Shown here piece after piece: positions 1-64,000 of a DNA stretch of 64,000 nucleotides. Under the pieces are notes generated by a model, which was given only the letters and a program-made list of their open reading frames with translations, was not told the origin of the DNA and searched no databases. Positions within the stretch are counted from its first letter, which is position 1, and each line of letters begins with the position of its first letter. The stretch comes from Mantamonas sphyraenae STR306. Its lineage: Eukaryota; Protista; CRuMs. Where the stretch lies: assembly GCA_026936335.1 (NCBI GenBank), contig JAPMXV010000018.1, positions 186,001 to 250,000 of the forward strand. Reading direction: 5' to 3'. The translations under genes and the position numbers were made by a program.

Positions 1-2171
1 CCGAGGCCCTGCGATTGCAGCATGGTTGCATCCGGCTGCTCGGCTAGGATGTGGCCAATGGCACCGAGGATCATACCCATGCGCATAAACAGTGCCAAAG
101 CAAGGATGTTGAGGGGCACAATGACCAGCAATGACCACAGAAAGCTGGGAAGGATCTTGCGGGAGAGCACCACGGCTGCAATCGCCCACGGACTCATGGC
201 CACTTCCAACACCCAATCAGCTTGCTGTGTGGCTTCTACAACCTTGTCCATGGCCCGTTGCATGACGGCAGCCATCCATTCCACCAGAAGCAGGTTGAAC
301 CGGCTGTTTGAGTCATCCCATCCCCTTGTCTGCGCATCTGCATCTGCATGACGTGAGGGTGTCTTGTCCTCATCGTCATCATCACCCCTCTCATTCTCTT
401 CATCATCTCCATCGAGGCGATCTGCGTCGCCATTGTTTCTGTCATTGTTGTTGTTGTTGTTGTCGTCGTCGTCTTCGTCCACATTCCACCCCGGGAAGTG
501 TGTTCCGGGCGAGGCCGAGATGCCATGGTCCTGGATAACCAGGGTGGGCAACCTATCCCCATTGTGCGCATCCCCACCCTCATGTGTGCCTGATGTCCCA
601 GACACGAGCATGAGCCTGCCAAACGGAGTGAGGGTGCCTGCAACCTTGCGATCGACCAGCTCGTCCTCCAGGAAGCGAAGCAGTCCGTGGCGCAGGGATC
701 GCACCCCCTGTTCGGGACGGTAGTAACGACGCACTATGGTGTCGAGGACCTCGTCCTGCCAGACAAGCTTGATGTGCCAGCGGTCGTAGAGGCGACGTGC
801 AACAGAGTCGAGTTCGATCTGTACGAGTTGGGCCTGTTGGGCGCGTGTGAAGGGCAGGAATGGGACGATGTGTTGGATGCGACCCACGAATTCGGTGCGA
901 TGGAAGGCAGGCACGCGTTTGATCAAACGACGCACACGCGCCTGCACAGCATGGAACCATGCCACAGTGCCAGCCTTGACACTGTCCATGTCCAAAGCAC
1001 GCAACTCCTCCTCGCCCGCATTGGTGGTCATAATAAACACGGCCGGGGAGCAATCCACGGCGCCGCGCTTCTGATCGACAATGCGACCCTCGTCAAACAC
1101 AGGCAGCAGCAACTCGGGCACAGCCTCTGGATGGCCCTTTTCCATCTCATCCAGAAGGACCACTGTGTGTGGGTTGTCCCTTAGGGGCATGGTCAGCTGA
1201 CCATCCTTGCCAGCCTCACCAAAGCCCATGGGGGCACCAATCAAGTTGGCAATGTCTTCCCTCTGCTGGAAATTGGCCATGTCAAATCGTAGCAATGCCC
1301 ATGGCTTCTCCCTTTCCTTCTTTGTTTGCTGTTCCTTCTGCTGTTGCTCTTCCAGCAGTGCTCGCAGTCGCTTGGCAACCTCGGTTTTCCCTGTGCCCGA
1401 CGGTCCCACAAACAGGAACACCTGGGGCCGTGTCGAGTCGTGCAACCCTCGTTCACGCTGCTTTACACTGCGTGCAATGAGCTTCAGTGCATGCTGTTGC
1501 CCCACAAAGCCCCGTTGCAGTTTGGCAAGCACCGAGGTTCCTGCTGCGGTTCCCGCTACTCCTCCGCCCGCACGTGCCTCTCGCCTGCGCGTGTGCATGT
1601 CCCACAGGTGTTCCACAAGCACCTCTTTGGTGGGTGTGCACTTGCGTCCGTCTCCATGGTATCCTGGCAGACAGGTGCATCTGTACGAGGCCGGCACCTT
1701 GGCACACGTGGCGTAGGCGTGGCAGCGATGCGTTCCCGTGGCACACTCGTCCACGTCTTCCTCACACACCTCCACTCCGTCCCCTTTGTATCCATCGTTG
1801 CACACACACACATCTCCGTGTTCAACGTGTGCGTGGGTGTGGCACTGGACACGGTGCACTGCGGAAGTGTGGGGGGAAATGGCACTCACGTCAGCACACA
1901 CGCACACACGGCATCTCTACGTCTCACTGGCCATGTGAATGTGTGTCCATGTGTGCGTGGATGGCCACCTACCTTTGTGGTCCACATACAAGTGACCACA
2001 CTTGGCGCAGTATTCGGGTGCGCGTTCGTGGGGCACAAACGAATCACACGGCTTCTCCGCCTCCCACGGGTTGCGTTGGCCATGCACACATCCCACCATG
2101 GTGGCCAACAGTGCCACCATGGACACCAATGACGCCATCCACAGCAGCCCACGCACGATCCCCCGTTGCAT
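1..2171 (-). CDS. Signal peptide + 2 EGF-like domains + ClpB-D2-type AAA+ ATPase + acidic linker + hydrophobic TM segment (3' end runs off the window)
   Basis: Manual translation: ATG 2171, exon1 2171-1973, intron 1972-1859 (GTAGGT..CCGCAG), exon2 open from 1858 to base 1. Ca-binding EGF DVDECATGTHRCHAYATCAKVPASYRCTCLPGYHGDGRKC; Walker A FLFVGPSGTGKT; pore loop LIGAPMGF; Walker B VVLLDEMEKGHP; sensor-1 FIMTTN; RTEFVGRI; GVR; then D/N-rich linker and FLWSLLVIVPLNILALALFM. Confidence 0.8.
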
Positions 2172-2251
2172 TGTGTTCTTTTTGGCCCATCCCGCGCACC
2201 CTCTCTCCTTCTCCTCTGCCTGCCTCCCCACCACCCAACCAATTGCCACCC

Positions 2252-3115
2252 TCACAGCTTGCTCTGTCCCAACTCACGCGAACGACGTGCAGCCGCCTGG
2301 ATTGCCTTGGCAATGACGGTGCGAAACCCACCGGCCTCCAGTTCGTACAGGGCAGCAGCAGTGGTGCCACCGGGGGAGGTGACTTGGTTGCGAAGACTCA
2401 CCGGATGCTTCTTTGCCTCACGAATAAAGGCAATGGAGCCTGCAATGGTTTGGAGCACCAGACGCTCGCTGACACGACGGCTGAATCCGAGCATGACTGC
2501 ACTGTCCACCCAGGCCTCAATGAGCAGGAAGAGATAGGCTGGACCCGTGCCACTGATGGCTGTGGCAAGGTCCATGTAGCTTTCGTGCTCCACGGACAGC
2601 TCATCGCCCACGGAACGCAGGATGGCACCGATGGCTGCCTTTTGACTGCTCGACACACTCGGGGAGCAGCACCACACACTCATGCCCTGAAGCATGGTGG
2701 CTGGCGTGTTGGGCATCACACGTACGATCCTTGGATGGTCACTCCACTTGGTCAGTTGGGCAATGGTGACGCCGGCAGCGATACTGACCAGCAGCGTGTC
2801 CCTGCGTAGGCTCCCAGCCACCCCGATCACCACCTCCTCCATCAGCTGTGGCTTCACACACAGCATCACAATGTCCATGCCCACCACGCCGTCCTTGTTG
2901 TCTGTGCTGGTCACCACGTCCCCAAACTCGGCCTTGAGCTCTTGCAGACGATCCTCCCGTGGCCCAGTGACAACAACCGTCTCCAAGGACAGGCCACTGG
3001 ACGAGCCGCTGCTGCTGCTGCTGCTTCTCTCTTGCTCTCCTTTGGACGAAGAATGCATCAGCCCTTGAAGGATGGCAGCACACATCGTTCCATGGCCAAT
3101 CAAGCCTACTCGCAT
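2252..3115 (-). CDS. PYCR: Pyrroline-5-carboxylate reductase
   Basis: [11 protein letters not shown] Rossmann start, [36 protein letters not shown] motifs. ATG at 3115; the longer ORF upstream overlaps FARSB antisense. Confidence 0.95.
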
Positions 3116-3181
3116 CGCTTCCTGACTTCTCGGAGCTTGCCCCCGACACCGCACACACACCAATCCCCCCCAACACACACC

Positions 3182-5560
3182 ATGCCGACCATTTCTGTGG
3201 GCAAACTGGCCCTCTTTGACATGATGGGCGAATCGTTCACCGACGAGGAGTTTGATGAGCTCTGCTTTGAGTTTGGCATTGAGCTGGACGACATTGTGAG
3301 TCGCCTGCGGTCGGTGTGTTGTTTCCCCTCTGTTCCTTGCCACTGACCCCATGTGTGCGTCCCATCCATCCCAAACTGCACCCACTGTCCACACCACCCC
3401 TTGTCCACCCTCCCCCCTCCCCCCTTCGTTCCTGCACAGACCACCGAGACCATCATCCAGGAAAAGGAGCAGGGCAAGAACACAAAGGGCAAGAAGATGG
3501 CCGAGGAGGAAATCATCTACAAGATCGACGTCCCTGCCAACCGCTATGACCTCCTCTGCATCGAGGGTACGTCAGCGCACCATCATTTGAACATCCCATT
3601 CCAGACCGTCCACGCTTGCCGTTCCCACCTGCCGTCTGCCGTGTGTCTGGCCCAAAGGGCGGCTAGCCTCCATTGGTGCCTTGGTGCATTCTCGCTCACC
3701 CGCTTCCACCCTTGCACCCGTGTTTCTGCACCCACAGGCATTTCTCGTGCCCTCAAGATCTTCCGCAACCGCATGCAGATCCCCAACTACACGATCAAGA
3801 ATGTGGCCGAGGAGCGTATCACCCTCAAGGCCTCCCCTGAGGTACGTGCACATGCTGCTGCGACGGCACTCCGCATGGCGAGTTCCCTTCCCAGCAGCTA
3901 GCCAGCCACACACACACACACACATACACACATGCACTGTGGCACAGCCAATGCACACATCGACCCAGCCACATTGCGTCCACGCAACCCGTGCAGGGCC
4001 CTCTCTGGCGTGTACAGCGACGTGTTGCCCAGCGGCTTCGAGAGGGACTTTTCGGCGATCTGACACCCTCGGGCCGCCTGCACAACCCACCCTTCCCCCA
4101 ACCCCCCATGTGTATGCGCACAGGTGCTGCAAATCCGCCCGTTTGTGGTGTCTGCGGTGCTGCGTGGAGTGACCTTCACAGAGGCGTCGTACAAGAGCTT
4201 CATCGATCTGCAAGACAAGCTGCACCAGAACATCTGCCGCGAGCGCACGCTGGTGGCCATTGGCACGCACGACCTGGACACCATCCAGGGGCCCTTTACA
4301 TACGAGGCCCTTGCGCCTGAGGAGATTGAGTTTGTGCCGTTGAACCAGGAGCAAAAGATGAACGGCGTGGAGCTGATGAACTTCTACGAGAACGACCAGA
4401 AGCTGAAGCATTACCTGCACATCATCCGAGACTCGCCGGTGTTTCCGGTCATCTACGACGCCAACCGTACGGTGCTGTCGTTGCCGCCCATCATCAACGG
4501 GGACCACTCGAAGATCTCGGTCAAGACGCGCAACGTGTTTGTGGAGTGCACCGCCACGGATTACACAAAGGCCAAGATTGTGCTCAACACAGTCATCACC
4601 ATGTTTTCGCAGTACTGTGACGACGCATTCACGTGTGAGGAGGTGGAGGTGACCCAGGGTGACGGCACGGTGGTGACACTGCCCCAGCTGGACGAGTGGG
4701 ACATCGACGCACGTGTCAGCTACATCAACGGATGCATCTCCTCGGAGCTGAACCTGAGTGCAGAGGATTGTTGCGACCTGCTGCTGCGCATGGCTCTGCG
4801 TGCCTCGGTGAAGGATGCGGAAACGCTGACCGTGTCGGTACCACCCACCCGTTCGGACATCCTGCACGAGTGTGACGTGATGGAAGACGTGGCCATTGCC
4901 TACGGATTCAACAACATTGTCAAGCACGTGCCGCAGGTGACCACCATTGGCAAGGAGTTGCCTCTGAACCAGATCACCGACTCGGTGCGCAACGAGATGG
5001 CCCAGGCAGGCTTCACCGAGGTGTTGACCATGGCCCTGCTGTCTCGTGAGGACAACTATGGCATGATCAACAAGCAGGACGACAACCTGGCTGTGACGGT
5101 GGCCAACCCCAAAACCATTGACTACCAGGTGGTGCGCACCTCGCTCATCCCGGGCATCCTCAAGACCATGGAGTCGAACCAGTACAACCCGCTGCCCCTG
5201 CGTCTGTTTGAGGTGTCGGATGTGCTGGAGAAGAGCGACGAGAAGGACGTCGGTTCCACCAACATCCGCAAGGTGTGCGCGCTGTACTGCAACACCCACT
5301 CGGGCTTCGAGAAGATCCACGGCCTGCTCGACAGGCTTATGCATGTGCTCAGCATCCCGGACTCGGAGTACACCCTGGAGGCGTCGGATAACACCACCTT
5401 CTTTGAGGGTCGCTGTGCAAACGTCGTTGTCAAGGGCACCAACGTCGGCGTGATTGGTGTCATCCACCCGCGTGTTCTCAAGAACCTGCACAACTTCCCC
5501 TACCCGTGCTCTGTGTTTGAGGTCAACCTCCAGCAGCTGGAGAGCATGATGTCATCGTGA
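3182..5560 (+). CDS. FARSB: Phenylalanyl-tRNA synthetase beta subunit (cytosolic)
   Basis: Exons 3182-3295, 3440-3566, 3738-3841, 4124-5560. [72 protein letters not shown] motifs. Confidence 0.96.
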
Positions 5561-5644
5561 ATGGGGCGAGTGTGTTGGACCAGGACGCGAGAGGAAGCAG
5601 AGCAAACAAAAACAATCCACAATTGACACGCGTTTGTCGTCGGC

Positions 5645-7155
5645 ATGGTGTGTTGCGCGTTGCTGTGGTGGTCGACGCAGTTGTGTTGACTGGCATGCTG
5701 TCTGCGGTTGCTCATGCTCACACGATGAATGCACACACACACACACACACACACAGATCGAAAACTTCTTTGTGCTGCACAGCGCGGGCACTTGCCTCCT
5801 GTACAAAAACTACTCCGGGATGGAGCTGGACCACAGCCTGGTCACGGGCTTCTTCAGCTCCATGTCCACGTTTACAAACTCGCTCATGAAGCAGAAGCTC
5901 AATGTCATCGAGCTGGACAGCTCCCGCTTTGTGTACCGCGAAACGGGCGACTTTATCCTCGTCATCCAAGGGTCAGTGCACGCCACACGAGACACACACA
6001 CACCACCAGTCACACACCACCTCACACACACGTCCCACCTTGGCTCCGTCACGTTGTGTATGTCCAGGCCATCGAGCGATTCGCAGACGCTGTACGAGCG
6101 CCATCTGAAGGAGCTGGACTACCTCCTCGAGCTGTTCTTTGGACCGCCCTCCAAGTGGGACAAGGACACCCTCACGCTCGATGGCTTCCAGGATGTGGTC
6201 GACGAGACGTTTGAGTATATCAACCATGAAATCAGTGCCCTGGCAGGCGGGGTCCAGCTTGTACGTGTCGTTTTCCTCCTTGCTCTGCCAACGGTTCGCT
6301 GGGCACGGATCAGCGTTTTCCCCCGTCACACAACACACACACACACACAACACACACACTCACTCACACACCAACCGTCATGGCGGTTACCTCCCATGCG
6401 CCGTCCTCACCACAACCCCCTGCCCCTCCCCCACCACACAGGCGTTCATCGATAGTCTGACGCGATCGGCTCTGGACAAACTGCTGCAGGGACTGGAGGA
6501 ACACGAGGACATCCACGGCTCGATGCTGTTGGTGGGCAATTCGGTGTTGCACTCACGGTTGCCATCCATCCAGACACGGCTGGTGTTGCACTTTGCTCGT
6601 GCGCGTCCCCTGGGCTACCTCTCGGTGCGCTCCACACCCGTGTGTGTCAAGAACCGCTGGTACCACCTGGTTGTCATGCGTGTCAAGAGCACCCTGTTGT
6701 GTGTGCTCACCTCCATCCGAGCCAAGTTTGGCGATCTCGAGAGCTACCTGAGTTCGTTTGAAAAGCAGGTGAGCGAAAGCGGTGTCCTGATTCCCAAAGA
6801 GGCCCCTCCGGTCAACCTGCGCCAGTTTGCTGGCCGTGACACCATTGCTTTTGTCTACCGCAACCTGCGCACACACACCATTGTCTGTCCCGAGCTTCGT
6901 CCGGGCCCCGGTTCCGAGCGCAAAAAGACCACCGACGTGTTTGCCCTCCTGTTCAGCAAATCCCGCATGCTCCTTGCTGGCTCGGGGGTCTCTGATCTCA
7001 CCCTTTCCCAAAAAGGGTTCCGTTTCCACTACCTCACCGAAGGTCTCCACGAGATCTACGTCCTGTACACCGATGCCGTCCGCACAAGCGCCCTCGAAGA
7101 GACCACTCTGGACATCATCCACAAAGTCACCGAGATTGCCGACACTGGAGGATGA
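5645..7155 (+). CDS. Longin-domain protein, probably Mon1/HPS1/Fuzzy tri-longin family
   Basis: Exons 5645-5647 (ATG only), 5757-5971, 6068-6260, 6442-7155. N-terminal longin pattern MIENFFVLHSAGTCLLYK..LVTGFFSSM; second longin-like block HGSMLLVGNSVLHS. Confidence 0.6.
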
Positions 7156-7329
7156 TCCCTGCCGCTCTTCCAACAACAACACCTTGGAGAGAGGAAGCAA
7201 ACGAGCAAATCAAGCAAACAAACCAAACCATCTTCCATTCACACCATTCCCATCCCATCCGCGTCGCAACAACACGCAACGGCACCCCCCCGGCCCCCGG
7301 GGGTTGTTGGTGTCGAGGTGTCAAATTCA

Positions 7330-7692
7330 TTACATGGGGCCGGCGTAGAAGCGCTCCAGAAAGTCGCTGGGTCCGTCGTCCTCGCCAGCGAGCTGGTGCT
7401 CAAAGTAGCGCATGACGTGCGACTTCTGCTTCCAAATAGCCAGAGTCTCATGCAGTTCCTGTTGGCCCTGCCACACCAGCAGATCGGCCACAGCCGGGTT
7501 GTTCACGTCGCTGTGTTTGTCCCACTGTGCACGCAGCACGTTCTTCACGTCGTCGTGGTCCACATCCAATTCGTACATGTCCACAATGTACGGCACCGCG
7601 CGCAGCGATTCCCTGTACAGCGCCCGCGCACGTGCGTTCGACTCTTCCAGTGACTTGGACGACACCACTCCGATTGTGTTGGAAGCCGTCAT
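7330..7692 (-). CDS. NDUFA6: NADH:ubiquinone oxidoreductase LYR subunit B14
   Basis: [16 protein letters not shown] motif and [19 protein letters not shown]. Start taken at first ATG 7692; a short upstream exon is possible (AG acceptor near 7733). Confidence 0.88.
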
Positions 7693-8371
7693 GATCGGCT
7701 TCAGGTTCTCCAGGCGCTTCACAATCTTCGACTGTGGGAATTGGAAAATCCCCCCGCGCCAACAAAGCCACGGCCGGAAAAAACCCACGCCGTGTCAGCT
7801 CCACAGTGCGTGTACACTCCTCGTACATGTCCCTTCCATCCCCCCGTCTCATGGACTCTCCCTTCCTTGCCACACACACCCATCCATCTGCGACTGTGTG
7901 CTGTCCGTCGCCGTGCAACGTGCTGCTTGTCCAGTGCCTTTGCCGCGCGAGAGGGAAAGGCGCCTTTGGACAGCCCCTGAGGCTTGGGTGATGCACACAC
8001 ACACATGACCACCGTGATAACATGCATCCCATGCATCTCCAATCTCTCATACTCTCACCAGTCCACATAGGACTCTCAGTGCTGTGCTACGGCGCACTGT
8101 TGCACGAGCCACATTCACCCGCTCTCCCCCACCCCCTCTCCGTCCCCGTGTCTTCGCATCATCCATTCTCCTCGCCGTCACAACCATGCCCCTCCCCTCC
8201 CCCCCACTCTGTATCTCTCTGTGCTACACAACCACACCTACCATCGCAGAGGAGCAACAAGATGGGGTGTGCCCCCTTGCGTCGTTCCTCCCAAACTCAC
8301 TCCACTTCGTCCGCTTCTGCCCTGCACCTCTTTTCCCTTTCCCCCCCTTCACAGCTGTCTCATCACATCAA

Positions 8372-10150
8372 ATGGCGACGCTGAGACAGGAAAGCGAAGC
8401 CAACCTGCTGCGCAAGGGCTCCGTCATGCTTGTGCGTGACCGACGCGTGTCCTCAGGCGGCAACAAACCCTTGTCTCGTCTGTACAAACCTGCCGACGAG
8501 CTCGAATCCGACGACGGCGACTCTTCAAATGCCATCGGCCGCTCTGGAAGCCCCATTCTGTCCGCCAATGCTGACCTCGATGGCACTGGAACCACCGTCC
8601 AGGCCAAACATCTCGCCAAAGTCGAAACCGTCACCGTCCAGGACCTCGAACGCAGAGGCCAGATGGCGCCTTTCACCCTCATCTTTCAGGACCCGGACTT
8701 TGAAACCGCCTTCCACCATTATTTCTTTGAAAAGAGCATCAAAATCTGCCGTCGCGCCTGCTACATCTCTCTCGGCGCCTTTCTCCTCTTTCAACTATTC
8801 CAGGTGCGTCTCCCATGCCTCTGTTCCTGCCCTCCCCGTTTCCCGTGCATGACTTTGCTTCCAGCCGTTTTTTTTTGGCCACCGGCTCACACTCTTTTCA
8901 CCCCCCCTGCTTCCCCTCGCTTGCCTTGCCTTGCTTTGCCTTGCCCACCTGTGCGTACACCCTATGGTTTGATGTCCACACAGGTCATCGCAGGCACAGC
9001 GCCCAACACAATCGGCCAGTGGGCCTCTCGCATCGGCGCGGTCGTGTTTGTGCTCCTCCTGATCATCTTTATGACCACCGATCTCTTCCGTCACCACATG
9101 CAGCTCAGTCTGAGTCTGACCCTGCTCATTGTGGGCTTGGGTCTCGTTGGCTCCGCGTACTTCTCCCAGGTCACCAACAACGATGGCAGCCTCAAGACCG
9201 AAGTGCCCATCCTGGCCCTCATCATCTTTTTCACCTTTACATACAACCTGGTGCGCCTGCGCTTCATCTTTGCCGTGGTCGTCACCTGGATCACCGCCCT
9301 CTCCTTTGCCGCCGCGTCCATCATTGTGCACGGCTCCGAAACTGTCATCCTGGTCAACTTGGTGTACATCATCTGTGCCTTGCTCATCAACATGTACGCC
9401 GCCTACTCGTCCGAGCGCTACCTGCGCAACGATTATGTGCTGAACCAGGTCATTGAGTTGGAGAGTGACAAGAGCAACATGCTGCTCAAGGAGATGCTGC
9501 CCGAACACGTCGCCCAGCAGCTCAAGGACGGTGCCCTGGGCAACAGCAACGACCTTGTGGCAGAGAGCTACGACGAGTGCACCATCCTGTTTTGTTCCGT
9601 GGCCGGGTTTGCCCAGCTGAGTGATGACATGACCCCTGCCGACCTTGTGCAGCTCCTCAACTCTGTGTTTTCCATCTTTGACGAGGTGTTGGACAGCCAC
9701 GAGGTCTTCAAGGTCGAAACCATCGCAAACACATACATGGTGGCTGCTGGCGTGCCTGAACGCCGCAGCGACCATGTGCGCCTCATCTGCAATGCCGCCC
9801 TTGACATGCTGCGAGCCATGCGAGGCGTCACTCTCGACAACGGCGCACCCCTCAACTTCAAACTCGGCATCCACACGGGCCCCGTCGTCGCAGGCGTCCT
9901 TGGCCTCAAAATGCCTCGCTACCATTTGTGGGGCGACACTGTCAACACTGCCTCGCGCATGTCCAGCACCACCCAGATCAACCGCATCCAAATGTCCTCC
10001 TCTTCCCACCGATACGTCGCCAACGAGTACCGCTTTGACTCCCGGGGCAAGATTCCGGTCAAGGGCAAGGGCATGATGGAATGCTTCTTCCTCGAGGGTC
10101 CCATCGACGACCACCGTCGGCAGCAGTGCGACACGAACACAACCCCTTGA
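8372..10150 (+). CDS. 6-TM class III nucleotide cyclase A (C2/beta-type half; lacks both metal-binding Asp)
   Basis: ATG 8372, intron 8804-8983. Six hydrophobic helices, helical domain KSNMLLKEMLP, cyclase motifs TILFCSVAGF, FKVETIANTYM, GIHTGPVVAGVLG, MPRYHLWGDTVNTASRM, VKGKG. Confidence 0.9.
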   Translation: MATLRQESEANLLRKGSVMLVRDRRVSSGGNKPLSRLYKPADELESDDGDSSNAIGRSGSPILSANADLDGTGTTVQAKHLAKVETVTVQDLERRGQMAPFTLIFQDPDFETAFHHYFFEKSIKICRRACYISLGAFLLFQLFQVRLPCLCSCPPRFPCMTLLPAVFFWPPAHTLFTPPASPRLPCLALPCPPVRTPYGLMSTQVIAGTAPNTIGQWASRIGAVVFVLLLIIFMTTDLFRHHMQLSLSLTLLIVGLGLVGSAYFSQVTNNDGSLKTEVPILALIIFFTFTYNLVRLRFIFAVVVTWITALSFAAASIIVHGSETVILVNLVYIICALLINMYAAYSSERYLRNDYVLNQVIELESDKSNMLLKEMLPEHVAQQLKDGALGNSNDLVAESYDECTILFCSVAGFAQLSDDMTPADLVQLLNSVFSIFDEVLDSHEVFKVETIANTYMVAAGVPERRSDHVRLICNAALDMLRAMRGVTLDNGAPLNFKLGIHTGPVVAGVLGLKMPRYHLWGDTVNTASRMSSTTQINRIQMSSSSHRYVANEYRFDSRGKIPVKGKGMMECFFLEGPIDDHRRQQCDTNTTP

Positions 10151-10346
10151 GGCCGAAGAAGGCTCCTCCACCGCACGCTCCACCAAACGCAGGACGAGCG
10201 CTCAGAACCTGCCAGGTACGTAAGCATGTCATTGTGCAATGTCATCATCATCATCATCATCATCATCATCACGACGCAATGAACACACCTCAGAGAAATT
10301 CTCACGCATTCCATTCCTTTGCTGCTTTCCTTCTCCCCACCACATC

Positions 10347-10656
10347 TCACCAAAACGCACACCAGCCCACATATCCCTGGCACAGGTTCTCGTGCGATGT
10401 GGCCTGACGAATGAGCCTGTCCACCTGATCGGCGACGGGCAGCACACGCTGCGGGTCGAAATCTCGACCCGTCAGCTTGGCGTTGATGCGCGACACAACC
10501 TCCACCGCCCGCTCGTTCAACACCTCTGGCACGGCCGTCTGGCTGGCATCCGATGCAGCACGCTCACGTCCACGTCCTCCTGCTCCAGCGCCTGCCTGTC
10601 GCATGCCCTCGCCTCCGTCGTCTTCGTCGTCATCTTCGTCATCATCGTCATCGTCG

Positions 10657-10687
<31 letters not shown>

Positions 10688-13600
10688 TGACTCCCGATGC
10701 ATCCGACGGCGTCTCGTCGGTGGCCAGCAGACGCCAGTTGAGCAGCGGATCGTGCACAAACGCCTCCAGCACCGCCATCAGCGAGTCCTTGTTCTCGCGC
10801 AGCACGCGCATGACCGACTCGCACGTGGAGCGGTAATTGCCCTCGATGCCACTCACCTCCATGGCCTTGATCATCATGCGTGTGAGGCGGAACGGCACGC
10901 GTTCGGGGAACTTATCGCGTGTCATGGCCACCTCGAAACAATCACCGAAATCAATGTGCACCACCTTGCCCGTGGAGCGATCCATCATCAAGTTGCTCGG
11001 ATGTCGGTCGCCCAGACCCAGCATGTAACCCACCATGGACATCAGCGACAGCGAACGCGTGTAGTTTGTGCGTCGATCCAGCCACGCCTCACTGTTGCGC
11101 GACTTGAGCCACAGCACTTTGTACAGATCCTCGCCGCTGCTGTTGTCCATCGCATGTTCAAACACCTCCACCTTGTTCAGCAGCGGCATACCGTCGTAGT
11201 CCGGCGCCATCTGCGTCATCAGCCTGTGTTCGATGTTCAACACAATCTTCTTCTGCTCGCGGTGGTCCTTGATCAGCGAGTGCAGCGTGTCACAGTTTGC
11301 AAGCCACCCAATCAGACCACTGTTGGGCGACAACGGCGTCACCGCATACCTGCGGATGGCCAGATGCCTCTGCGACGCGTCCTGGTCCACCTGCAGCAGT
11401 GTGTTGACCAAACCGAACAGTTGCATCACACGCTCGTCCTGACGCAGATCCTCGTGACCCTTGAGCAGGTAATTGTGCGTTGTGCCCTCGCTCGAATCCA
11501 CGCCAATCTTCCTCGGCCGCTGCTTGCTCGTAATCACCTGCAGGTTGCTCTGGAAGCTTCGGATGCGTCGCACCTCCTGGTTCGCCATGTATGTACCGGG
11601 CATGGCCAGACTCATGTCACGCACCGCAAGCAGTGCAGGCGACACGTACTGCAGCTCCAGGCTCACCAGCTGCGGCAGCTGCTTGTTGATGCGTCGGAAC
11701 ACATGGTAGTACAGATCCCACGCTTGGTTCAGATCTGCCATCTTGCCACTGCGCGTGTACTTCTTGCACCACTCCTGCGCCTCTGCCAGATCCCGTCCGT
11801 ACGCCTGTTGGAAAGACACCTCGTGCAGTGTGGTCGGTCCAGCCTCCAGCATTTCATGCAGCGGCGCCAGCGTCTGGAACATTGCCTCCACATTGTGTTC
11901 ACCAAAGTACAGACGCGACGACTCCTCAAGGCCCTCGTGCCACTGTTCGTGCCACAGGATGGCCACACGGATCAGCTCCTGCGACACAAGCAGTGCCTGT
12001 TCGATCAGATTGTCCGCCTTGATACCCTGCATGATGGATAGGGCGCTCTCTTTGCGCAGCACACTCTGCGACTTGCTGGCCACCGTGAGAGGGTACACCA
12101 GCGCCTGCGGGTGCTCCTTGCCCACGCTGGTCAGCAGTTCGTGGATGAGATCACGCACATTCATGCTCGACGAGTGCACACGCGCAATGATCTGAGGAAT
12201 CACCTCCAGCCACGTGTCGATGCTCACCGTGGCAAATCCCGTGCGCAGTTCCGCCTCCACCTCTGCCACGCTGCCGTACTTGAACCACAGTGTCAGCAGA
12301 CGCAGAGTGTCCTGCAACCCGCTGCCGTCGTACAGCGCAATCGAGCGGAAGAAACCGCTCACCGCACGCTGCAGATGCGTCAGCATGCCTGCGTCGTTGC
12401 GCACCACCTCCTCCAAGCCCGCCCCGCCGGCCTGGCCGTGGATGTGTTGCACCACGTCAAAGTTCATCATTGCCCACGCGTGCCACGCCGCATACGACTG
12501 CGGCGCAAGCGTGGTGGCCTTGTCAAACGCCTGCAACACCGTGCCCACCATCTCCTCGCTGTCCAGGCGTGCGTCTGCCAGTTCCATGTGCCACGAGCCC
12601 AACGCAAGGTAGGCGTTGGCCAGCAGAGCAGGATGTTCCTCCTGCATCCCTTCCAGCTTGTCCACAAACGCCTGCATGCGCCCAAACGCCTCCTCCGTGG
12701 CCCCCGTCGCCCACATGTGCTTCATGTACCCAAACTCGGTGGCCGGGTGTGCCTCGGGCACCTCTGCGTCGCTGTCCCCGCTCGCAGGCAAATCCGACTG
12801 GAACAGCGTGCGCAGGAACTTCTTGGACAACTTGTGGCGCCCCTGACGCATGCACAGGTCGGCCATCTCCAGGATGATGTCACGGTCGTCGTCGGACGTC
12901 ATTACCAGCGAGCGCACGCTCAGGATGCTCTGCCACACGTCCAGGTTGCGCTGGCAGCCGTGCAGGCGATCCACCCACATCTTGCGGATCATTGCCTGCC
13001 GTTCCTCGTCGCTCGTCTTGAAACTGATCATCTCCTCCATTTCGGCCAGTTGTTGCACACGCACAGCCACCTGGTATGCACGCTGGTAACTCTCTGCCAC
13101 CAGCGCCGTCAACTTGGTGTCCAGCAGCTGCCTGGTGCTGTCGATGTACTGTTGCGCCTTGTCAAAGTCGTTGTGGTGCAGGTGCAGCAGCGCACGGTAA
13201 AACGCACCGTCCACCGCCGTTTCGGGCATCTCTTCCAGGTAGTACTCCATCGAATCCCACCGGCCCAGGTTCCACGCGGCCGCTGCTGCCAGCGGGGCGA
13301 TGATGAAGCGAGAGTCGGCCTCGGCGGATCGCCACGTGTCCTGCGTCAACTTGGCCAGCTTTTCCCACTCACCCAGGGCATTGAGACAACGCATGCGGCC
13401 CAGGGTGTGCTCCAGGTTCAGCGGCTCCTCCATCTGCTTCGTCTCGTAGCCCTCCAAGGCCTCGTCCCACCGGTTCAGCTTCTCGTACCACGACTCCTTC
13501 AGCTCCACACTCTGCTTCTGCTGTGCAAACAGGAGGACACCCACCGCGGCCTCACTCAGTTGCAGCTGGTTGTTGATGGAAATCAGCGCCTCCACCGTGG

Positions 13601-16600
13601 CCGGGTCGTGCTTGTCGTGAAACTCAATCTCCTTGTAGTGCAGGGCCTTGGCGTACGCGTTGCACGTCTCCGCCAACGCACCCAGCAGCTCCGTTTGGAT
13701 GGGCAGCGGCTTGTCGTCGTGCTCCATAAACTCGGCCAGGTTGAGCAGGGCCTGCAGAATCTCCGGCGGGATATTTTCGCTGGTCATGGCCATTTCCAGC
13801 GACGTCACCAACTGCTCCTGGTAGTTGCTGTACAACTCGGTCCAGCACGACACAAAGCTGGCATTGAACAGCTCGCGGGCCAACGGCGGATACACCTGCG
13901 CCAAGGCGGAGCACGAACGCAGCGTGGGCGACGGCGACTCGCGCAACAGCTCCACACTCAGCCTGCGCATCCACTCCATCCAATCCTCACGTGTCGAGCG
14001 CTGCTCCGCTTGCCATGCCTTTTTCAAATTGGCCTGGTTTACGTGCAGCTTCTTGATGTCACCCACACCCATGCCGCCCATGTCGTCCGTGCTGCTGCTG
14101 CTGCTCTCGTTGGTCGACTCGTTGCTGTCCTGGAACACGTCCGTGGGCAGCGGTTGGTTCTTGAGCAGCTTGGTGACCAGCATTTCGTACTTGCTGTGCG
14201 AGATGCGCTGCGAAGACATCACCTTGTTGACCATGGGCACAAAGATGGCGTAGTCGCTTTGCAGCTGCAACACAAGCGCACACAGCGTCTTGATCGCCTC
14301 TTTGCGCAGCTCGTCGTACTGCACAAACAGCACGCGTGCCAGCGGGTGGATGATGCGCGAGGCATAATCGGCAATGTTCAGCTTGCGGCACAGGCGACAC
14401 AACGTCTTGACCGCGTTCAGGCGCACGTTGAGAGGCGCATCCACCTGCTCCACCAGTTTGACCACCGCCGGGATGACGAGATGCAAGTAGTCTTCCAGGT
14501 TGGTGCCAAATGTTTCCAGGGCACGGAGCACACGCAGCGTGGGCAGGTGCTTCTCGGTCTTGTCGTTGAGCAGCACCGACAGCATCTGGGGCACCAGATT
14601 GGGCAGGTACACCTTGAACTCGTCCTTCAACGCCGTGCTGATCTCCTCCACCAGAGTGATGATGTGGATGAGCAGCGAGCTGTGCCAGTACTTCTGGATG
14701 AGGGCAAAGATGTCGTCCAGGTAGCTGCGGATGTGCTGCTTGACAATGCTCACCAGCGTGCCCAGCTGCTGGAACAGAAACTCGCGGAAGCCGTCGTCAC
14801 ACGATCGCATGACGGAAATAAAGGCCGGCATGATTTGCGGAAGGAAGGGGACACACTTCATGCCCAGGCTCTGGAAGATGTACATCACGGCCTGAATGAC
14901 CAGCTTGTGGTGAGTTTGCAACGACGGGTCGCGCAGGATGCGCATCAGCGCCATGATGACCACAGTCGGGTAGTAGTCCTCTGACGATGGCGTCATACTC
15001 GCCAGCAGCTGGTCGTCGTGCGCGCTGTTGTTCTGCTTGGTGGAGGCACGTGTGAGGGCGCGCTGCGAGTTGAGTTTGTGCTTGTACGGGTCCTGTGCGC
15101 CGATGATGCCGATGACCTTGATGATCTCCCGTCGCACCGTGGGCGACGTCTCCGAGTTGAGGCTCTTCAGGATGATGTCAAGCAGCAGCGGGTACTGGTT
15201 GTACGGCTCGATGACATAGCCCGTGGAGGACACGAGCTTGCCCAGTGTGCGCAGGGCAATCTCGCGCTTGAGCACCGAACTCTGGTCCTGCAGCGTGTTG
15301 ATGATGATGGGCAGCAGTTGGTCCAGGTAGGGCATCATGCTCTCGCCACCCACAAGGGCCAGCTCGCCAAGCGAGGCAAGCACACACGAGGCCACCCCGG
15401 AGGAGCTGTCACGCAGTTTGGGCAGCAGGGCCTTGAGGATGGCATCCACATAGGGTTTGATCAGCTTCTTGGCGGCGCGGATGAGGTGGCCGATGAGCTG
15501 TGCACTCTCTTCCTTGACACGAGAGTCGCCGCCGTACTCCAACTCGGTCAGGAGTTGGATGAGTGTCTTGCGCAGCGAAGGCATGACGTAGGCCGGGTTG
15601 CGCATGGTGAGACGACCAATGACGGAGATGGCCAGCACGCGGTTGTCAAACACCTCGTCGTTGAGGGCAATAAACAGCGAACGCAGGTTCTCGGCCTGGG
15701 CCAGGTAGGTGTCGTACTGCGGATGCAAGGAGGACAGCACGGCGCCACGGATGGAGGGCTCCGGATCGGCAATGCCCGTGGCCAGCAGCTTCTCCAACAC
15801 CTCTGAGACGAGCAGCGCCAGGTGACCGCGTGTGGGCAGCTTCTCGGAGCTGCTGACAAGCAGACGGGAACAGGTGACTGCAGCTTCACGGCGGATGATG
15901 GGCACGTCGTCGTCCAGGAAGGTCATGACGTTGTCGCGCACAAACTCGGTCAGATTGTGACCCTTGAAATCAAAGCTGCCCAGGGTTGTGAGGGCCAACG
16001 AGACGGTGGCCACATCCAGGGTGTCGCCTGCAGCTGTGGTGACCCCAGAGGAGCCACTCTGCAAGCCGGCACGTCCCTTGCCCTTGATGTCCTTGATCTG
16101 GAGGGAGGAGGAGGATGAGCCCGACGGCGTGCCCAGCATCTTGTACGGCGAGTCGGTGAGAATGACGGACAGGCGGTCCAGAAGGCGCTTCTGGATGGTG
16201 CTGAGCAGTTCGGGGATGTACAGGGCCAGGTCGCGCAGGGCGTCGGTGAGGCCTTTGGACAGGGTGGATTGGAACATGCAGTCGAGCAGATCGGCGAGGT
16301 GTTTGCTGAGGCCTGCGCCGACGGCACGTGCGAGCATGGAGATGCAATCGAGGGCCTCGGGACAGTAGGTCTTCTTCTTGGGCACAATGGCCTCCTTGAG
16401 CATGGGCACAAGCTGGTCGAGGTAGGGCATGGTGTTGTTGCCCACGGCGACGGCCATCTCGCCCAGGGAGATGAAGCAGATGCTGCGGTCGGCGTTGTTC
16501 TTGGCAGCAGCCATGAGGAAGTTCATGGCCGTGTCCAGGTAGCTCTTGACAAAGGTGTCGGAGGAGTAGGAGGCCAGTCGAGGCAGTTGCACAATCACGG

Positions 16601-17946
16601 TGCGTTTGGTCATCGTCTTGCCATTCTTGGCCTGCTCCATGAAGATCTCACACACCTCACGGAAGTGGAACTTCATGTAGTCGTTGGTCTTGGCCACCAT
16701 TTCGCCCAGGACCAGGAGGGAGCCGTGCACACTCTCCGAGTTGCCGTTCATGCCCACCATCGCCTCGTTGTACAGCTTCTGGTACAATTGCGTGCGCAGG
16801 CGTCCGTCACGGTTGGCAATCAAGTCCAACCCTTGGGCAAGGGCCTCCACAGCCACCTCGCGGATCTGCTGCTCCTTGTCCCGGATGCCCAGCCACACTG
16901 TGTCGAAAAACTCTGCCACATACACAAAGAAGAGGGTGGGTGCGTTGCGTGCAAGCTCTTTGAGCAGCAACACGGCAGCCAGTCGCTTGGGTCCTTCGTA
17001 GCGGTCTGCCTGCAGCCACTCGAGGGCGCGTTTGACTTCAAACTCCACAAAGTCGGCTGTGAGCGTGCCTCCTGCACGTGCCAGATGGCCCAAGGTCTTT
17101 GCAGCCATCACCATGGTGGGCACGTCATTGTTGGGCAATGTCTGGCGCAGGTAGTTTGCAAAGCGTGTGATTTTGGTTGCGTTTTCGTCAAAATCGACGT
17201 CGATGAGCTCGTCTGGGATTGTGGGCAGGCGGACGACGGGCGGTCAGTTTCGGCACGCGCAGGGCAGCTGACAAGGGCAAACAGAGGACAGCATAGGGCG
17301 CAGAGGGTGTATGGAAGGCGCAGGCATGTGTGGGGAGATGTGGGCATGGTGCTGAGGGTCAGGGGAGAGGAGGAGCGGAGCCACATACCGATGATGAGGA
17401 TGCCAGCCTGCTTCTCGCCAATGTCCTGCGAGTCAACCAGGGCAAAGATGCGCTTGGAGAGGTCGTTGAGGTACTTGGTGAGGACCTCGCCAGACATCTC
17501 GCGTGCATCCTCAACCACCTGTGAGGAAACAGGCATGGGGCAAAGGAGGAGTGGCGGAGGCGTGTGTGAGTGCACCGGAGCCGGGAGGGATCTTTTTGCG
17601 GGTTTAGCCAGGAAATGGACGGGAGGAGGAACGTACGCGCTTGCGGATGCGTGTGGCGACGGCTGCACGCTGCTCTTCGGTTTTGCTGTGTATGGGGCGT
17701 GCGTGTGACGGAGAGTGTGGTGGCCAGGGAGGATGGGTTAACGAAAGGCGAGGCGAGCGAGAGAGGGGAAGAAGAACGCTGGTGATTTGGCGAGTTTTGT
17801 GCACAGGTGGCCATGTGCAGGACGGCAGCAATGGCAACGGAGAAAAGACAGACACACTGGTGTCACACATACGCTTGGACCAATTCGAAGAGCATGGTGG
17901 CAAACGGATTGTCTCCCGAGGAGGAGGAGGAAGACGATCGCGACAT
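10347..17946 (-). CDS. TOR: Target of rapamycin Ser/Thr kinase (PIKK)
   Basis: Exons 17946-17873, 17685-17637, 17518-17389, 17212-10347. HEAT repeats, FAT, FRB (LWHEQWHEGLEESSRLYF), kinase (LLKGHEDLRQDER, GLGDRHPSN, HIDFGD), FATC LCQGYVGWCAFW. Confidence 0.98.
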
Positions 17947-18134
17947 CGTTTTGCGTTGGGTCACCGGGAGAGCATGCTCAAAACGTGGATGAGGCAGAAC
18001 GTGGGTGTTGTGTGTGTGTGTGTGTGTGTGCGTGCGTATGTGTGTGTGTCTGATTGTGCATGTGAAGCGGAAGGAACAGTTTTCCGTTTTGAGAAACGCC
18101 ACCGACATTCATTGCACTCAGTGCTGGGACACAC

Positions 18135-20140
18135 TCAATCTTGTGCCCTGCAATCCGACGTGTGTGCAGCGGCGTGCAGTGTCGCAGACGGTGAAGCTGC
18201 GTCTGCAGCCTGAGTTCGTCGATCGTTTTTGCGCGCAAGCTTGGCCGTCGTCGTGGCTGGATCATCACCACCCACTGCATGCGCTGCATCTGCAGCCGTT
18301 GTTCCAGTTGGATCGCGTCGCTGGCCATGTGAGGTTGTCTTGCGAGTGGTGGAGACGACAGCGGACGCCGAAACGGCGGCATCGTCGTCGTGCACGGACG
18401 CCGTGAGATCACCTCGTACGACGGGACACTGTTTGGCCAGTTGTGGGTCGTCGAGATCGACGTTGCCGTGGATTTTGTACCATCGTTGCAACTCTGTGAG
18501 TTGTACGCGAAGGCGTGCAGCGCGGGCAATGTTTGCGCGGCGCACGAGGATGCCCTGATGGAAGAGGATCTGGTTGAGGGCTGCCACAGCAACAAAGAGG
18601 GTCCAATGGGATCCTGACAGGATGAGAAGCAGCTGGGCGGCAATGACGGTGCCGTGGAGACACAGGGGAGCGAGGTGACCTGCGTGCGGGTTGCCAAAGA
18701 GGGCAAACAAGCGAGCAGCCAGACGGTCGTCGGGGGCGGCCGAGTTTTGCAGACCCAAGGAAGTGTACAGAAGGCCATGGTGCTGGACAATGGCATGCTG
18801 TGGGTAGGGTGCATGTGTGGAACTCCAGGCAGGCGCCGCACGGCGAGTGGCTGGATCGGTGTCTGCCTTGGTGCCCTGCAGGCACTTCCAGGCACCCAAA
18901 GTGTGGGCGTGCAGAAACATGGGCGCAAAGGCGCAGGATAGGAGGCGCAGAAGGAGGAGGGAGGCAGCCGAGGCTAGGAGCATCACGGCAAGGGTGCTGG
19001 TGCGCACGGTGTCATAGTACACATGTGCATGCACCCATTGGGTGGGTAGGATGCCCACCAACAGACAGCTGTCCAAAGCACCGGCAAGCACCTGCCGCAC
19101 GGCGTCGAGCATGGCCTCCTCCGCCGCAGCCGCGTTGGCACTCCCCTGTGCACTGACGTGAGGCCAGGAGAAGACCAGCAGGTGGGCAAGCAAGCTGTGT
19201 GGAGGACGTAGCAGGCATGTGGGCACATTGTGTGCAGTGGGTAGGGTGTGGGGTGCGGCAGGTGGGGTCAGCAGAGGCAAAATGACACAAACGGGAACGA
19301 ATCCGAGGTTAAGCATGCGCACTTGACAGGGAGGCACAAGATGCAAAGGAGGGCCGGAGGGCGCAAAGGAAGGGGCGGACACGATGGAGATGGAGACACA
19401 CACGTACGGTGCAGACAGCCACAGCGAGTGTGCGGGCGAGTGGGCCACGAGAGATTGTACAAAGAACAGTGCGAGGAGGATCAGCAGAGTGCGCAGCCAC
19501 GGGGCCGTCTTGGCGACCAGTCTGGTCCACAGGAGCGTGCCTCGCACAAGACGCTTGGCCAGCGCCAGCACAGTGACACTGAGCAGCCAGCCGTCGTAAT
19601 TGTAAAAGTTCTGTGTGGGTGGAAGGGGGACGTTGGGCGGCGTAGGCACATGTGAATGGGGGTGAGCGAGAGCGGAATTGGGTTCCCGAGACGACAAGGC
19701 GGGTGTGCAGAGCCACACAGGCACAGAAACATGGCGGAAGGAGAACCAAGGGGCCCACGTACAAAGTGATAGATGTTTGCGTGCTGCAGGAGCAGGTGGA
19801 GAAGCAGATAGGCAAAGAAGAGGAGTTCGAAGCGCTTGCGGCTGGCAAAGAGTCGTGGCGACGGAGCCACGCTCTCCACTGCCGAATTGTCCACCAGGCG
19901 TTGGAGTGCACGCAGTACCTGATTGCCATGGTGGCCATTGCTGCTGCTGTTGGTGGTGTTGGTGGTGTCACTCTTGGTGGTCGTGGTGGAGGTGATGCTG
20001 CTGCTGCTTCCACTGCTTCCACTGCTTCCACTGGTGTTGCTCTTGTTGTGCCGATGTTTGGCAGAGCCTCGCTTCCTCAGGCTGAGGCTTGCACCGGCGC
20101 CCGAATGGCTGGCCGAGTGCGACTTGCCGCTGCTGGGCAT
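18135..20140 (-). CDS. TMEM39: TMEM39-family multi-pass membrane protein (spliced)
   Basis: FELLFFAYLLLHLLLQHANIY, GILPTQWVHAHVYYD, HAHTLGAW, AWS..YPQHAIVQH..LYTSLG.NSAAPDD motifs resemble TMEM39. At least 2 introns; internal boundaries not fully resolved. Confidence 0.75.
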
Positions 20141-20234
20141 GTGAGGATTTCGTTTGCCTCGGTGGAGGCACTCCATCCTCCTTCCTTCACACACACACAC
20201 ACCCACACACACCCACACACACTGCACTGCAACG

Positions 20235-21245
20235 ATGAGTTCGTATGTGCGTGTGGACGATGGCGTTGGCGACGAAACGGGCGGCGTGTTGGGTGCCGAG
20301 ATGGAGATCGAGGAGGGCAACGAAGGCGAGCTGCAGCGGCAGCAGCTCATGCGACGCGGTGATGATGGTTCACCCAACTCCCAGCCACAGACGTCGTTGC
20401 GAGAACGGCTCAACCCGTGGCTGGCATTGATGGGTGCCTCGTTGGCACTGGTGTTGGTCATTGTGGTGGTGGCCACCCAACCGGACGTGTCAAACGGCAA
20501 GCAAGGCGGTGGGGCAGGCGGTGGAGGCTCGCCCGAGCCTGCCCCGGGGGTGGATGCGTTTACAGCCGTGGACAATGCCATGAAGGCATACTACACACGT
20601 GCCAAGGCAGATGCAGTGTTGCAGGTGAAACCTCTGATTGTGGCGGCCAACGGGAGCCTGCATCTGTTGCCGCAGGGCAGTGCCACCGCGCCGGGGGCCA
20701 TCCTGAGCGAGGCCCACATTCCACAAATCTACACGGACCTCAAGGTGGTGTCCCACATCCCATTGGGACTGTATGCTCTGTTGAGGTACCACACGGACAT
20801 GGCACTGCCGGCACAGCAGCGTCAAGACTTGGTGGCGTTCCAGGCCACGGTCAAAAAGGCACGGAGCACGCTGGACCAGCATGGCTTCAGCGCAACACAG
20901 CTGGCCAGGCAGAACAGGATCTTTGACACCAGCGAAACGTTTATGGACAAAACGGTGCAGGATGGTAGGGTGTCTCTGGCAGACTTGTCGGCGTACACGC
21001 ACGCGGTGGCAGCCGACTCGCTGGCCAATGCCAACGACGCAGCGGCGGCACAGCTGCAGCGAATCCACAACATCACCACCAAGTGGGAGAAGAGCTATGC
21101 ACCGGCAGTGTGGAACCAGCTCAAGGTGCTGGTCACGGGTTTGCACATGCCACGGGCCGAGGTGAGAAGAGGGGTGTGGGAGAAGAAAGGGGGGGGGGGG
21201 TTTTGGTGAGGCAAAGAGCCCACCACACAATGGTATGCACAAACT

Positions 21246-21280
<35 letters not shown>

Positions 21281-21761
21281 TCGTTGCCATGATGGTATGT
21301 TGTGTGTTGACGGACACGACACTTTGCTGGGTGGGAAAACAACCGACCACTCCCCCCCCCCACTGTCACAGAACCTGGTGATGCAATACTTCAACGATTA
21401 CCTGCACACCAACGCCAGCACGCCAGGGGAGCGTCTGATCTACGCCACCAACCTGTTTCAGTTCAGTGAGGTGTTTGACCTGCTGGCCACCCACCTGGTG
21501 GACTTTGGGGTGGGAGCCAACTTCTTCAACAGCGCCCAGCGCATGCACAGGGACCTGCTGTCTGACGGTGCCGCCGCCTATCTGGCCAAAGTCAAGCACG
21601 AATGGTTCAACTCCACCTCTGTGGCCACGCCCACCACCTCCCACGATCCCGTGCACATGCTGGCTCACCACACTGCGGATCACTCGGTCCTCCTCGCTGC
21701 CTGTCCCCATGCAAAGAGCAAACACGTGTTGCATGGCTTCTTTGGCTCGGATTCCAACTGA
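20235..21761 (+). CDS. Hypothetical single-pass membrane protein with an uncharacterised helical domain
   Basis: ATG 20235, TM WLALMGASLALVLVIVVVA. Intron 21162-21371 (GTGAGA..TCACAG) joins two ORFs in frame (HMPRAE|NLVMQYF). Confidence 0.75.
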
Positions 21762-21926
21762 ATGTAGCAGTTGTTGCGTCGATGAAGGCATTGCAAATTC
21801 CCATTTTCAATGGTTGGTTCACATACTTCTTGATGGGAATCTGCATGGCAATTGCAAGCTCACCCATGTCATCCTCCCCACACACAGTTCTCTCGTGCAA
21901 CCGGATCCATTGCTTCCAAGAGCAAC

Positions 21927-23194
21927 ATGCTGAGCGCGTCGTTTTCGGCAAGCGCCCAGCGCTTCGCCTCGACGCTGGTGCTCGTTGAGCACGACGGCAG
22001 CGATATTGCCACAGGCACGCTGTCTGCAGTCACTGCGGCCAAACAGCTCGGTGGTACGTGTGCACAGCCATCCCCCTACACGACATGGCATTCGGGATAG
22101 CGCATCCCTGTGGACACACAGGCGGCGTCACCGTCGGCGGCCACAAGAGGGTTTTTCGGGACCCATCTCACACCCCACCACCCACACACACTCATTCTCC
22201 TTCGCACAGGCGACATCACCGCCCTGGTGGCCGGCAAGGGTGCCGACGCCGTGGCTGAAAAGGCAGGCAAGGTGGACGGTGTGGCCAAGGTGCTTGTGGC
22301 CGACGCCGACTTCTACGAGAACCCGGTCGCCGAGGACATCAGCAATTTGGTCCTCAAGGTGCAGGTACGGAGACACACACACACACACACGCATGCACAC
22401 ACACACACACACACATGCACATGCACACATCCAATGCCAAAGGGACAAGCAAGGAAGTGCGACACTGACATGGGAGAGGCGGCTCGCAAACACAGGAGAG
22501 CGGCAACTTTTCGCACATTGTGGCAGGGTCGTCGGCGCTGTCCAAGGGGGCGCTGCCGCGTGTGGCAGCCAAGCTGGACGTGTCTGCCATCTCGGAAGTG
22601 ATTGAGGTGCAGGGTGAGGACACGTTTGTGCGTCCCATCTACGCAGGCAACGCTCTGGCGACGGTCAAGAGCACGGACGGCGTCAAGGTGATGACCGTGC
22701 GTCCCACCGCCTTTAGCGAGGCCGCCGCCGAGGGAGGCAGCGCCGCAGTGGACAAGGTGGACGCTGGTGCCAAGTTTGAGGGCACCACCTGGAAGGCCAA
22801 CATGCTGAGCGACTCGGACCGTCCGGATCTGCAAACCGCCAAGATTGTCGTTGCCGGTGGCCGTGGCATGAAGGATGGCGCCAACTTTGAGCTGCTGTAC
22901 AAGCTGGCTGAGAAGATGGATGCTGCTGTGGGTGCCTCGCGTGCCGCTGTGGATGCCGAGTGGGTGCCCAACGACATGCAGGTGGGCCAGACCGGCAAGA
23001 TCATTGCCCCCGACCTGTACATTGGCGCAGGCATCTCTGGCGCCATCCAGCATCTGGCTGGCATGAAGGACAGCAAGGTCATTGTTTGCATCAACAAGGA
23101 TGAGGAGGCACCGCTCTTTGCTGTCGCAGACTACGGTCTCGTGGCAGATCTCTTTGACGCCATCCCCGAGATGACAGAGAAGCTGAGCAAGTAA
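21927..23194 (+). CDS. ETFA: Electron transfer flavoprotein alpha subunit
   Basis: Exons 21927-22053, 22210-22364, 22496-23194. Mitochondrial presequence, [46 protein letters not shown]. Confidence 0.97.
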
Positions 23195-23313
23195 ACCCAT
23201 GGTTACGTTACCCACTCTCTTCTCTTTCCTGTGTGTGGGGTGTGTGTGGTGTGTGGTGTGTGGCACTCGATGGTTTGCACAACCAAATCCAATCTTCCAT
23301 CCACCCCCTTCCA

Positions 23314-24655
23314 ATGGACATCCCCGCCGAACTCCGACCGGTCATCCCATATCTGCGCCGTGCCAAAGAGGTGGAGCGTATCCAGCCTGTCGTGGTAAGT
23401 GTGGGTGCGGGGCTGTGATGGGAAACGTGAACGTGGGCATTCGCCTGACACAAACTTCATCTGCCCCCGTCCTGCCCCACGGTGGCCCCAGTCCTATTTT
23501 TGCAGGTACTACGCGGTGCAAGCAGGCCTTAAGCTGGAAGACCTGCCGCAAGAGGCCACAGAGTACCTGGTGCACCAACTGGGCGAGTTGGAAAGAGTGC
23601 GTTTTCCAGCCAGGGTGGACGAAGGGAAATGGAACGGGCAGGCAGATAGCGGCTGACACGCGACGCCTCAGATCAAAGAGGAAACAGACATCCCAGAGAA
23701 CGAGGAGGAATCCAAACAGCTCGTCAAGGCGTTTGCCCTGCGCATTTTTGACAAGGCCGACCGTGCCGATCGTGACGGAAACGCAGATGCCGGGACCGCA
23801 CAAAAGTACTACGCCGCATCGCACTTTCTCGAGGTGCTCATGGCCTTTGGCGAGTTGGACGAGGACGAAGCACGCATTCTCAAGTATGCAAAGTACAAGT
23901 GTGCTTACATCAACAAATGCCTGCGTGAAGGAGTGGAACCACAAAGCGGGCCCGTCGACAACCAGAAATCGGCGCAAGACAAGGCTCGCGAAGAGGAGGA
24001 CCTCATGCAACAGCTGGCAGCACTCGGGGCCAACACAGATGCACCCAGCAGTGCATCGTCAAGCACCACATCTGCCTCATCAACCACCCCGGCCCGAGCA
24101 GAGGATCAACCGGGCTTTGTCGACCCGTTTGCAGACGATGACGATGACGAGGAGCAGCAGCAGGAACAGAAACCACAGACAAACATGACTGGCAACACAC
24201 AAGCAAGCAATCAGGCGGACGACGATGACGATGACGACGAAGCGGAGCTGCTGAATCTGATGCAAGGAATGAGTGGAGGCGCACCGAAACCAAGTGCACC
24301 CAGCGCACCAAAGGCAAACCACGTCAGCGCAAAGCCTGTGACACCCTCCACCACCACAAGCACAAGCACATCCAGCAGCATCAACACAGCCAAAAAACCC
24401 GCTGGCAAAACAGCAAAGAAGGCAGTCGAAGTGCACGAGGTGTCCCCGGAGCAGCAGCGCATGGCGCAGATGCTGCTGGACATCGACGCTTCCAAGCTGG
24501 CGCTCACCACAGACAAGGACAAGATGCGCCAGGCTCAGCGTCTCAGCAAGTTTGTCACGTCCTCGCTGCAATTCTATGATGCAAAGTCTGCCGTCACAAA
24601 CCTCGTGGGCGCCCTGGCACTGCTTCTTCAGGAGGAGGATGACGAGACAGAGTGA
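23314..24655 (+). CDS. VTA1: ESCRT accessory protein Vta1/LIP5
   Basis: Exons 23314-23394, 23492-23596, 23672-24655. MIT region PVVSYFCRYYA, KYAKYKCAYINKCLREG, low-complexity linker, C-terminal VSL AQRLSKFVTSSLQFYD. Confidence 0.9.
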
Positions 24656-24668
24656 TTGGTCATCCACA

Positions 24669-26963
24669 AATGTACATTATCTTTCTCATCGTCGACACAC
24701 TTGCTCGTTCCAATGCACGTGTGCCCCGCTCCCAGCACAACGCCTGTCCTTCAGGCCGTCTCCTCAATCACTCCCTGCTCCTTCAGCAGCTTGAATGCTC
24801 CATCGTAGAACGAGTGGAACTCAAAGATGTCGCCCTGCGTTCGGATAAACTCCACCACGTGCTCTTCCTCGTTGTTCCCCGCATACAGGTTCACCGTAAA
24901 ACGGATGTTCTCGTCCGCAATGTCCTCGTTCTCGTCGTTCTCCTCATCCAGCACAAGGTGTGCATCAATGAAGTATCCCTTGTCGTTCACGTCAAACTCC
25001 AGACGCTGGCCCTCTCCCAGGTTCCCGGCAAGCTCCTCCAGCACTGCCTTCACCTCCTCAAGCACATCTCCAGGCTCTGCCTTCGTCACAAACGAGCTGT
25101 GGTTCCATCCGTTCGCGTGGTAGCTAGGCAGCGTGCTCAGCAGCTCCCCAGTCTCCGCGCTGCGGTACGCACCCGTCTCAGAGTCAAAGTCAAGCACGCT
25201 CAGCTCGTCAGCCATCACCGTGATCGACTCCGCGCTGTCCATGTCCAGTTGCACATTGCGCGACCCAGCCCCCGCCGCAAGGTTCGATCGCACAACCTCC
25301 GCGTCGTCCCAGTCCAGTCCATCCTCTCCCATGCTGTCCATCTCCAGCCACGGGTGCTGCAGCACCTCCATGATTGTCGGACGCGCCTCAGGGTCTGCGT
25401 TCCACATGTAGTTGATAAAGTCCGGCAGTCCAGGGTACTCCTTCTCAAACCACGACGGGAACTCGTACTCTCCGTAGTTCACCAGGTACGAGAACTTGCT
25501 CGAACGACGCAGGTCCGGCTGGAACGGATACTCCATCGCAAGCATCACGTACAGGAACACTCCCGCTGCCCACACGTCCGTCTTGTACGGATCATAGTCC
25601 GTCTTGTACTCGCGCGCGTCAAAGATCTCCGGTGCCATGTACTTCTTCGTGCCCGAAAAGTGGTGCATCGCGTCCACTCCCACACGTGCAAACCCAAAGT
25701 CGCACAGCTTCAGCGTCTCGTCGCTGTTCACAAGCACATTCTCCAGCTTGATGTCTCGGTGCGACACCTCGTTCACGTGGCAATGCGCAATCCCCAACGC
25801 CACCTGTCGGAAGTAGAACCGTGCCTCCTCCGCACTGAACCGCTTCCCTTCCACCTGCTTGTCTCGCACGCGTCCAAAGAACGACCCGTCGTTCACATAG
25901 TCCAGCGCCAGGTAGTAGTTCAGCTTGTCCTCGTACAGGTTCAACAGGTTCACCACGTTCGGGTGGCTCAGCACACGCATCGTCTGGATTTCGTTCTCAA
26001 TGTACTTGCTGTTCCTCTGCTTTGCAAGCACCTTCATCGCCGTCGGCTTCTTCGTGTCCCGGTGCTCTCCAAACACAACCATTCCGTACGATCCCTTGCC
26101 CAGGCATCGCACAGGCAGTGCGTTGTCCTCCGTCTCCAGCACTTCCGTCGACCCGTTCACCTTTTGGTAGATCACATAGTCACCAATCTGGATGTGCGGC
26201 GACCGCTTCGTCTGGTTCTTGTTCATCACCTGTTCTCCCCATCCCAACCCACATCTGGTGTCAGTTTCCCCTCCTCTCCCTCCCTAGTGCGGACTCGTTT
26301 CGCTCTCTCATTTCTTCTCTCCTCGGCTCCTCCCCCGCTTGCTTTCTATCCACGCCCCTCCTCTCATCCACACACTCGCCTCCACTCCATCTGCCCCTCC
26401 TTCCCCTCCACACTCACCTTGCGCAGATAGTCCATCTTGTTTCACGTGTCTGCACACACCCCATCCCGCCCGTTCCGTGTCAGTCCACACTCAGCCTCAC
26501 CTTGTTTTTCTCCGCCCGAGATGCCCTTTGCTCGAAAAACGCCCCCCGGCTCTTATCCAGCCCCGCATCCACCCATACACTCCTCACTCCCCTCCCCCAT
26601 CCACACTCCACACATCCTCATCCCTTTTCCAAACATCTCCACACCATCTGCCCTCCTCCATCCCTCTCTATCCATCCCTGTCGCTCCCGACAACTCCTCT
26701 CTTCTCGGCTCTCGGCGTTTGCGCTGAACCCGGAACCACTTCCGTCCTCGCACAACGCAACCATCTCCCGTCTTCTCTCCAACCCGCGCTCGACATGCAA
26801 CACTTTCCTCCTTGCTATTCCACACATCCATCGACACACGTCCTCGCTTGGCCTCCTACTCACCTGCGTTTGTGTGGGGTGTTTGGTTTTTTGTTTGCTT
26901 TCAGCTTGTTCCGCACTGCGCATCCATCCACATCCTGCTTTTCAACTGCCGTGCACCCGTTCC
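24669..26963. repeat. Segmental duplication, copy 1 (about 2.3 kb, direct repeat of 29670-31961)
   Basis: Near-identical sequence from AATGTACATTATCTTTC to CAACTGCCGTGCACC.GTTCC at an offset of about 5.0 kb. Confidence 0.97.
24751..26226 (-). CDS. CAMK-group (CIPK/Chk1-like) Ser/Thr kinase with KA1-like C-terminal domain, copy 1
   Basis: LGKGSYG, AMK, HRDIKLEN, DFG, YMAPE, DVWAAG; C-terminal HVVEFIRTQGDIFEFHSFY. First ATG 26226; upstream intron 26863-26230 (GTGAGT..ACTGAC..AACAG), with a possible 20-codon first exon from 26923. Confidence 0.92.
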   Translation of the reverse strand: MNKNQTKRSPHIQIGDYVIYQKVNGSTEVLETEDNALPVRCLGKGSYGMVVFGEHRDTKKPTAMKVLAKQRNSKYIENEIQTMRVLSHPNVVNLLNLYEDKLNYYLALDYVNDGSFFGRVRDKQVEGKRFSAEEARFYFRQVALGIAHCHVNEVSHRDIKLENVLVNSDETLKLCDFGFARVGVDAMHHFSGTKKYMAPEIFDAREYKTDYDPYKTDVWAAGVFLYVMLAMEYPFQPDLRRSSKFSYLVNYGEYEFPSWFEKEYPGLPDFINYMWNADPEARPTIMEVLQHPWLEMDSMGEDGLDWDDAEVVRSNLAAGAGSRNVQLDMDSAESITVMADELSVLDFDSETGAYRSAETGELLSTLPSYHANGWNHSSFVTKAEPGDVLEEVKAVLEELAGNLGEGQRLEFDVNDKGYFIDAHLVLDEENDENEDIADENIRFTVNLYAGNNEEEHVVEFIRTQGDIFEFHSFYDGAFKLLKEQGVIEETA

Positions 26964-26994
26964 AAACATCGAATCTTGGCGCGCACATGCCGCT

Positions 26995-29099
26995 TCAGGC
27001 AGGTCGCCATCCACTCAAGCGGCGCATGTCGCCGTACAGCCGCACTACCACGCCCAGGATCAACATGAGCGAGATCACCACAATGGCCCAGCCCACGGGT
27101 GAAGAAGGATACGACAACGACCCTTCGTTTGCCCTTCGCCTGTGAGCGGGTGTGAGGTACGTCAAATCCTCCTGGTGTGCCCATGCGTCTGCAGCCCACT
27201 TTGCCTCCAGTTCTTGGATGACTTGGAAGACGCGAGCCCACTCGTTGGGCGCATCCTTCACCTTCCTTATCCTCTGTTGCATCATGTCCACACTGACGTT
27301 GTATCGCTGTGCCATCTGGGCCAGCAACTGCATCTTGTGCTTCTCCTCCTCTACGCCAAGTCCACCAGCACCAGCACCAGCCACAGCAACAACCCCACTG
27401 CTCACACCAGCACTGTCCACGCTGCTGCCAGCCGCAAGCGATGTCCCCTTTCCGCTGGCGGCACTTGCCAAACTCGAGTTGCTCTGACTCGACGACAACG
27501 AGCCGGAAGTGCGCTGCTCGTGGTGCTTCAAGCCCTCCAGCAGCTTTGCATTCTCCTCCAGCTTCTGCGTCAATTCCAGATTTTGCTCCTGCGTGCGTTG
27601 CAGCTCCATTTCCAGTTCCTCCAGTTCCATCAGCTTGTGTGCCTGCGACTGCTCCGCCTTTTTCATCTGCCGGTACTCCTCCATGTAATCCTCCAGCTCC
27701 TTCACACGCGTCTGCAGTGTGTTGATTTTGCTTGTGGCCGAACTCATACGTGCCTCCGACGCCTCCAGCTCCCGCTTGAGACGCACTTCGGCACTCTTGG
27801 AAGGGGTGCGCTTCTCCATCTCCCGCAGCTGTGAACCCATCTTGGTCAGCAGCGACTGCTGGTTGCTGTTCTGCTCCTGTTCCACCTCCAGGCTCTGTTT
27901 CAGCGTCGCCACCTGCCTCTTGAGCTCCACCACAGTGTCGTACAAGGTCGTCTTGGCCTCCCGCAACTCCTTCAGCTCCGCCCGCGATTGTGTCTCCTGG
28001 GTCAGCAGGTTGCGTGTCACCTCAAACAGCCCTTTGACTTCTGTGTCCAAGCTTCGATTGGATGCCTCCACAGCCTGCATCGACTCGTGCTGCTGTTGCC
28101 ACGCCTCGCTCAGCTCCACCACGGCCTCCTGCAGTCCATGCGTCGTTTCAAACTGTGCTGTCTTGCGTGTGAACATGCGAGGCGTGTTTTCGTGCTTGTG
28201 GAACAGTTTCGAGTCGTCCAGCACGGTCGTCGTCGATGAGATTTCCAGGTGCATCTCCACGCTTTCGTACACCTCCAACCGGGACTCGTTCGCCTCCAGC
28301 AGGTCACAAAGCTCCTCACGCCCGTGGTTGCGGATGCTATCATTCAAGTCCTCCTTGTTCAGAGTCTTTGTTGACTCGATGATGTCCAGGTACTTGCGTG
28401 CGTGCGGTCCCTGGAGTGCGGCCGCCAACACCGCTGCCGCAACGCGTCGCACCTTCTCCTCCGTCGGCGCATCCCCGCTGTCGATCGTGTCGTACTGGGG
28501 TACAATCACAGGGTGGTGTGTCAACCGGTGCACCCGCGACAACACCGTGTGCACTGCCCCGAGCACAAGGCCCAGGTTGCGAGCGTGCGTCTCTTCCGAA
28601 TAGTTCTCCTGGAACACGACGTCCAGCGACTCGTGCAGCTCTGGCATACTGCACACATGGAACCGGTGTGCGTATGTTCATTGTCTCAGTCATGTGTCAG
28701 TGTGTGCCCAGCCAGTCTTCCCGCCCATTCATCGCAGCAGCCCTTTCAACGCAACTCTCGCGCCAAAATCCGCGTTCACCACAACGTTCACCCTTCCGTG
28801 TCCAAACACGACCACCTACATGTCAACCAAGATGCTTGCAAAGGCAAGTCCATCCGACAGCTCGATGATTTCGTCGCCCACGCCGTCCCCGGACACTACA
28901 GAGTCCTCAGGAACGCTTGCCTTGACCTGAACGATCTCGCCGTGTCAGTCCATATGATTGTTACAAATTCACCCACTCTGCACACACCCCTGCCCAACGC
29001 CACTGTCACCAGCCCACATGGCCCTCACACAAAGCACGCAGGGACTTCCATCCCAACTCCTGCTCGTGTGCTTACCCATTCGAAAAGAGCGTCCGTCAT
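26995..29099 (-). CDS. Hook-domain (CH-like) coiled-coil protein with C-terminal TM anchor
   Basis: ATG 29099 MTDALFEW| (GTAAGC donor), exon VKAS..ELSDGLAFASILVD, then exon from 28648. VRRVAAAVLAAALQG..KYLDII resembles the Hook domain; long heptad region; terminal VGWAIVVISLMLILGVVV + RLYGDMRRLSGWRPA. Confidence 0.65.
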
Positions 29100-29135
29100 G
29101 CCGTGCTGTTTGTCTGCTCGGGCATACGCAAACCA

Positions 29136-29579
29136 ATGACCAGCGCACAGGACAAGGACGCAAAGTTTGAGCGTCCCAGTTGCACTCCCATCTTTGACGA
29201 GATCTGGTTTTGCTACAGTAAGTGGACGCTGCGACTGCTGTGGCTGTGTGGGAGGCGCCTCCGAACATGCCGCCGAGCTCACGCCAATCGTTCGCCTCCA
29301 CGCGCAGCGCCCATCCACCAGACCACGTCGCTGTACAGAGAAGGAAAGCTCGACAACTGCAACCAGCTGTGGGCCAGGTTCTGGGAATGCCAACGCATCA
29401 AGGCTTTGGTCAGCAGCAAAGAAGCCAAGGAGGCCTTGGAGGCAAGCACGCTCATGAAGAAGCACGTCAACGACGTCTGGAAGTACCGCGAGGAACCACC
29501 CAACTTTCCGTCATATCGCAAAGGCGATAATGCACCCAAGAAACCGTCATCCTCATCCGACAACGAGCATGTGCTGTAA
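29136..29579 (+). CDS. EMI1/DUF3128-like small twin-Cys protein
   Basis: SCTPIFDEIWFCYT|PIHQ..LYREGKLDNC..WARFWEC..DVWKYREEPP. Intron 29218-29307. Confidence 0.75.
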   Translation: MTSAQDKDAKFERPSCTPIFDEIWFCYSKWTLRLLWLCGRRLRTCRRAHANRSPPRAAPIHQTTSLYREGKLDNCNQLWARFWECQRIKALVSSKEAKEALEASTLMKKHVNDVWKYREEPPNFPSYRKGDNAPKKPSSSSDNEHVL

Positions 29580-29669
29580 TGGGGGCTCTGGACCGCGTCG
29601 GAACATGCGACCACCAAACCTCACCTCAACCCTCCGGCACGAAACCAAGCGACACAGCAACCTTTCAAC

Positions 29670-31961
29670 AATGTACATTATCTTTCTCATCGTCGACACA
29701 CTTGCTCGTTCCAATGCACGTGTGCCCCGCTCCCACAACGCCTGTCCTTCAGGCCGTCTCCTCAATCACTCCCTGCTCCTTCAGCAGCTTGAATGCTCCA
29801 TCGTAGAACGAGTGGAACTCAAAGATGTCGCCCTGCGTTCGGATAAACTCCACCACGTGCTCTTCCTCGTTGTTCCCCGCATACAGGTTCACCGTAAAAC
29901 GGATGTTCTCGTCCGCAATGTCCTCGTTCTCGTCGTTCTCCTCATCCAGCACAAGGTGTGCATCAATGAAGTATCCCTTGTCGTTCACGTCAAACTCCAG
30001 ACGCTGGCCCTCTCCCAGGTTCCCGGCAAGCTCCTCCAGCACTGCCTTCACCTCCTCAAGCACATCTCCAGGCTCTGCCTTCGTCACAAACGAGCTGTGG
30101 TTCCATCCGTTCGCATGGTAGCTAGGCAGCGTGCTCAGCAGCTCCCCAGTCTCCGCGCTGCGGTACGCACCCGTCTCAGAGTCAAAGTCAAGCACGCTCA
30201 GCTCGTCAGCCATCACCGTGATCGACTCCGCGCTGTCCATGTCCAGCTGCACATTGCGCGACCCAGCCCCCGCCGCAAGGTTCGATCGTACAACCTCCGC
30301 GTCATCCCAGTCCAGTCCGTCCTCTCCCATGCTGTCCATCTCCAGCCACGGGTGCTGCAGCACCTCCATGATCGTCGGACGCGCCTCAGGGTCTGCGTTC
30401 CACATGTAGTTGATAAAGTCCGGCAGTCCAGGGTACTCCTTCTCAAACCACGACGGGAACTCGTACTCTCCGTAGTTCACCAGGTACGAGAACTTGCTCG
30501 AACGACGCAGGTCCGGCTGGAACGGATACTCCATCGCAAGCATCACGTACAGGAACACTCCCGCTGCCCACACGTCCGTCTTGTACGGATCATAGTCCGT
30601 CTTGTACTCGCGCGCGTCAAAGATCTCCGGTGCCATGTACTTCTTCGTGCCCGAAAAGTGGTGCATCGCGTCCACTCCCACACGTGCAAACCCAAAGTCG
30701 CACAGCTTCAGCGTCTCGTCGCTGTTCACAAGCACGTTCTCCAGCTTGATGTCTCGGTGCGACACCTCGTTCACGTGGCAATGCGCAATCCCCAACGCCA
30801 CCTGTCGGAAGTAGAACCGCGCCTCCTCCGCACTGAACCGCTTCCCTTCCACCTGCTTGTCTCGCACACGTCCAAAGAACGACCCGTCGTTCACATAGTC
30901 CAGCGCCAGGTAGTAGTTCAGCTTGTCCTCGTACAGGTTCAGCAGGTTCACCACGTTCGGGTGGCTCAGCACACGCATCGTCTGGATCTCGTTCTCAATG
31001 TACTTGCTGTTCCTCTGCTTTGCAAGCACCTTCATCGCCGTCGGCTTCTTCGTGTCCCGGTGCTCTCCAAACACAACCATTCCGTACGATCCCTTGCCCA
31101 GGCATCGCACAGGCAGTGCGTTGTCCTCCGTCTCCAGCACTTCCGTCGACCCGTTCACCTTTTGGTAGATCACATAGTCACCAATCTGGATGTGCGGCGA
31201 CCGCTTCGTCTGGTTCTTGTTCATCACCTGTTCTCCCCATCCCAACCCACATCTGGTGTCAGTTTCCCCTCCTCTCCCTCCCTAGTGCGGACTCGTTTCG
31301 CTCTCTCATTTCTTCTCTCCTCGGCTCCTCCCCCGCTTGCTTTCTATCCACGCCCCTCCTCTCATCCACACACTCGCCTCCACTCCATCTGCCCCTCCTT
31401 CCCCTCCACACTCACCTTGCGCAGATAGTCCATCTTGTTTCACGTGTCTGCACACACCCCATCCCGCCCGTTCCGTGTCAGTCCACACTCAGCCTCGCCT
31501 TGTTTTTCTCCGCCCGAGATGCCCTTTGCTCGAAAAACGCCCCCCGGCTCTTATCCAGCCCCGCATCCACCCATACACTCCTCAATCCCCTCTCCCATCC
31601 ACACTCCACACATCCTCATCCCTCTTCCAAACATCTCCACACCATCTGCCCTCCTCCATCCCTCTCTATCCATCCCTGTCGCTCCCGACAACTCCACACT
31701 TCTCGGCTCTCGGCGTTTGCGCTGAACCCGGAACCACTTCCGTCCTCGCACAACGCAACCATCTCCCGTCTCCTCTCCAACCCGCGCTCGACATGCAACA
31801 CCTTCCTCCTTGCTATTCCACACATCCATCGACACACGTCCTCGCTTGGCCTCCTACTCACCTGCGATTGTGTGGGGTGTTTGGTTTTTTGTTTGCTTTC
31901 AGCTTGTTCCGCACTGCGCATCCATCCACATCCTGCTTTTCAACTGCCGTGCACCGGTTCC
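29670..31961. repeat. Segmental duplication, copy 2
   Basis: Direct repeat of 24669-26963. Confidence 0.97.
29749..31224 (-). CDS. CAMK-group (CIPK/Chk1-like) kinase, copy 2
   Basis: ORF-track protein is identical to copy 1; upstream intron 31861-31228. Confidence 0.92.
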   Translation of the reverse strand: MNKNQTKRSPHIQIGDYVIYQKVNGSTEVLETEDNALPVRCLGKGSYGMVVFGEHRDTKKPTAMKVLAKQRNSKYIENEIQTMRVLSHPNVVNLLNLYEDKLNYYLALDYVNDGSFFGRVRDKQVEGKRFSAEEARFYFRQVALGIAHCHVNEVSHRDIKLENVLVNSDETLKLCDFGFARVGVDAMHHFSGTKKYMAPEIFDAREYKTDYDPYKTDVWAAGVFLYVMLAMEYPFQPDLRRSSKFSYLVNYGEYEFPSWFEKEYPGLPDFINYMWNADPEARPTIMEVLQHPWLEMDSMGEDGLDWDDAEVVRSNLAAGAGSRNVQLDMDSAESITVMADELSVLDFDSETGAYRSAETGELLSTLPSYHANGWNHSSFVTKAEPGDVLEEVKAVLEELAGNLGEGQRLEFDVNDKGYFIDAHLVLDEENDENEDIADENIRFTVNLYAGNNEEEHVVEFIRTQGDIFEFHSFYDGAFKLLKEQGVIEETA

Positions 31962-31962
31962 T

Positions 31963-33567
31963 TCATCCCATGAGGGCTTGCACGTCTGCGACGAGCTCCT
32001 TGGTGATGCTGCTTGCTTCCACTTTGCTGAGATCCAGCTCCATAGCCACACAGAGGTCTTTGGCCATCTCGTTGCCCTTGATGAGAAACCCGATGGCCAG
32101 CAGCATACGGTTGATCACATCCTCGTCTTGTTCTGCACTGCCCGACGAACTCTCTGCGTTCTCCTCACCATGGTACAGTGAGTTGAACGCTTGTGCCGTG
32201 GCACTGACAGCCATCACCACCCTGTCCTCGTAGTCGTCCTCTGCACTGCCGTGCACCTCATGCAGCATCCTTCCCACGTTGCAAAACAGGGCTGCCGCAG
32301 TGCCTCGGACCTGCTTGTGGCTGGAGCCGAGACCTTTGCTCGCGGCATCCAGCACTTCCTGCAGGCCGTCCTCATCCAGGGCAAAGCCCATCCCCTCCTC
32401 GGTGGCAAACAGGTTGACAAACACACGCAAGCTCATGAGCACAAGGGGCATGGGCAGTGACGAGTCTTCGTCTGCTTCCAGGAAGCGCGTGAGCAACCCT
32501 CGGAGTAGATCCGGGCACGTTGTGGTAAAGTGCGAAGCTGCATCACGGTTACACAGCAGCACACGCAACACATCGACGACAGGGAACACCTTGTCGGTGG
32601 GCATGACCTCGTACAGAGTGGCTACGGTGTCAAACATGCCCTGAGTAAACACAGGGTACAACGCATCCTTGTCTCCGCTTTCAACCTGCTGTTGTCTTTC
32701 CATCTCTGTCTGCAGTGCACTCAACACGTCTGTGTCCACCTTGTCGTCCAGCTTGCTCTGTTTGATCTGCCCGCGGATGCGATCAAACACTGCCGGCACA
32801 CGCGTTGTGTTGAACACGACGGGCTTCACGTGCTTGTGGATGTGCATCACCTGCACGCTGGGTTGTGACTGAGTCATTCCAAATCCAGCCCCGCTATATC
32901 CGCTGCTTGCCTGTTCCTGGCCCGCAATGGCGTTGTGGCCTTCAAACTGCATCTTGTTGAACATTTCTTCGATCATGGGGCGCAGCATGCGTCCTCCAGG
33001 CGTGTTCATGGCCTCTTCAGGGAGGCCCGAAATGTACTCTGGGATGTTGCCGCCTGTGAGGAACTGGCATGCCTCTTGCGTAAAGTTGTTGCAGTTGTGC
33101 GTCAGCAGGTGGTAGTCTTGCGCCCGATATCGGTTGGCCACCTCCTGCACCCAGGCCATGAACACGTCTGGTTCAACGTCAGTGGAGCCGAGATCCACCA
33201 CGTCCACGGGATACCCGTACGGCGTCTGCATCTGTGCGAAGTGAGGCGGAATCCCGTCAGGAATTGCCCCTGCGTTTGTCTCACGGGCTCCTGGCACGGC
33301 TTACTGGAGGATCGCCAAAAATGCCCTGGCCGTAGTAGTACTCTGTATCGTAGACAACAATGCCGGTGTGCCTGGTGATGTGTGTGGATGGACGTGTGAG
33401 CGGCGGCAGGCGTGCAACGTTGCATCTCGTTTCCGCTTCCACGCAACAAGGCGCCGTGCATCGTACCAGATGCCATCGATAGACTGGCCAAGAATCATGC
33501 CACTGAAACTCTTGGCCATGCCTCCACTGAGGTCATAAACATGCAACGCGACTTTGTATTTGCCCAT
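31963..33567 (-). CDS. PPPDE/DeSI-type deubiquitinating/desumoylating peptidase with C-terminal PUL domain
   Basis: Exons 33567-33467, 33371-33305, 33231-31963. VALHVYDLS, GIWHTGIV (catalytic His), YHLLTHNCNNF (catalytic Cys), PUL-like FPVVDVLRV..MSLRVFVNLF. Confidence 0.88.
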
Positions 33568-33598
33568 CGGTGGCTGTTTGCTCACACTGGCGCAGGTG

Positions 33599-33624
33599 TT
33601 GTTGTTTGCACTGTGCTGTGCACA
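33599..33624 (+). repeat. Left terminal inverted repeat
   Basis: TTGTTGTTTGCACTGTGCTGTGCACA; equals the reverse complement of 39419-39444 except for one base. Confidence 0.85.
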
Positions 33625-34235
33625 CTCATGGCCCGTCTCGCAATGCAAAAATCAACGGTATAGTCGTATATTTAACGGAACAGCCAATGTCCGTGTTTCT
33701 ATGGATGGGTCTACCGTTGTGTGTTATTCCGTGTGATATCGTCACGCGTACGATCGACACGCTGCCAGGAGGTGGTAGAGACGTGGGTTGATCAGCCACG
33801 CTGGTTGGTATGGTGCACAGGTTTGCCACGAAGTGAATACGCTATGGAAGCGACGTCTGAGACCGTGGCCAGACGAAGGAAGTCTGGCGGTTGAGTGTTG
33901 TCAAGAGGGAGGTTGAATTCACCTTGCCGCCTCACCGTCCAACCTGCTTCGCAAAGAGGCCGAACCCATAAAGATGGACGCTAAAACAACACATGCCAGT
34001 GCTGCTGCAGGAATAGGGCGGGCAGCAATGGGTTTTGGCGATGGCAATCCATGCTTCGGATTGCCTGTAGGCGAAAGTGTATGTGCAGGACGCGGTGGTC
34101 AGCAATGGTGATCGTACACCAAAATGGGCCATGTTCAGTGTGTACAGACTGCTCGTGCCCTCTTGTAGTCAGCCACGTGTGTGAGCGCCCCCGTGTTGTC
34201 GTCCTCTGCCTCATCCAAGCAAAACACACAAGCAC

Positions 34236-37200
34236 ATGGAAGACGAGTTGCAGCAACTCGTCGAGCAGGTACCTCGGCTGCGAAGTGCCCAAGAAGTGGA
34301 CGGACACATTGAATTGAGGTACACAAGGCCGGCGGACGTGCCAGAACAGCAGACGTCTGAGTACGTCCTTGTTGGTGAGGATGGCATCCCTGAAGACGGT
34401 GAAGACGATGAGGACGATGGCGTGCACTATGTCAGCACAGAGGATGTGAAGGGATTGACAGTCGAAGCCCTGAAGGCCCTCCTGAAGGACGTCGGCGCCA
34501 ATCGGCAGGGAGGCAAAGACACCTTACTACGCAAGGCGACAGAGTCGGTGTCCGTCCTCAAATGGCAGGAATGGCAGGAGAAACGGTGTAAAGTGGACTC
34601 CCTCGTCACCGAGGACCAGAAAGCCCTGGCTGACAGAGGAGAGGGCGGTGAACAGGCGAATGTGCCAACGGCAGAAAACTTAATCAAGGTTCTGGGGAGG
34701 TTCAAAAAGGAGACACTGGAGGAAGTGATCCTGGCGTACAAGAGAATCTGGGGAGAACCGAAAGAATCGTCTGACACAGAGTCGTCATCTAGCTCAAGCT
34801 CAAGCAGCAGCGGCAGTGGCGGTGGCGGACACGCACCCAGCCGGAATGTGCACCCGTTTTTCGCCTCGGTGACGCTGTCCAGGCTGAAGAAGGACGCGGT
34901 CGTTAAAACCTTGGGTAGAATGGTGGAGGAGCAGCTCGCAACGCACGATGGAGTTGTCAATGTGGCGCGTGCGTTGCAGCAACAAGGGGAGCAGGGTCAG
35001 CGCCGTGCGGTGCAGCGCACGGAGGAATTGTTCAATGCTCCCAGCCACGCCGACTATGACAATGAGACCATCAAGGACATGGTCTGTGAATGCGACGGCA
35101 TTGTGGTGGACTGCAACGTGATTGGTGTCGAGCACATCGACAGGGGTGGCGATGCAGAGAAACCCCTGCAGCTGAACGCCGCCGGTGTCGCGCTGACACA
35201 GCAGCTGCAAGAAATCCTGCAGGCATCGGACCAGCCAGTCTGCTTTGTGAGAACGGTGGCGTCCCTACAAGAGCGCTTCGAGGGAAGGAACTGCAGCATT
35301 GGGGAGCAGAAGCAGTTCAGAAGGGATGCCACAGGGTACTTGACAACATCATCCCTTCCCGATCCGAACAGCAAGCACCGGAAGAAGGCGAAGGTGCTTG
35401 CTGCGAGAGAAGCAGCGCCCGCATTGGGCCTGGCGCGTCTGAGAACGGTTGTGGCGGATGGGCGAGAAGCGTGCTTGGCGCAAATGATGAGCTTGCCAGG
35501 CAAATTGGCCGTGGTATCATCCAACGCCAAAACAGAGACGATGATGTACAGCAAAGGGTTGCAGCAAGACCTGCTCGTTGTCAGCGTGGTGAAACCAAGG
35601 GTTTTTCCAAAGCTCGCGGAAGTTGATGGAGATGCCGTACCGGGAACGGTTGGCGAGGAGGATGAAGAGATGGTGATGGAGAAAAACGAAGAGGAAGATG
35701 GTGAAAAAGGCGAGGTGATGGTGGTGGAGCGGAACGAAAATGATGAGATGGACGCGGTGGTGCCTGACGCAATGGTGTTGGTGGAGGAGGTGGCGGTGGA
35801 GCCCGAAGAAATGATGGAGGGCAACGAGAACGAGATGGACGCGGTGGAGGCTGACGGAATGGTGTTGGTGGAGGGAGAGGACGAGGAAGAAGGTGGAGGG
35901 GCGGGCAAGTGGTGGGTACGGACGATGCAGCTGCACGACACGAGGAGGGTCTTCCACGCCACTGTTGTGACTGGCATGTACGCAGGTATGACTGCCCCGA
36001 CGTGGACACCGATGGAAAGGAAGGAAATCATGTCCACGCTGATGGGAGACCACCCCGAGCGCTTGCGGACACTTTCACTCATGGCACGCAAGCGGAAGCA
36101 GCTCGGCCACAACCTCACACTACTGCAGGCGCAGACGGTGCAGGACATGTATGGGGCGGAGATACATGAGGGATGGACGCCCGCTCAGTACGTGGGCGTC
36201 CTCGGAGAACTGGACACTGCGTTGATGAAGCACCACCTGGCCGATGCTGGAGTATTCCACGCGCGCGGTGTGTTGTACAACTTTGCAGCCCCACTGTCTG
36301 AGTGGATGACGTACATGCAGGTTCCGAACGAGCAGCAAGTCAAGCAGGCCATGGCAACGGATCTGGCACATGTCCAGATCGTGCAAGACGACGGAACCAC
36401 CCGGCCGGTGAAGGCTCACGACATCACTCCACACGACTTTGTCTGCCCAGACAACAAGAGCGTGTTTATCACAATGAGGGAAGCTCACAGCACGCAGCAG
36501 CAGGCGAAAGAGGAGAGCGCGGAAGTGGGTTCAGTTTCGATGGACAAGCGAGAGCACGAGCAGGATGTGCCCTTGGCACATGATGGTGAGCAGATGGAAG
36601 TGAGCCACAGCGTGGATGGTGCCGGCGAGGAGGAGGTGCACAACACTGTTGGTAAGCTCCTTCGCAGAGTTGCCCACCTCAAAACGGAACTCGACCATCA
36701 CGTCAAAGATCCGGCCACGCTACTGCGCCACAAGGAGATACACGAAGTCGAGCGGGCGCAAGCGAACAGTCACACGGCCTCACAACCCGTCGTGGGCGCG
36801 CCTGATCTGCTCACGCGATTCGCAGACGACCTGTGCTCCTTCTTGGACAAGGTCAAGAAGGTGGTTGTGGATGGTATCAACAATACCATCAGACAAGGTA
36901 CCACCAGCGTCGTGCCATCGGAGGCCGATGTGGCCAGTGCCGCAGAGAGAGTGCGCCCAGCATGGCTCATCGGCGATCGGCGGGCCCTGACTTGGGACAT
37001 GCTCCCTGCTGTCCACAAGTGGTGTACGAGCGAGCTCCGGGCCGATATGACGAAGCATCACGTCGCGGTACGTTTTGGTGAGGTGCTGCTGGAGTGCATG
37101 CGCCAAACCACCGAAGAGAAAACAAGCGAGTTTTTTGTGGAAGTGGCGACCGCCGTTGTGTCTGCCCACTTGGCATTTACAATGGAAGGGACCAAGAGGG

Positions 37201-39263
37201 CATTGCAAAAGGCCGGTGTGTCGTTTGCAGGGTGCCAGCTTGGAGAATGGAGCCGGCTCGAGCGGCACGGGGAGGAACGCCGCTCGTGGGACGAGTGGTC
37301 CTTGCATGTACGGAATCTGTTCCAGACGGAGTATAGCCAGTACGAGGGTGTCCTCCAGGGTCTGGACGAACGATACTCGGATCGCCAGTTTCTCAAGAAG
37401 AAGGTGATGAACGTGGAGGCGAGCGATGCGCATTTGCGGGCATACGTGCAAACCGGCCGACAATTTTCCAGCACGTCAAAGGCGTTCACCATCACGGGGA
37501 CATTGTGGCAGTATGGGCTGTCCCGGCTGTTCGACAGCTGGGCAGAGTCCAACAACGAGGAGATCCGGGTGTGCACGAAGGCAACCGCAACCAAAACATG
37601 GGAAGCCGTGTGTAGCGACATCAACACACACCACAGCATCTTCATGTCCGTCATGAAGTTTGAGGAGTCGAGGTTGTGGCGCCTTCCTGCATTGACGGGC
37701 AGGCAAAGGGACGAGTTGATTGGGGTAGAGACGCGTTCTCTGCTTTCGCTGCTCCTCTTGTGGCCAGATTTGGTGAGCTGCATGCAAACCAACACAATCA
37801 GGCAGTGGTCCGGCGGTATTACGGTCCAACACGGACAGCCGCTTCGTTTGGTCGTCTACCGCCCGGCCACACTGGACCACGTCACGTCGAGCGGAGAGCT
37901 CCGTGAGATTTTGCGGCCTCTGAGCTCATTGAAAGCGGCAATCGTGGAGGCGGAGAATGAGGTGTCCGGGGCAGCTGCCGAGAAGCGTGCCAAGATGAAG
38001 AAAGCAGAGGAACAGAAGAAAGCAGAGGAACAGGATAGGAAGGGCAAGAAGAAGAGGCGCGCGGAGGAGGAGAGCGAGGACAACCAGTCGACACAAGCGC
38101 CGTTGCAGGACACCAAGAGAGCCAGGCTGGATGAATCAGGCGAGGGTGACATTGTGGACATGGGAGAGAGCAGCGAGCCGATGGAAGCGGCCAAGGAACC
38201 ACAGAGTGACGACCGAGAGGACAGGGCCACGACACAGCACGCAGGCAGCAAAAGCCACTCCCAGTGGAGCAAGGATCGACAGCGACAGCTGGTGAAAAAG
38301 CTCGTTACTGTGTGTACCGTGGCACACGTGTGTGGGCTGGGCAAGGAGGTTGAAGACGCACTTGGCCAGCAGCTCGGGTTCCGGCACCTGGGGAAGCCGA
38401 AGCGCAACGGGCGCATCGACGTGCGCTTCAAGAAGAAGTTTAAAGTGAGGAATCACGATGAGGCTGCAAGGTTGATCGCCAAAACAGCCTTCTTGGTCAA
38501 CGACATCGGTAGGAAGAATGACACGCTGGTGGTCTTCTTCTGGCACAAGGGGAGATTGAGGCAAAGGAAACTGCCCTTCCCCTCACATCGAGACCTCAGG
38601 GAAAAAATGCATCTGCACCGACTTGCCAAGGTTGAGAAGGAGGACGAGCCGAAAAAGCACGGGCAGTTGCGGCGGTACGGGCGTGACGTGCTCGAGAGAC
38701 ATGTCCTGCGCACGGTAAGGTCCGTGAGGAACGTGATGGACGGATTTGGCCTGCACAACATGATCTACCTTGCGCAGTCGAAATTCTACGGAGGTTTGTC
38801 CCTCAGCACGCGCATCCATCACGCTTTCGCAAGACACATGATCTGGGCGGACGTGGCAGAGTGGATGACTTCCAGTACATGCATCTGTGGAGGTGGCATT
38901 GCACACCCGCATGGGTTCAGTCTCTCGAGATGGGACAGAGTTGTGACTTGCCCTCATTGTGCCATCAGCCGCAACCACCACAACAAGCACACGCTGATGT
39001 ATCACATGGCCCACGACGCCGGAGGAATCACGCCCCTCTCCGACAGGGACGTCAGAGGAGCACAGGGGATCCTTGTAAGGCAGCTGCACCTGTGGCTGTT
39101 TGGCAAAGAGCCCCTGTCGTTCTCCAGCCGCAATCCCAAAAAGAAGAAGCAAGAAACGGCAAAGGCGCTGGTGCTGGAGAAACTCAAGTCACGAAGGAAG
39201 GCGGTCGAGGGTCCACAAGATCATGGGATGGTGGTTGAAGAGGGTGGAGGTGGGGATGAGTGA
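34236..39263 (+). CDS. Giant Fanzor/TnpB-like RNA-guided RuvC endonuclease (1675 aa) with N-terminal SAP motif
   Basis: RuvC-I FLVNDIGRKN (D1423); RuvC-II Glu just before the Zn finger in VAEWMTSSTCIC (E1542); second Zn pair VVTCPHC; RuvC-III DRDVRGAQGI (D1605); SAP LTVEALKALLKDVGANRQGGKDTLLRKA; basic NLS-like runs. Confidence 0.8.
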   Translation: MEDELQQLVEQVPRLRSAQEVDGHIELRYTRPADVPEQQTSEYVLVGEDGIPEDGEDDEDDGVHYVSTEDVKGLTVEALKALLKDVGANRQGGKDTLLRKATESVSVLKWQEWQEKRCKVDSLVTEDQKALADRGEGGEQANVPTAENLIKVLGRFKKETLEEVILAYKRIWGEPKESSDTESSSSSSSSSSGSGGGGHAPSRNVHPFFASVTLSRLKKDAVVKTLGRMVEEQLATHDGVVNVARALQQQGEQGQRRAVQRTEELFNAPSHADYDNETIKDMVCECDGIVVDCNVIGVEHIDRGGDAEKPLQLNAAGVALTQQLQEILQASDQPVCFVRTVASLQERFEGRNCSIGEQKQFRRDATGYLTTSSLPDPNSKHRKKAKVLAAREAAPALGLARLRTVVADGREACLAQMMSLPGKLAVVSSNAKTETMMYSKGLQQDLLVVSVVKPRVFPKLAEVDGDAVPGTVGEEDEEMVMEKNEEEDGEKGEVMVVERNENDEMDAVVPDAMVLVEEVAVEPEEMMEGNENEMDAVEADGMVLVEGEDEEEGGGAGKWWVRTMQLHDTRRVFHATVVTGMYAGMTAPTWTPMERKEIMSTLMGDHPERLRTLSLMARKRKQLGHNLTLLQAQTVQDMYGAEIHEGWTPAQYVGVLGELDTALMKHHLADAGVFHARGVLYNFAAPLSEWMTYMQVPNEQQVKQAMATDLAHVQIVQDDGTTRPVKAHDITPHDFVCPDNKSVFITMREAHSTQQQAKEESAEVGSVSMDKREHEQDVPLAHDGEQMEVSHSVDGAGEEEVHNTVGKLLRRVAHLKTELDHHVKDPATLLRHKEIHEVERAQANSHTASQPVVGAPDLLTRFADDLCSFLDKVKKVVVDGINNTIRQGTTSVVPSEADVASAAERVRPAWLIGDRRALTWDMLPAVHKWCTSELRADMTKHHVAVRFGEVLLECMRQTTEEKTSEFFVEVATAVVSAHLAFTMEGTKRALQKAGVSFAGCQLGEWSRLERHGEERRSWDEWSLHVRNLFQTEYSQYEGVLQGLDERYSDRQFLKKKVMNVEASDAHLRAYVQTGRQFSSTSKAFTITGTLWQYGLSRLFDSWAESNNEEIRVCTKATATKTWEAVCSDINTHHSIFMSVMKFEESRLWRLPALTGRQRDELIGVETRSLLSLLLLWPDLVSCMQTNTIRQWSGGITVQHGQPLRLVVYRPATLDHVTSSGELREILRPLSSLKAAIVEAENEVSGAAAEKRAKMKKAEEQKKAEEQDRKGKKKRRAEEESEDNQSTQAPLQDTKRARLDESGEGDIVDMGESSEPMEAAKEPQSDDREDRATTQHAGSKSHSQWSKDRQRQLVKKLVTVCTVAHVCGLGKEVEDALGQQLGFRHLGKPKRNGRIDVRFKKKFKVRNHDEAARLIAKTAFLVNDIGRKNDTLVVFFWHKGRLRQRKLPFPSHRDLREKMHLHRLAKVEKEDEPKKHGQLRRYGRDVLERHVLRTVRSVRNVMDGFGLHNMIYLAQSKFYGGLSLSTRIHHAFARHMIWADVAEWMTSSTCICGGGIAHPHGFSLSRWDRVVTCPHCAISRNHHNKHTLMYHMAHDAGGITPLSDRDVRGAQGILVRQLHLWLFGKEPLSFSSRNPKKKKQETAKALVLEKLKSRRKAVEGPQDHGMVVEEGGGGDE

Positions 39264-39465
39264 GTGTGAAACCTTCCACACGTGCTGTGTGGCATCAGGG
39301 CAAACAACAACGATGATGAACGAGGATCTGCTGGGACCACTTTCACGTGCAGTCTCTCAGATAGTTTATCAGTGGCCAAGTTTACACGACGCTGCGTATT
39401 TCGTTGTTGCTCCGCTGTTGTGCACAGCACAGTGGAAACAACAATGCCGTGCGACGTTCTTGTCG
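39264..39465 (+). ncRNA. Candidate omegaRNA scaffold plus guide (boundaries inferred)
   Basis: Lies 3' of the Fanzor ORF and runs through the right end. Hairpins CCACAC/GTGTGG (39276-39292) and TTGTTG..TCCGCTGT/ACAGTGGA..CAACAA (39404-39444). No expression evidence. Confidence 0.45.
39419..39444 (-). repeat. Right terminal inverted repeat
   Basis: TGTGCACAGCACAGTGGAAACAACAA. Confidence 0.85.
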
Positions 39466-39483
39466 CTTGCGATGCGATCCACG

Positions 39484-39864
39484 TCAACCCATGCGCATGG
39501 AACACTTGACACCCGGCGGACAGTTGCCGTCGCCCTGAGAAAGGTAGCGCAGCTTCTCCGCGGGGGACATCTGGCGCAGCACGGAGTTGGGATTGAGCCA
39601 GGGCTCGAGAATCAGGGTCTGGAAGCCCGAATGAAGGGCCACAAACACCACAAACGTGACCAGGTATTTACAGAGGAGGAACCAAAACATGCGGTTGCTC
39701 TGTTCCTCGTCCAGACGCACCACTTCTTCGTCGTCGCTGGATTCGTCCGAGTCCTTGCTCTTTCGCCGCCTGCGCCGCACGGCACGCGGTTCATCGCCGT
39801 CGCTACGACTACGCACGGGTCTACGACGCAATTGGACAGTGTCCAGCCCGTCGTTCTCGCTCAT
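39484..39864 (-). CDS. Small hypothetical single-TM protein
   Basis: ATG 39864 after an A/C-rich leader; charged N-terminus, TM FWFLLCKYLVTFVVFVAL, host-like codon usage. Confidence 0.65.
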   Translation of the reverse strand: MSENDGLDTVQLRRRPVRSRSDGDEPRAVRRRRRKSKDSDESSDDEEVVRLDEEQSNRMFWFLLCKYLVTFVVFVALHSGFQTLILEPWLNPNSVLRQMSPAEKLRYLSQGDGNCPPGVKCSMRMG

Positions 39865-40088
39865 TGCTGTTGTTTGCGGCCAGGCAAGGGGTGGGGTTGG
39901 TGTGGCAGCGTTTGATGTGGCGTGAACACCGCTCTGCTCACTCTGCCCAGAGGGAAAGGCACCACCCACTAAAGTCCATTGCTGCTGGGTTTGCCAACAT
40001 GGCATCCGCAGAGTGTAAGACAAGCGCGAGAGCAAAGACGATTCTCCAAGCACAAAAACGAAACGGGTCCACTCAAAGCTCATTGGAT

Positions 40089-40505
40089 TTACTCAGAGGT
40101 GGTGTTCTTGGCAACCTGGTTCAGGCGGGTGAAGCGAGCCAGAACCTTGCGCTTGAGATCGGCGCGGTAGGCGGAGCCAGCGGTCTCGGCGGCCAGGGTC
40201 TTGGCAATCTTGCGGAAGCCCTTGCGCTTGGCGTTGAGCTTGAGGTTGCGGTTGCTGCGCGCAGGGGCCTGGATGCGGTTGCGTTTGTACAGCTTGAAGG
40301 TGAGGTCAATCACAAACGGGTTCTCCTTGGAAGCGGTCATGCCCACGGCCGTGCGGTTGGCCAGACCCGAGTTGACAAAGCTGTTGACGCCAACAATGTT
40401 GTTGGGCTCAGCAGTCAGCCTCTGGCCGTTCACCAGCTTGCCCTTGAGGTAGCTGTTGTTGTTGCGGGTCAGGGCCCAGATGACATTGGGGGAAGTCGTG
40501 CTCAT
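40089..40505 (-). CDS. RPL28: 60S ribosomal protein L28e
   Basis: VIWALTRNNNSYL, EPNNIVGVNSFVNSGL, YRADLK..LAR motifs. AG acceptor just before the ATG suggests a 5'-UTR intron. Confidence 0.92.
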   Translation of the reverse strand: MSTTSPNVIWALTRNNNSYLKGKLVNGQRLTAEPNNIVGVNSFVNSGLANRTAVGMTASKENPFVIDLTFKLYKRNRIQAPARSNRNLKLNAKRKGFRKIAKTLAAETAGSAYRADLKRKVLARFTRLNQVAKNTTSE

Positions 40506-41287
40506 TTCTGCGAGGGAGGATATTGGCAAACGGGCGACGACGATTTGCACACAGGGCGCCGCGCAGCACGTATGAGTGTGAGTGGGACTGTGTCGACTGG
40601 TGTGCAAGGTGAGGACGGCATGTGTGCAGCAGCTGGGCTGCAGCAGGAGCCACGTGGGTGCGTGTGGTGCGCGTAGGCTTGCCCGACGCAGCCGCAGGTG
40701 AAAGCGGGCGGTGGAAAAAAAGCGCATGCGCTGCAGCAGAGGGGCAGGCCACACGCACGCACGCAGGCACACACGGGCACGACAGACAGCGTATACGATA
40801 CACAGGACACTCCAGTGGACAGTGGCCATGCGCATGTGGCTGTACATGGCCGTGTGCGACGCCGGAGAAGGGCCACGTGCCTTGCAGGCGCGAGTGCATG
40901 CGCGACAACATCACTTTTCGGTGCGCTGCATGACGCTGTGCCGCTTCTGTGTCCATGGCATGCGTCGCACACGCTGCTCTGTGCAAGTGCCTTGCCTCTC
41001 GTGTGTCTGTGTGCATGTGTGTGTGCGTGTGCACCGTGTACGGCACGCGGAACGGCGGGGCCGAGGCGCTGCTGCCCTGTAGCTCCCCCTTTTGTGCACA
41101 CCCACGTGCACACACAAGGGTCACGTGCACATGTACGCGCATGTGTCTGTGTGTGCGTCTGTGTGTGTGTGCACCTGCTGCTGCTGCATCGATACGGTCT
41201 GTGTGGGCACGTACCTCTGTGGTCTGTTTGTTGGCTGGCGGAGCGGGCGCAGGCTCGGTCGCAGCCAGTTCAACCGCCGGTGCCACA

Positions 41288-42604
41288 ATGGACGACTACT
41301 TCAGTGCGGCAGACACGTCGAGGCAGGTGGAGGAGAAGGAGGATGTGGCACTGGACTGCAGTGTGCGCCAGGGAATCGAACTCGAACTGGATCCCGTGGC
41401 GGACATGGGTGGGCACGCAGAGTATGTGTGCAGGGCTGTGGTGCGTGGCAAACTGTTGTTTAGCGTGGCCCACGACGGTGTGTTGCGCGTGTGGAACGTG
41501 GACAGCGAGTCCATCGAGTCGCACGCGTGTGTGCTGGCTCACAGGCTGCCTGCGGCGGAGTTGCACGGCTTGGATGTGGACCCGCAGTGCACCCAGGTGT
41601 TGGTGGGTGACAACGACGGCGGCGTATATTGGGCCTCGTTCAACGCCACTGCTGCCGTCATGGATGCAGGCAACAGCAGTGGGAGCAGCAGTGCCATCAA
41701 ACAGCTGTTTGCCGGACGTGTGTGCCAGCAGGCCATCAGCACGGTGCTCTTGGATTCTCACGAGCCCACCCTGGCCTACTGTGTGGCCGACGACGCCCTG
41801 TTGCACCAGGTCAGCCGAGATGGGGTGGTGAAGAGTGCAGATCCGCTGCACGAGGGCGAATTGTATGCGCTGGCCCAGAGCAATGACGGCCAGACTCTGT
41901 TTACGGCGGGCACAGATGCCAAGATTGGCATCTGGCGTGTTTCCGGCCAGGCGGATTCCGCCCCGCAGGCCCTTGCCTGTATCGAACACGTGGTGACGTC
42001 GGCAGTGGCCGATCTGCTTGTGGACAGCCGCAATGTGTTGTGGGCAGCCTGTGACGGCGGCCAGCTGGCGTCGCTGCAACTGGACGGAGCCCACTGTGTG
42101 GCCAGCTGTGTGCGCACGCTGGAGGGCCAGCTGGACCTCACAGCCCTCGACAGCGCCCTGGTGTGTGTCACAGATGAGGGAAAGCGCATGGAGGCATTGG
42201 CAGTGCGCACGGTGGGTGCTGTGGCTGTGTTCCAGCTGGGCGACGACGAGCAACCCATGTGGACGCAACTGGTCTCGTATGCGGAGGAACACTCTGCAAG
42301 CACGGTGCTTGCCTTTGATTCCAATCTGTTTCTGTACACTTCCTACGACGACATGCTGCTCGTGTATGATCTGGTGCCGCAGCGTGAACTTGCCGCCCTC
42401 ATGGGCCACTCCCTGGACGACTTTGTCCACGGGCCCCTCGTCGACGAGATCATCCTCGACGAAGCAGACATGGCTGAACTCATGCAAGGCATGACCATGG
42501 GCCAAGTGGACGAGGATGTGGAAGACCTTGTCGATGACGATGATGATGACGATGATGATGATGAGGATGAGGATGAGGATGAGGAGAACAGCAGCGCCAA
42601 ATGA
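41288..42604 (+). CDS. WD40-repeat protein with acidic C-terminal tail
   Basis: GHAEYV..LFSVAHDGVLRVWN, LHEGELYALA..LFTAGTDAKIGIWR repeats. Confidence 0.8.
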   Translation: MDDYFSAADTSRQVEEKEDVALDCSVRQGIELELDPVADMGGHAEYVCRAVVRGKLLFSVAHDGVLRVWNVDSESIESHACVLAHRLPAAELHGLDVDPQCTQVLVGDNDGGVYWASFNATAAVMDAGNSSGSSSAIKQLFAGRVCQQAISTVLLDSHEPTLAYCVADDALLHQVSRDGVVKSADPLHEGELYALAQSNDGQTLFTAGTDAKIGIWRVSGQADSAPQALACIEHVVTSAVADLLVDSRNVLWAACDGGQLASLQLDGAHCVASCVRTLEGQLDLTALDSALVCVTDEGKRMEALAVRTVGAVAVFQLGDDEQPMWTQLVSYAEEHSASTVLAFDSNLFLYTSYDDMLLVYDLVPQRELAALMGHSLDDFVHGPLVDEIILDEADMAELMQGMTMGQVDEDVEDLVDDDDDDDDDDEDEDEDEENSSAK

Positions 42605-42638
42605 ACCACCCCAACACCACCACAGAGCACCCGTCACG

Positions 42639-45076
42639 ATGTCGTCGTCCTCATCCTCGTCGTCGTCGTCGTCGTCCTCGTCATCATCGTCCAGCAGCAG
42701 CTCGGGAGGGCCCACGTGGATGCTGCAGCCGCGTGTGATGAATGCAGAGAAGCGGATCAGTGAAGACCCCTACGACAACGAGGCCTGGTCCCTCCTGCTC
42801 ACCGAGGCCAGCAAACAGGACATTGCAGATGCACGCGATCTCTACCAGCGCTTCCTCGACGTCTATCCCACCACCGCTCGCGTGTGGAAACAGTATGCCG
42901 AGCACGAGGTGCGCGGCGGCCATGTCGACAACGCCCAGCAGCTCCTCCAGCGTGCCCTTCCCCTTTGTCCAGACATTGATCTGTGGTATGTTGACTTCCC
43001 TCCCCTCCCCCCTTCCCCCGCAAATGGCTGCACACCACACACACATTCGCGCACATGTTCCCATGTGTGCCATGGTGTGTTGCCCGCACACGTCACGTCT
43101 CGTCTTCCGCCTTCGCCCTCCCACTCACCGCCGCCAATTCCCCCCCCCGTCCACACCCGCAACACACAACGCCCCCCCTTCACACACACAGGATGTTTTA
43201 TCTGCGCTTTGTGCAGGCGGTACACAAGAGCGACGAGGAGGAGTTGGACAACCACATGCAGGAGGCGTACACGTACGCGTTGAAAAACGTGGGCCAGGAC
43301 TTTCTGGCCGGCGCGCTGTGGAACGAGTACGTGGGCTTCTTGGCCAGCAAGAAGACGGAGAGTGCGTTTGAGGACGGCCAGAAGTTGGAGATGCGACGCA
43401 AGGCCTTCCAAAGCGCCATTGCGGTGCCCACCTCGCACGTGGAAATGTTGTGGAAGGAGTACGACGCGTTTGAAAACTCGCACGGCAGCGCCCAGCTGGC
43501 CCAAGGCTTGATTGCAGAACACAGCAAGCGATACATGTCCGCACGCACCTGCGTGGCCGAACGCAAACTGCTGTACACAAACATCAACCGCACACTGTGG
43601 GCACGGCCTCCGTGTGGACAGGCCAACGAGACGCAACAGGTGGCGGCGTGGCATCGGTTGCTGGAGTTTGAACGCAGCGACCCGCAGGGTCTGGCCAGCA
43701 GCGCACCCGACCAGCTGCGCACTCGCATCGAGTATACATACCGGGTGGCACTGATGTACATGCGCCACTACCCCAACTTTTGGCTGCAGTATGCCATGTA
43801 CCTGTGGCAGGAGCACGCCGACGGGGAAGGCGCCCTGGACGTGTTTCAACAGGGCAGCCAGGCCATGCCGGACAATCTGTTGCTTCACTTTGCCATGGCC
43901 GACTGGTTGGAACAGCGCAAGATGATCGAACAGGCGCAGGAGGTGTACGAGAAGCTGCTGGACGGGCCTGCAGCAAACAACGCCCTCGTGCACATCCACT
44001 TTATGATGTTTGCACGCAGGTGCAAGGGTGTGCGTGCCGCACGCGTGGTGTTTTCGCAACTGCGCAAGCGTGACACGTGCAGCCACCAGGTGTGGGTGCA
44101 CGCTGCCCTCATGGAATTCTTCCTCACCAAGGACGCAGGCATTGCCAACCGCATCTTTGAGGCAGGCCTGAAGAAGTTTGGCAGCCAGCTGGAGTTTGTG
44201 GCCAGCTACGTGGACTTTATGCAGCACCTCAACGAGGAGAACAACATGCGTGTGCTGCTGGAGAAGCTGCTCAACTCTGCACCCAAGGACAACCTGGCAC
44301 ATCAGCAGCGCATCTGGGACATGTATCTGGAGTTTGAAAAGATGCACGGCGACAGCAGCGCCATCACAAAGACACAGAACCGATACCACGAGTTTGTGGG
44401 CGACGGCGACCCCACGGGCACGTTGACCCTCATCAAGCGATACCAGATGCACGACATTACTCCGTGCGACGACCAGCTCGTCGACGTGTACAAGAGTGTG
44501 GCCATGATCCACAGCAAGGTGCTACGTGCACAGGGCAAGAGCTCACGCATGCTCAACCAACTGCAAATCCCCGGTGGAGGCGTCCTCAAGCTGCCCAAGA
44601 GCGAGTACGTGACCCCTGTGGCCGACCAGCTCACTCCCTATCCACATCCCGAGGCTGCCAAGTTGCTGTATCGGCCCCCTGCCAACATTGTGCCTGGCTC
44701 TATCAACCTTACGGGCATCAAGACGTTTGTGCCGCCCCGCCTCATTGATTTTACCATGACCCTGCCGCCGTCGCGTGCCATGCAGGGGTTGCCCGTGCCC
44801 GACGCAGACAAGCTGATGCAATTGCTGCTGGCCATGCCACTGCCCTCCACCGTGTACCAGGAGCAACAGAGCGAACGTCAACGCCGAGGTCTCAAGCGCA
44901 CCCGAGCCGACATGGGCCAGGGGGCAGGCGACGACAACGAAGTGGAGTTGGGAGAAACCACCACCAAGGACGGCCTCAAGCCACGCAAGGGCAAACGCAG
45001 CCGAGCAGGCACCGATGTCTTTCAGAAACGGCACAAGGAAGAGGCCCGTCTCGCGGCCATCCAAGGGTTCAGCTGA
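42639..45076 (+). CDS. CSTF3: Cleavage stimulation factor 77 kDa subunit (Rna14/Suf, HAT repeats)
   Basis: Intron 42986-43191. PYDNEAW, ARDLYQRFL..YPTTARVW, LWKEYDAFEN, FARRCKG, AALME, IFEAGLKKF, C-terminal DVFQKR. Confidence 0.92.
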
Positions 45077-45174
45077 CGAGTGGAAGAGAGAGGAAGAGGC
45101 AATGCACAGTTGAAAGAGTTTGTTTTCAGATGATGATGATGATGACAATGATGATGATGGATGAAGAACGAGGC

Positions 45175-47298
45175 TCATTCGTCCTGGGCAGGCTCGACAA
45201 TCTGCGGGATCTGTGGTTTGGAAGGACCACGTGCGCGTGAGCTGCTGGATTCAGACGAGGTGACAGTTCCGGGCAGATTGACAGCAGCGTCGTCTGCGTC
45301 GCCTTCCTTGTCGTCGTCGTCGTCGCCCTCGACGCTCTTTGGCGACGGAGTGTCCTGCTTTGCGCCACGTCCGCCATTGTCGTTGTCGCGTGGTGTCACG
45401 GGTGGTCGCTGGTCCACCACAAGATAGGTGGTGATTGGTTCCGAGCCTCCCTTGGGCACAAAGTCGCGCTCCTCGAGCTCATAGTCGTCAGCGCGGTCGC
45501 AGTTCATCAGCTCGTTGTAGGCCTCCTTGCTCAGCTGCACGCGTCCTGCCACACTGTTGCTCTCCATCTTCTCTGCATAGTTGACCGTTTCTCCCCACAA
45601 AAAGTAGCGGGGCATGCGCAGGCCGATCACCCCGGCCACCACAGTGCCTGTGTGCACACCCACACGGATCTTCAGCGTCTCCCCGGGATACTCTCCGGCA
45701 TGCATTGGCCGCGTAAAGTTCAGCTTGGCCATCACGCGTTGCATATCCAGAGCCATGTCGACCACACGTGCTGTATGGTCTTCTTGCGGGTCCGGCAGAC
45801 CCCCCACGCACTGCGAGTCGATGCACACACCGCGTGTCAGCCACACACACACACAGCACTTGTAAACACACACGCACACACACACACGCTTCGCACACGT
45901 ACCATGTATGCATCGCCGATGGTTTCGATCTTGTACACGCCGTGGGTGTCTGTAAGAGCGTCAAACTTGCTGTACACCTCGTCCATGAGGTCCACCAGAT
46001 CGGCCGGCTTCATCGACGCAGCCAGCGATGTGAAGCCCACCACGTCGGACAGCAGCACCGTAACCTAAATGAATGAGTTGCACAGCGATGTCAGAGTTGA
46101 GGGATGGAGAGGGGACGGATGGCGACAAGGCAGCGCGGGAAAAATTGTGTGTGTGCGTGTGTCTGGGAAGAAGAACGCGGGAAAAAAAACGCACGTTGGA
46201 CACTTCTTCGGCAGTCTGTGTGGCACCACTCTTCATCTTTTCGACGACAGTGTGAGGAAGCATGGCGTAGAGGAGGGCCTCGCTCTTGTTGTGTTCGAGG
46301 GCGGCGCGACGCTGGTTGAGGTAGTCCTTGCGCAGATAGAGCTCGCCCAGATAGCCAGCGAGCATGTTCATGGCGATGGCCACGACAATAAACAGATTGT
46401 GCTCGATGTACACTTCCTCGGACACAGACTGTGTCTCGATCTCCAGCACGTAGTAGACGGCTTCAAAGGTGCCGACGGCCAGGAGGGCCAGCACCGAGGC
46501 GTACACAAAGCGCAGGCGGGGCACAAGGAAGCAGAATACGATAAAGAGGGTGATGAAAATGATGCCCACCGATTGACGGAACAGGGAGATGAGGGAAAAT
46601 AGGACGCCTGAGCAGACAAAGACGGCCAGCAGGTAGCTCTGCATGTTTTCCAGAAACAGGTCGGAGTAGGTGAAGCCCACAAAGATGCCCAGGAGAAGAA
46701 CCACAATGGAGTTGAGGATGATGACCTCGGTGGTGACGCTTTGGTCCAGCAGCTGCACCAGGAAGAAGAGGATGACCACCGCCTCGGCCACAGCCGTTGC
46801 CACACGCACCTGCGACAAGGAAATGGTGGCATGGTGCACAGCAAACGAGGCTTCCAAGGCCGGGTCCTTGAAGTGCAGAGTTAGAGAGTTGATGGTTGCG
46901 TTTTCCAGCTGCGTGCGCTCTTCGCTGTCGTTCATCAGAGACGTGAACTTGTCGTACGACCGCTTGGGGTCCACATCCTCCATCTCCATGTCCTCTACCT
47001 CCTTGTCCTTGTTCTTGCGCAGACCTTGGAACAACGTGGCTGCTCTGGAGCGCACCCGTGATCGGTGGTCGTCGCTAGACGTGCTTTTGCCGGAGCGGAT
47101 GCCGCGGCTGCTGCCAGCCGTTTTTCCACCGCGTGACGATTTGCCGTCGTCGCTCCCCTCGCTCGAAGGCGCCGTGGCGGCCATTGTCACACGCTTCGGC
47201 GACGACGAACTGCGTTCCATCGCCGGTGACGATCGACTTGCCGCCAACTGCTCCGGCTCGGGAGAGTCGCGCAGGTATTTCGCAGCTGTGGAAGCCAT
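45175..47298 (-). CDS. 6-TM class III nucleotide cyclase B (C1/alpha-type half; both metal-binding Asp present)
   Basis: Exons 47298 (or 47355)-46195, 46064-45903, 45810-45175. Six TM helices, KSEALLYAMLP, VTVLLSDVVGF, YKIETIGDAYM, IRVGVHTG, MPRYFLWGETVNYAEKM. Confidence 0.9.
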
Positions 47299-47359
47299 CC
47301 GGGAGCCTCGAAGAAAAGATTGGCTGTGTTTGCGCTTGTGCTCCGCAAATTCCATGCCT

Positions 47360-49539
47360 TCATGCTTCCTGCACCTTTCCCCCCACCACTCTCCTCTGTG
47401 TCAATGTGACCCCTTGTGTGCTTTGCAACCGCCTCTGCTTGATGACGTCTGTGAATTCCGAGGCATTGTCGACGAGAAAGGTGTGCTCAGTGGTTTGTGC
47501 CTCCTCCTCCTCCTCCTCCTCATCCTCCTCATCCTCCTCCTCGCCCTCTGCTGTGGAGATCCGCGTTTGGCGGAACATGAGTGTGATGCACTTTTCGTTG
47601 GACTTGCGATGGCGGATGCGTACGAGCTTGCCAATGGGCATGTAGGCATCCGTGCGTGCAAACTGCATCGCCTTTGCCTCTCCGACAGGCTCCAGTTCCA
47701 CCAGCACATCACTGTGGCCACGCACAAGCAACACCCTTGCATGTGCTTGCTTCTCCATCACTCGGTAGCTGCGAAACAGCAGGTCGGCCTCCTCATCGGC
47801 CACCCAATCACGCAAACTGCGCGTGACTCCCACCTCTGCCGCAGCCTCCGCAGCCTCTGCCTTTTCACGTGCCTTTGCCTTGGCCTCCTCTACATCTCGC
47901 TGCGTCTGTCCTGGCTCATGAGCAACCTCACCCAGCTCCTCCATCCCTGTGACAATGCGTGTGCGCAGCCGTCCGATACCGTTCATCAGTCGCCCCTTGA
48001 GTGCCCCAGCCAGTCCCGAGGACGACATCAGCAAGCCCGAACCTTGGTTGTCCGTATTTTCATCCGTCTGCAAGTCCTGCTGCACAGCCATGGCATCCTC
48101 GATGTCAGCCGCGCGTCCTCGCCCGCACATGCTGCACATTCGCCCTCGTTGTGGTCCTGCAACACCTCCATCTCCTTGCGAAGCACCAGGTCGTGCACAC
48201 TCTCATACCCTCCTTCCAGACGGGACACGCGCTTGAAGCCCCGCTGCAGGAAGCACAGCACAAACGAATCCACAACCTGTGCCGCAAGCTGTTCCTGCAC
48301 ACTGGGCACGATATCCACCGCCGCCGACGTTGTCGACGTCGACGACGCTGCGTCCACACCCATTGTATCGCCTGTGTCCTGTATGTTTGAGCCCCCGGCA
48401 AGTGGATTCACCTGTCCCGCATTGCCAAACAGCAGCAAGTGGCAATCGCCCAACTCTGCAAACGTGTCCACGGCCTTGGCCAGGGCCTCTGGGTCTGCCA
48501 ACAACGCAGGATCCAAATGGAATGCAGTCGCAAGGTGGCCAGCATACTTGTACTGGCGTGCGGAGCGACAGTCCAACAACAAGAAGCGGATGCCGGCTCC
48601 GCTGCCGGCCAGACCTTCGACCACCTCTTCTGCGCTCACTGGCAAACATAGCCTGGAGCTGTAATACGCGCCCACCTTACGTGTCACCACCTGGCTGCGC
48701 TCCTTGGACACCATGTTGAACAGCTGGGCTTTAAAGGTGCGCGGCGTGTCGAGCTGCAGCGCCAAGGCGGTTTCCACGAGCGAATCCACCCACTCGGCCT
48801 CCATAGTCAGGGAACTCACACATGTGGGCAATTCGCTCACCTCTGTGTGCATGATTTGTTCGCGGTGCAGCATAAGAAAGGCCAGCGCCACGAAAAAGTG
48901 CAGCGTTGGGTCGTCCTGAACCAGGTACCGGTCCCACAGCTCCAGCAACACGTCCATGTCCAGTTTGGAGGCAAACATGGTCACAAACCACGGCGTGGCA
49001 TACAGCTCGGGGCCAACGCCAAACTGGTCCAAGAACTTGCACAACGGCGGATCTGCGTACAGCAGCAGCAGGCGGAACAGGTGCAACGTGGCCTGCACAC
49101 ACTCCATGTCCGCTGCAAAGATGTTGCGGCAGAACCGGTTGACAAACGCGTAAAAGGCATTAAAGGCGCCGCTTTCGCTCAACCCCAGCGTAAGAAACGG
49201 TGCAAGCACCTCGTGCAGCCCCTGCACGTACGCCATGGAGCGCCTCTTGCAGAAAAAGGTCAACATGGCACGCAGTGTCTCCTGTGTCTCCTGCGTCTGG
49301 AACAGTTCCATGTCCTGTCGTGTGCGCATGCAGTCTGCGTCCAGCGTCTTTTGGTGTTCCACGTCGAATTTGCCGTCAAACAGGCTCATAGAGTCCCCCT
49401 GCAGCCGGTTGGACTTGAGCAGCACCGACCACACATCTGCCCTCTCGTCCGCCTCCACCTGGCCTCCTGCAGCCACCACTGCTGCCCGCACCTTGTCGGC
49501 GTTGGGTCGTTTCGCCTTGAGCAGCTCGGAAACCGACAT
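47360..49539 (-). CDS. TBC1D23: TBC1D23-like protein (TBC + rhodanese-like + C-terminal PH-like); apparent frameshift near 48110
   Basis: TBC DADCMRT, YVQGLHEVLAPF, LYATPWFVTMF; rhodanese LLDCRSARQY..GHL..AFHLD, RVSRLEGGY, DHN..CAAC; PH-like tail in the adjacent frame (47360-48139). Confidence 0.8.
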
Positions 49540-49616
49540 GGTTGCGTTGGGAGACGGTGGGCATGGATATCTCAAAGCACACACACAGACAGACAACACA
49601 CGCCACGCACAACAAT

Positions 49617-50831
49617 TCATTGCTGCTTCTTCTTGCGCTCCTTGCGCTTTTGCTCACGCTTCTCTTTGCGTTTCTGTTCGCGCTTGGCTTCCATTTTGGC
49701 CTCCTTGAGTTGTGCTCTGGCCTCCTCCTTGCGTTCGGCATCGCGTTGGTCGAGTCCGTCCAGCACTCCGTATTGATGGTAGGCCAGCAACGCATACAGG
49801 ACAAGGGTGCCTGAGGCCGAGCCGGTGATCAACGAGTTGTCCAGCGAAACCTTGTCCAGGGGCATGAGGGAGGCAAAGAGGTTGTTGACCATGTGCAGTG
49901 CAATGGGTTCGTACAGGTTGCGTGTGATGAGGGCGCGGCTGGAGTAGACAAAGCCGATGAGGGAGCCCATGGTGACTTGCATGAGCACGTACAGGCCGTG
50001 GTACTGGGCAACGGCAATGTTGACAAAGTGGAACACGCCAAAGGCGGTGGCTGCAAACATGGCTGCGGAGCGACGCGTGCCAAACCGATGCAGGGCCTGT
50101 TGGAGCATGACGCCGCGAAAGGCCACCTCTTCAAACACAGGCGCCAGCAGGAGCATGTTGACCACCGTCATGTACTCCAAGCCCTCCTGATGGCCCACAA
50201 GGTAGTTGGTGAAGCCATAGAGCCAGTTGTTGGTCCGCCACTGGATGGTGAGGAGTAGGAGGAACCCTGCGACGTGGGCGAGCATCAAACCCAGGCCGTA
50301 CAGCGACACCCAGGGACTGTGCAGTCCCAAAAGACGCCAATAGCGCGCCACACTCATGTTGCGGGTGTAGGAGTAGCGGCACACGTAGTAGAGGAGCATA
50401 AATAGGGATTTGGCCACAAACATGTTGATGGGAAGCTGGATGGCCTCCGCGTCGCGGCTGAGCACACAGCGCAGCATGGGCCACGCGTCCTGGTAGCAGG
50501 TGGTGGCCACGGCGGTGAAGAATGGGTCCGCCACGGCTGTGTCGTTGACAAAACGGGGAAGCGCCGCTTTGACGCAGTCCGTTTGGCAGGGCAGCGCGGC
50601 TGCAAGCATTTGAGCACGGCTGCGCTGCAGCTCCGGCGCCGTGTCCAGACGGTACTTGACAAACAGATAGTGGCCCAACGTAATGAGAATGACGAATTCC
50701 AGAATGCAGATGGCCGCTTCCATGATGCCCATGGCCACACGCGCCACGTATTTTGTGGAGGAGGATGACGACTCGCCGTCAGCGGCTGCAGAAGAAGACG
50801 AAGAGGACGAAGAGGATGATGAACGCGCCAT
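49617..50831 (-). CDS. CPBP/Abi (Rce1-like) intramembrane glutamic endopeptidase
   Basis: APVFEEVAFRG, FGVFH, IALHMVNN motifs and multiple TMs. Start could be 50831 or about 50733. Confidence 0.85.
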   Translation of the reverse strand: MARSSSSSSSSSSSAAADGESSSSSTKYVARVAMGIMEAAICILEFVILITLGHYLFVKYRLDTAPELQRSRAQMLAAALPCQTDCVKAALPRFVNDTAVADPFFTAVATTCYQDAWPMLRCVLSRDAEAIQLPINMFVAKSLFMLLYYVCRYSYTRNMSVARYWRLLGLHSPWVSLYGLGLMLAHVAGFLLLLTIQWRTNNWLYGFTNYLVGHQEGLEYMTVVNMLLLAPVFEEVAFRGVMLQQALHRFGTRRSAAMFAATAFGVFHFVNIAVAQYHGLYVLMQVTMGSLIGFVYSSRALITRNLYEPIALHMVNNLFASLMPLDKVSLDNSLITGSASGTLVLYALLAYHQYGVLDGLDQRDAERKEEARAQLKEAKMEAKREQKRKEKREQKRKERKKKQQ

Positions 50832-52440
50832 AATGGAGAGATGAGGTTGACTGTGTGTGTGCGTGTGCGTGTGCGGATCGGGTTGGGGCAGAGTACGCGG
50901 AAAGGGGCATCATCCATTGAAGGTTCCACACCTCGCGTGGCGCATCCTCGGCCCAGCTTTGGCTGTCGCGGCCCAAATGGATGACGAGACAGCCGACAGT
51001 TGGGTCCTGGAGCAGGATGACGACGGCATCCTCGGGGACGTTGAGGGAGGTGGATGGGGTGCGGACAACAACGTCCACGTCATCCGCAACGTCCCAGCCC
51101 TCCAATACAGGACAGGCACGTGTGACACAGGCCACACGGCGTCCATTGGTGTCATGGATGGACCAATCGACGAGGACAACGTTGTGGACGGTGCCGGAGA
51201 AGTGGCCTGCTTTCCAGGGCATCTCCAGGGCGCCTTCCACACGCATGTACGTGTCGCTGGACACGGCACGAAGGCTGTTGATCCCTGTGCTGGCTGACAT
51301 CACATCGTCGCCCTTGACCAGACAATTCACGTGGCCGTCCCCTGTGTGCTGCGGCGTCAGCATGCTCACGTGTTCGTGCAACAGTGAGGATCCCGGGGTT
51401 CTGATCTGCAGGTGCATCGACGCAGATGTCATGTCCTGTTCCGATGCTTCATACACCACCTTTTGTGCCGTCAATTCACTTGATGCACGCAAAGGTTCGC
51501 GCACAAACGTCGCTTTGTCCACCAGATCCCACAGGTTGCCTTGTCCCTTCCTGCTGTTTCGGCTACTGCTGCTGCTGCTGCTTGCACTGCTGCTGCTGCT
51601 GCCTTGTGCGCCTCCGTCTGTGCGCGTGTAGTCCGCTCCCAAGAGCAGGTCGAGACGTAGGCGTTCGCGATCCAGGGTACCAAAGACAAACGCCAGCTCA
51701 GGCAGATTCCCGTCACTGTCCTCAGTATCCACCCCACTCGCATTCGTGGGTGGAAACACACCGGCCAGCAGGGAGTACCCGCAGCCCAGCTGCGCTTCGT
51801 ACAACGTCAACGTGTCGTCCTGGCTCACCACGCGCCATGTGTCTGTGTCGTCGTCCTCCATGTCCAATTGGACATCTACCAGAGATTCCCACAACTGCGA
51901 TGCTGCGCCACGGTTGTCCAGACAGGCCGAGATGCGCAACGGAAGCGCGTGCGTTTCGTCGCGCCAGGTCGATCCGGAGCTGTTGCGAGTCAGCAACACG
52001 GGCTGCTTCACAGCTGCGTTTGGAAACGACACGCGCAGACTAAACACGTCGGCAAACGGCTTGATGCGCTGTCCCTTGAGTTCCATGGACACCTGCGTGC
52101 CAATGTGCAGCCAGAAGCGTGCCTTGACACTCTGTGTGCTCAGCCGTGACCCTGCGTTCCGATACCATGTGCGCAGGCGTATCCAATGACGCACACAGTA
52201 CAAGTTGATCCACCAGCGCCGTTCGTCCACGCCGTGTTTGAGCAGCATCACCTCTGCTTTGGTGCGCCACTTTTCGTCCGTGTCCCGCTCCACCAGTGCC
52301 CGCCACACACGCTCATCCATCAAGGCTTTGTGCCAGTACGAGTTTACCTGCGACGCACACACCACGTCATTTATCCTCATGTGACTGCACACCCGCGCAA
52401 GCACTTCGAATGGCAATCCATCCGTCCAACCGCGCCCCAT
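50779..52440 (-). CDS. F-box protein
   Basis: N-terminal LPFEVLARVCSHM..DVVCASQVNSYWH..DERVWR F-box; remainder unassigned; 3' end uncertain. Confidence 0.75.
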   Translation of the reverse strand: MGRGWTDGLPFEVLARVCSHMRINDVVCASQVNSYWHKALMDERVWRALVERDTDEKWRTKAEVMLLKHGVDERRWWINLYCVRHWIRLRTWYRNAGSRLSTQSVKARFWLHIGTQVSMELKGQRIKPFADVFSLRVSFPNAAVKQPVLLTRNSSGSTWRDETHALPLRISACLDNRGAASQLWESLVDVQLDMEDDDTDTWRVVSQDDTLTLYEAQLGCGYSLLAGVFPPTNASGVDTEDSDGNLPELAFVFGTLDRERLRLDLLLGADYTRTDGGAQGSSSSSASSSSSSSRNSRKGQGNLWDLVDKATFVREPLRASSELTAQKVVYEASEQDMTSASMHLQIRTPGSSLLHEHVSMLTPQHTGDGHVNCLVKGDDVMSASTGINSLRAVSSDTYMRVEGALEMPWKAGHFSGTVHNVVLVDWSIHDTNGRRVACVTRACPVLEGWDVADDVDVVVRTPSTSLNVPEDAVVILLQDPTVGCLVIHLGRDSQSWAEDAPREVWNLQWMMPLSAYSAPTRSAHAHAHTQSTSSLHYGAFIILFVLFVFFCSR

Positions 52441-52466
52441 GTGCCGCAAAGAAATTCCCCTTGGCC

Positions 52467-53936
52467 ATGATGGCGCGTCCTCGCACCCTCCTCTCTCGTG
52501 GATGGGTGCTCATGCGTGCCTCTGTGCAGCCTGCTTCATCCACAGCAGCCCGTGTGGCTGTCCGTGGAGCAACGGCTGTGCAGCTTCTGCTTCCTGGCAC
52601 GAGTGTGTCACGGCAGATGGCCACACTCACACGTCTTCCAACCACCCTTGTACACAATCTAAACACGCCCATGCGCGTTTCTCCCCTCGTGGTCTCCACG
52701 GAAGGCGCAGTACAACGAGGCGTCGTCCGTCGCCACCGCACCTCGTACGTCGTCAAGCGCCACAAGGCGTCGCAATCACTGTTTACCGCCAACACTGCCT
52801 TTGGGGCCTGGCTGGGTGTCATGTCCACACTCTCCCTCAGCATGTTTGCCTTCCACCTTTACCAGGAGGAGGTGCTGCAGGTGATCATGTTCATCCTCGA
52901 GGAAGAAAAGGACACAGACAACGCAGCAGCTGAGCCGGCGGATTCCGACACCTCGCATGCACAGGCGTCGCAGGGCACAGCAACCAACGGCACCACCCAA
53001 GCCTCGTCGTCGGGCATGTCCTGGTTTGGCTGGGGGACGTCGCAAACGACGGAGCAGAAGCAGCAGCAGCGCTCGCAAAACGCACAAGAAGAAGGAGGGG
53101 AAGGAGGAGATAGGGACGAGGATTCCCACCACTTTTTCCTACCGTTTATCTATCCGTTGGGCGTGACGCTCACATTTGCGTCTCTGACGGCTGTGGTTGC
53201 GTACCGGCGTTCGCACAACGAATGGTTCTCCAAGCAGTTCTTTGGGCGTCTGACGGTGTCGCTGAACACATTCCGGCATGGACGGCTGGACATCCGAACG
53301 CTGATGGAACGCAATTTGGACGAGGTGCTGTGGGGCAATCGGGTGGCCATGAACCTGATTGCAAAGGCGGCACGGCAAACCACTCCGGAGCGGCCGTTTC
53401 TGATGCTGGCCGCGCAGGACAGGTGGCACGTGCACAGTGCGGTCATGAGCATGATGTCCAACATGTTTGTGCCTGGATACATGCGTTTCGACCTGGGTCT
53501 GCCCATCGTGGGCGACTGGTACGTCTTTGCGCTCTCCTGCGAAAAGGACAACGACGTGCGCCAGCACAAGGTGCGTGTGCTGATGGTACGCGAGCGCACT
53601 CTGCTGGCCATTGGACAGATGAACAAGCGACCAAAGACATTCAACGACAGGCAACATCGTTTGCGCTGGGAGACCCTCGTCAAGATGAGCCACTTGTACG
53701 ACGAGTATCTGCGTGTGCACGAGACCTTTCGCGAAATGATGTCTTCGCACGAGCATGCGCCTGCAGGGGACGACGTCAACCAGCCCGCCCCGTCGCCAGA
53801 CAGCTCCGTCATCGTCCACGACAATGACGACCTCGCCATCGACGAGAAACTTCCTGTTTTCCGACGCCTGTGGGTGTCTGTGCCAGCAGACCCCGACGAG
53901 GCGTCGCGCTGGAGTGAGTGGTTGACCAAGAATTGA
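52467..53936 (+). CDS. Hypothetical protein, probably mitochondrial (presequence, 2 TM, conserved-looking C-terminal domain)
   Basis: R/S/T-rich, acid-poor N-terminus, two hydrophobic segments, long ORF with host codon usage. Confidence 0.7.
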   Translation: MMARPRTLLSRGWVLMRASVQPASSTAARVAVRGATAVQLLLPGTSVSRQMATLTRLPTTLVHNLNTPMRVSPLVVSTEGAVQRGVVRRHRTSYVVKRHKASQSLFTANTAFGAWLGVMSTLSLSMFAFHLYQEEVLQVIMFILEEEKDTDNAAAEPADSDTSHAQASQGTATNGTTQASSSGMSWFGWGTSQTTEQKQQQRSQNAQEEGGEGGDRDEDSHHFFLPFIYPLGVTLTFASLTAVVAYRRSHNEWFSKQFFGRLTVSLNTFRHGRLDIRTLMERNLDEVLWGNRVAMNLIAKAARQTTPERPFLMLAAQDRWHVHSAVMSMMSNMFVPGYMRFDLGLPIVGDWYVFALSCEKDNDVRQHKVRVLMVRERTLLAIGQMNKRPKTFNDRQHRLRWETLVKMSHLYDEYLRVHETFREMMSSHEHAPAGDDVNQPAPSPDSSVIVHDNDDLAIDEKLPVFRRLWVSVPADPDEASRWSEWLTKN

Positions 53937-54011
53937 GGTGTTGCCAATGAAGAGTGAGAGAGTGAGAGTGAGAGAGAGAGCGCTGAGAATGGCAACAAAA
54001 CCCACCACCGG

Positions 54012-55798
54012 ATGACAACGCCGTACGCTCGCTTCTTGGAGGAGAACGGCCTGCCCAAGGTGCCGATGCCGCCCCGCGACCTGGGCAAGGTGTTTGACAG
54101 CGCCGAGGAGGCGGAGAGCACCACAAAGGAGTTCAATCGCAAGAGCATGCGGCTGGAGGCGCTTTCGTTAAGCGAGCTGGATTTCGATGCGCCGCCGCCT
54201 GTGGACGACGACGAGCCCTCGGGCGGGTTCCTTTCGTCCACACTGGCCAAGGGCAAGGCAGCAGTGAGCAGCAGTAGCGGGGACAGCAACGACGGCTCGT
54301 CCAAGGGCATGGACTCTGTGTCGTCGGCACAGTACGCCCTGACGACCGCCCTCAACGTGGCCGACCTGCGTCAGATGGTTAACCAGAACCTGGAGCAGGT
54401 GAGCACCAACCGCAAGATCATGCGGCTGGCCATTGAGCATGAGGGGTGGCTGCACAAGCAGGGACGCAAGCTCAAGAGCTGGAAAAAAGCGGTACTTTGT
54501 GTTGCAGGGTAAGTTGCGTGGCGGCGCGGAGCGAGAGCGCGAGCCCTCTCTCACACAAACGGCGGCACACGGCGCACGGCGCACGGCGTCCCACAGGACC
54601 GTTCCTCATTTATTATTATCAAAAGGGAGGCGAGGAGAAAGGCTTCCTGAACCTGTCGCGTTGCCGTATGAGCAAGGCGCTGGTGGTGAAGGAGAACCGA
54701 GTGTGTGTGCTGCTGAAGGAAGGCGAGCGAGACCTGTATCTGCACAACACAGACGACTTGGAGCTGGACACATGGGTCAAGGTGCTCATGTGCAAGATTG
54801 CCACCGTGCAGTACCTGTTGTCGCTGGAGAGTGAGCATGGCCTGAACGCAGACCAGCGCCTGCTCAACTTTTTCGACGACCCCACTTGGATCACCTCGCT
54901 CACGCTCAGCGGCATCGAGCTGTCTCCGGATGCGTTTGAGAACGTGTGCCGTGTCATGGACTTCAACCAGGGCCTGGAGGAGCTGAACCTGGAAAACACC
55001 TCGCTGCGTGACGAGGCGCTGCCGCCGCTGCTGGGGGCTCTGCAAGGCTTGTCGCACTGCTTCAAACAGTTGAACCTGAGGCAAAACCTTCTGACACACC
55101 TGGGCATGGAAAGCCTGCTTGTGGGACTGGATACATTTGAGCAGCTGCGGTGGTTGCTGCTGGACTACAACCCCATCGGAGACCAGGGGTTGCGGGCCGT
55201 AGGCAAGCTGGTCACACGCGTGGGCTCGTTGAGCAGGTTAGGCGTGGAAGGATGTCTGCTGACAGACGATTCGGTGGTCGCCTGGAGCGAAATGATGCTG
55301 AGCATGGGCAGCCAATTGCGCTTGGAGTTTTTGGATCTGGAGAACAACGGTCTGACAGATGCGTGTGTGGAGCCACTTTGCAAAGCGATGGCAGCAAACA
55401 TGTCGCTTCGTTATGTCAACCTGAGCCACAACAGGCTGGGCAACGACGGACTGTGTGCGCTGGCCAAGGAGCTGGCAACAAACGAATCGCTGCGCTGGCT
55501 GGACCTGCGCTTCAACTGCTTTGGAGAGATTGGCGGCCTTGCGTTTGCCCAGGCCATGCGTGCCAACGAACACGTGCAGTTTGTCGACTTGAGCGGCAAC
55601 GAGAACTTGAGCGCGGCCGTGGTGGCCAGTTTGTGCGAACCCGGCAAGGTCAAGATCGCCTTTCGCCACTTTGCCCTGCGCAAGAACTTGCGTCGTGCCA
55701 CAGTGGTACAACCGCAGAGTAGTGGTGGTGGTGGCAGTGGTGGCAGCGAGGAAGGCACGGCGCAAGACGGGGTTGCAGCGAGCCAGAATGTGTCATGA
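54012..55798 (+). CDS. PH domain + ribonuclease-inhibitor-type LRR protein; apparent +1 frameshift at the A6 run 54483-54488
   Basis: HEGWLHKQG..KSWK|KRYFVLQG; intron 54509-54596; WVKVL; LRRs LEELNL, LDYNPIGDQG, LDLENNGL, NLSHNRLGNDG. Confidence 0.8.
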
Positions 55799-55842
55799 GG
55801 GGGGGGGGGTTCTCACCACACCATTCCATTCTTCATGCTGTT

Positions 55843-57200
55843 TCAAAATGTCACTGTGAACCCATCCTCATCTTCGATGATGTTGCTGCTGGATTGCTGC
55901 TCTTGGACGCCACCCTGGTCTTGCTCTTGCTGCTGCTGCTGCTGCTGCTTCTTGTCGGCGTCTGCTGTGTTTGTTTCTGTGGCGGGAGTGGATTGTGTGT
56001 CTGTGTTGTCGGCAGGTGCGGGAGCGGCCATCGGGGCAGGCTCCTCGACAGTGATTTGGTCGGCGGGCAGCGCCTCGAGCGGTGCGCCGTAAAGGAGGTC
56101 GTAGTGGCCCGGACGATACAGGAGGGCAAACCAGGGTTTGAGCGCCTGTGGAAAGTGGTGCACAGTGCACAGCTCGCCGTCACTCTGGTCGAGGTATTCG
56201 ACGCGAATTCCCACTTGAAAGTAGGTGGTCAGCGCCATGATGTGGACCTGGTCGCACTCCTTGCCCACGGGATCGACGTTTTGTCGAATAAAGTCGTCCA
56301 TGGTCTGGGCACCGTCGATGAACATGGCGTAGTAGTCTGCGTTGGAGCGCAGTTGGCTGGAGATCACAAAGCGCAGGAACGACACCACGTAGTTGGAGAC
56401 TACACCGGTGCCAGAAGCAGGCATGGAACGTGTGGCATCACAGACGACGTGCCGTGTGACGTGTCAGCAGTGGAGCCATGAAGCAAAAGGATTGCAGGCG
56501 GGCGAAAAACGGGGAAGTGGGTGCTGCTTTGGGAATCGAACTCCATATCCACCACAACTGACCCTCCTTGTCGTTTGCAGCCGCAAGGATACTCTGAGAG
56601 GTGGCCTGTCCGCTGGTCACCGCAAGGACCTCCTCCAGCATGAGGTTGTAAAACTCTTCGATGATGAGTTCGGTGTAGCCGCCGTGGTCGACGCAGAAGG
56701 CCTTGGCAGCCATCGTCTTGGCCAGGAAGCTCTCCTTGTCCTCCTGGCTGCCGTCCTCCTGCAGGTAGTGCAACGTGCCATAGAAAAATGCACGCAGGAA
56801 GCAGTTGCCATCGCCCAGAACCCTGCGCATCTTGCTGTACTTGGCTGTCAGGGCCTGTGGATGAGCGTGGGGGCCGTGTGCACAGGTCGTCGGAGGGCGA
56901 GTGTCAGCGACGTTTTCGGCTCTCTCGCCTTTGTATGGGCCTGCCGATGCGTGTTTCCCTTACCTGCACTTTCGTCACATAGACGTCTGATGCGTCTGCA
57001 TACTCTGCCACCAGCGAGTCGAGTTCGATGGGATCGGTGACAAAGGGCGTGCCGTCCAACTCGTCCATGATGCGTCGCTGCTGCTCCATGATGGCCTCGT
57101 CGTCAAAGTAGGGCGACTGGTCGTCCGAAAGCATAAACGGCGTCGGGTCAAACCCGTCGTCGTACCCCGAGAAACTGGAGTTGTCCTGACCCTTGCTCAT
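55843..57200 (-). CDS. OTUB1: Otubain (peptidase C65) deubiquitinase
   Basis: Exons 57200-56964, 56854-56563, 56399-55843. RRVLGDGNCFLRAF (Cys), ECDQVHIMAL, LLYRPGHYDLLY (His). Confidence 0.92.
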
Positions 57201-57284
57201 GGCGGTTGTGTTTGTTGTGGGTGAGCGCGCGTCACGGCTTGTTTACTGCTCTACGATGCTTACACACACTTGGGGCTAGGGTTC

Positions 57285-59396
57285 TCAATCGTCTGGCACC
57301 TGGTACTCCTCTTGCAGTGCACGCACGTACTCTGTCTTGACCTGGGGCGAAGCCACGGCCTTGAGTTTGTGAAACACCTGCACGTCGTCGCCATCGTACA
57401 CATCGAGAGGGCCGTGCACACGGACCCCGTTGACAAACGTGGCCAGGGTCAGCTTGTACTTGTAGACGTCATCACTCCTGGCCAGCTTCTGCACGGCAGC
57501 GTTAAAGTTGAGCTTCCGCCGCTTGCCGCCCTTCCCCGGCTTGTCTTCCAGGTGGTCGTACTCGCCGGGCCTGGACAGGTCTTTCCAGCCCTGGTCGTTC
57601 TCCACGGGCTCGACGTAGATGTCCATGTCTCCCGAGCTCTTGTTCGCCCAAAAGGTGACCTTGAGAGTCTGGTCGGGCAGCCGGTAGGTGATCTCGTCCA
57701 GGATGTGCTGGAACAGGTTGACGGTGACGTCGAAGCTGAGGTCTGCCAAAGCGCGGGTGTGGAACACACAGAGGTCCATCTCGGAGAGGGGCACGTATTC
57801 CATGCCAAAGATTTGTGCAGTGTTGTGGTAGGCGACCATGACCCCGTCCATGTTGCCGATGCGCACCTGCAGGCTGTACTTGAGAAAGGCGGCTCGGATC
57901 ATGTCGTAGTACTCGCGCTCATACGAGTTGCGCTCGCCTGTGACACGTGTGAGCTTGTACCCGACGTGTTTGCGATAGTTTGCGCAGTCGATGCGGATGG
58001 CATGTGTGGCCCGCGTCTTCAGGTCGAAGGACTTGTTCTCGCGAGGGATCTCCGGGTCCCAGCAGTCGAGTTGGGAGCGCATCATGAATCGGTCGATCTT
58101 CATAAAGTGGTAGGCCTCCTCGTCGTTGTTTGGGGGCGGATTGTGGATTTTGAGCATGGAGGTGAGGTACTCTTCGGCGTCCAGGGTGAGCATGCGCTCA
58201 AGGATCTTGCCCAGGTCGAGCAAGATCTGGTTGTTGGGGGCCTCGCTGCCCGGATCGGAGTCGATGCTGTACACAGAGTCTTTGGGACGGAGGTAGACCG
58301 AGACGGGCTTCATCGCGCCGCGGGTGAAGGAATCGCGGGCGAGTTGGAACTGGGGCGAGAGGGTGGACACGTTGACGGGTTTGAAGTTGGAAAACAGAAA
58401 GTAGAGCTGGGAGAGGACGGAGGTCATGGAGCTGGTGCTGGCCTTGTAGCGGCAATTGTGCTGCAGGGCGAGGTTGTGCAGGTTCTTGTCGGTGCTGGTG
58501 GTGACAAAGGGCGGGATGGCGTCAAAGTCGATCTCGGCCGGGTCGTGGATGTGGGCCAGGAACGGGTCAAAGTAGAAATCGCCCGTGCGGGGATCCTGTA
58601 CATAGTGAAGGCCCGGGTTGGTGACCGCGTGACGTAGCGAGCCGGCAAGGAGAGGCACGGGGATGTCTGTGGGCGAGGGGATGATCTCATGGGTGGGAAA
58701 CTCCATGTCCATGGCATCCATGTTGTCCTGCACGGTGCGGCTCTGCTTGGCCTGCTTGCGAGCAAGGCGCTGCTGTTCTTCGCGGCGTTTGACTATGCGG
58801 TGTTGGGGTTCTTCAAAAGGTTTGGAGCGGTAAATGATGCCCTGGGACGGACTGCTGGCCATGACGATGTTGTTGAGGCCACGGGGAGCCGCGCGGGTGG
58901 GCGGCTTCTCCGCAAAGGCCTGCTGAAAGGCCTGGTCAAAGGCGCCGCGCTTGGGACGGGAGGAAGATCTGGAGGCATTGGGCTGGGAGGCAGACGGCGG
59001 CGAAGATGATGACGACTCCGGGGATGTGGATGAAGAGGTGGCAGCAGCGGCCTTGCGTGTGCTGGTGCCGCGTTCGAGAAGTTGGAGAACACGCTCGGGC
59101 CGGGGCTTGGTGCTGGCGGTGGAGGCGTCTGCGGCCATGGAAGCAAGCTGGCCCTGGGGCGGGAGGGTGCCTGGAGAAGGCGCTGGCGCGTCTCTGGGTG
59201 CGGATTTTGTCCTGCGGGAGCGTCGTCGGCGTGCAGCGCGCGATGCATTTGTGGCGTGGCGGACAAGCAGCAGGGCGTCGCGGCCTGGTTGGCTTGTGGA
59301 GCACAGGAGAGAGGAGGAGGAGGAGGAGGAGGAAGCGCTCACTATGTGGGCGACAGCCGAGGCTGGGACGAGGGAGGAGGTACTGCGTCTCAGCAT
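57285..59396 (-). CDS. PET127: Pet127 mitochondrial RNA 5'-processing nuclease
   Basis: Presequence MLRRSTSS; STSSMTSVLS, MMRSQLDC, FDLKTRA, EREYYDMIRAAFLKYSLQVRIGNMDGVMVAYHN. Confidence 0.92.
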   Translation of the reverse strand: MLRRSTSSLVPASAVAHIVSASSSSSSSSLLCSTSQPGRDALLLVRHATNASRAARRRRSRRTKSAPRDAPAPSPGTLPPQGQLASMAADASTASTKPRPERVLQLLERGTSTRKAAAATSSSTSPESSSSSPPSASQPNASRSSSRPKRGAFDQAFQQAFAEKPPTRAAPRGLNNIVMASSPSQGIIYRSKPFEEPQHRIVKRREEQQRLARKQAKQSRTVQDNMDAMDMEFPTHEIIPSPTDIPVPLLAGSLRHAVTNPGLHYVQDPRTGDFYFDPFLAHIHDPAEIDFDAIPPFVTTSTDKNLHNLALQHNCRYKASTSSMTSVLSQLYFLFSNFKPVNVSTLSPQFQLARDSFTRGAMKPVSVYLRPKDSVYSIDSDPGSEAPNNQILLDLGKILERMLTLDAEEYLTSMLKIHNPPPNNDEEAYHFMKIDRFMMRSQLDCWDPEIPRENKSFDLKTRATHAIRIDCANYRKHVGYKLTRVTGERNSYEREYYDMIRAAFLKYSLQVRIGNMDGVMVAYHNTAQIFGMEYVPLSEMDLCVFHTRALADLSFDVTVNLFQHILDEITYRLPDQTLKVTFWANKSSGDMDIYVEPVENDQGWKDLSRPGEYDHLEDKPGKGGKRRKLNFNAAVQKLARSDDVYKYKLTLATFVNGVRVHGPLDVYDGDDVQVFHKLKAVASPQVKTEYVRALQEEYQVPDD

Positions 59397-59503
59397 CGAG
59401 GGAGAAAACTGGGTTGGGTGGGGCAGGGAAGGGGAGGTGTGGATGCATTGTGGGGCGGATCTGGTTCCATTTTGGGTTTGTGAGCACAGTGGGACGCAGG
59501 CGA

Positions 59504-60571
59504 TCACTCCAGCTCCAGCTCCTCAACAAAGGTGACCACGTCACGGAGGGACTGGAACAAAGACGGATCAAGGATCCCGTCGAGTTTGGCCAGCGCTTGC
59601 TGGGCACGGAAGAGCATGGCACGCGTCTTCCATTGTTCGTCCGACAACCGATGGCTGCTGCTTGACTCCTCGCTGTCGTCGTCCTGCGTCTCCAGGACGG
59701 AGCCGTGGATGAGAAAGTTGCGTGGGATCTCGGGAAACTGGGAACGCGGATGGTCGTGCAGGAACTGCTTGGTGGCATCGTGGATGCGGCCGTAGTCTGC
59801 GTCCTTGTCACCAAATTCAACACAGGCTACTTGGATGCCGTGCTCGGCAAACAGTTTCTCGGGGTCGTCGAATCCGGATTCCGGCAGCGCGCCGAAACGC
59901 ATCCACTCTTGGTAGAAGGCATCCATGGACGGGCTGTGAACCATGGCTGCGTTGAGAACATCGCCGGCAATGCGTGAGCCGGGCGCCATGAGGAGATGGA
60001 GCTTGTCCAGGACGGTGTGGACGTCGTCTTCCTTCAAATACATGAGCAGGCCTTCAATCATCCAGAATGACGGGATGTTGGGTTGGAAACCATGTGCAAC
60101 CAGGGCCGAGGGCCAATCTGGATTGCGCAGGTCGTAGGAGATCTCGCACACGTTGTCTGTGGCCGCACCAAGCTGGCTGAGAATCCGTTGCCTGAACTTC
60201 ATCACCTCGGGCAGGTCGATCTCCCACACGCTGGCGGACTCGGGGAGGTTCAGACGGAATGAGCGTGAGTCGCCACCGACGCCCAGCATGACGATTTGCT
60301 CAATGCCTGCCTCGTTGACAGCCTGCACGACCTTGTCGTCGAGAAAGCGAGTTCGCACAGCGACGGCGGACACGGTGGAGTCCAAGTCGCCACTCATGGC
60401 CGCAAGAGCGTTGAGAAATTCAAATCCAAAGTCGGTGGCCATGTGTTCGGCAAAGGGATCGGCAAACAGCCGCACCTCGGGGTCTTTTTCCGTCTCCTTG
60501 GCGCGCGCCGCCGCGATGTACAGCGCGGTGGCACCCAGGGGACATTCGTGGTCCTCAAAGACGGTGGTCAT
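59504..60571 (-). CDS. SAM-dependent methyltransferase, LCM/TIGR00027 type
   Basis: GATALYIAAARA, LFADPFA, AVRTRFLD, QIVMLGVGGDSR, WEIDLP, EGLLMYL. Confidence 0.88.
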   Translation of the reverse strand: MTTVFEDHECPLGATALYIAAARAKETEKDPEVRLFADPFAEHMATDFGFEFLNALAAMSGDLDSTVSAVAVRTRFLDDKVVQAVNEAGIEQIVMLGVGGDSRSFRLNLPESASVWEIDLPEVMKFRQRILSQLGAATDNVCEISYDLRNPDWPSALVAHGFQPNIPSFWMIEGLLMYLKEDDVHTVLDKLHLLMAPGSRIAGDVLNAAMVHSPSMDAFYQEWMRFGALPESGFDDPEKLFAEHGIQVACVEFGDKDADYGRIHDATKQFLHDHPRSQFPEIPRNFLIHGSVLETQDDDSEESSSSHRLSDEQWKTRAMLFRAQQALAKLDGILDPSLFQSLRDVVTFVEELELE

Positions 60572-60658
60572 GGAGAGAGGGTGTGTGTGACGGGTGCAGG
60601 GATGTGTGTATGTGTGTGTATGTGTGTGTGTGGTGTTGCAGTGCGGCGATTCGCGCAT

Positions 60659-63600
60659 TCAGTACACCCTGCTCACCAGCTTCCTCTTGTGGCGCCATCG
60701 CCATCGCATTGTGCTCAGAGCAGTCTCTTGATTGGCTTCGACGAAAAACAGGTTGTCCAGCAGCTGGTAGAGCTTGGGATGCTTGGCCATCCAGGCGACA
60801 AAGCTGAGCTCAAAGCCAAAGCTGAGACTCATGGAGGACGTGCCATCCAGATCCTGCATGGATGTGCTGGTGGAGTAGGCTGTGGCCAGAGGGGAACCAG
60901 GGGTGTCTTTGGGATCAAATGCGGCATCGTCGGCCAGGCTGTTGCTGCTTCCGCTGCTGCTCATGCCCTGACCCGTGCTCTGACTGCCCTGGATCTGTTC
61001 GAGGGCGTAGCAACCAAAGGCCACGAGGTAAAAGTATCGCTCGAGGTAGTTTGTGGCGCGGCGGAGATAGTACTCGCGCTTGGCTGGCTTGGGGTGGAGC
61101 TCGCCCTGGCGTTTGCACTGTTCCGTTGCATGGCGCAGACTCTGCATGGCGTTGCACTTGTCGATGGCTGCGTCGACCAGTCGCTTGACGCGTGTGCCGT
61201 CCATGTGCTCGACGAGCGAGCGGATGACAGCAAACTCGCCGTTGAGCAGATCGGGAGTGTCGAGTACACTCTCGGTTTCAAAGGCCAGCCGCTTGAGCTC
61301 ATGAAAGGCGTGACCCAGGTCGTCGTTGACAATAACCGCGTCGAAATTGCTTTCGTCGATGGTGTGGCCTTCCATCCATTGGGCGGCCGAGGCCAGTTCC
61401 TCGTTGCGGCCGTCGTGCAGCAGGCGTGTCTCGAGAGTGTGCACATCGGGAGGCTTGACGAGCACAAGCACAGGACGGGAGGGCAGGGCACGCGCCACTT
61501 CTGCGTGCTCAATGTACGACACAAACAGTCGGATGCGCTCGGGTCCGCCGAGGGAGTGGATGTCCACGGAGGGCTCGGGAACAAGCAGATTGTCGTCGTC
61601 GGTGTCCAGGCGAAAGCCCAGGCGTTCCTCGTCGATTTCGGGTGTTTCCAACCCGACGTCCTCCACCTCAAACTCTTCTGGGAACTGCTGTTCCAGGCCG
61701 TTGGCTAGGGTGCGTTTGCCGCTGCCTTGCGGTCCAATGAGGCAGATAGGCCTGCGGGGCTCACTCAAAGCACGCTGGTGAATCAGCGGCCACAGCAGGG
61801 TGGCCACGACCATGGCTGTGGTGGTACGCCCGCGTCCCATCTGGCAGTTGAACACCAGTGCCGTGTCTGGGTCGGAGCCCTTGAGCAGATCCACAAGCTC
61901 GTCAAAGTCCTTTTCCTCGGGCGCCGTTTCGTCCGTGATGGGAATGCGGTGAAAGTGGACGTCGTAGCCATGCTCGTCACGGTAGGTGCGGAAGAGCTGG
62001 GGTAGGGTGTGCACGCTCTCCAGTGGTTCGTCCATGAGGGTGTTCTTGAACACCTCTGGCTCGGCCCAAAAGTCCACACGGCCGTCGCCACGTTGGTCAA
62101 CGGCAACCTGCACGGCCTGCGCGACCTTTTGCTCGAGCTGGGAAATCTCGTGGCCTTCGATGCCCGGGTAGGACACGTTCTCGTTGACATTCTCTGAGTG
62201 GCGAAGGGTGAAGGGGCGGCCGTTGACATAGAGGACGACCTCTTCGCGCATGTTTGTCCAGCGGACCTTTCGGAATCCCTTGTCCTCGGTGAGGTACTGG
62301 AGCACCTGTTGGATGCCGTCGACGGTGGGTTGGGCACAGCCAAAGATGGGCAGGCCGCTGACCTGGCGAAAGTTGGGGACGTCGTCGCCAAACTTTTTGC
62401 GCAGCACATGGATGTCTGGGAAGTGGTCCTCCTTGATCTGGTAGCCGCTGGGTTTGTTGCTGATGGTGATGGTTTTGTGCAGGTAGCGCGTCTCTCCCAA
62501 CGAGTCGAGCAGGCGGAAGAGCTGCGGGTGGGCGGCCAGCCATTTGGCAAACGATCCGTCCTGCCCCTCCTCTGCTTGCTGGTTGAGGTGGCCCGCATAG
62601 GCCACCAGGAAAAAGTAGCGTTCGAGCAGGCTAAAGGCACGGTTGAGAATGACGGTGCGGCGTTTGGGTTTGCGTTCCAGTTCGCTCGCCCGCTTTGTGA
62701 CGACGATGGACTGGCGCAGGTTGACCTGGTGTCCGCAGGCGTCAATCATACGGTCGACCAGAGCCTTGAGCTCGTAGCCGCGGTCCAGATGCTGCACGAG
62801 CTTGCGGATGACCTTGAAGTAGCCGTTCTCGTAGTCGGGTGTGAAGATGAGTTCGCGCAGGTTCTGGTATGCCTCTTCGTCGTCGTCGTCTCCCATGAGG
62901 ACGGTGTGTGTGGCCATGGCCTCACTCTGGCTCAGCCACTCCTCACTCTGCTGGACTAGCTGGAGAATGCGCTCCTGGGAAAAGTGGTAGCCGTCGGCGG
63001 TGCGCTCTCGGTAGCGATGGAGGACATGATCGATGGAGCGTGGCCGAATACTGATGACAAACGGGTCGAGGAGTTGTTTGCTGCTGATGATTTGGGTGGC
63101 ACCCTGGTGATCGACGTCCATGATGGCAATCTTGTGTGCGTCGTGGATGGTCTGGATCTGCTCCAAGGATGTGCCGTACAGATGTTCACCGACTTGAGCC
63201 CACTCCAGAAACTCATTGTTGTCAATCATGCGCGCTCAAATTCGTCGCGCTCAACGTGGATGTGTGCGTGTTCGAGGGGCGACGAGTCACTTGGGGCAAC
63301 TTCATCGTCGCGCAGCGTGCGTGTGGTGTGGGAGACGCAGAAACCGAGATCATCGGGAAATTGGTGGAGGAGGCGCTGGATGAGGAAGCTCTTGCCGACA
63401 GCCGGGGGACCCGTGATGATGACGGGTCTGCGGAAGCCCTCGAGAGGCGCGTGGGTATCGAGCGGAGGCAGATTGGTGTCGCGTGCTCGGCGGAAGTGCA
63501 TCCAAAGCTGGGCCATGATGGAAGCGAGGGTAGAGCGGGTGGCACCAGTTTGGCAAGAAAACACAACGGCAGCGGTGGCGTCGTGCGAGTAGGCCTGGTC

Positions 63601-64000
63601 GAGGACAGCAGCGATGGCGTCAAAGTCCGCTGCCTCTGCGCCGTGATCCTCGCTAATGCCCACGCGGCTGTACTGGACTTGGTCGAGGCCCTGCACGAGA
63701 TCTCGCCACGTCTGGACGTCGTTGATGTCCATGGAGTCCGGCTGTGCTCCGGCACGTCCCGACGGCTGCTCTTTCCAGTAGCAGAAAGGCTGGCTGGTGT
63801 CTGAGGAAGAAGAGGCGTAGGAGAGGAGCCATTCAGCCATGTCGGATTCGATTTGTTCCGGGTCGTCGACACTGATGCGCTTGCTGAGCTTGGAGGGTGT
63901 GCGAGCGGCAAGCGGTTCGCCATTGACAAAGAGGCTGGGGTCCTCGCGGACATTGACCCAGAAGACAGTGTGGCAGCCGAGAGAGGCGACGTGTTCGACG
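60659..64000 (-). CDS. Paladin-like (PTP-like) phosphatase with two inserted guanylate-kinase domains; 5' end outside window; apparent frameshift near 63230
   Basis: FWVNVREDP..FVNG.P, VFSCQTGATRST, VPNFRQV, WTNMREE, RIPITDE.APE, VFNCQMGRGRTT, LERYF.L; GK motifs ITGPPAVGKS, VSHTTR, FLEWA..LYGTS; second P-loop LIGPQGSGKRT. Confidence 0.85.

Follow-up and report, generated by a model that had tools for sequence, protein, structure and literature searches.

Two half-size cyclase genes in a window of the Mantamonas sphyraenae genome

The window, the whole stretch of 64,000 nucleotides analyzed here, contains two genes, A and B, whose products each have six membrane helices, a helical linker and a single cyclase domain of class III (Table 1). 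They lie on opposite strands, 35 kb apart and unclustered, and complete TOR and CstF-77 genes are found between or beside them. External searches and fold analysis were performed exon by exon, while alignments and trees were made with the joined A and joined B proteins.

A preliminary description had placed gene A at 8372–10150 and quoted a series of motifs, all of which were found there when the sequence and its ORFs were checked. On the + strand, the gene runs from an ATG at 8372 to a stop codon at 10148–10150 and encodes 532 aa once a predicted intron is removed. The ORF looks continuous because this 180-nt GT..AG intron contains no stop codon; the intron does not appear in the preliminary description. 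TM1, which spans the junction, rises above the hydrophobicity threshold only when the intron is removed, and the spliced protein shows six hydrophobic segments and aligns without gaps to bacterial and eukaryotic homologues. The F.D..FE..F motif that precedes TM1 aligns with its counterpart in B, in another cyclase gene of this genome (C21) and in bacterial 6-TM cyclases. The cyclase domain of A scores 194 bits against PF00211 (cut-off 21.9) and, in the genome scan, 197.8 bits, the top value among the cyclase domains of the genome, and its best stretch among solved structures is the C2 domain of AC5. We rejected the idea of a decaying pseudogene, as the frame is intact and A is the best Pfam match among the cyclase domains of the genome.

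Gene B (45175–47355, - strand) has three exons separated by two phase-0 GT..AG introns. Its coordinates and all its quoted motifs were likewise recovered, except that the start, previously given as 47298, is uncertain between the ATGs at 47355, 47298 and 46935; the Mantamonas plastica ORF starts at a position matching 46935. The M. plastica ortholog is 68% identical to B and keeps D, E, D, R, F, N and K. Exon 1 of B is 66% identical to P0121, an M. plastica isoform that retains intron 1, and the spliced M. plastica cDNA P0123 has the same exon junctions as B, including that of intron 2 between IGDAYM and CVGGLP. Across intron 2, the PF00211 match is continuous, passing from positions 9–62 in exon 2 to positions 63–181 in exon 3 (E 1.2e-30, 107 bits; cut-off 21.9). 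The best solved-structure stretches for exon 3 are the C1 domains of AC8 and AC9. A single metatranscriptome covers a small share of gene B, in two short, near-identical contigs on its 3′ end (45308–45529) that contain no splice joints of the gene.

Five hydrophobic segments of B exceed the threshold, and TM5, just below it, was assigned by eye. The AlphaFold model of exon 1 has six membrane helices, of which TM6 extends into a long helix, and a pLDDT of about 90 for residues 140–380. A Foldseek search with the membrane model placed the membrane adenylyl cyclases AC8, AC9 and AC5 at the top, with ImcA and Cya also among the best 14 rows, all with E > 0.001, a ranking that is consistent with a membrane cyclase but is not proof of one.

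Two artefacts were also considered and rejected. Bacterial contamination does not fit the introns in both genes, the eukaryotic neighbours and a GC content equal to that of the genome, and a single mis-split gene does not fit the opposite strands and the distance between A and B.

Table 1. Positions in the window of the exons, introns, domains and catalytic residues of genes A and B
Feature	Position	Strand	Content	Basis
Gene A exon 1	8372..8803	+	Cytosolic N-terminus, F.D..FE..F motif, first part of TM1	ORF, sequence
Gene A predicted intron	8804..8983	+	180 nt, GTGCGT..CAG, in frame, pyrimidine-rich	Sequence
Gene A exon 2	8984..10150	+	End of TM1, TM2–TM6 (to about 9400), linker, cyclase domain, stop	
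A helical linker	9401–9556	+	KS..LL..MLP; within exon 2	
A cyclase domain	9557–10099	+	PF00211, E 2e-57	Pfam
A catalytic stretch	9596..10063	+		Profile alignment, AC5 alignment
A lost positions	Ser349 (9596), Asn393 (9728), Lys437 (9860)	+	Ser and Asn for metal Asp; Lys for C1 Arg	Profile alignment
A kept positions	Glu389 (9716), His458 (9923), Asn465 (9944), Arg469 (9956), Lys504 (10061)	+		Profile alignment
Gene B exon 1	46195..47355	-	Disordered Ser/Arg-rich N-terminus, F.D..LE..F motif, TM1–TM6, linker start	ORF
B TM1–TM6	about 46824–46351	-	Within exon 1	
Gene B intron 1	46065..46194	-	130 nt, GTGCGT..TAG	Junction identical in M. plastica P0123
Gene B exon 2	45903..46064	-	54 aa; carries LLSDV and IGDAY	PF00211 positions 9–62, E 7.6e-17, 62 bits
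B exon 2 residues	Asp394 (46046–46044), Glu434 (45926–45924), Asp438 (45914–45912)	-		Coordinates
Gene B intron 2	45811..45902	-	92 nt, GTACGT..CAG, GT-repeat-rich	Sequence
Gene B exon 3	45175..45810	-	Rest of cyclase domain (to about 45418), acidic C-terminal tail, stop	
B exon 3 residues	Arg490 (45666–45664), Phe511 (45603–45601)	-	Followed by Asn, Lys and degenerate PKGG	
B exon 3 residues	Asn518 (45582–45580), Lys522 (45570–45568)	-		Coordinates

A and B retain complementary catalytic residues

The catalytic signatures list, in sequence, the first metal Asp, the first base residue, the second metal Asp, the C1 Arg, the second base residue, the Asn, the transition-state Arg and the Lys. In the profile alignment, A reads S E N K H N R K; B reads D E D R F N K, without the final Lys (PKGG). 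The two sets complement each other at all eight positions. In A, both metal Asp are replaced (by Ser and Asn) and the C1 Arg by Lys, while the Glu/His pair, Asn..Arg and KGKG are kept. B keeps Asp, Asp and Arg, has Phe and Asn..Lys, and lacks KGKG. Alignment to the solved AC5 and AC8 showed that these residues fall on known catalytic positions. Together with the signatures, it bears out the division initially proposed, in which A is C2/beta-like and B is C1/alpha-like. The LRF, YLR.DY and KS..LL..MLP motifs described as common to both proteins are indeed present in A and B alike. Both linkers carry the cyclase-transducer element (KSNMLLKEMLP in A and KSEALLYAMLP in B), defined by a conserved S..L/MP core (PMC9552081).

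Neither A nor B alone carries the full active-site set of the homodimeric bacterial type. Judged by its residues, A is unable to bind metal as a homodimer. Since each half lacks catalytic residues that the other keeps, A and B would most likely function only as a pair. Some activity of a B homodimer may be possible, because B keeps Asn and has a conservative Lys in place of the transition-state Arg.

A and B are the only half-size Glu-type cyclases found in the genome

Scanning the M. sphyraenae genome (25.06 Mb, 78 contigs) gave 35 cyclase-domain matches, and the architectures of the other cyclases were read from 3.5-kb loci. Among the matches inspected, all but five weak ones, A and B are the only 6-TM single-domain Glu-type proteins, and Glu at the base position is restricted to A, B and both C21 domains. 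Within the genome, A and B match each other best (39% identity), over the membrane and catalytic parts alike. Degenerate signatures were observed in C34, C55, C59 and C40, which are apparently dead cyclase-like domains. C62 and C44 have complete D-K-D-R-D-N-R sets with the Lys/Asp of the ATP type and form a distant long-branch clade; neither matches the membrane part of A or B at E<=0.01.

Fused 12-TM relatives combine an A-like and a B-like half

In a search of 1.84 billion proteins, the best relatives of A were eukaryotic two-domain 12-TM Glu-type cyclases, including the dictyostelid GCA type. Dictyostelium GCA was shown by experiment to be a 12-TM guanylyl cyclase (PMC8684759). The Glu/His pair attributed to GCA at the outset is present in the first domain of two dictyostelid relatives, P0126 (Polysphondylium violaceum) and P0127 (Synstelium polycarpum), and the signature of A differs from that of the P0127 first domain at only one of eight positions. 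Other named relatives are matches from Achlya, Platysulcus and Chloropicon, and C21 of this genome. In proteins of this family, 6-TM blocks and helical linkers precede catalytic domains of class IIIa. Their first unit is A-like (no metal Asp, Glu with His, Arg or Lys, Asn..Arg, and Lys) and their second is B-like (Asp, Glu, Asp, Arg).

A first domain of C2 type followed by a second of C1 type was found in nearly all Glu-type two-domain proteins among the relatives of A (100 of 103). When the halves of four fused proteins were compared with A and B, every first half (P0124, P0135, P0127 and C21) gave the higher score with A; of the second halves, those of P0124, P0135 and C21 favored B, and that of P0127 gave a tie. 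The proposed equivalence of A and B to an unfused 12-TM cyclase is matched by fused relatives whose first half resembles A and whose second half resembles B. As the same split recurs in these relatives and the residue set of B is conserved in a second species, the pattern is not due to chance.

Duplication and fusion of a bacterial 6-helix cyclase are thought to have given rise to the membrane adenylyl/guanylyl cyclases with 12 helices (PMC9552081), a model so far based on the comparison of bacterial homodimers with fused eukaryotic enzymes. In our whole-half tree, support is moderate: A groups with the first half of the Achlya protein (bootstrap 89), and B with the P0124 and C21 second halves (bootstrap 79 and 70). 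This split placement is better than A and B as sisters by 16.7 log-likelihood units, with an AU p of 0.16 for the sisters. The catalytic-domain trees, which have a weak backbone, give an AU p of 0.44 for the sisters, and a better tree was found with A and B held together than by a quick free search; these trees do not separate the evolutionary scenarios. The expected kinship with the halves of 12-TM cyclases holds insofar as the trees favor a place for A among first halves and for B among second halves, but A and B as sisters are not rejected.

If A is akin to the first halves of the widespread eukaryotic Glu-type 12-TM proteins and B to their second halves, the pair would be either a fission product or a never-fused lineage. 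That they are pre-fusion survivors, copies of a bacterial-type 6-TM cyclase gene that had duplicated and divided the labor but never joined, seems doubtful to us. Should this be true, the division of labor preceded fusion, and Mantamonas keeps the intermediate predicted by the duplication-and-fusion model, a living example of which we did not find described in the literature searched.

Alternatively, A and B could form the same heterodimer and be lineage-specific sister paralogues of a bacterial-like 6-TM homodimer, perhaps transferred, with a C1/C2 division and a Glu acquired in parallel to the 12-TM proteins. We consider this origin possible though rather unlikely. Both AU values are compatible with it, as are the better catalytic-domain tree from one quick search, the reciprocal match of A and B in the genome and their similarity to bacterial 6-TM cyclases, to which both are closest (catalytic domains 46–47% identical; membrane parts 72 and 57 bits). 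However, the sister arrangement is the worse one in the whole-half tree, fused proteins of four lineages tell A from B in the expected order, and the fused family also has the Glu seen in both subunits and their His/Phe as second base residue. Given the spliceosomal introns of A and B and the neighboring TOR and CstF-77 genes, a transfer, if there was one, would have to be old.

A proposed two-gene membrane guanylyl cyclase

We propose that A and B are probably the subunits of a single membrane guanylyl cyclase. Each would be a class IIIa half-cyclase whose TM6 helix continues into a coiled-coil linker. The six-helix anchors and linkers of A and B would pair and join the catalytic domains head to tail, much as the halves of a 12-TM cyclase are arranged inside one polypeptide. 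Of the two pockets at the A/B interface, one alone would be complete, with metal-binding Asp394 and Asp438 and phosphate-binding Arg490 supplied by B, and base-reading Glu389/His458, transition-state Asn465/Arg469 and Lys504 supplied by A. The mirror pocket (Ser349/Asn393/Lys437 of A with Glu434/Phe511/Asn518/Lys522 of B) would be catalytically dead and may be regulatory. The residue pattern, the architecture, the kinship with the halves of fused relatives and the conservation of B are observed; we infer the physical pairing, GTP as the substrate and the role of the dead pocket.

It is unlikely that A is instead a non-catalytic pseudo-cyclase that works without B, as a membrane receptor, a scaffold or a regulator using its linker and dead domain, with B as a weak homodimer or bound to another partner. 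This reading draws on the several apparently dead domains of the genome and on the residues of B, which keeps both metal Asp, Arg, Glu and Asn and replaces the transition-state Arg with Lys. It also draws on the orthologs: one was found for B, and none for A at more than 50% identity in protein searches covering 73–679 aa and all lengths among the best 150. Since the M. plastica dataset is partial according to its description (PMC10492846), the missing A ortholog is weak evidence against the pair. The unclustered position of A and B on opposite strands also counts against it. On the other hand, A keeps just the residues that are useful beside a metal-binding partner (Glu, His, Asn, Arg and Lys), its losses are limited to residues that a partner could provide, and an unconstrained dead domain would not be the best Pfam match of the genome. 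The same split is also the rule in the fused relatives, and class III homodimers without the transition-state Arg and the KGKG Lys are crippled.

Pairing of A with another metal-site donor, such as the single-domain cyclases C62 or C44 with their complete sets, and of B with another C2-like partner, perhaps among the five weak matches left out of the survey, is very improbable, as C62 and C44 are distant, ATP-type and without a match to the membrane parts, the scan shows no further C2-like single-domain 6-TM protein for B, and A and B match each other best over both parts.

Significance and comparison with known cyclases

If the heterodimer reading is true, A/B is an enzyme that occurs naturally in unfused form, whereas related eukaryotes produce it as a single chain. 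In the literature searched, we found no description of a natural eukaryotic pair with the metal-site half and the substrate-site half in two genes. Such a pair would allow each half to be expressed, mutated and tagged separately, which would serve the questions of how membrane anchors find each other, what they sense and what the dead pocket does. The pair is also relevant to the cyclic-nucleotide toolkit of early eukaryotes, since its host, a flagellate of the CRuMs, is deep-branching and free-living.

The anchors of A and B are still recognisably similar to bacterial ones, a similarity reported not to hold for animal cyclases. Bacterial 6-TM class IIIa cyclases (M. tuberculosis Rv1625c/Cya and others) have the same half-size architecture and share the LRF and MLP motifs with A and B. 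Of the 120 half-size matches, 97 have the signature D K D R D N R K; both Asp are also present in all the others. The bacterial enzymes, with the full D-K-D-R-D-N-R-K set, are homodimers with two active sites (PMC9552081), whereas the set is incomplete in A and in B, which have Glu for Lys, contain introns and lie on a eukaryotic chromosome. The Glu-type 12-TM proteins, in turn, are single chains, whereas A and B are separate genes with TOR and others between them; B also keeps Asn and has Phe where most second domains of the fused family have His.

Animal soluble guanylyl cyclase (sGC) is similarly made of two gene products, alpha contributing the metal site and beta the residues for the base and the transition state; one of its pockets is live and the other dead, as proposed for A/B. 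The beta subunit is the better match to A, at 116.7 bits against 101.2 bits for alpha. However, sGC is soluble and has haem-NO, PAS and coiled-coil domains, whereas A and B are 6-TM membrane proteins.

In chytrids, RGC1/2 with NeoR are membrane guanylyl cyclases active only as two-gene heterodimers (PMC7655827; PMC10622942). Their membrane part is a rhodopsin and not a 6-TM anchor, and the partner genes are clustered in head-to-head orientation. On its own, the cyclase domain of RGC1 is active (PMC10622942), unlike what is expected of A, which is without metal-binding residues. Mammalian AC1–9 are C1/C2 pseudoheterodimers that have the same anchor, linker and catalytic core fold as A and B and the same C1/C2 division of labor, but they are single chains with the C1-like unit first and are ATP-specific (Lys/Asp), whereas A/B consists of two chains with Glu/His.

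Gene models and genomic setting

Mantamonas, a member of the CRuMs, is marine, free-living and feeds on bacteria. The window reads as eukaryotic, with about 59% GC throughout and short GT..AG introns. The whole assembly of the same organism comprises 78 contigs and 25,061,354 bases in total; the published M. sphyraenae genome has 59.19% GC, 78 contigs and 25.06 Mb (PMC10492846).

Features of the two cyclase genes and their neighbors in the window
Feature	Position	Strand	Details
Gene A	ATG 8372, stop 10148-10150	+	ORF
Gene A intron	8804-8983	+	180 nt, GTGCGT..CAG, pyrimidine-rich, in frame, no stop inside
TOR kinase gene	10347-17138	-	complete; FAT, FRB, PI3/PI4-kinase and FATC domains
CstF-77/Suf (Suppressor-of-forked) gene	43055-45076	+	HAT repeat
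Gene B, three exons	47355-46195, 46064-45903, 45810-45175	-	

Splicing of gene A would yield a product of 532 aa. Removal of the intron forms TM1 across the junction, while TM1 falls under the hydrophobicity threshold if the intron is kept. The spliced protein aligns with its homologues without a gap at this site. For gene B, translation could begin at any of three positions, 47355, 47298 or 46935. The Pfam cyclase profile is divided between exon 2 (profile positions 9-62) and exon 3 (63-181). The closest outside protein found is from Mantamonas plastica, whose spliced transcript P0123 is 68% identical to B over 456 aa with exactly the same junctions. The M. plastica ortholog of B exists in both spliced and intron-1-retaining forms. 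The latter, P0121, is an isoform of P0123 in which a short out-of-domain tail follows the linker, leaving a 6-TM anchor without the cyclase domain. P0121 may be a genuine truncated product or may have been assembled from unprocessed RNA. External searches and fold prediction were performed exon by exon, and the joined A and B proteins were used in local scripts only.

The TOR gene, which lies on the other strand, starts about 200 bases past the end of gene A; close to its C-terminal third it has a long stretch of Asp and Glu. Just after the A stop, the short spacer between the two genes contains a codon-repeat tract (10180-10400), read as a His run on the plus strand and a Met run on the minus strand. 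The CstF-77 gene is convergent with gene B and ends about 100 bases from its 3' end.

A and B share one architecture and carry complementary catalytic residues

Both proteins contain six hydrophobic helices and one class III cyclase domain. They have in common LRF after TM4, YLR.DY after TM6 and the linker core KS..LL..MLP, and a motif precedes TM1 in each (F.D..FE..F in A, F.D..LE..F in B). The AlphaFold model of B exon 1, based on a 25-row alignment, reaches a pLDDT near 90 over residues 140-380 and shows six membrane helices, with TM6 continuing into a long helix. Its best fold matches were the membrane adenylyl cyclases AC8, AC9 and AC5 and the bacterial ImcA and Cya, none of them reaching E 0.001.

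We read eight catalytic positions, in the order metal Asp 1, base 1, metal Asp 2, C1 Arg, base 2, Asn, transition-state Arg and Lys. A has S E N K H N R K; B has D E D R F N K and lacks the KGKG Lys. On the solved AC5 structure, the Ser of A aligns with the first metal Asp of C1, its Glu, His, Asn, Arg and Lys align with C2 residues, and C2 is the best stretch. A also scores higher against the beta than against the alpha subunit of soluble guanylyl cyclase. The best alignments of B exon 3 are the C1 domains of AC8 and AC9, and in AC8 C1 a Lys replaces the Arg, as in B. On these grounds, we assign A as C2/beta-like (base and transition-state unit) and B as C1/alpha-like (metal-site unit).

The preliminary description of A and B is thus confirmed: it had noted their common 6-TM and helical linker layout, the loss from A of both metal Asp and the C1 Arg with retention of Glu, His, Asn..Arg and Lys, the presence in B of both metal Asp and the Arg together with Phe and Asn..Lys, and the C1/C2 division between them.

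A single fused counterpart is present in the genome

Scanning the assembly with Pfam yielded 35 matches to cyclase domains, forming about eleven two-domain genes and a few single-domain ones; what follows covers the inspected loci, to which five weak cyclase-like matches do not belong. Within the genome, A and B match each other best, at 39% identity over the catalytic part and 33% over 444 aa. Among the inspected matches, Glu occupies the first base position only in A, in B and in both domains of a 12-TM cyclase on contig 21 (about 93.9-99.5 kb; L006:117-3486 and L020:1-2313). In this gene, the first domain resembles A (V E E Q R N R K) and the second resembles B (D E D R H H S). The gene is the fused counterpart of A plus B, and no other Glu-type cyclase occurs among the inspected loci. 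Its C2-like first domain is interrupted by an intron and followed by an acidic Ser-rich linker of roughly 450 aa, and its C1-like second domain carries an insertion of roughly 60 aa.

The remaining single-domain cyclases fall into two kinds: C62 and C44, which are complete ATP-type enzymes from a distant clade, and degenerate ones. The listing of half-cyclases called for in the preliminary description yielded no further Glu-type single-domain gene among the inspected matches. Signatures of the two-domain genes (loci L002-L030) show both orders of specialization and several dead domains. The C1-like domain comes first on contigs 19 and 11, the C2-like domain on contigs 45, 1, 20 and 21, and in one gene on contig 7 both catalytic sets are nearly complete (D K D R D N K and D K D R D N R K). 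Contig 40 carries a pair of cyclase-like domains that are almost identical and lie about 3 kb from each other (L025 at about 23.9 kb, L026 at about 26.8 kb) with the odd signature D D D R K V R, and a similar third copy lies on contig 59 (L027). These copies look like probable pseudo-cyclases whose family expanded by recent duplication.

A resembles first halves and B second halves of fused cyclases

Among proteins of similar length, the best matches of A are 6-TM cyclases with 36-40% identity, all with both metal Asp; the named ones are bacterial. When no length limit was applied, the best matches were two-domain eukaryotic proteins, the named ones being dictyostelid GCA-type proteins (Polysphondylium, Synstelium) and proteins of Achlya, Platysulcus and Chloropicon. 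Glu is present in the first domain of 103 of the 123 two-domain matches with complete signatures. In 100 of these 103, the first domain lacks a metal Asp and retains Asn..Arg; the second domain has Asp, Asp and Arg but no Asn..Arg.

We compared A and B with halves of fused proteins, each comprising a membrane and a catalytic part. First halves score higher with A than with B (P0124, 218/188; P0135, 194/132; P0127 from Synstelium polycarpum, 157/120; contig 21, 173/152). Second halves score higher with B than with A (P0124, 245/189; P0135, 180/149; contig 21, 178/148), except that of P0127, for which A and B tie. When whole halves were placed in a maximum-likelihood tree (40 rows, 443 columns), A grouped with the first half of the Achlya protein at a bootstrap of 89; B grouped with two second halves, that of P0124 (79) and that of contig 21 (70). 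The branches leading to A and to B are both short. Forcing A and B as sisters costs 16.7 log-likelihood units without being rejected (AU p 0.16), and catalytic domains alone make sister and split trees equivalent (p 0.44). The phylogeny proposed earlier thus places A with first and B with second halves, but does not reject sisterhood.

The pair may have arisen by fission of a fused gene, or be a relic that was never fused. Alternatively, a bacterial-like gene may have duplicated within this lineage, with convergence on the same division.

A putative heterodimeric guanylyl cyclase

Judged by sequence, A plus B is the two-gene form of a Glu-type 12-TM cyclase, and at this level the heterodimer interpretation is supported. 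A and B would pair via their membrane anchors and linker helices to form one composite active site, to which B would contribute the metals and the phosphate Arg, and A the residues for base recognition, the Asn/Arg of the transition state and the Lys. The mirror pocket would be dead. The division of residues is observed directly; the pairing is inferred, and we consider the heterodimer reading somewhat favored. Any role of the dead pocket would be hypothetical. The Glu/His pair common to A and the dictyostelid GCA-type proteins makes GTP the likely substrate.

One weak point of the paired reading is that protein searches found no ortholog of A, though B has one in M. plastica, for which data are partial. 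A could instead be a pseudo-cyclase working without B. The A domain is, however, the top-scoring cyclase domain genome-wide in the Pfam scan, which argues against decay, and we regard this alternative as unlikely. That A and B each have other partners seems very improbable.

Comparison of the A:B pair with known systems

In the ESM Atlas, two clusters of half-size cyclases with one domain (399 and 454 aa) are exclusively eukaryotic, with members mostly from green algae (Chlorophyta). They score as near to A as bacterial cyclases do, so half-size eukaryotic cyclases as such are not unique. More complementary pairs may be concealed in these clusters. A two-gene pair like A and B was not found described in the literature searched. 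The membrane parts of bacterial 6-TM cyclases still resemble A and B (72 and 57 bits), a resemblance said to be absent in animal enzymes (review, PMC9552081). The Glu/His combination attributed earlier to Dictyostelium GCA is indeed carried by dictyostelid first domains, whose signature (E E N K/R H N R K) is one position off that of A. Experiments have established that GCA of Dictyostelium is a guanylyl cyclase of the 12-TM kind (PMC8684759).
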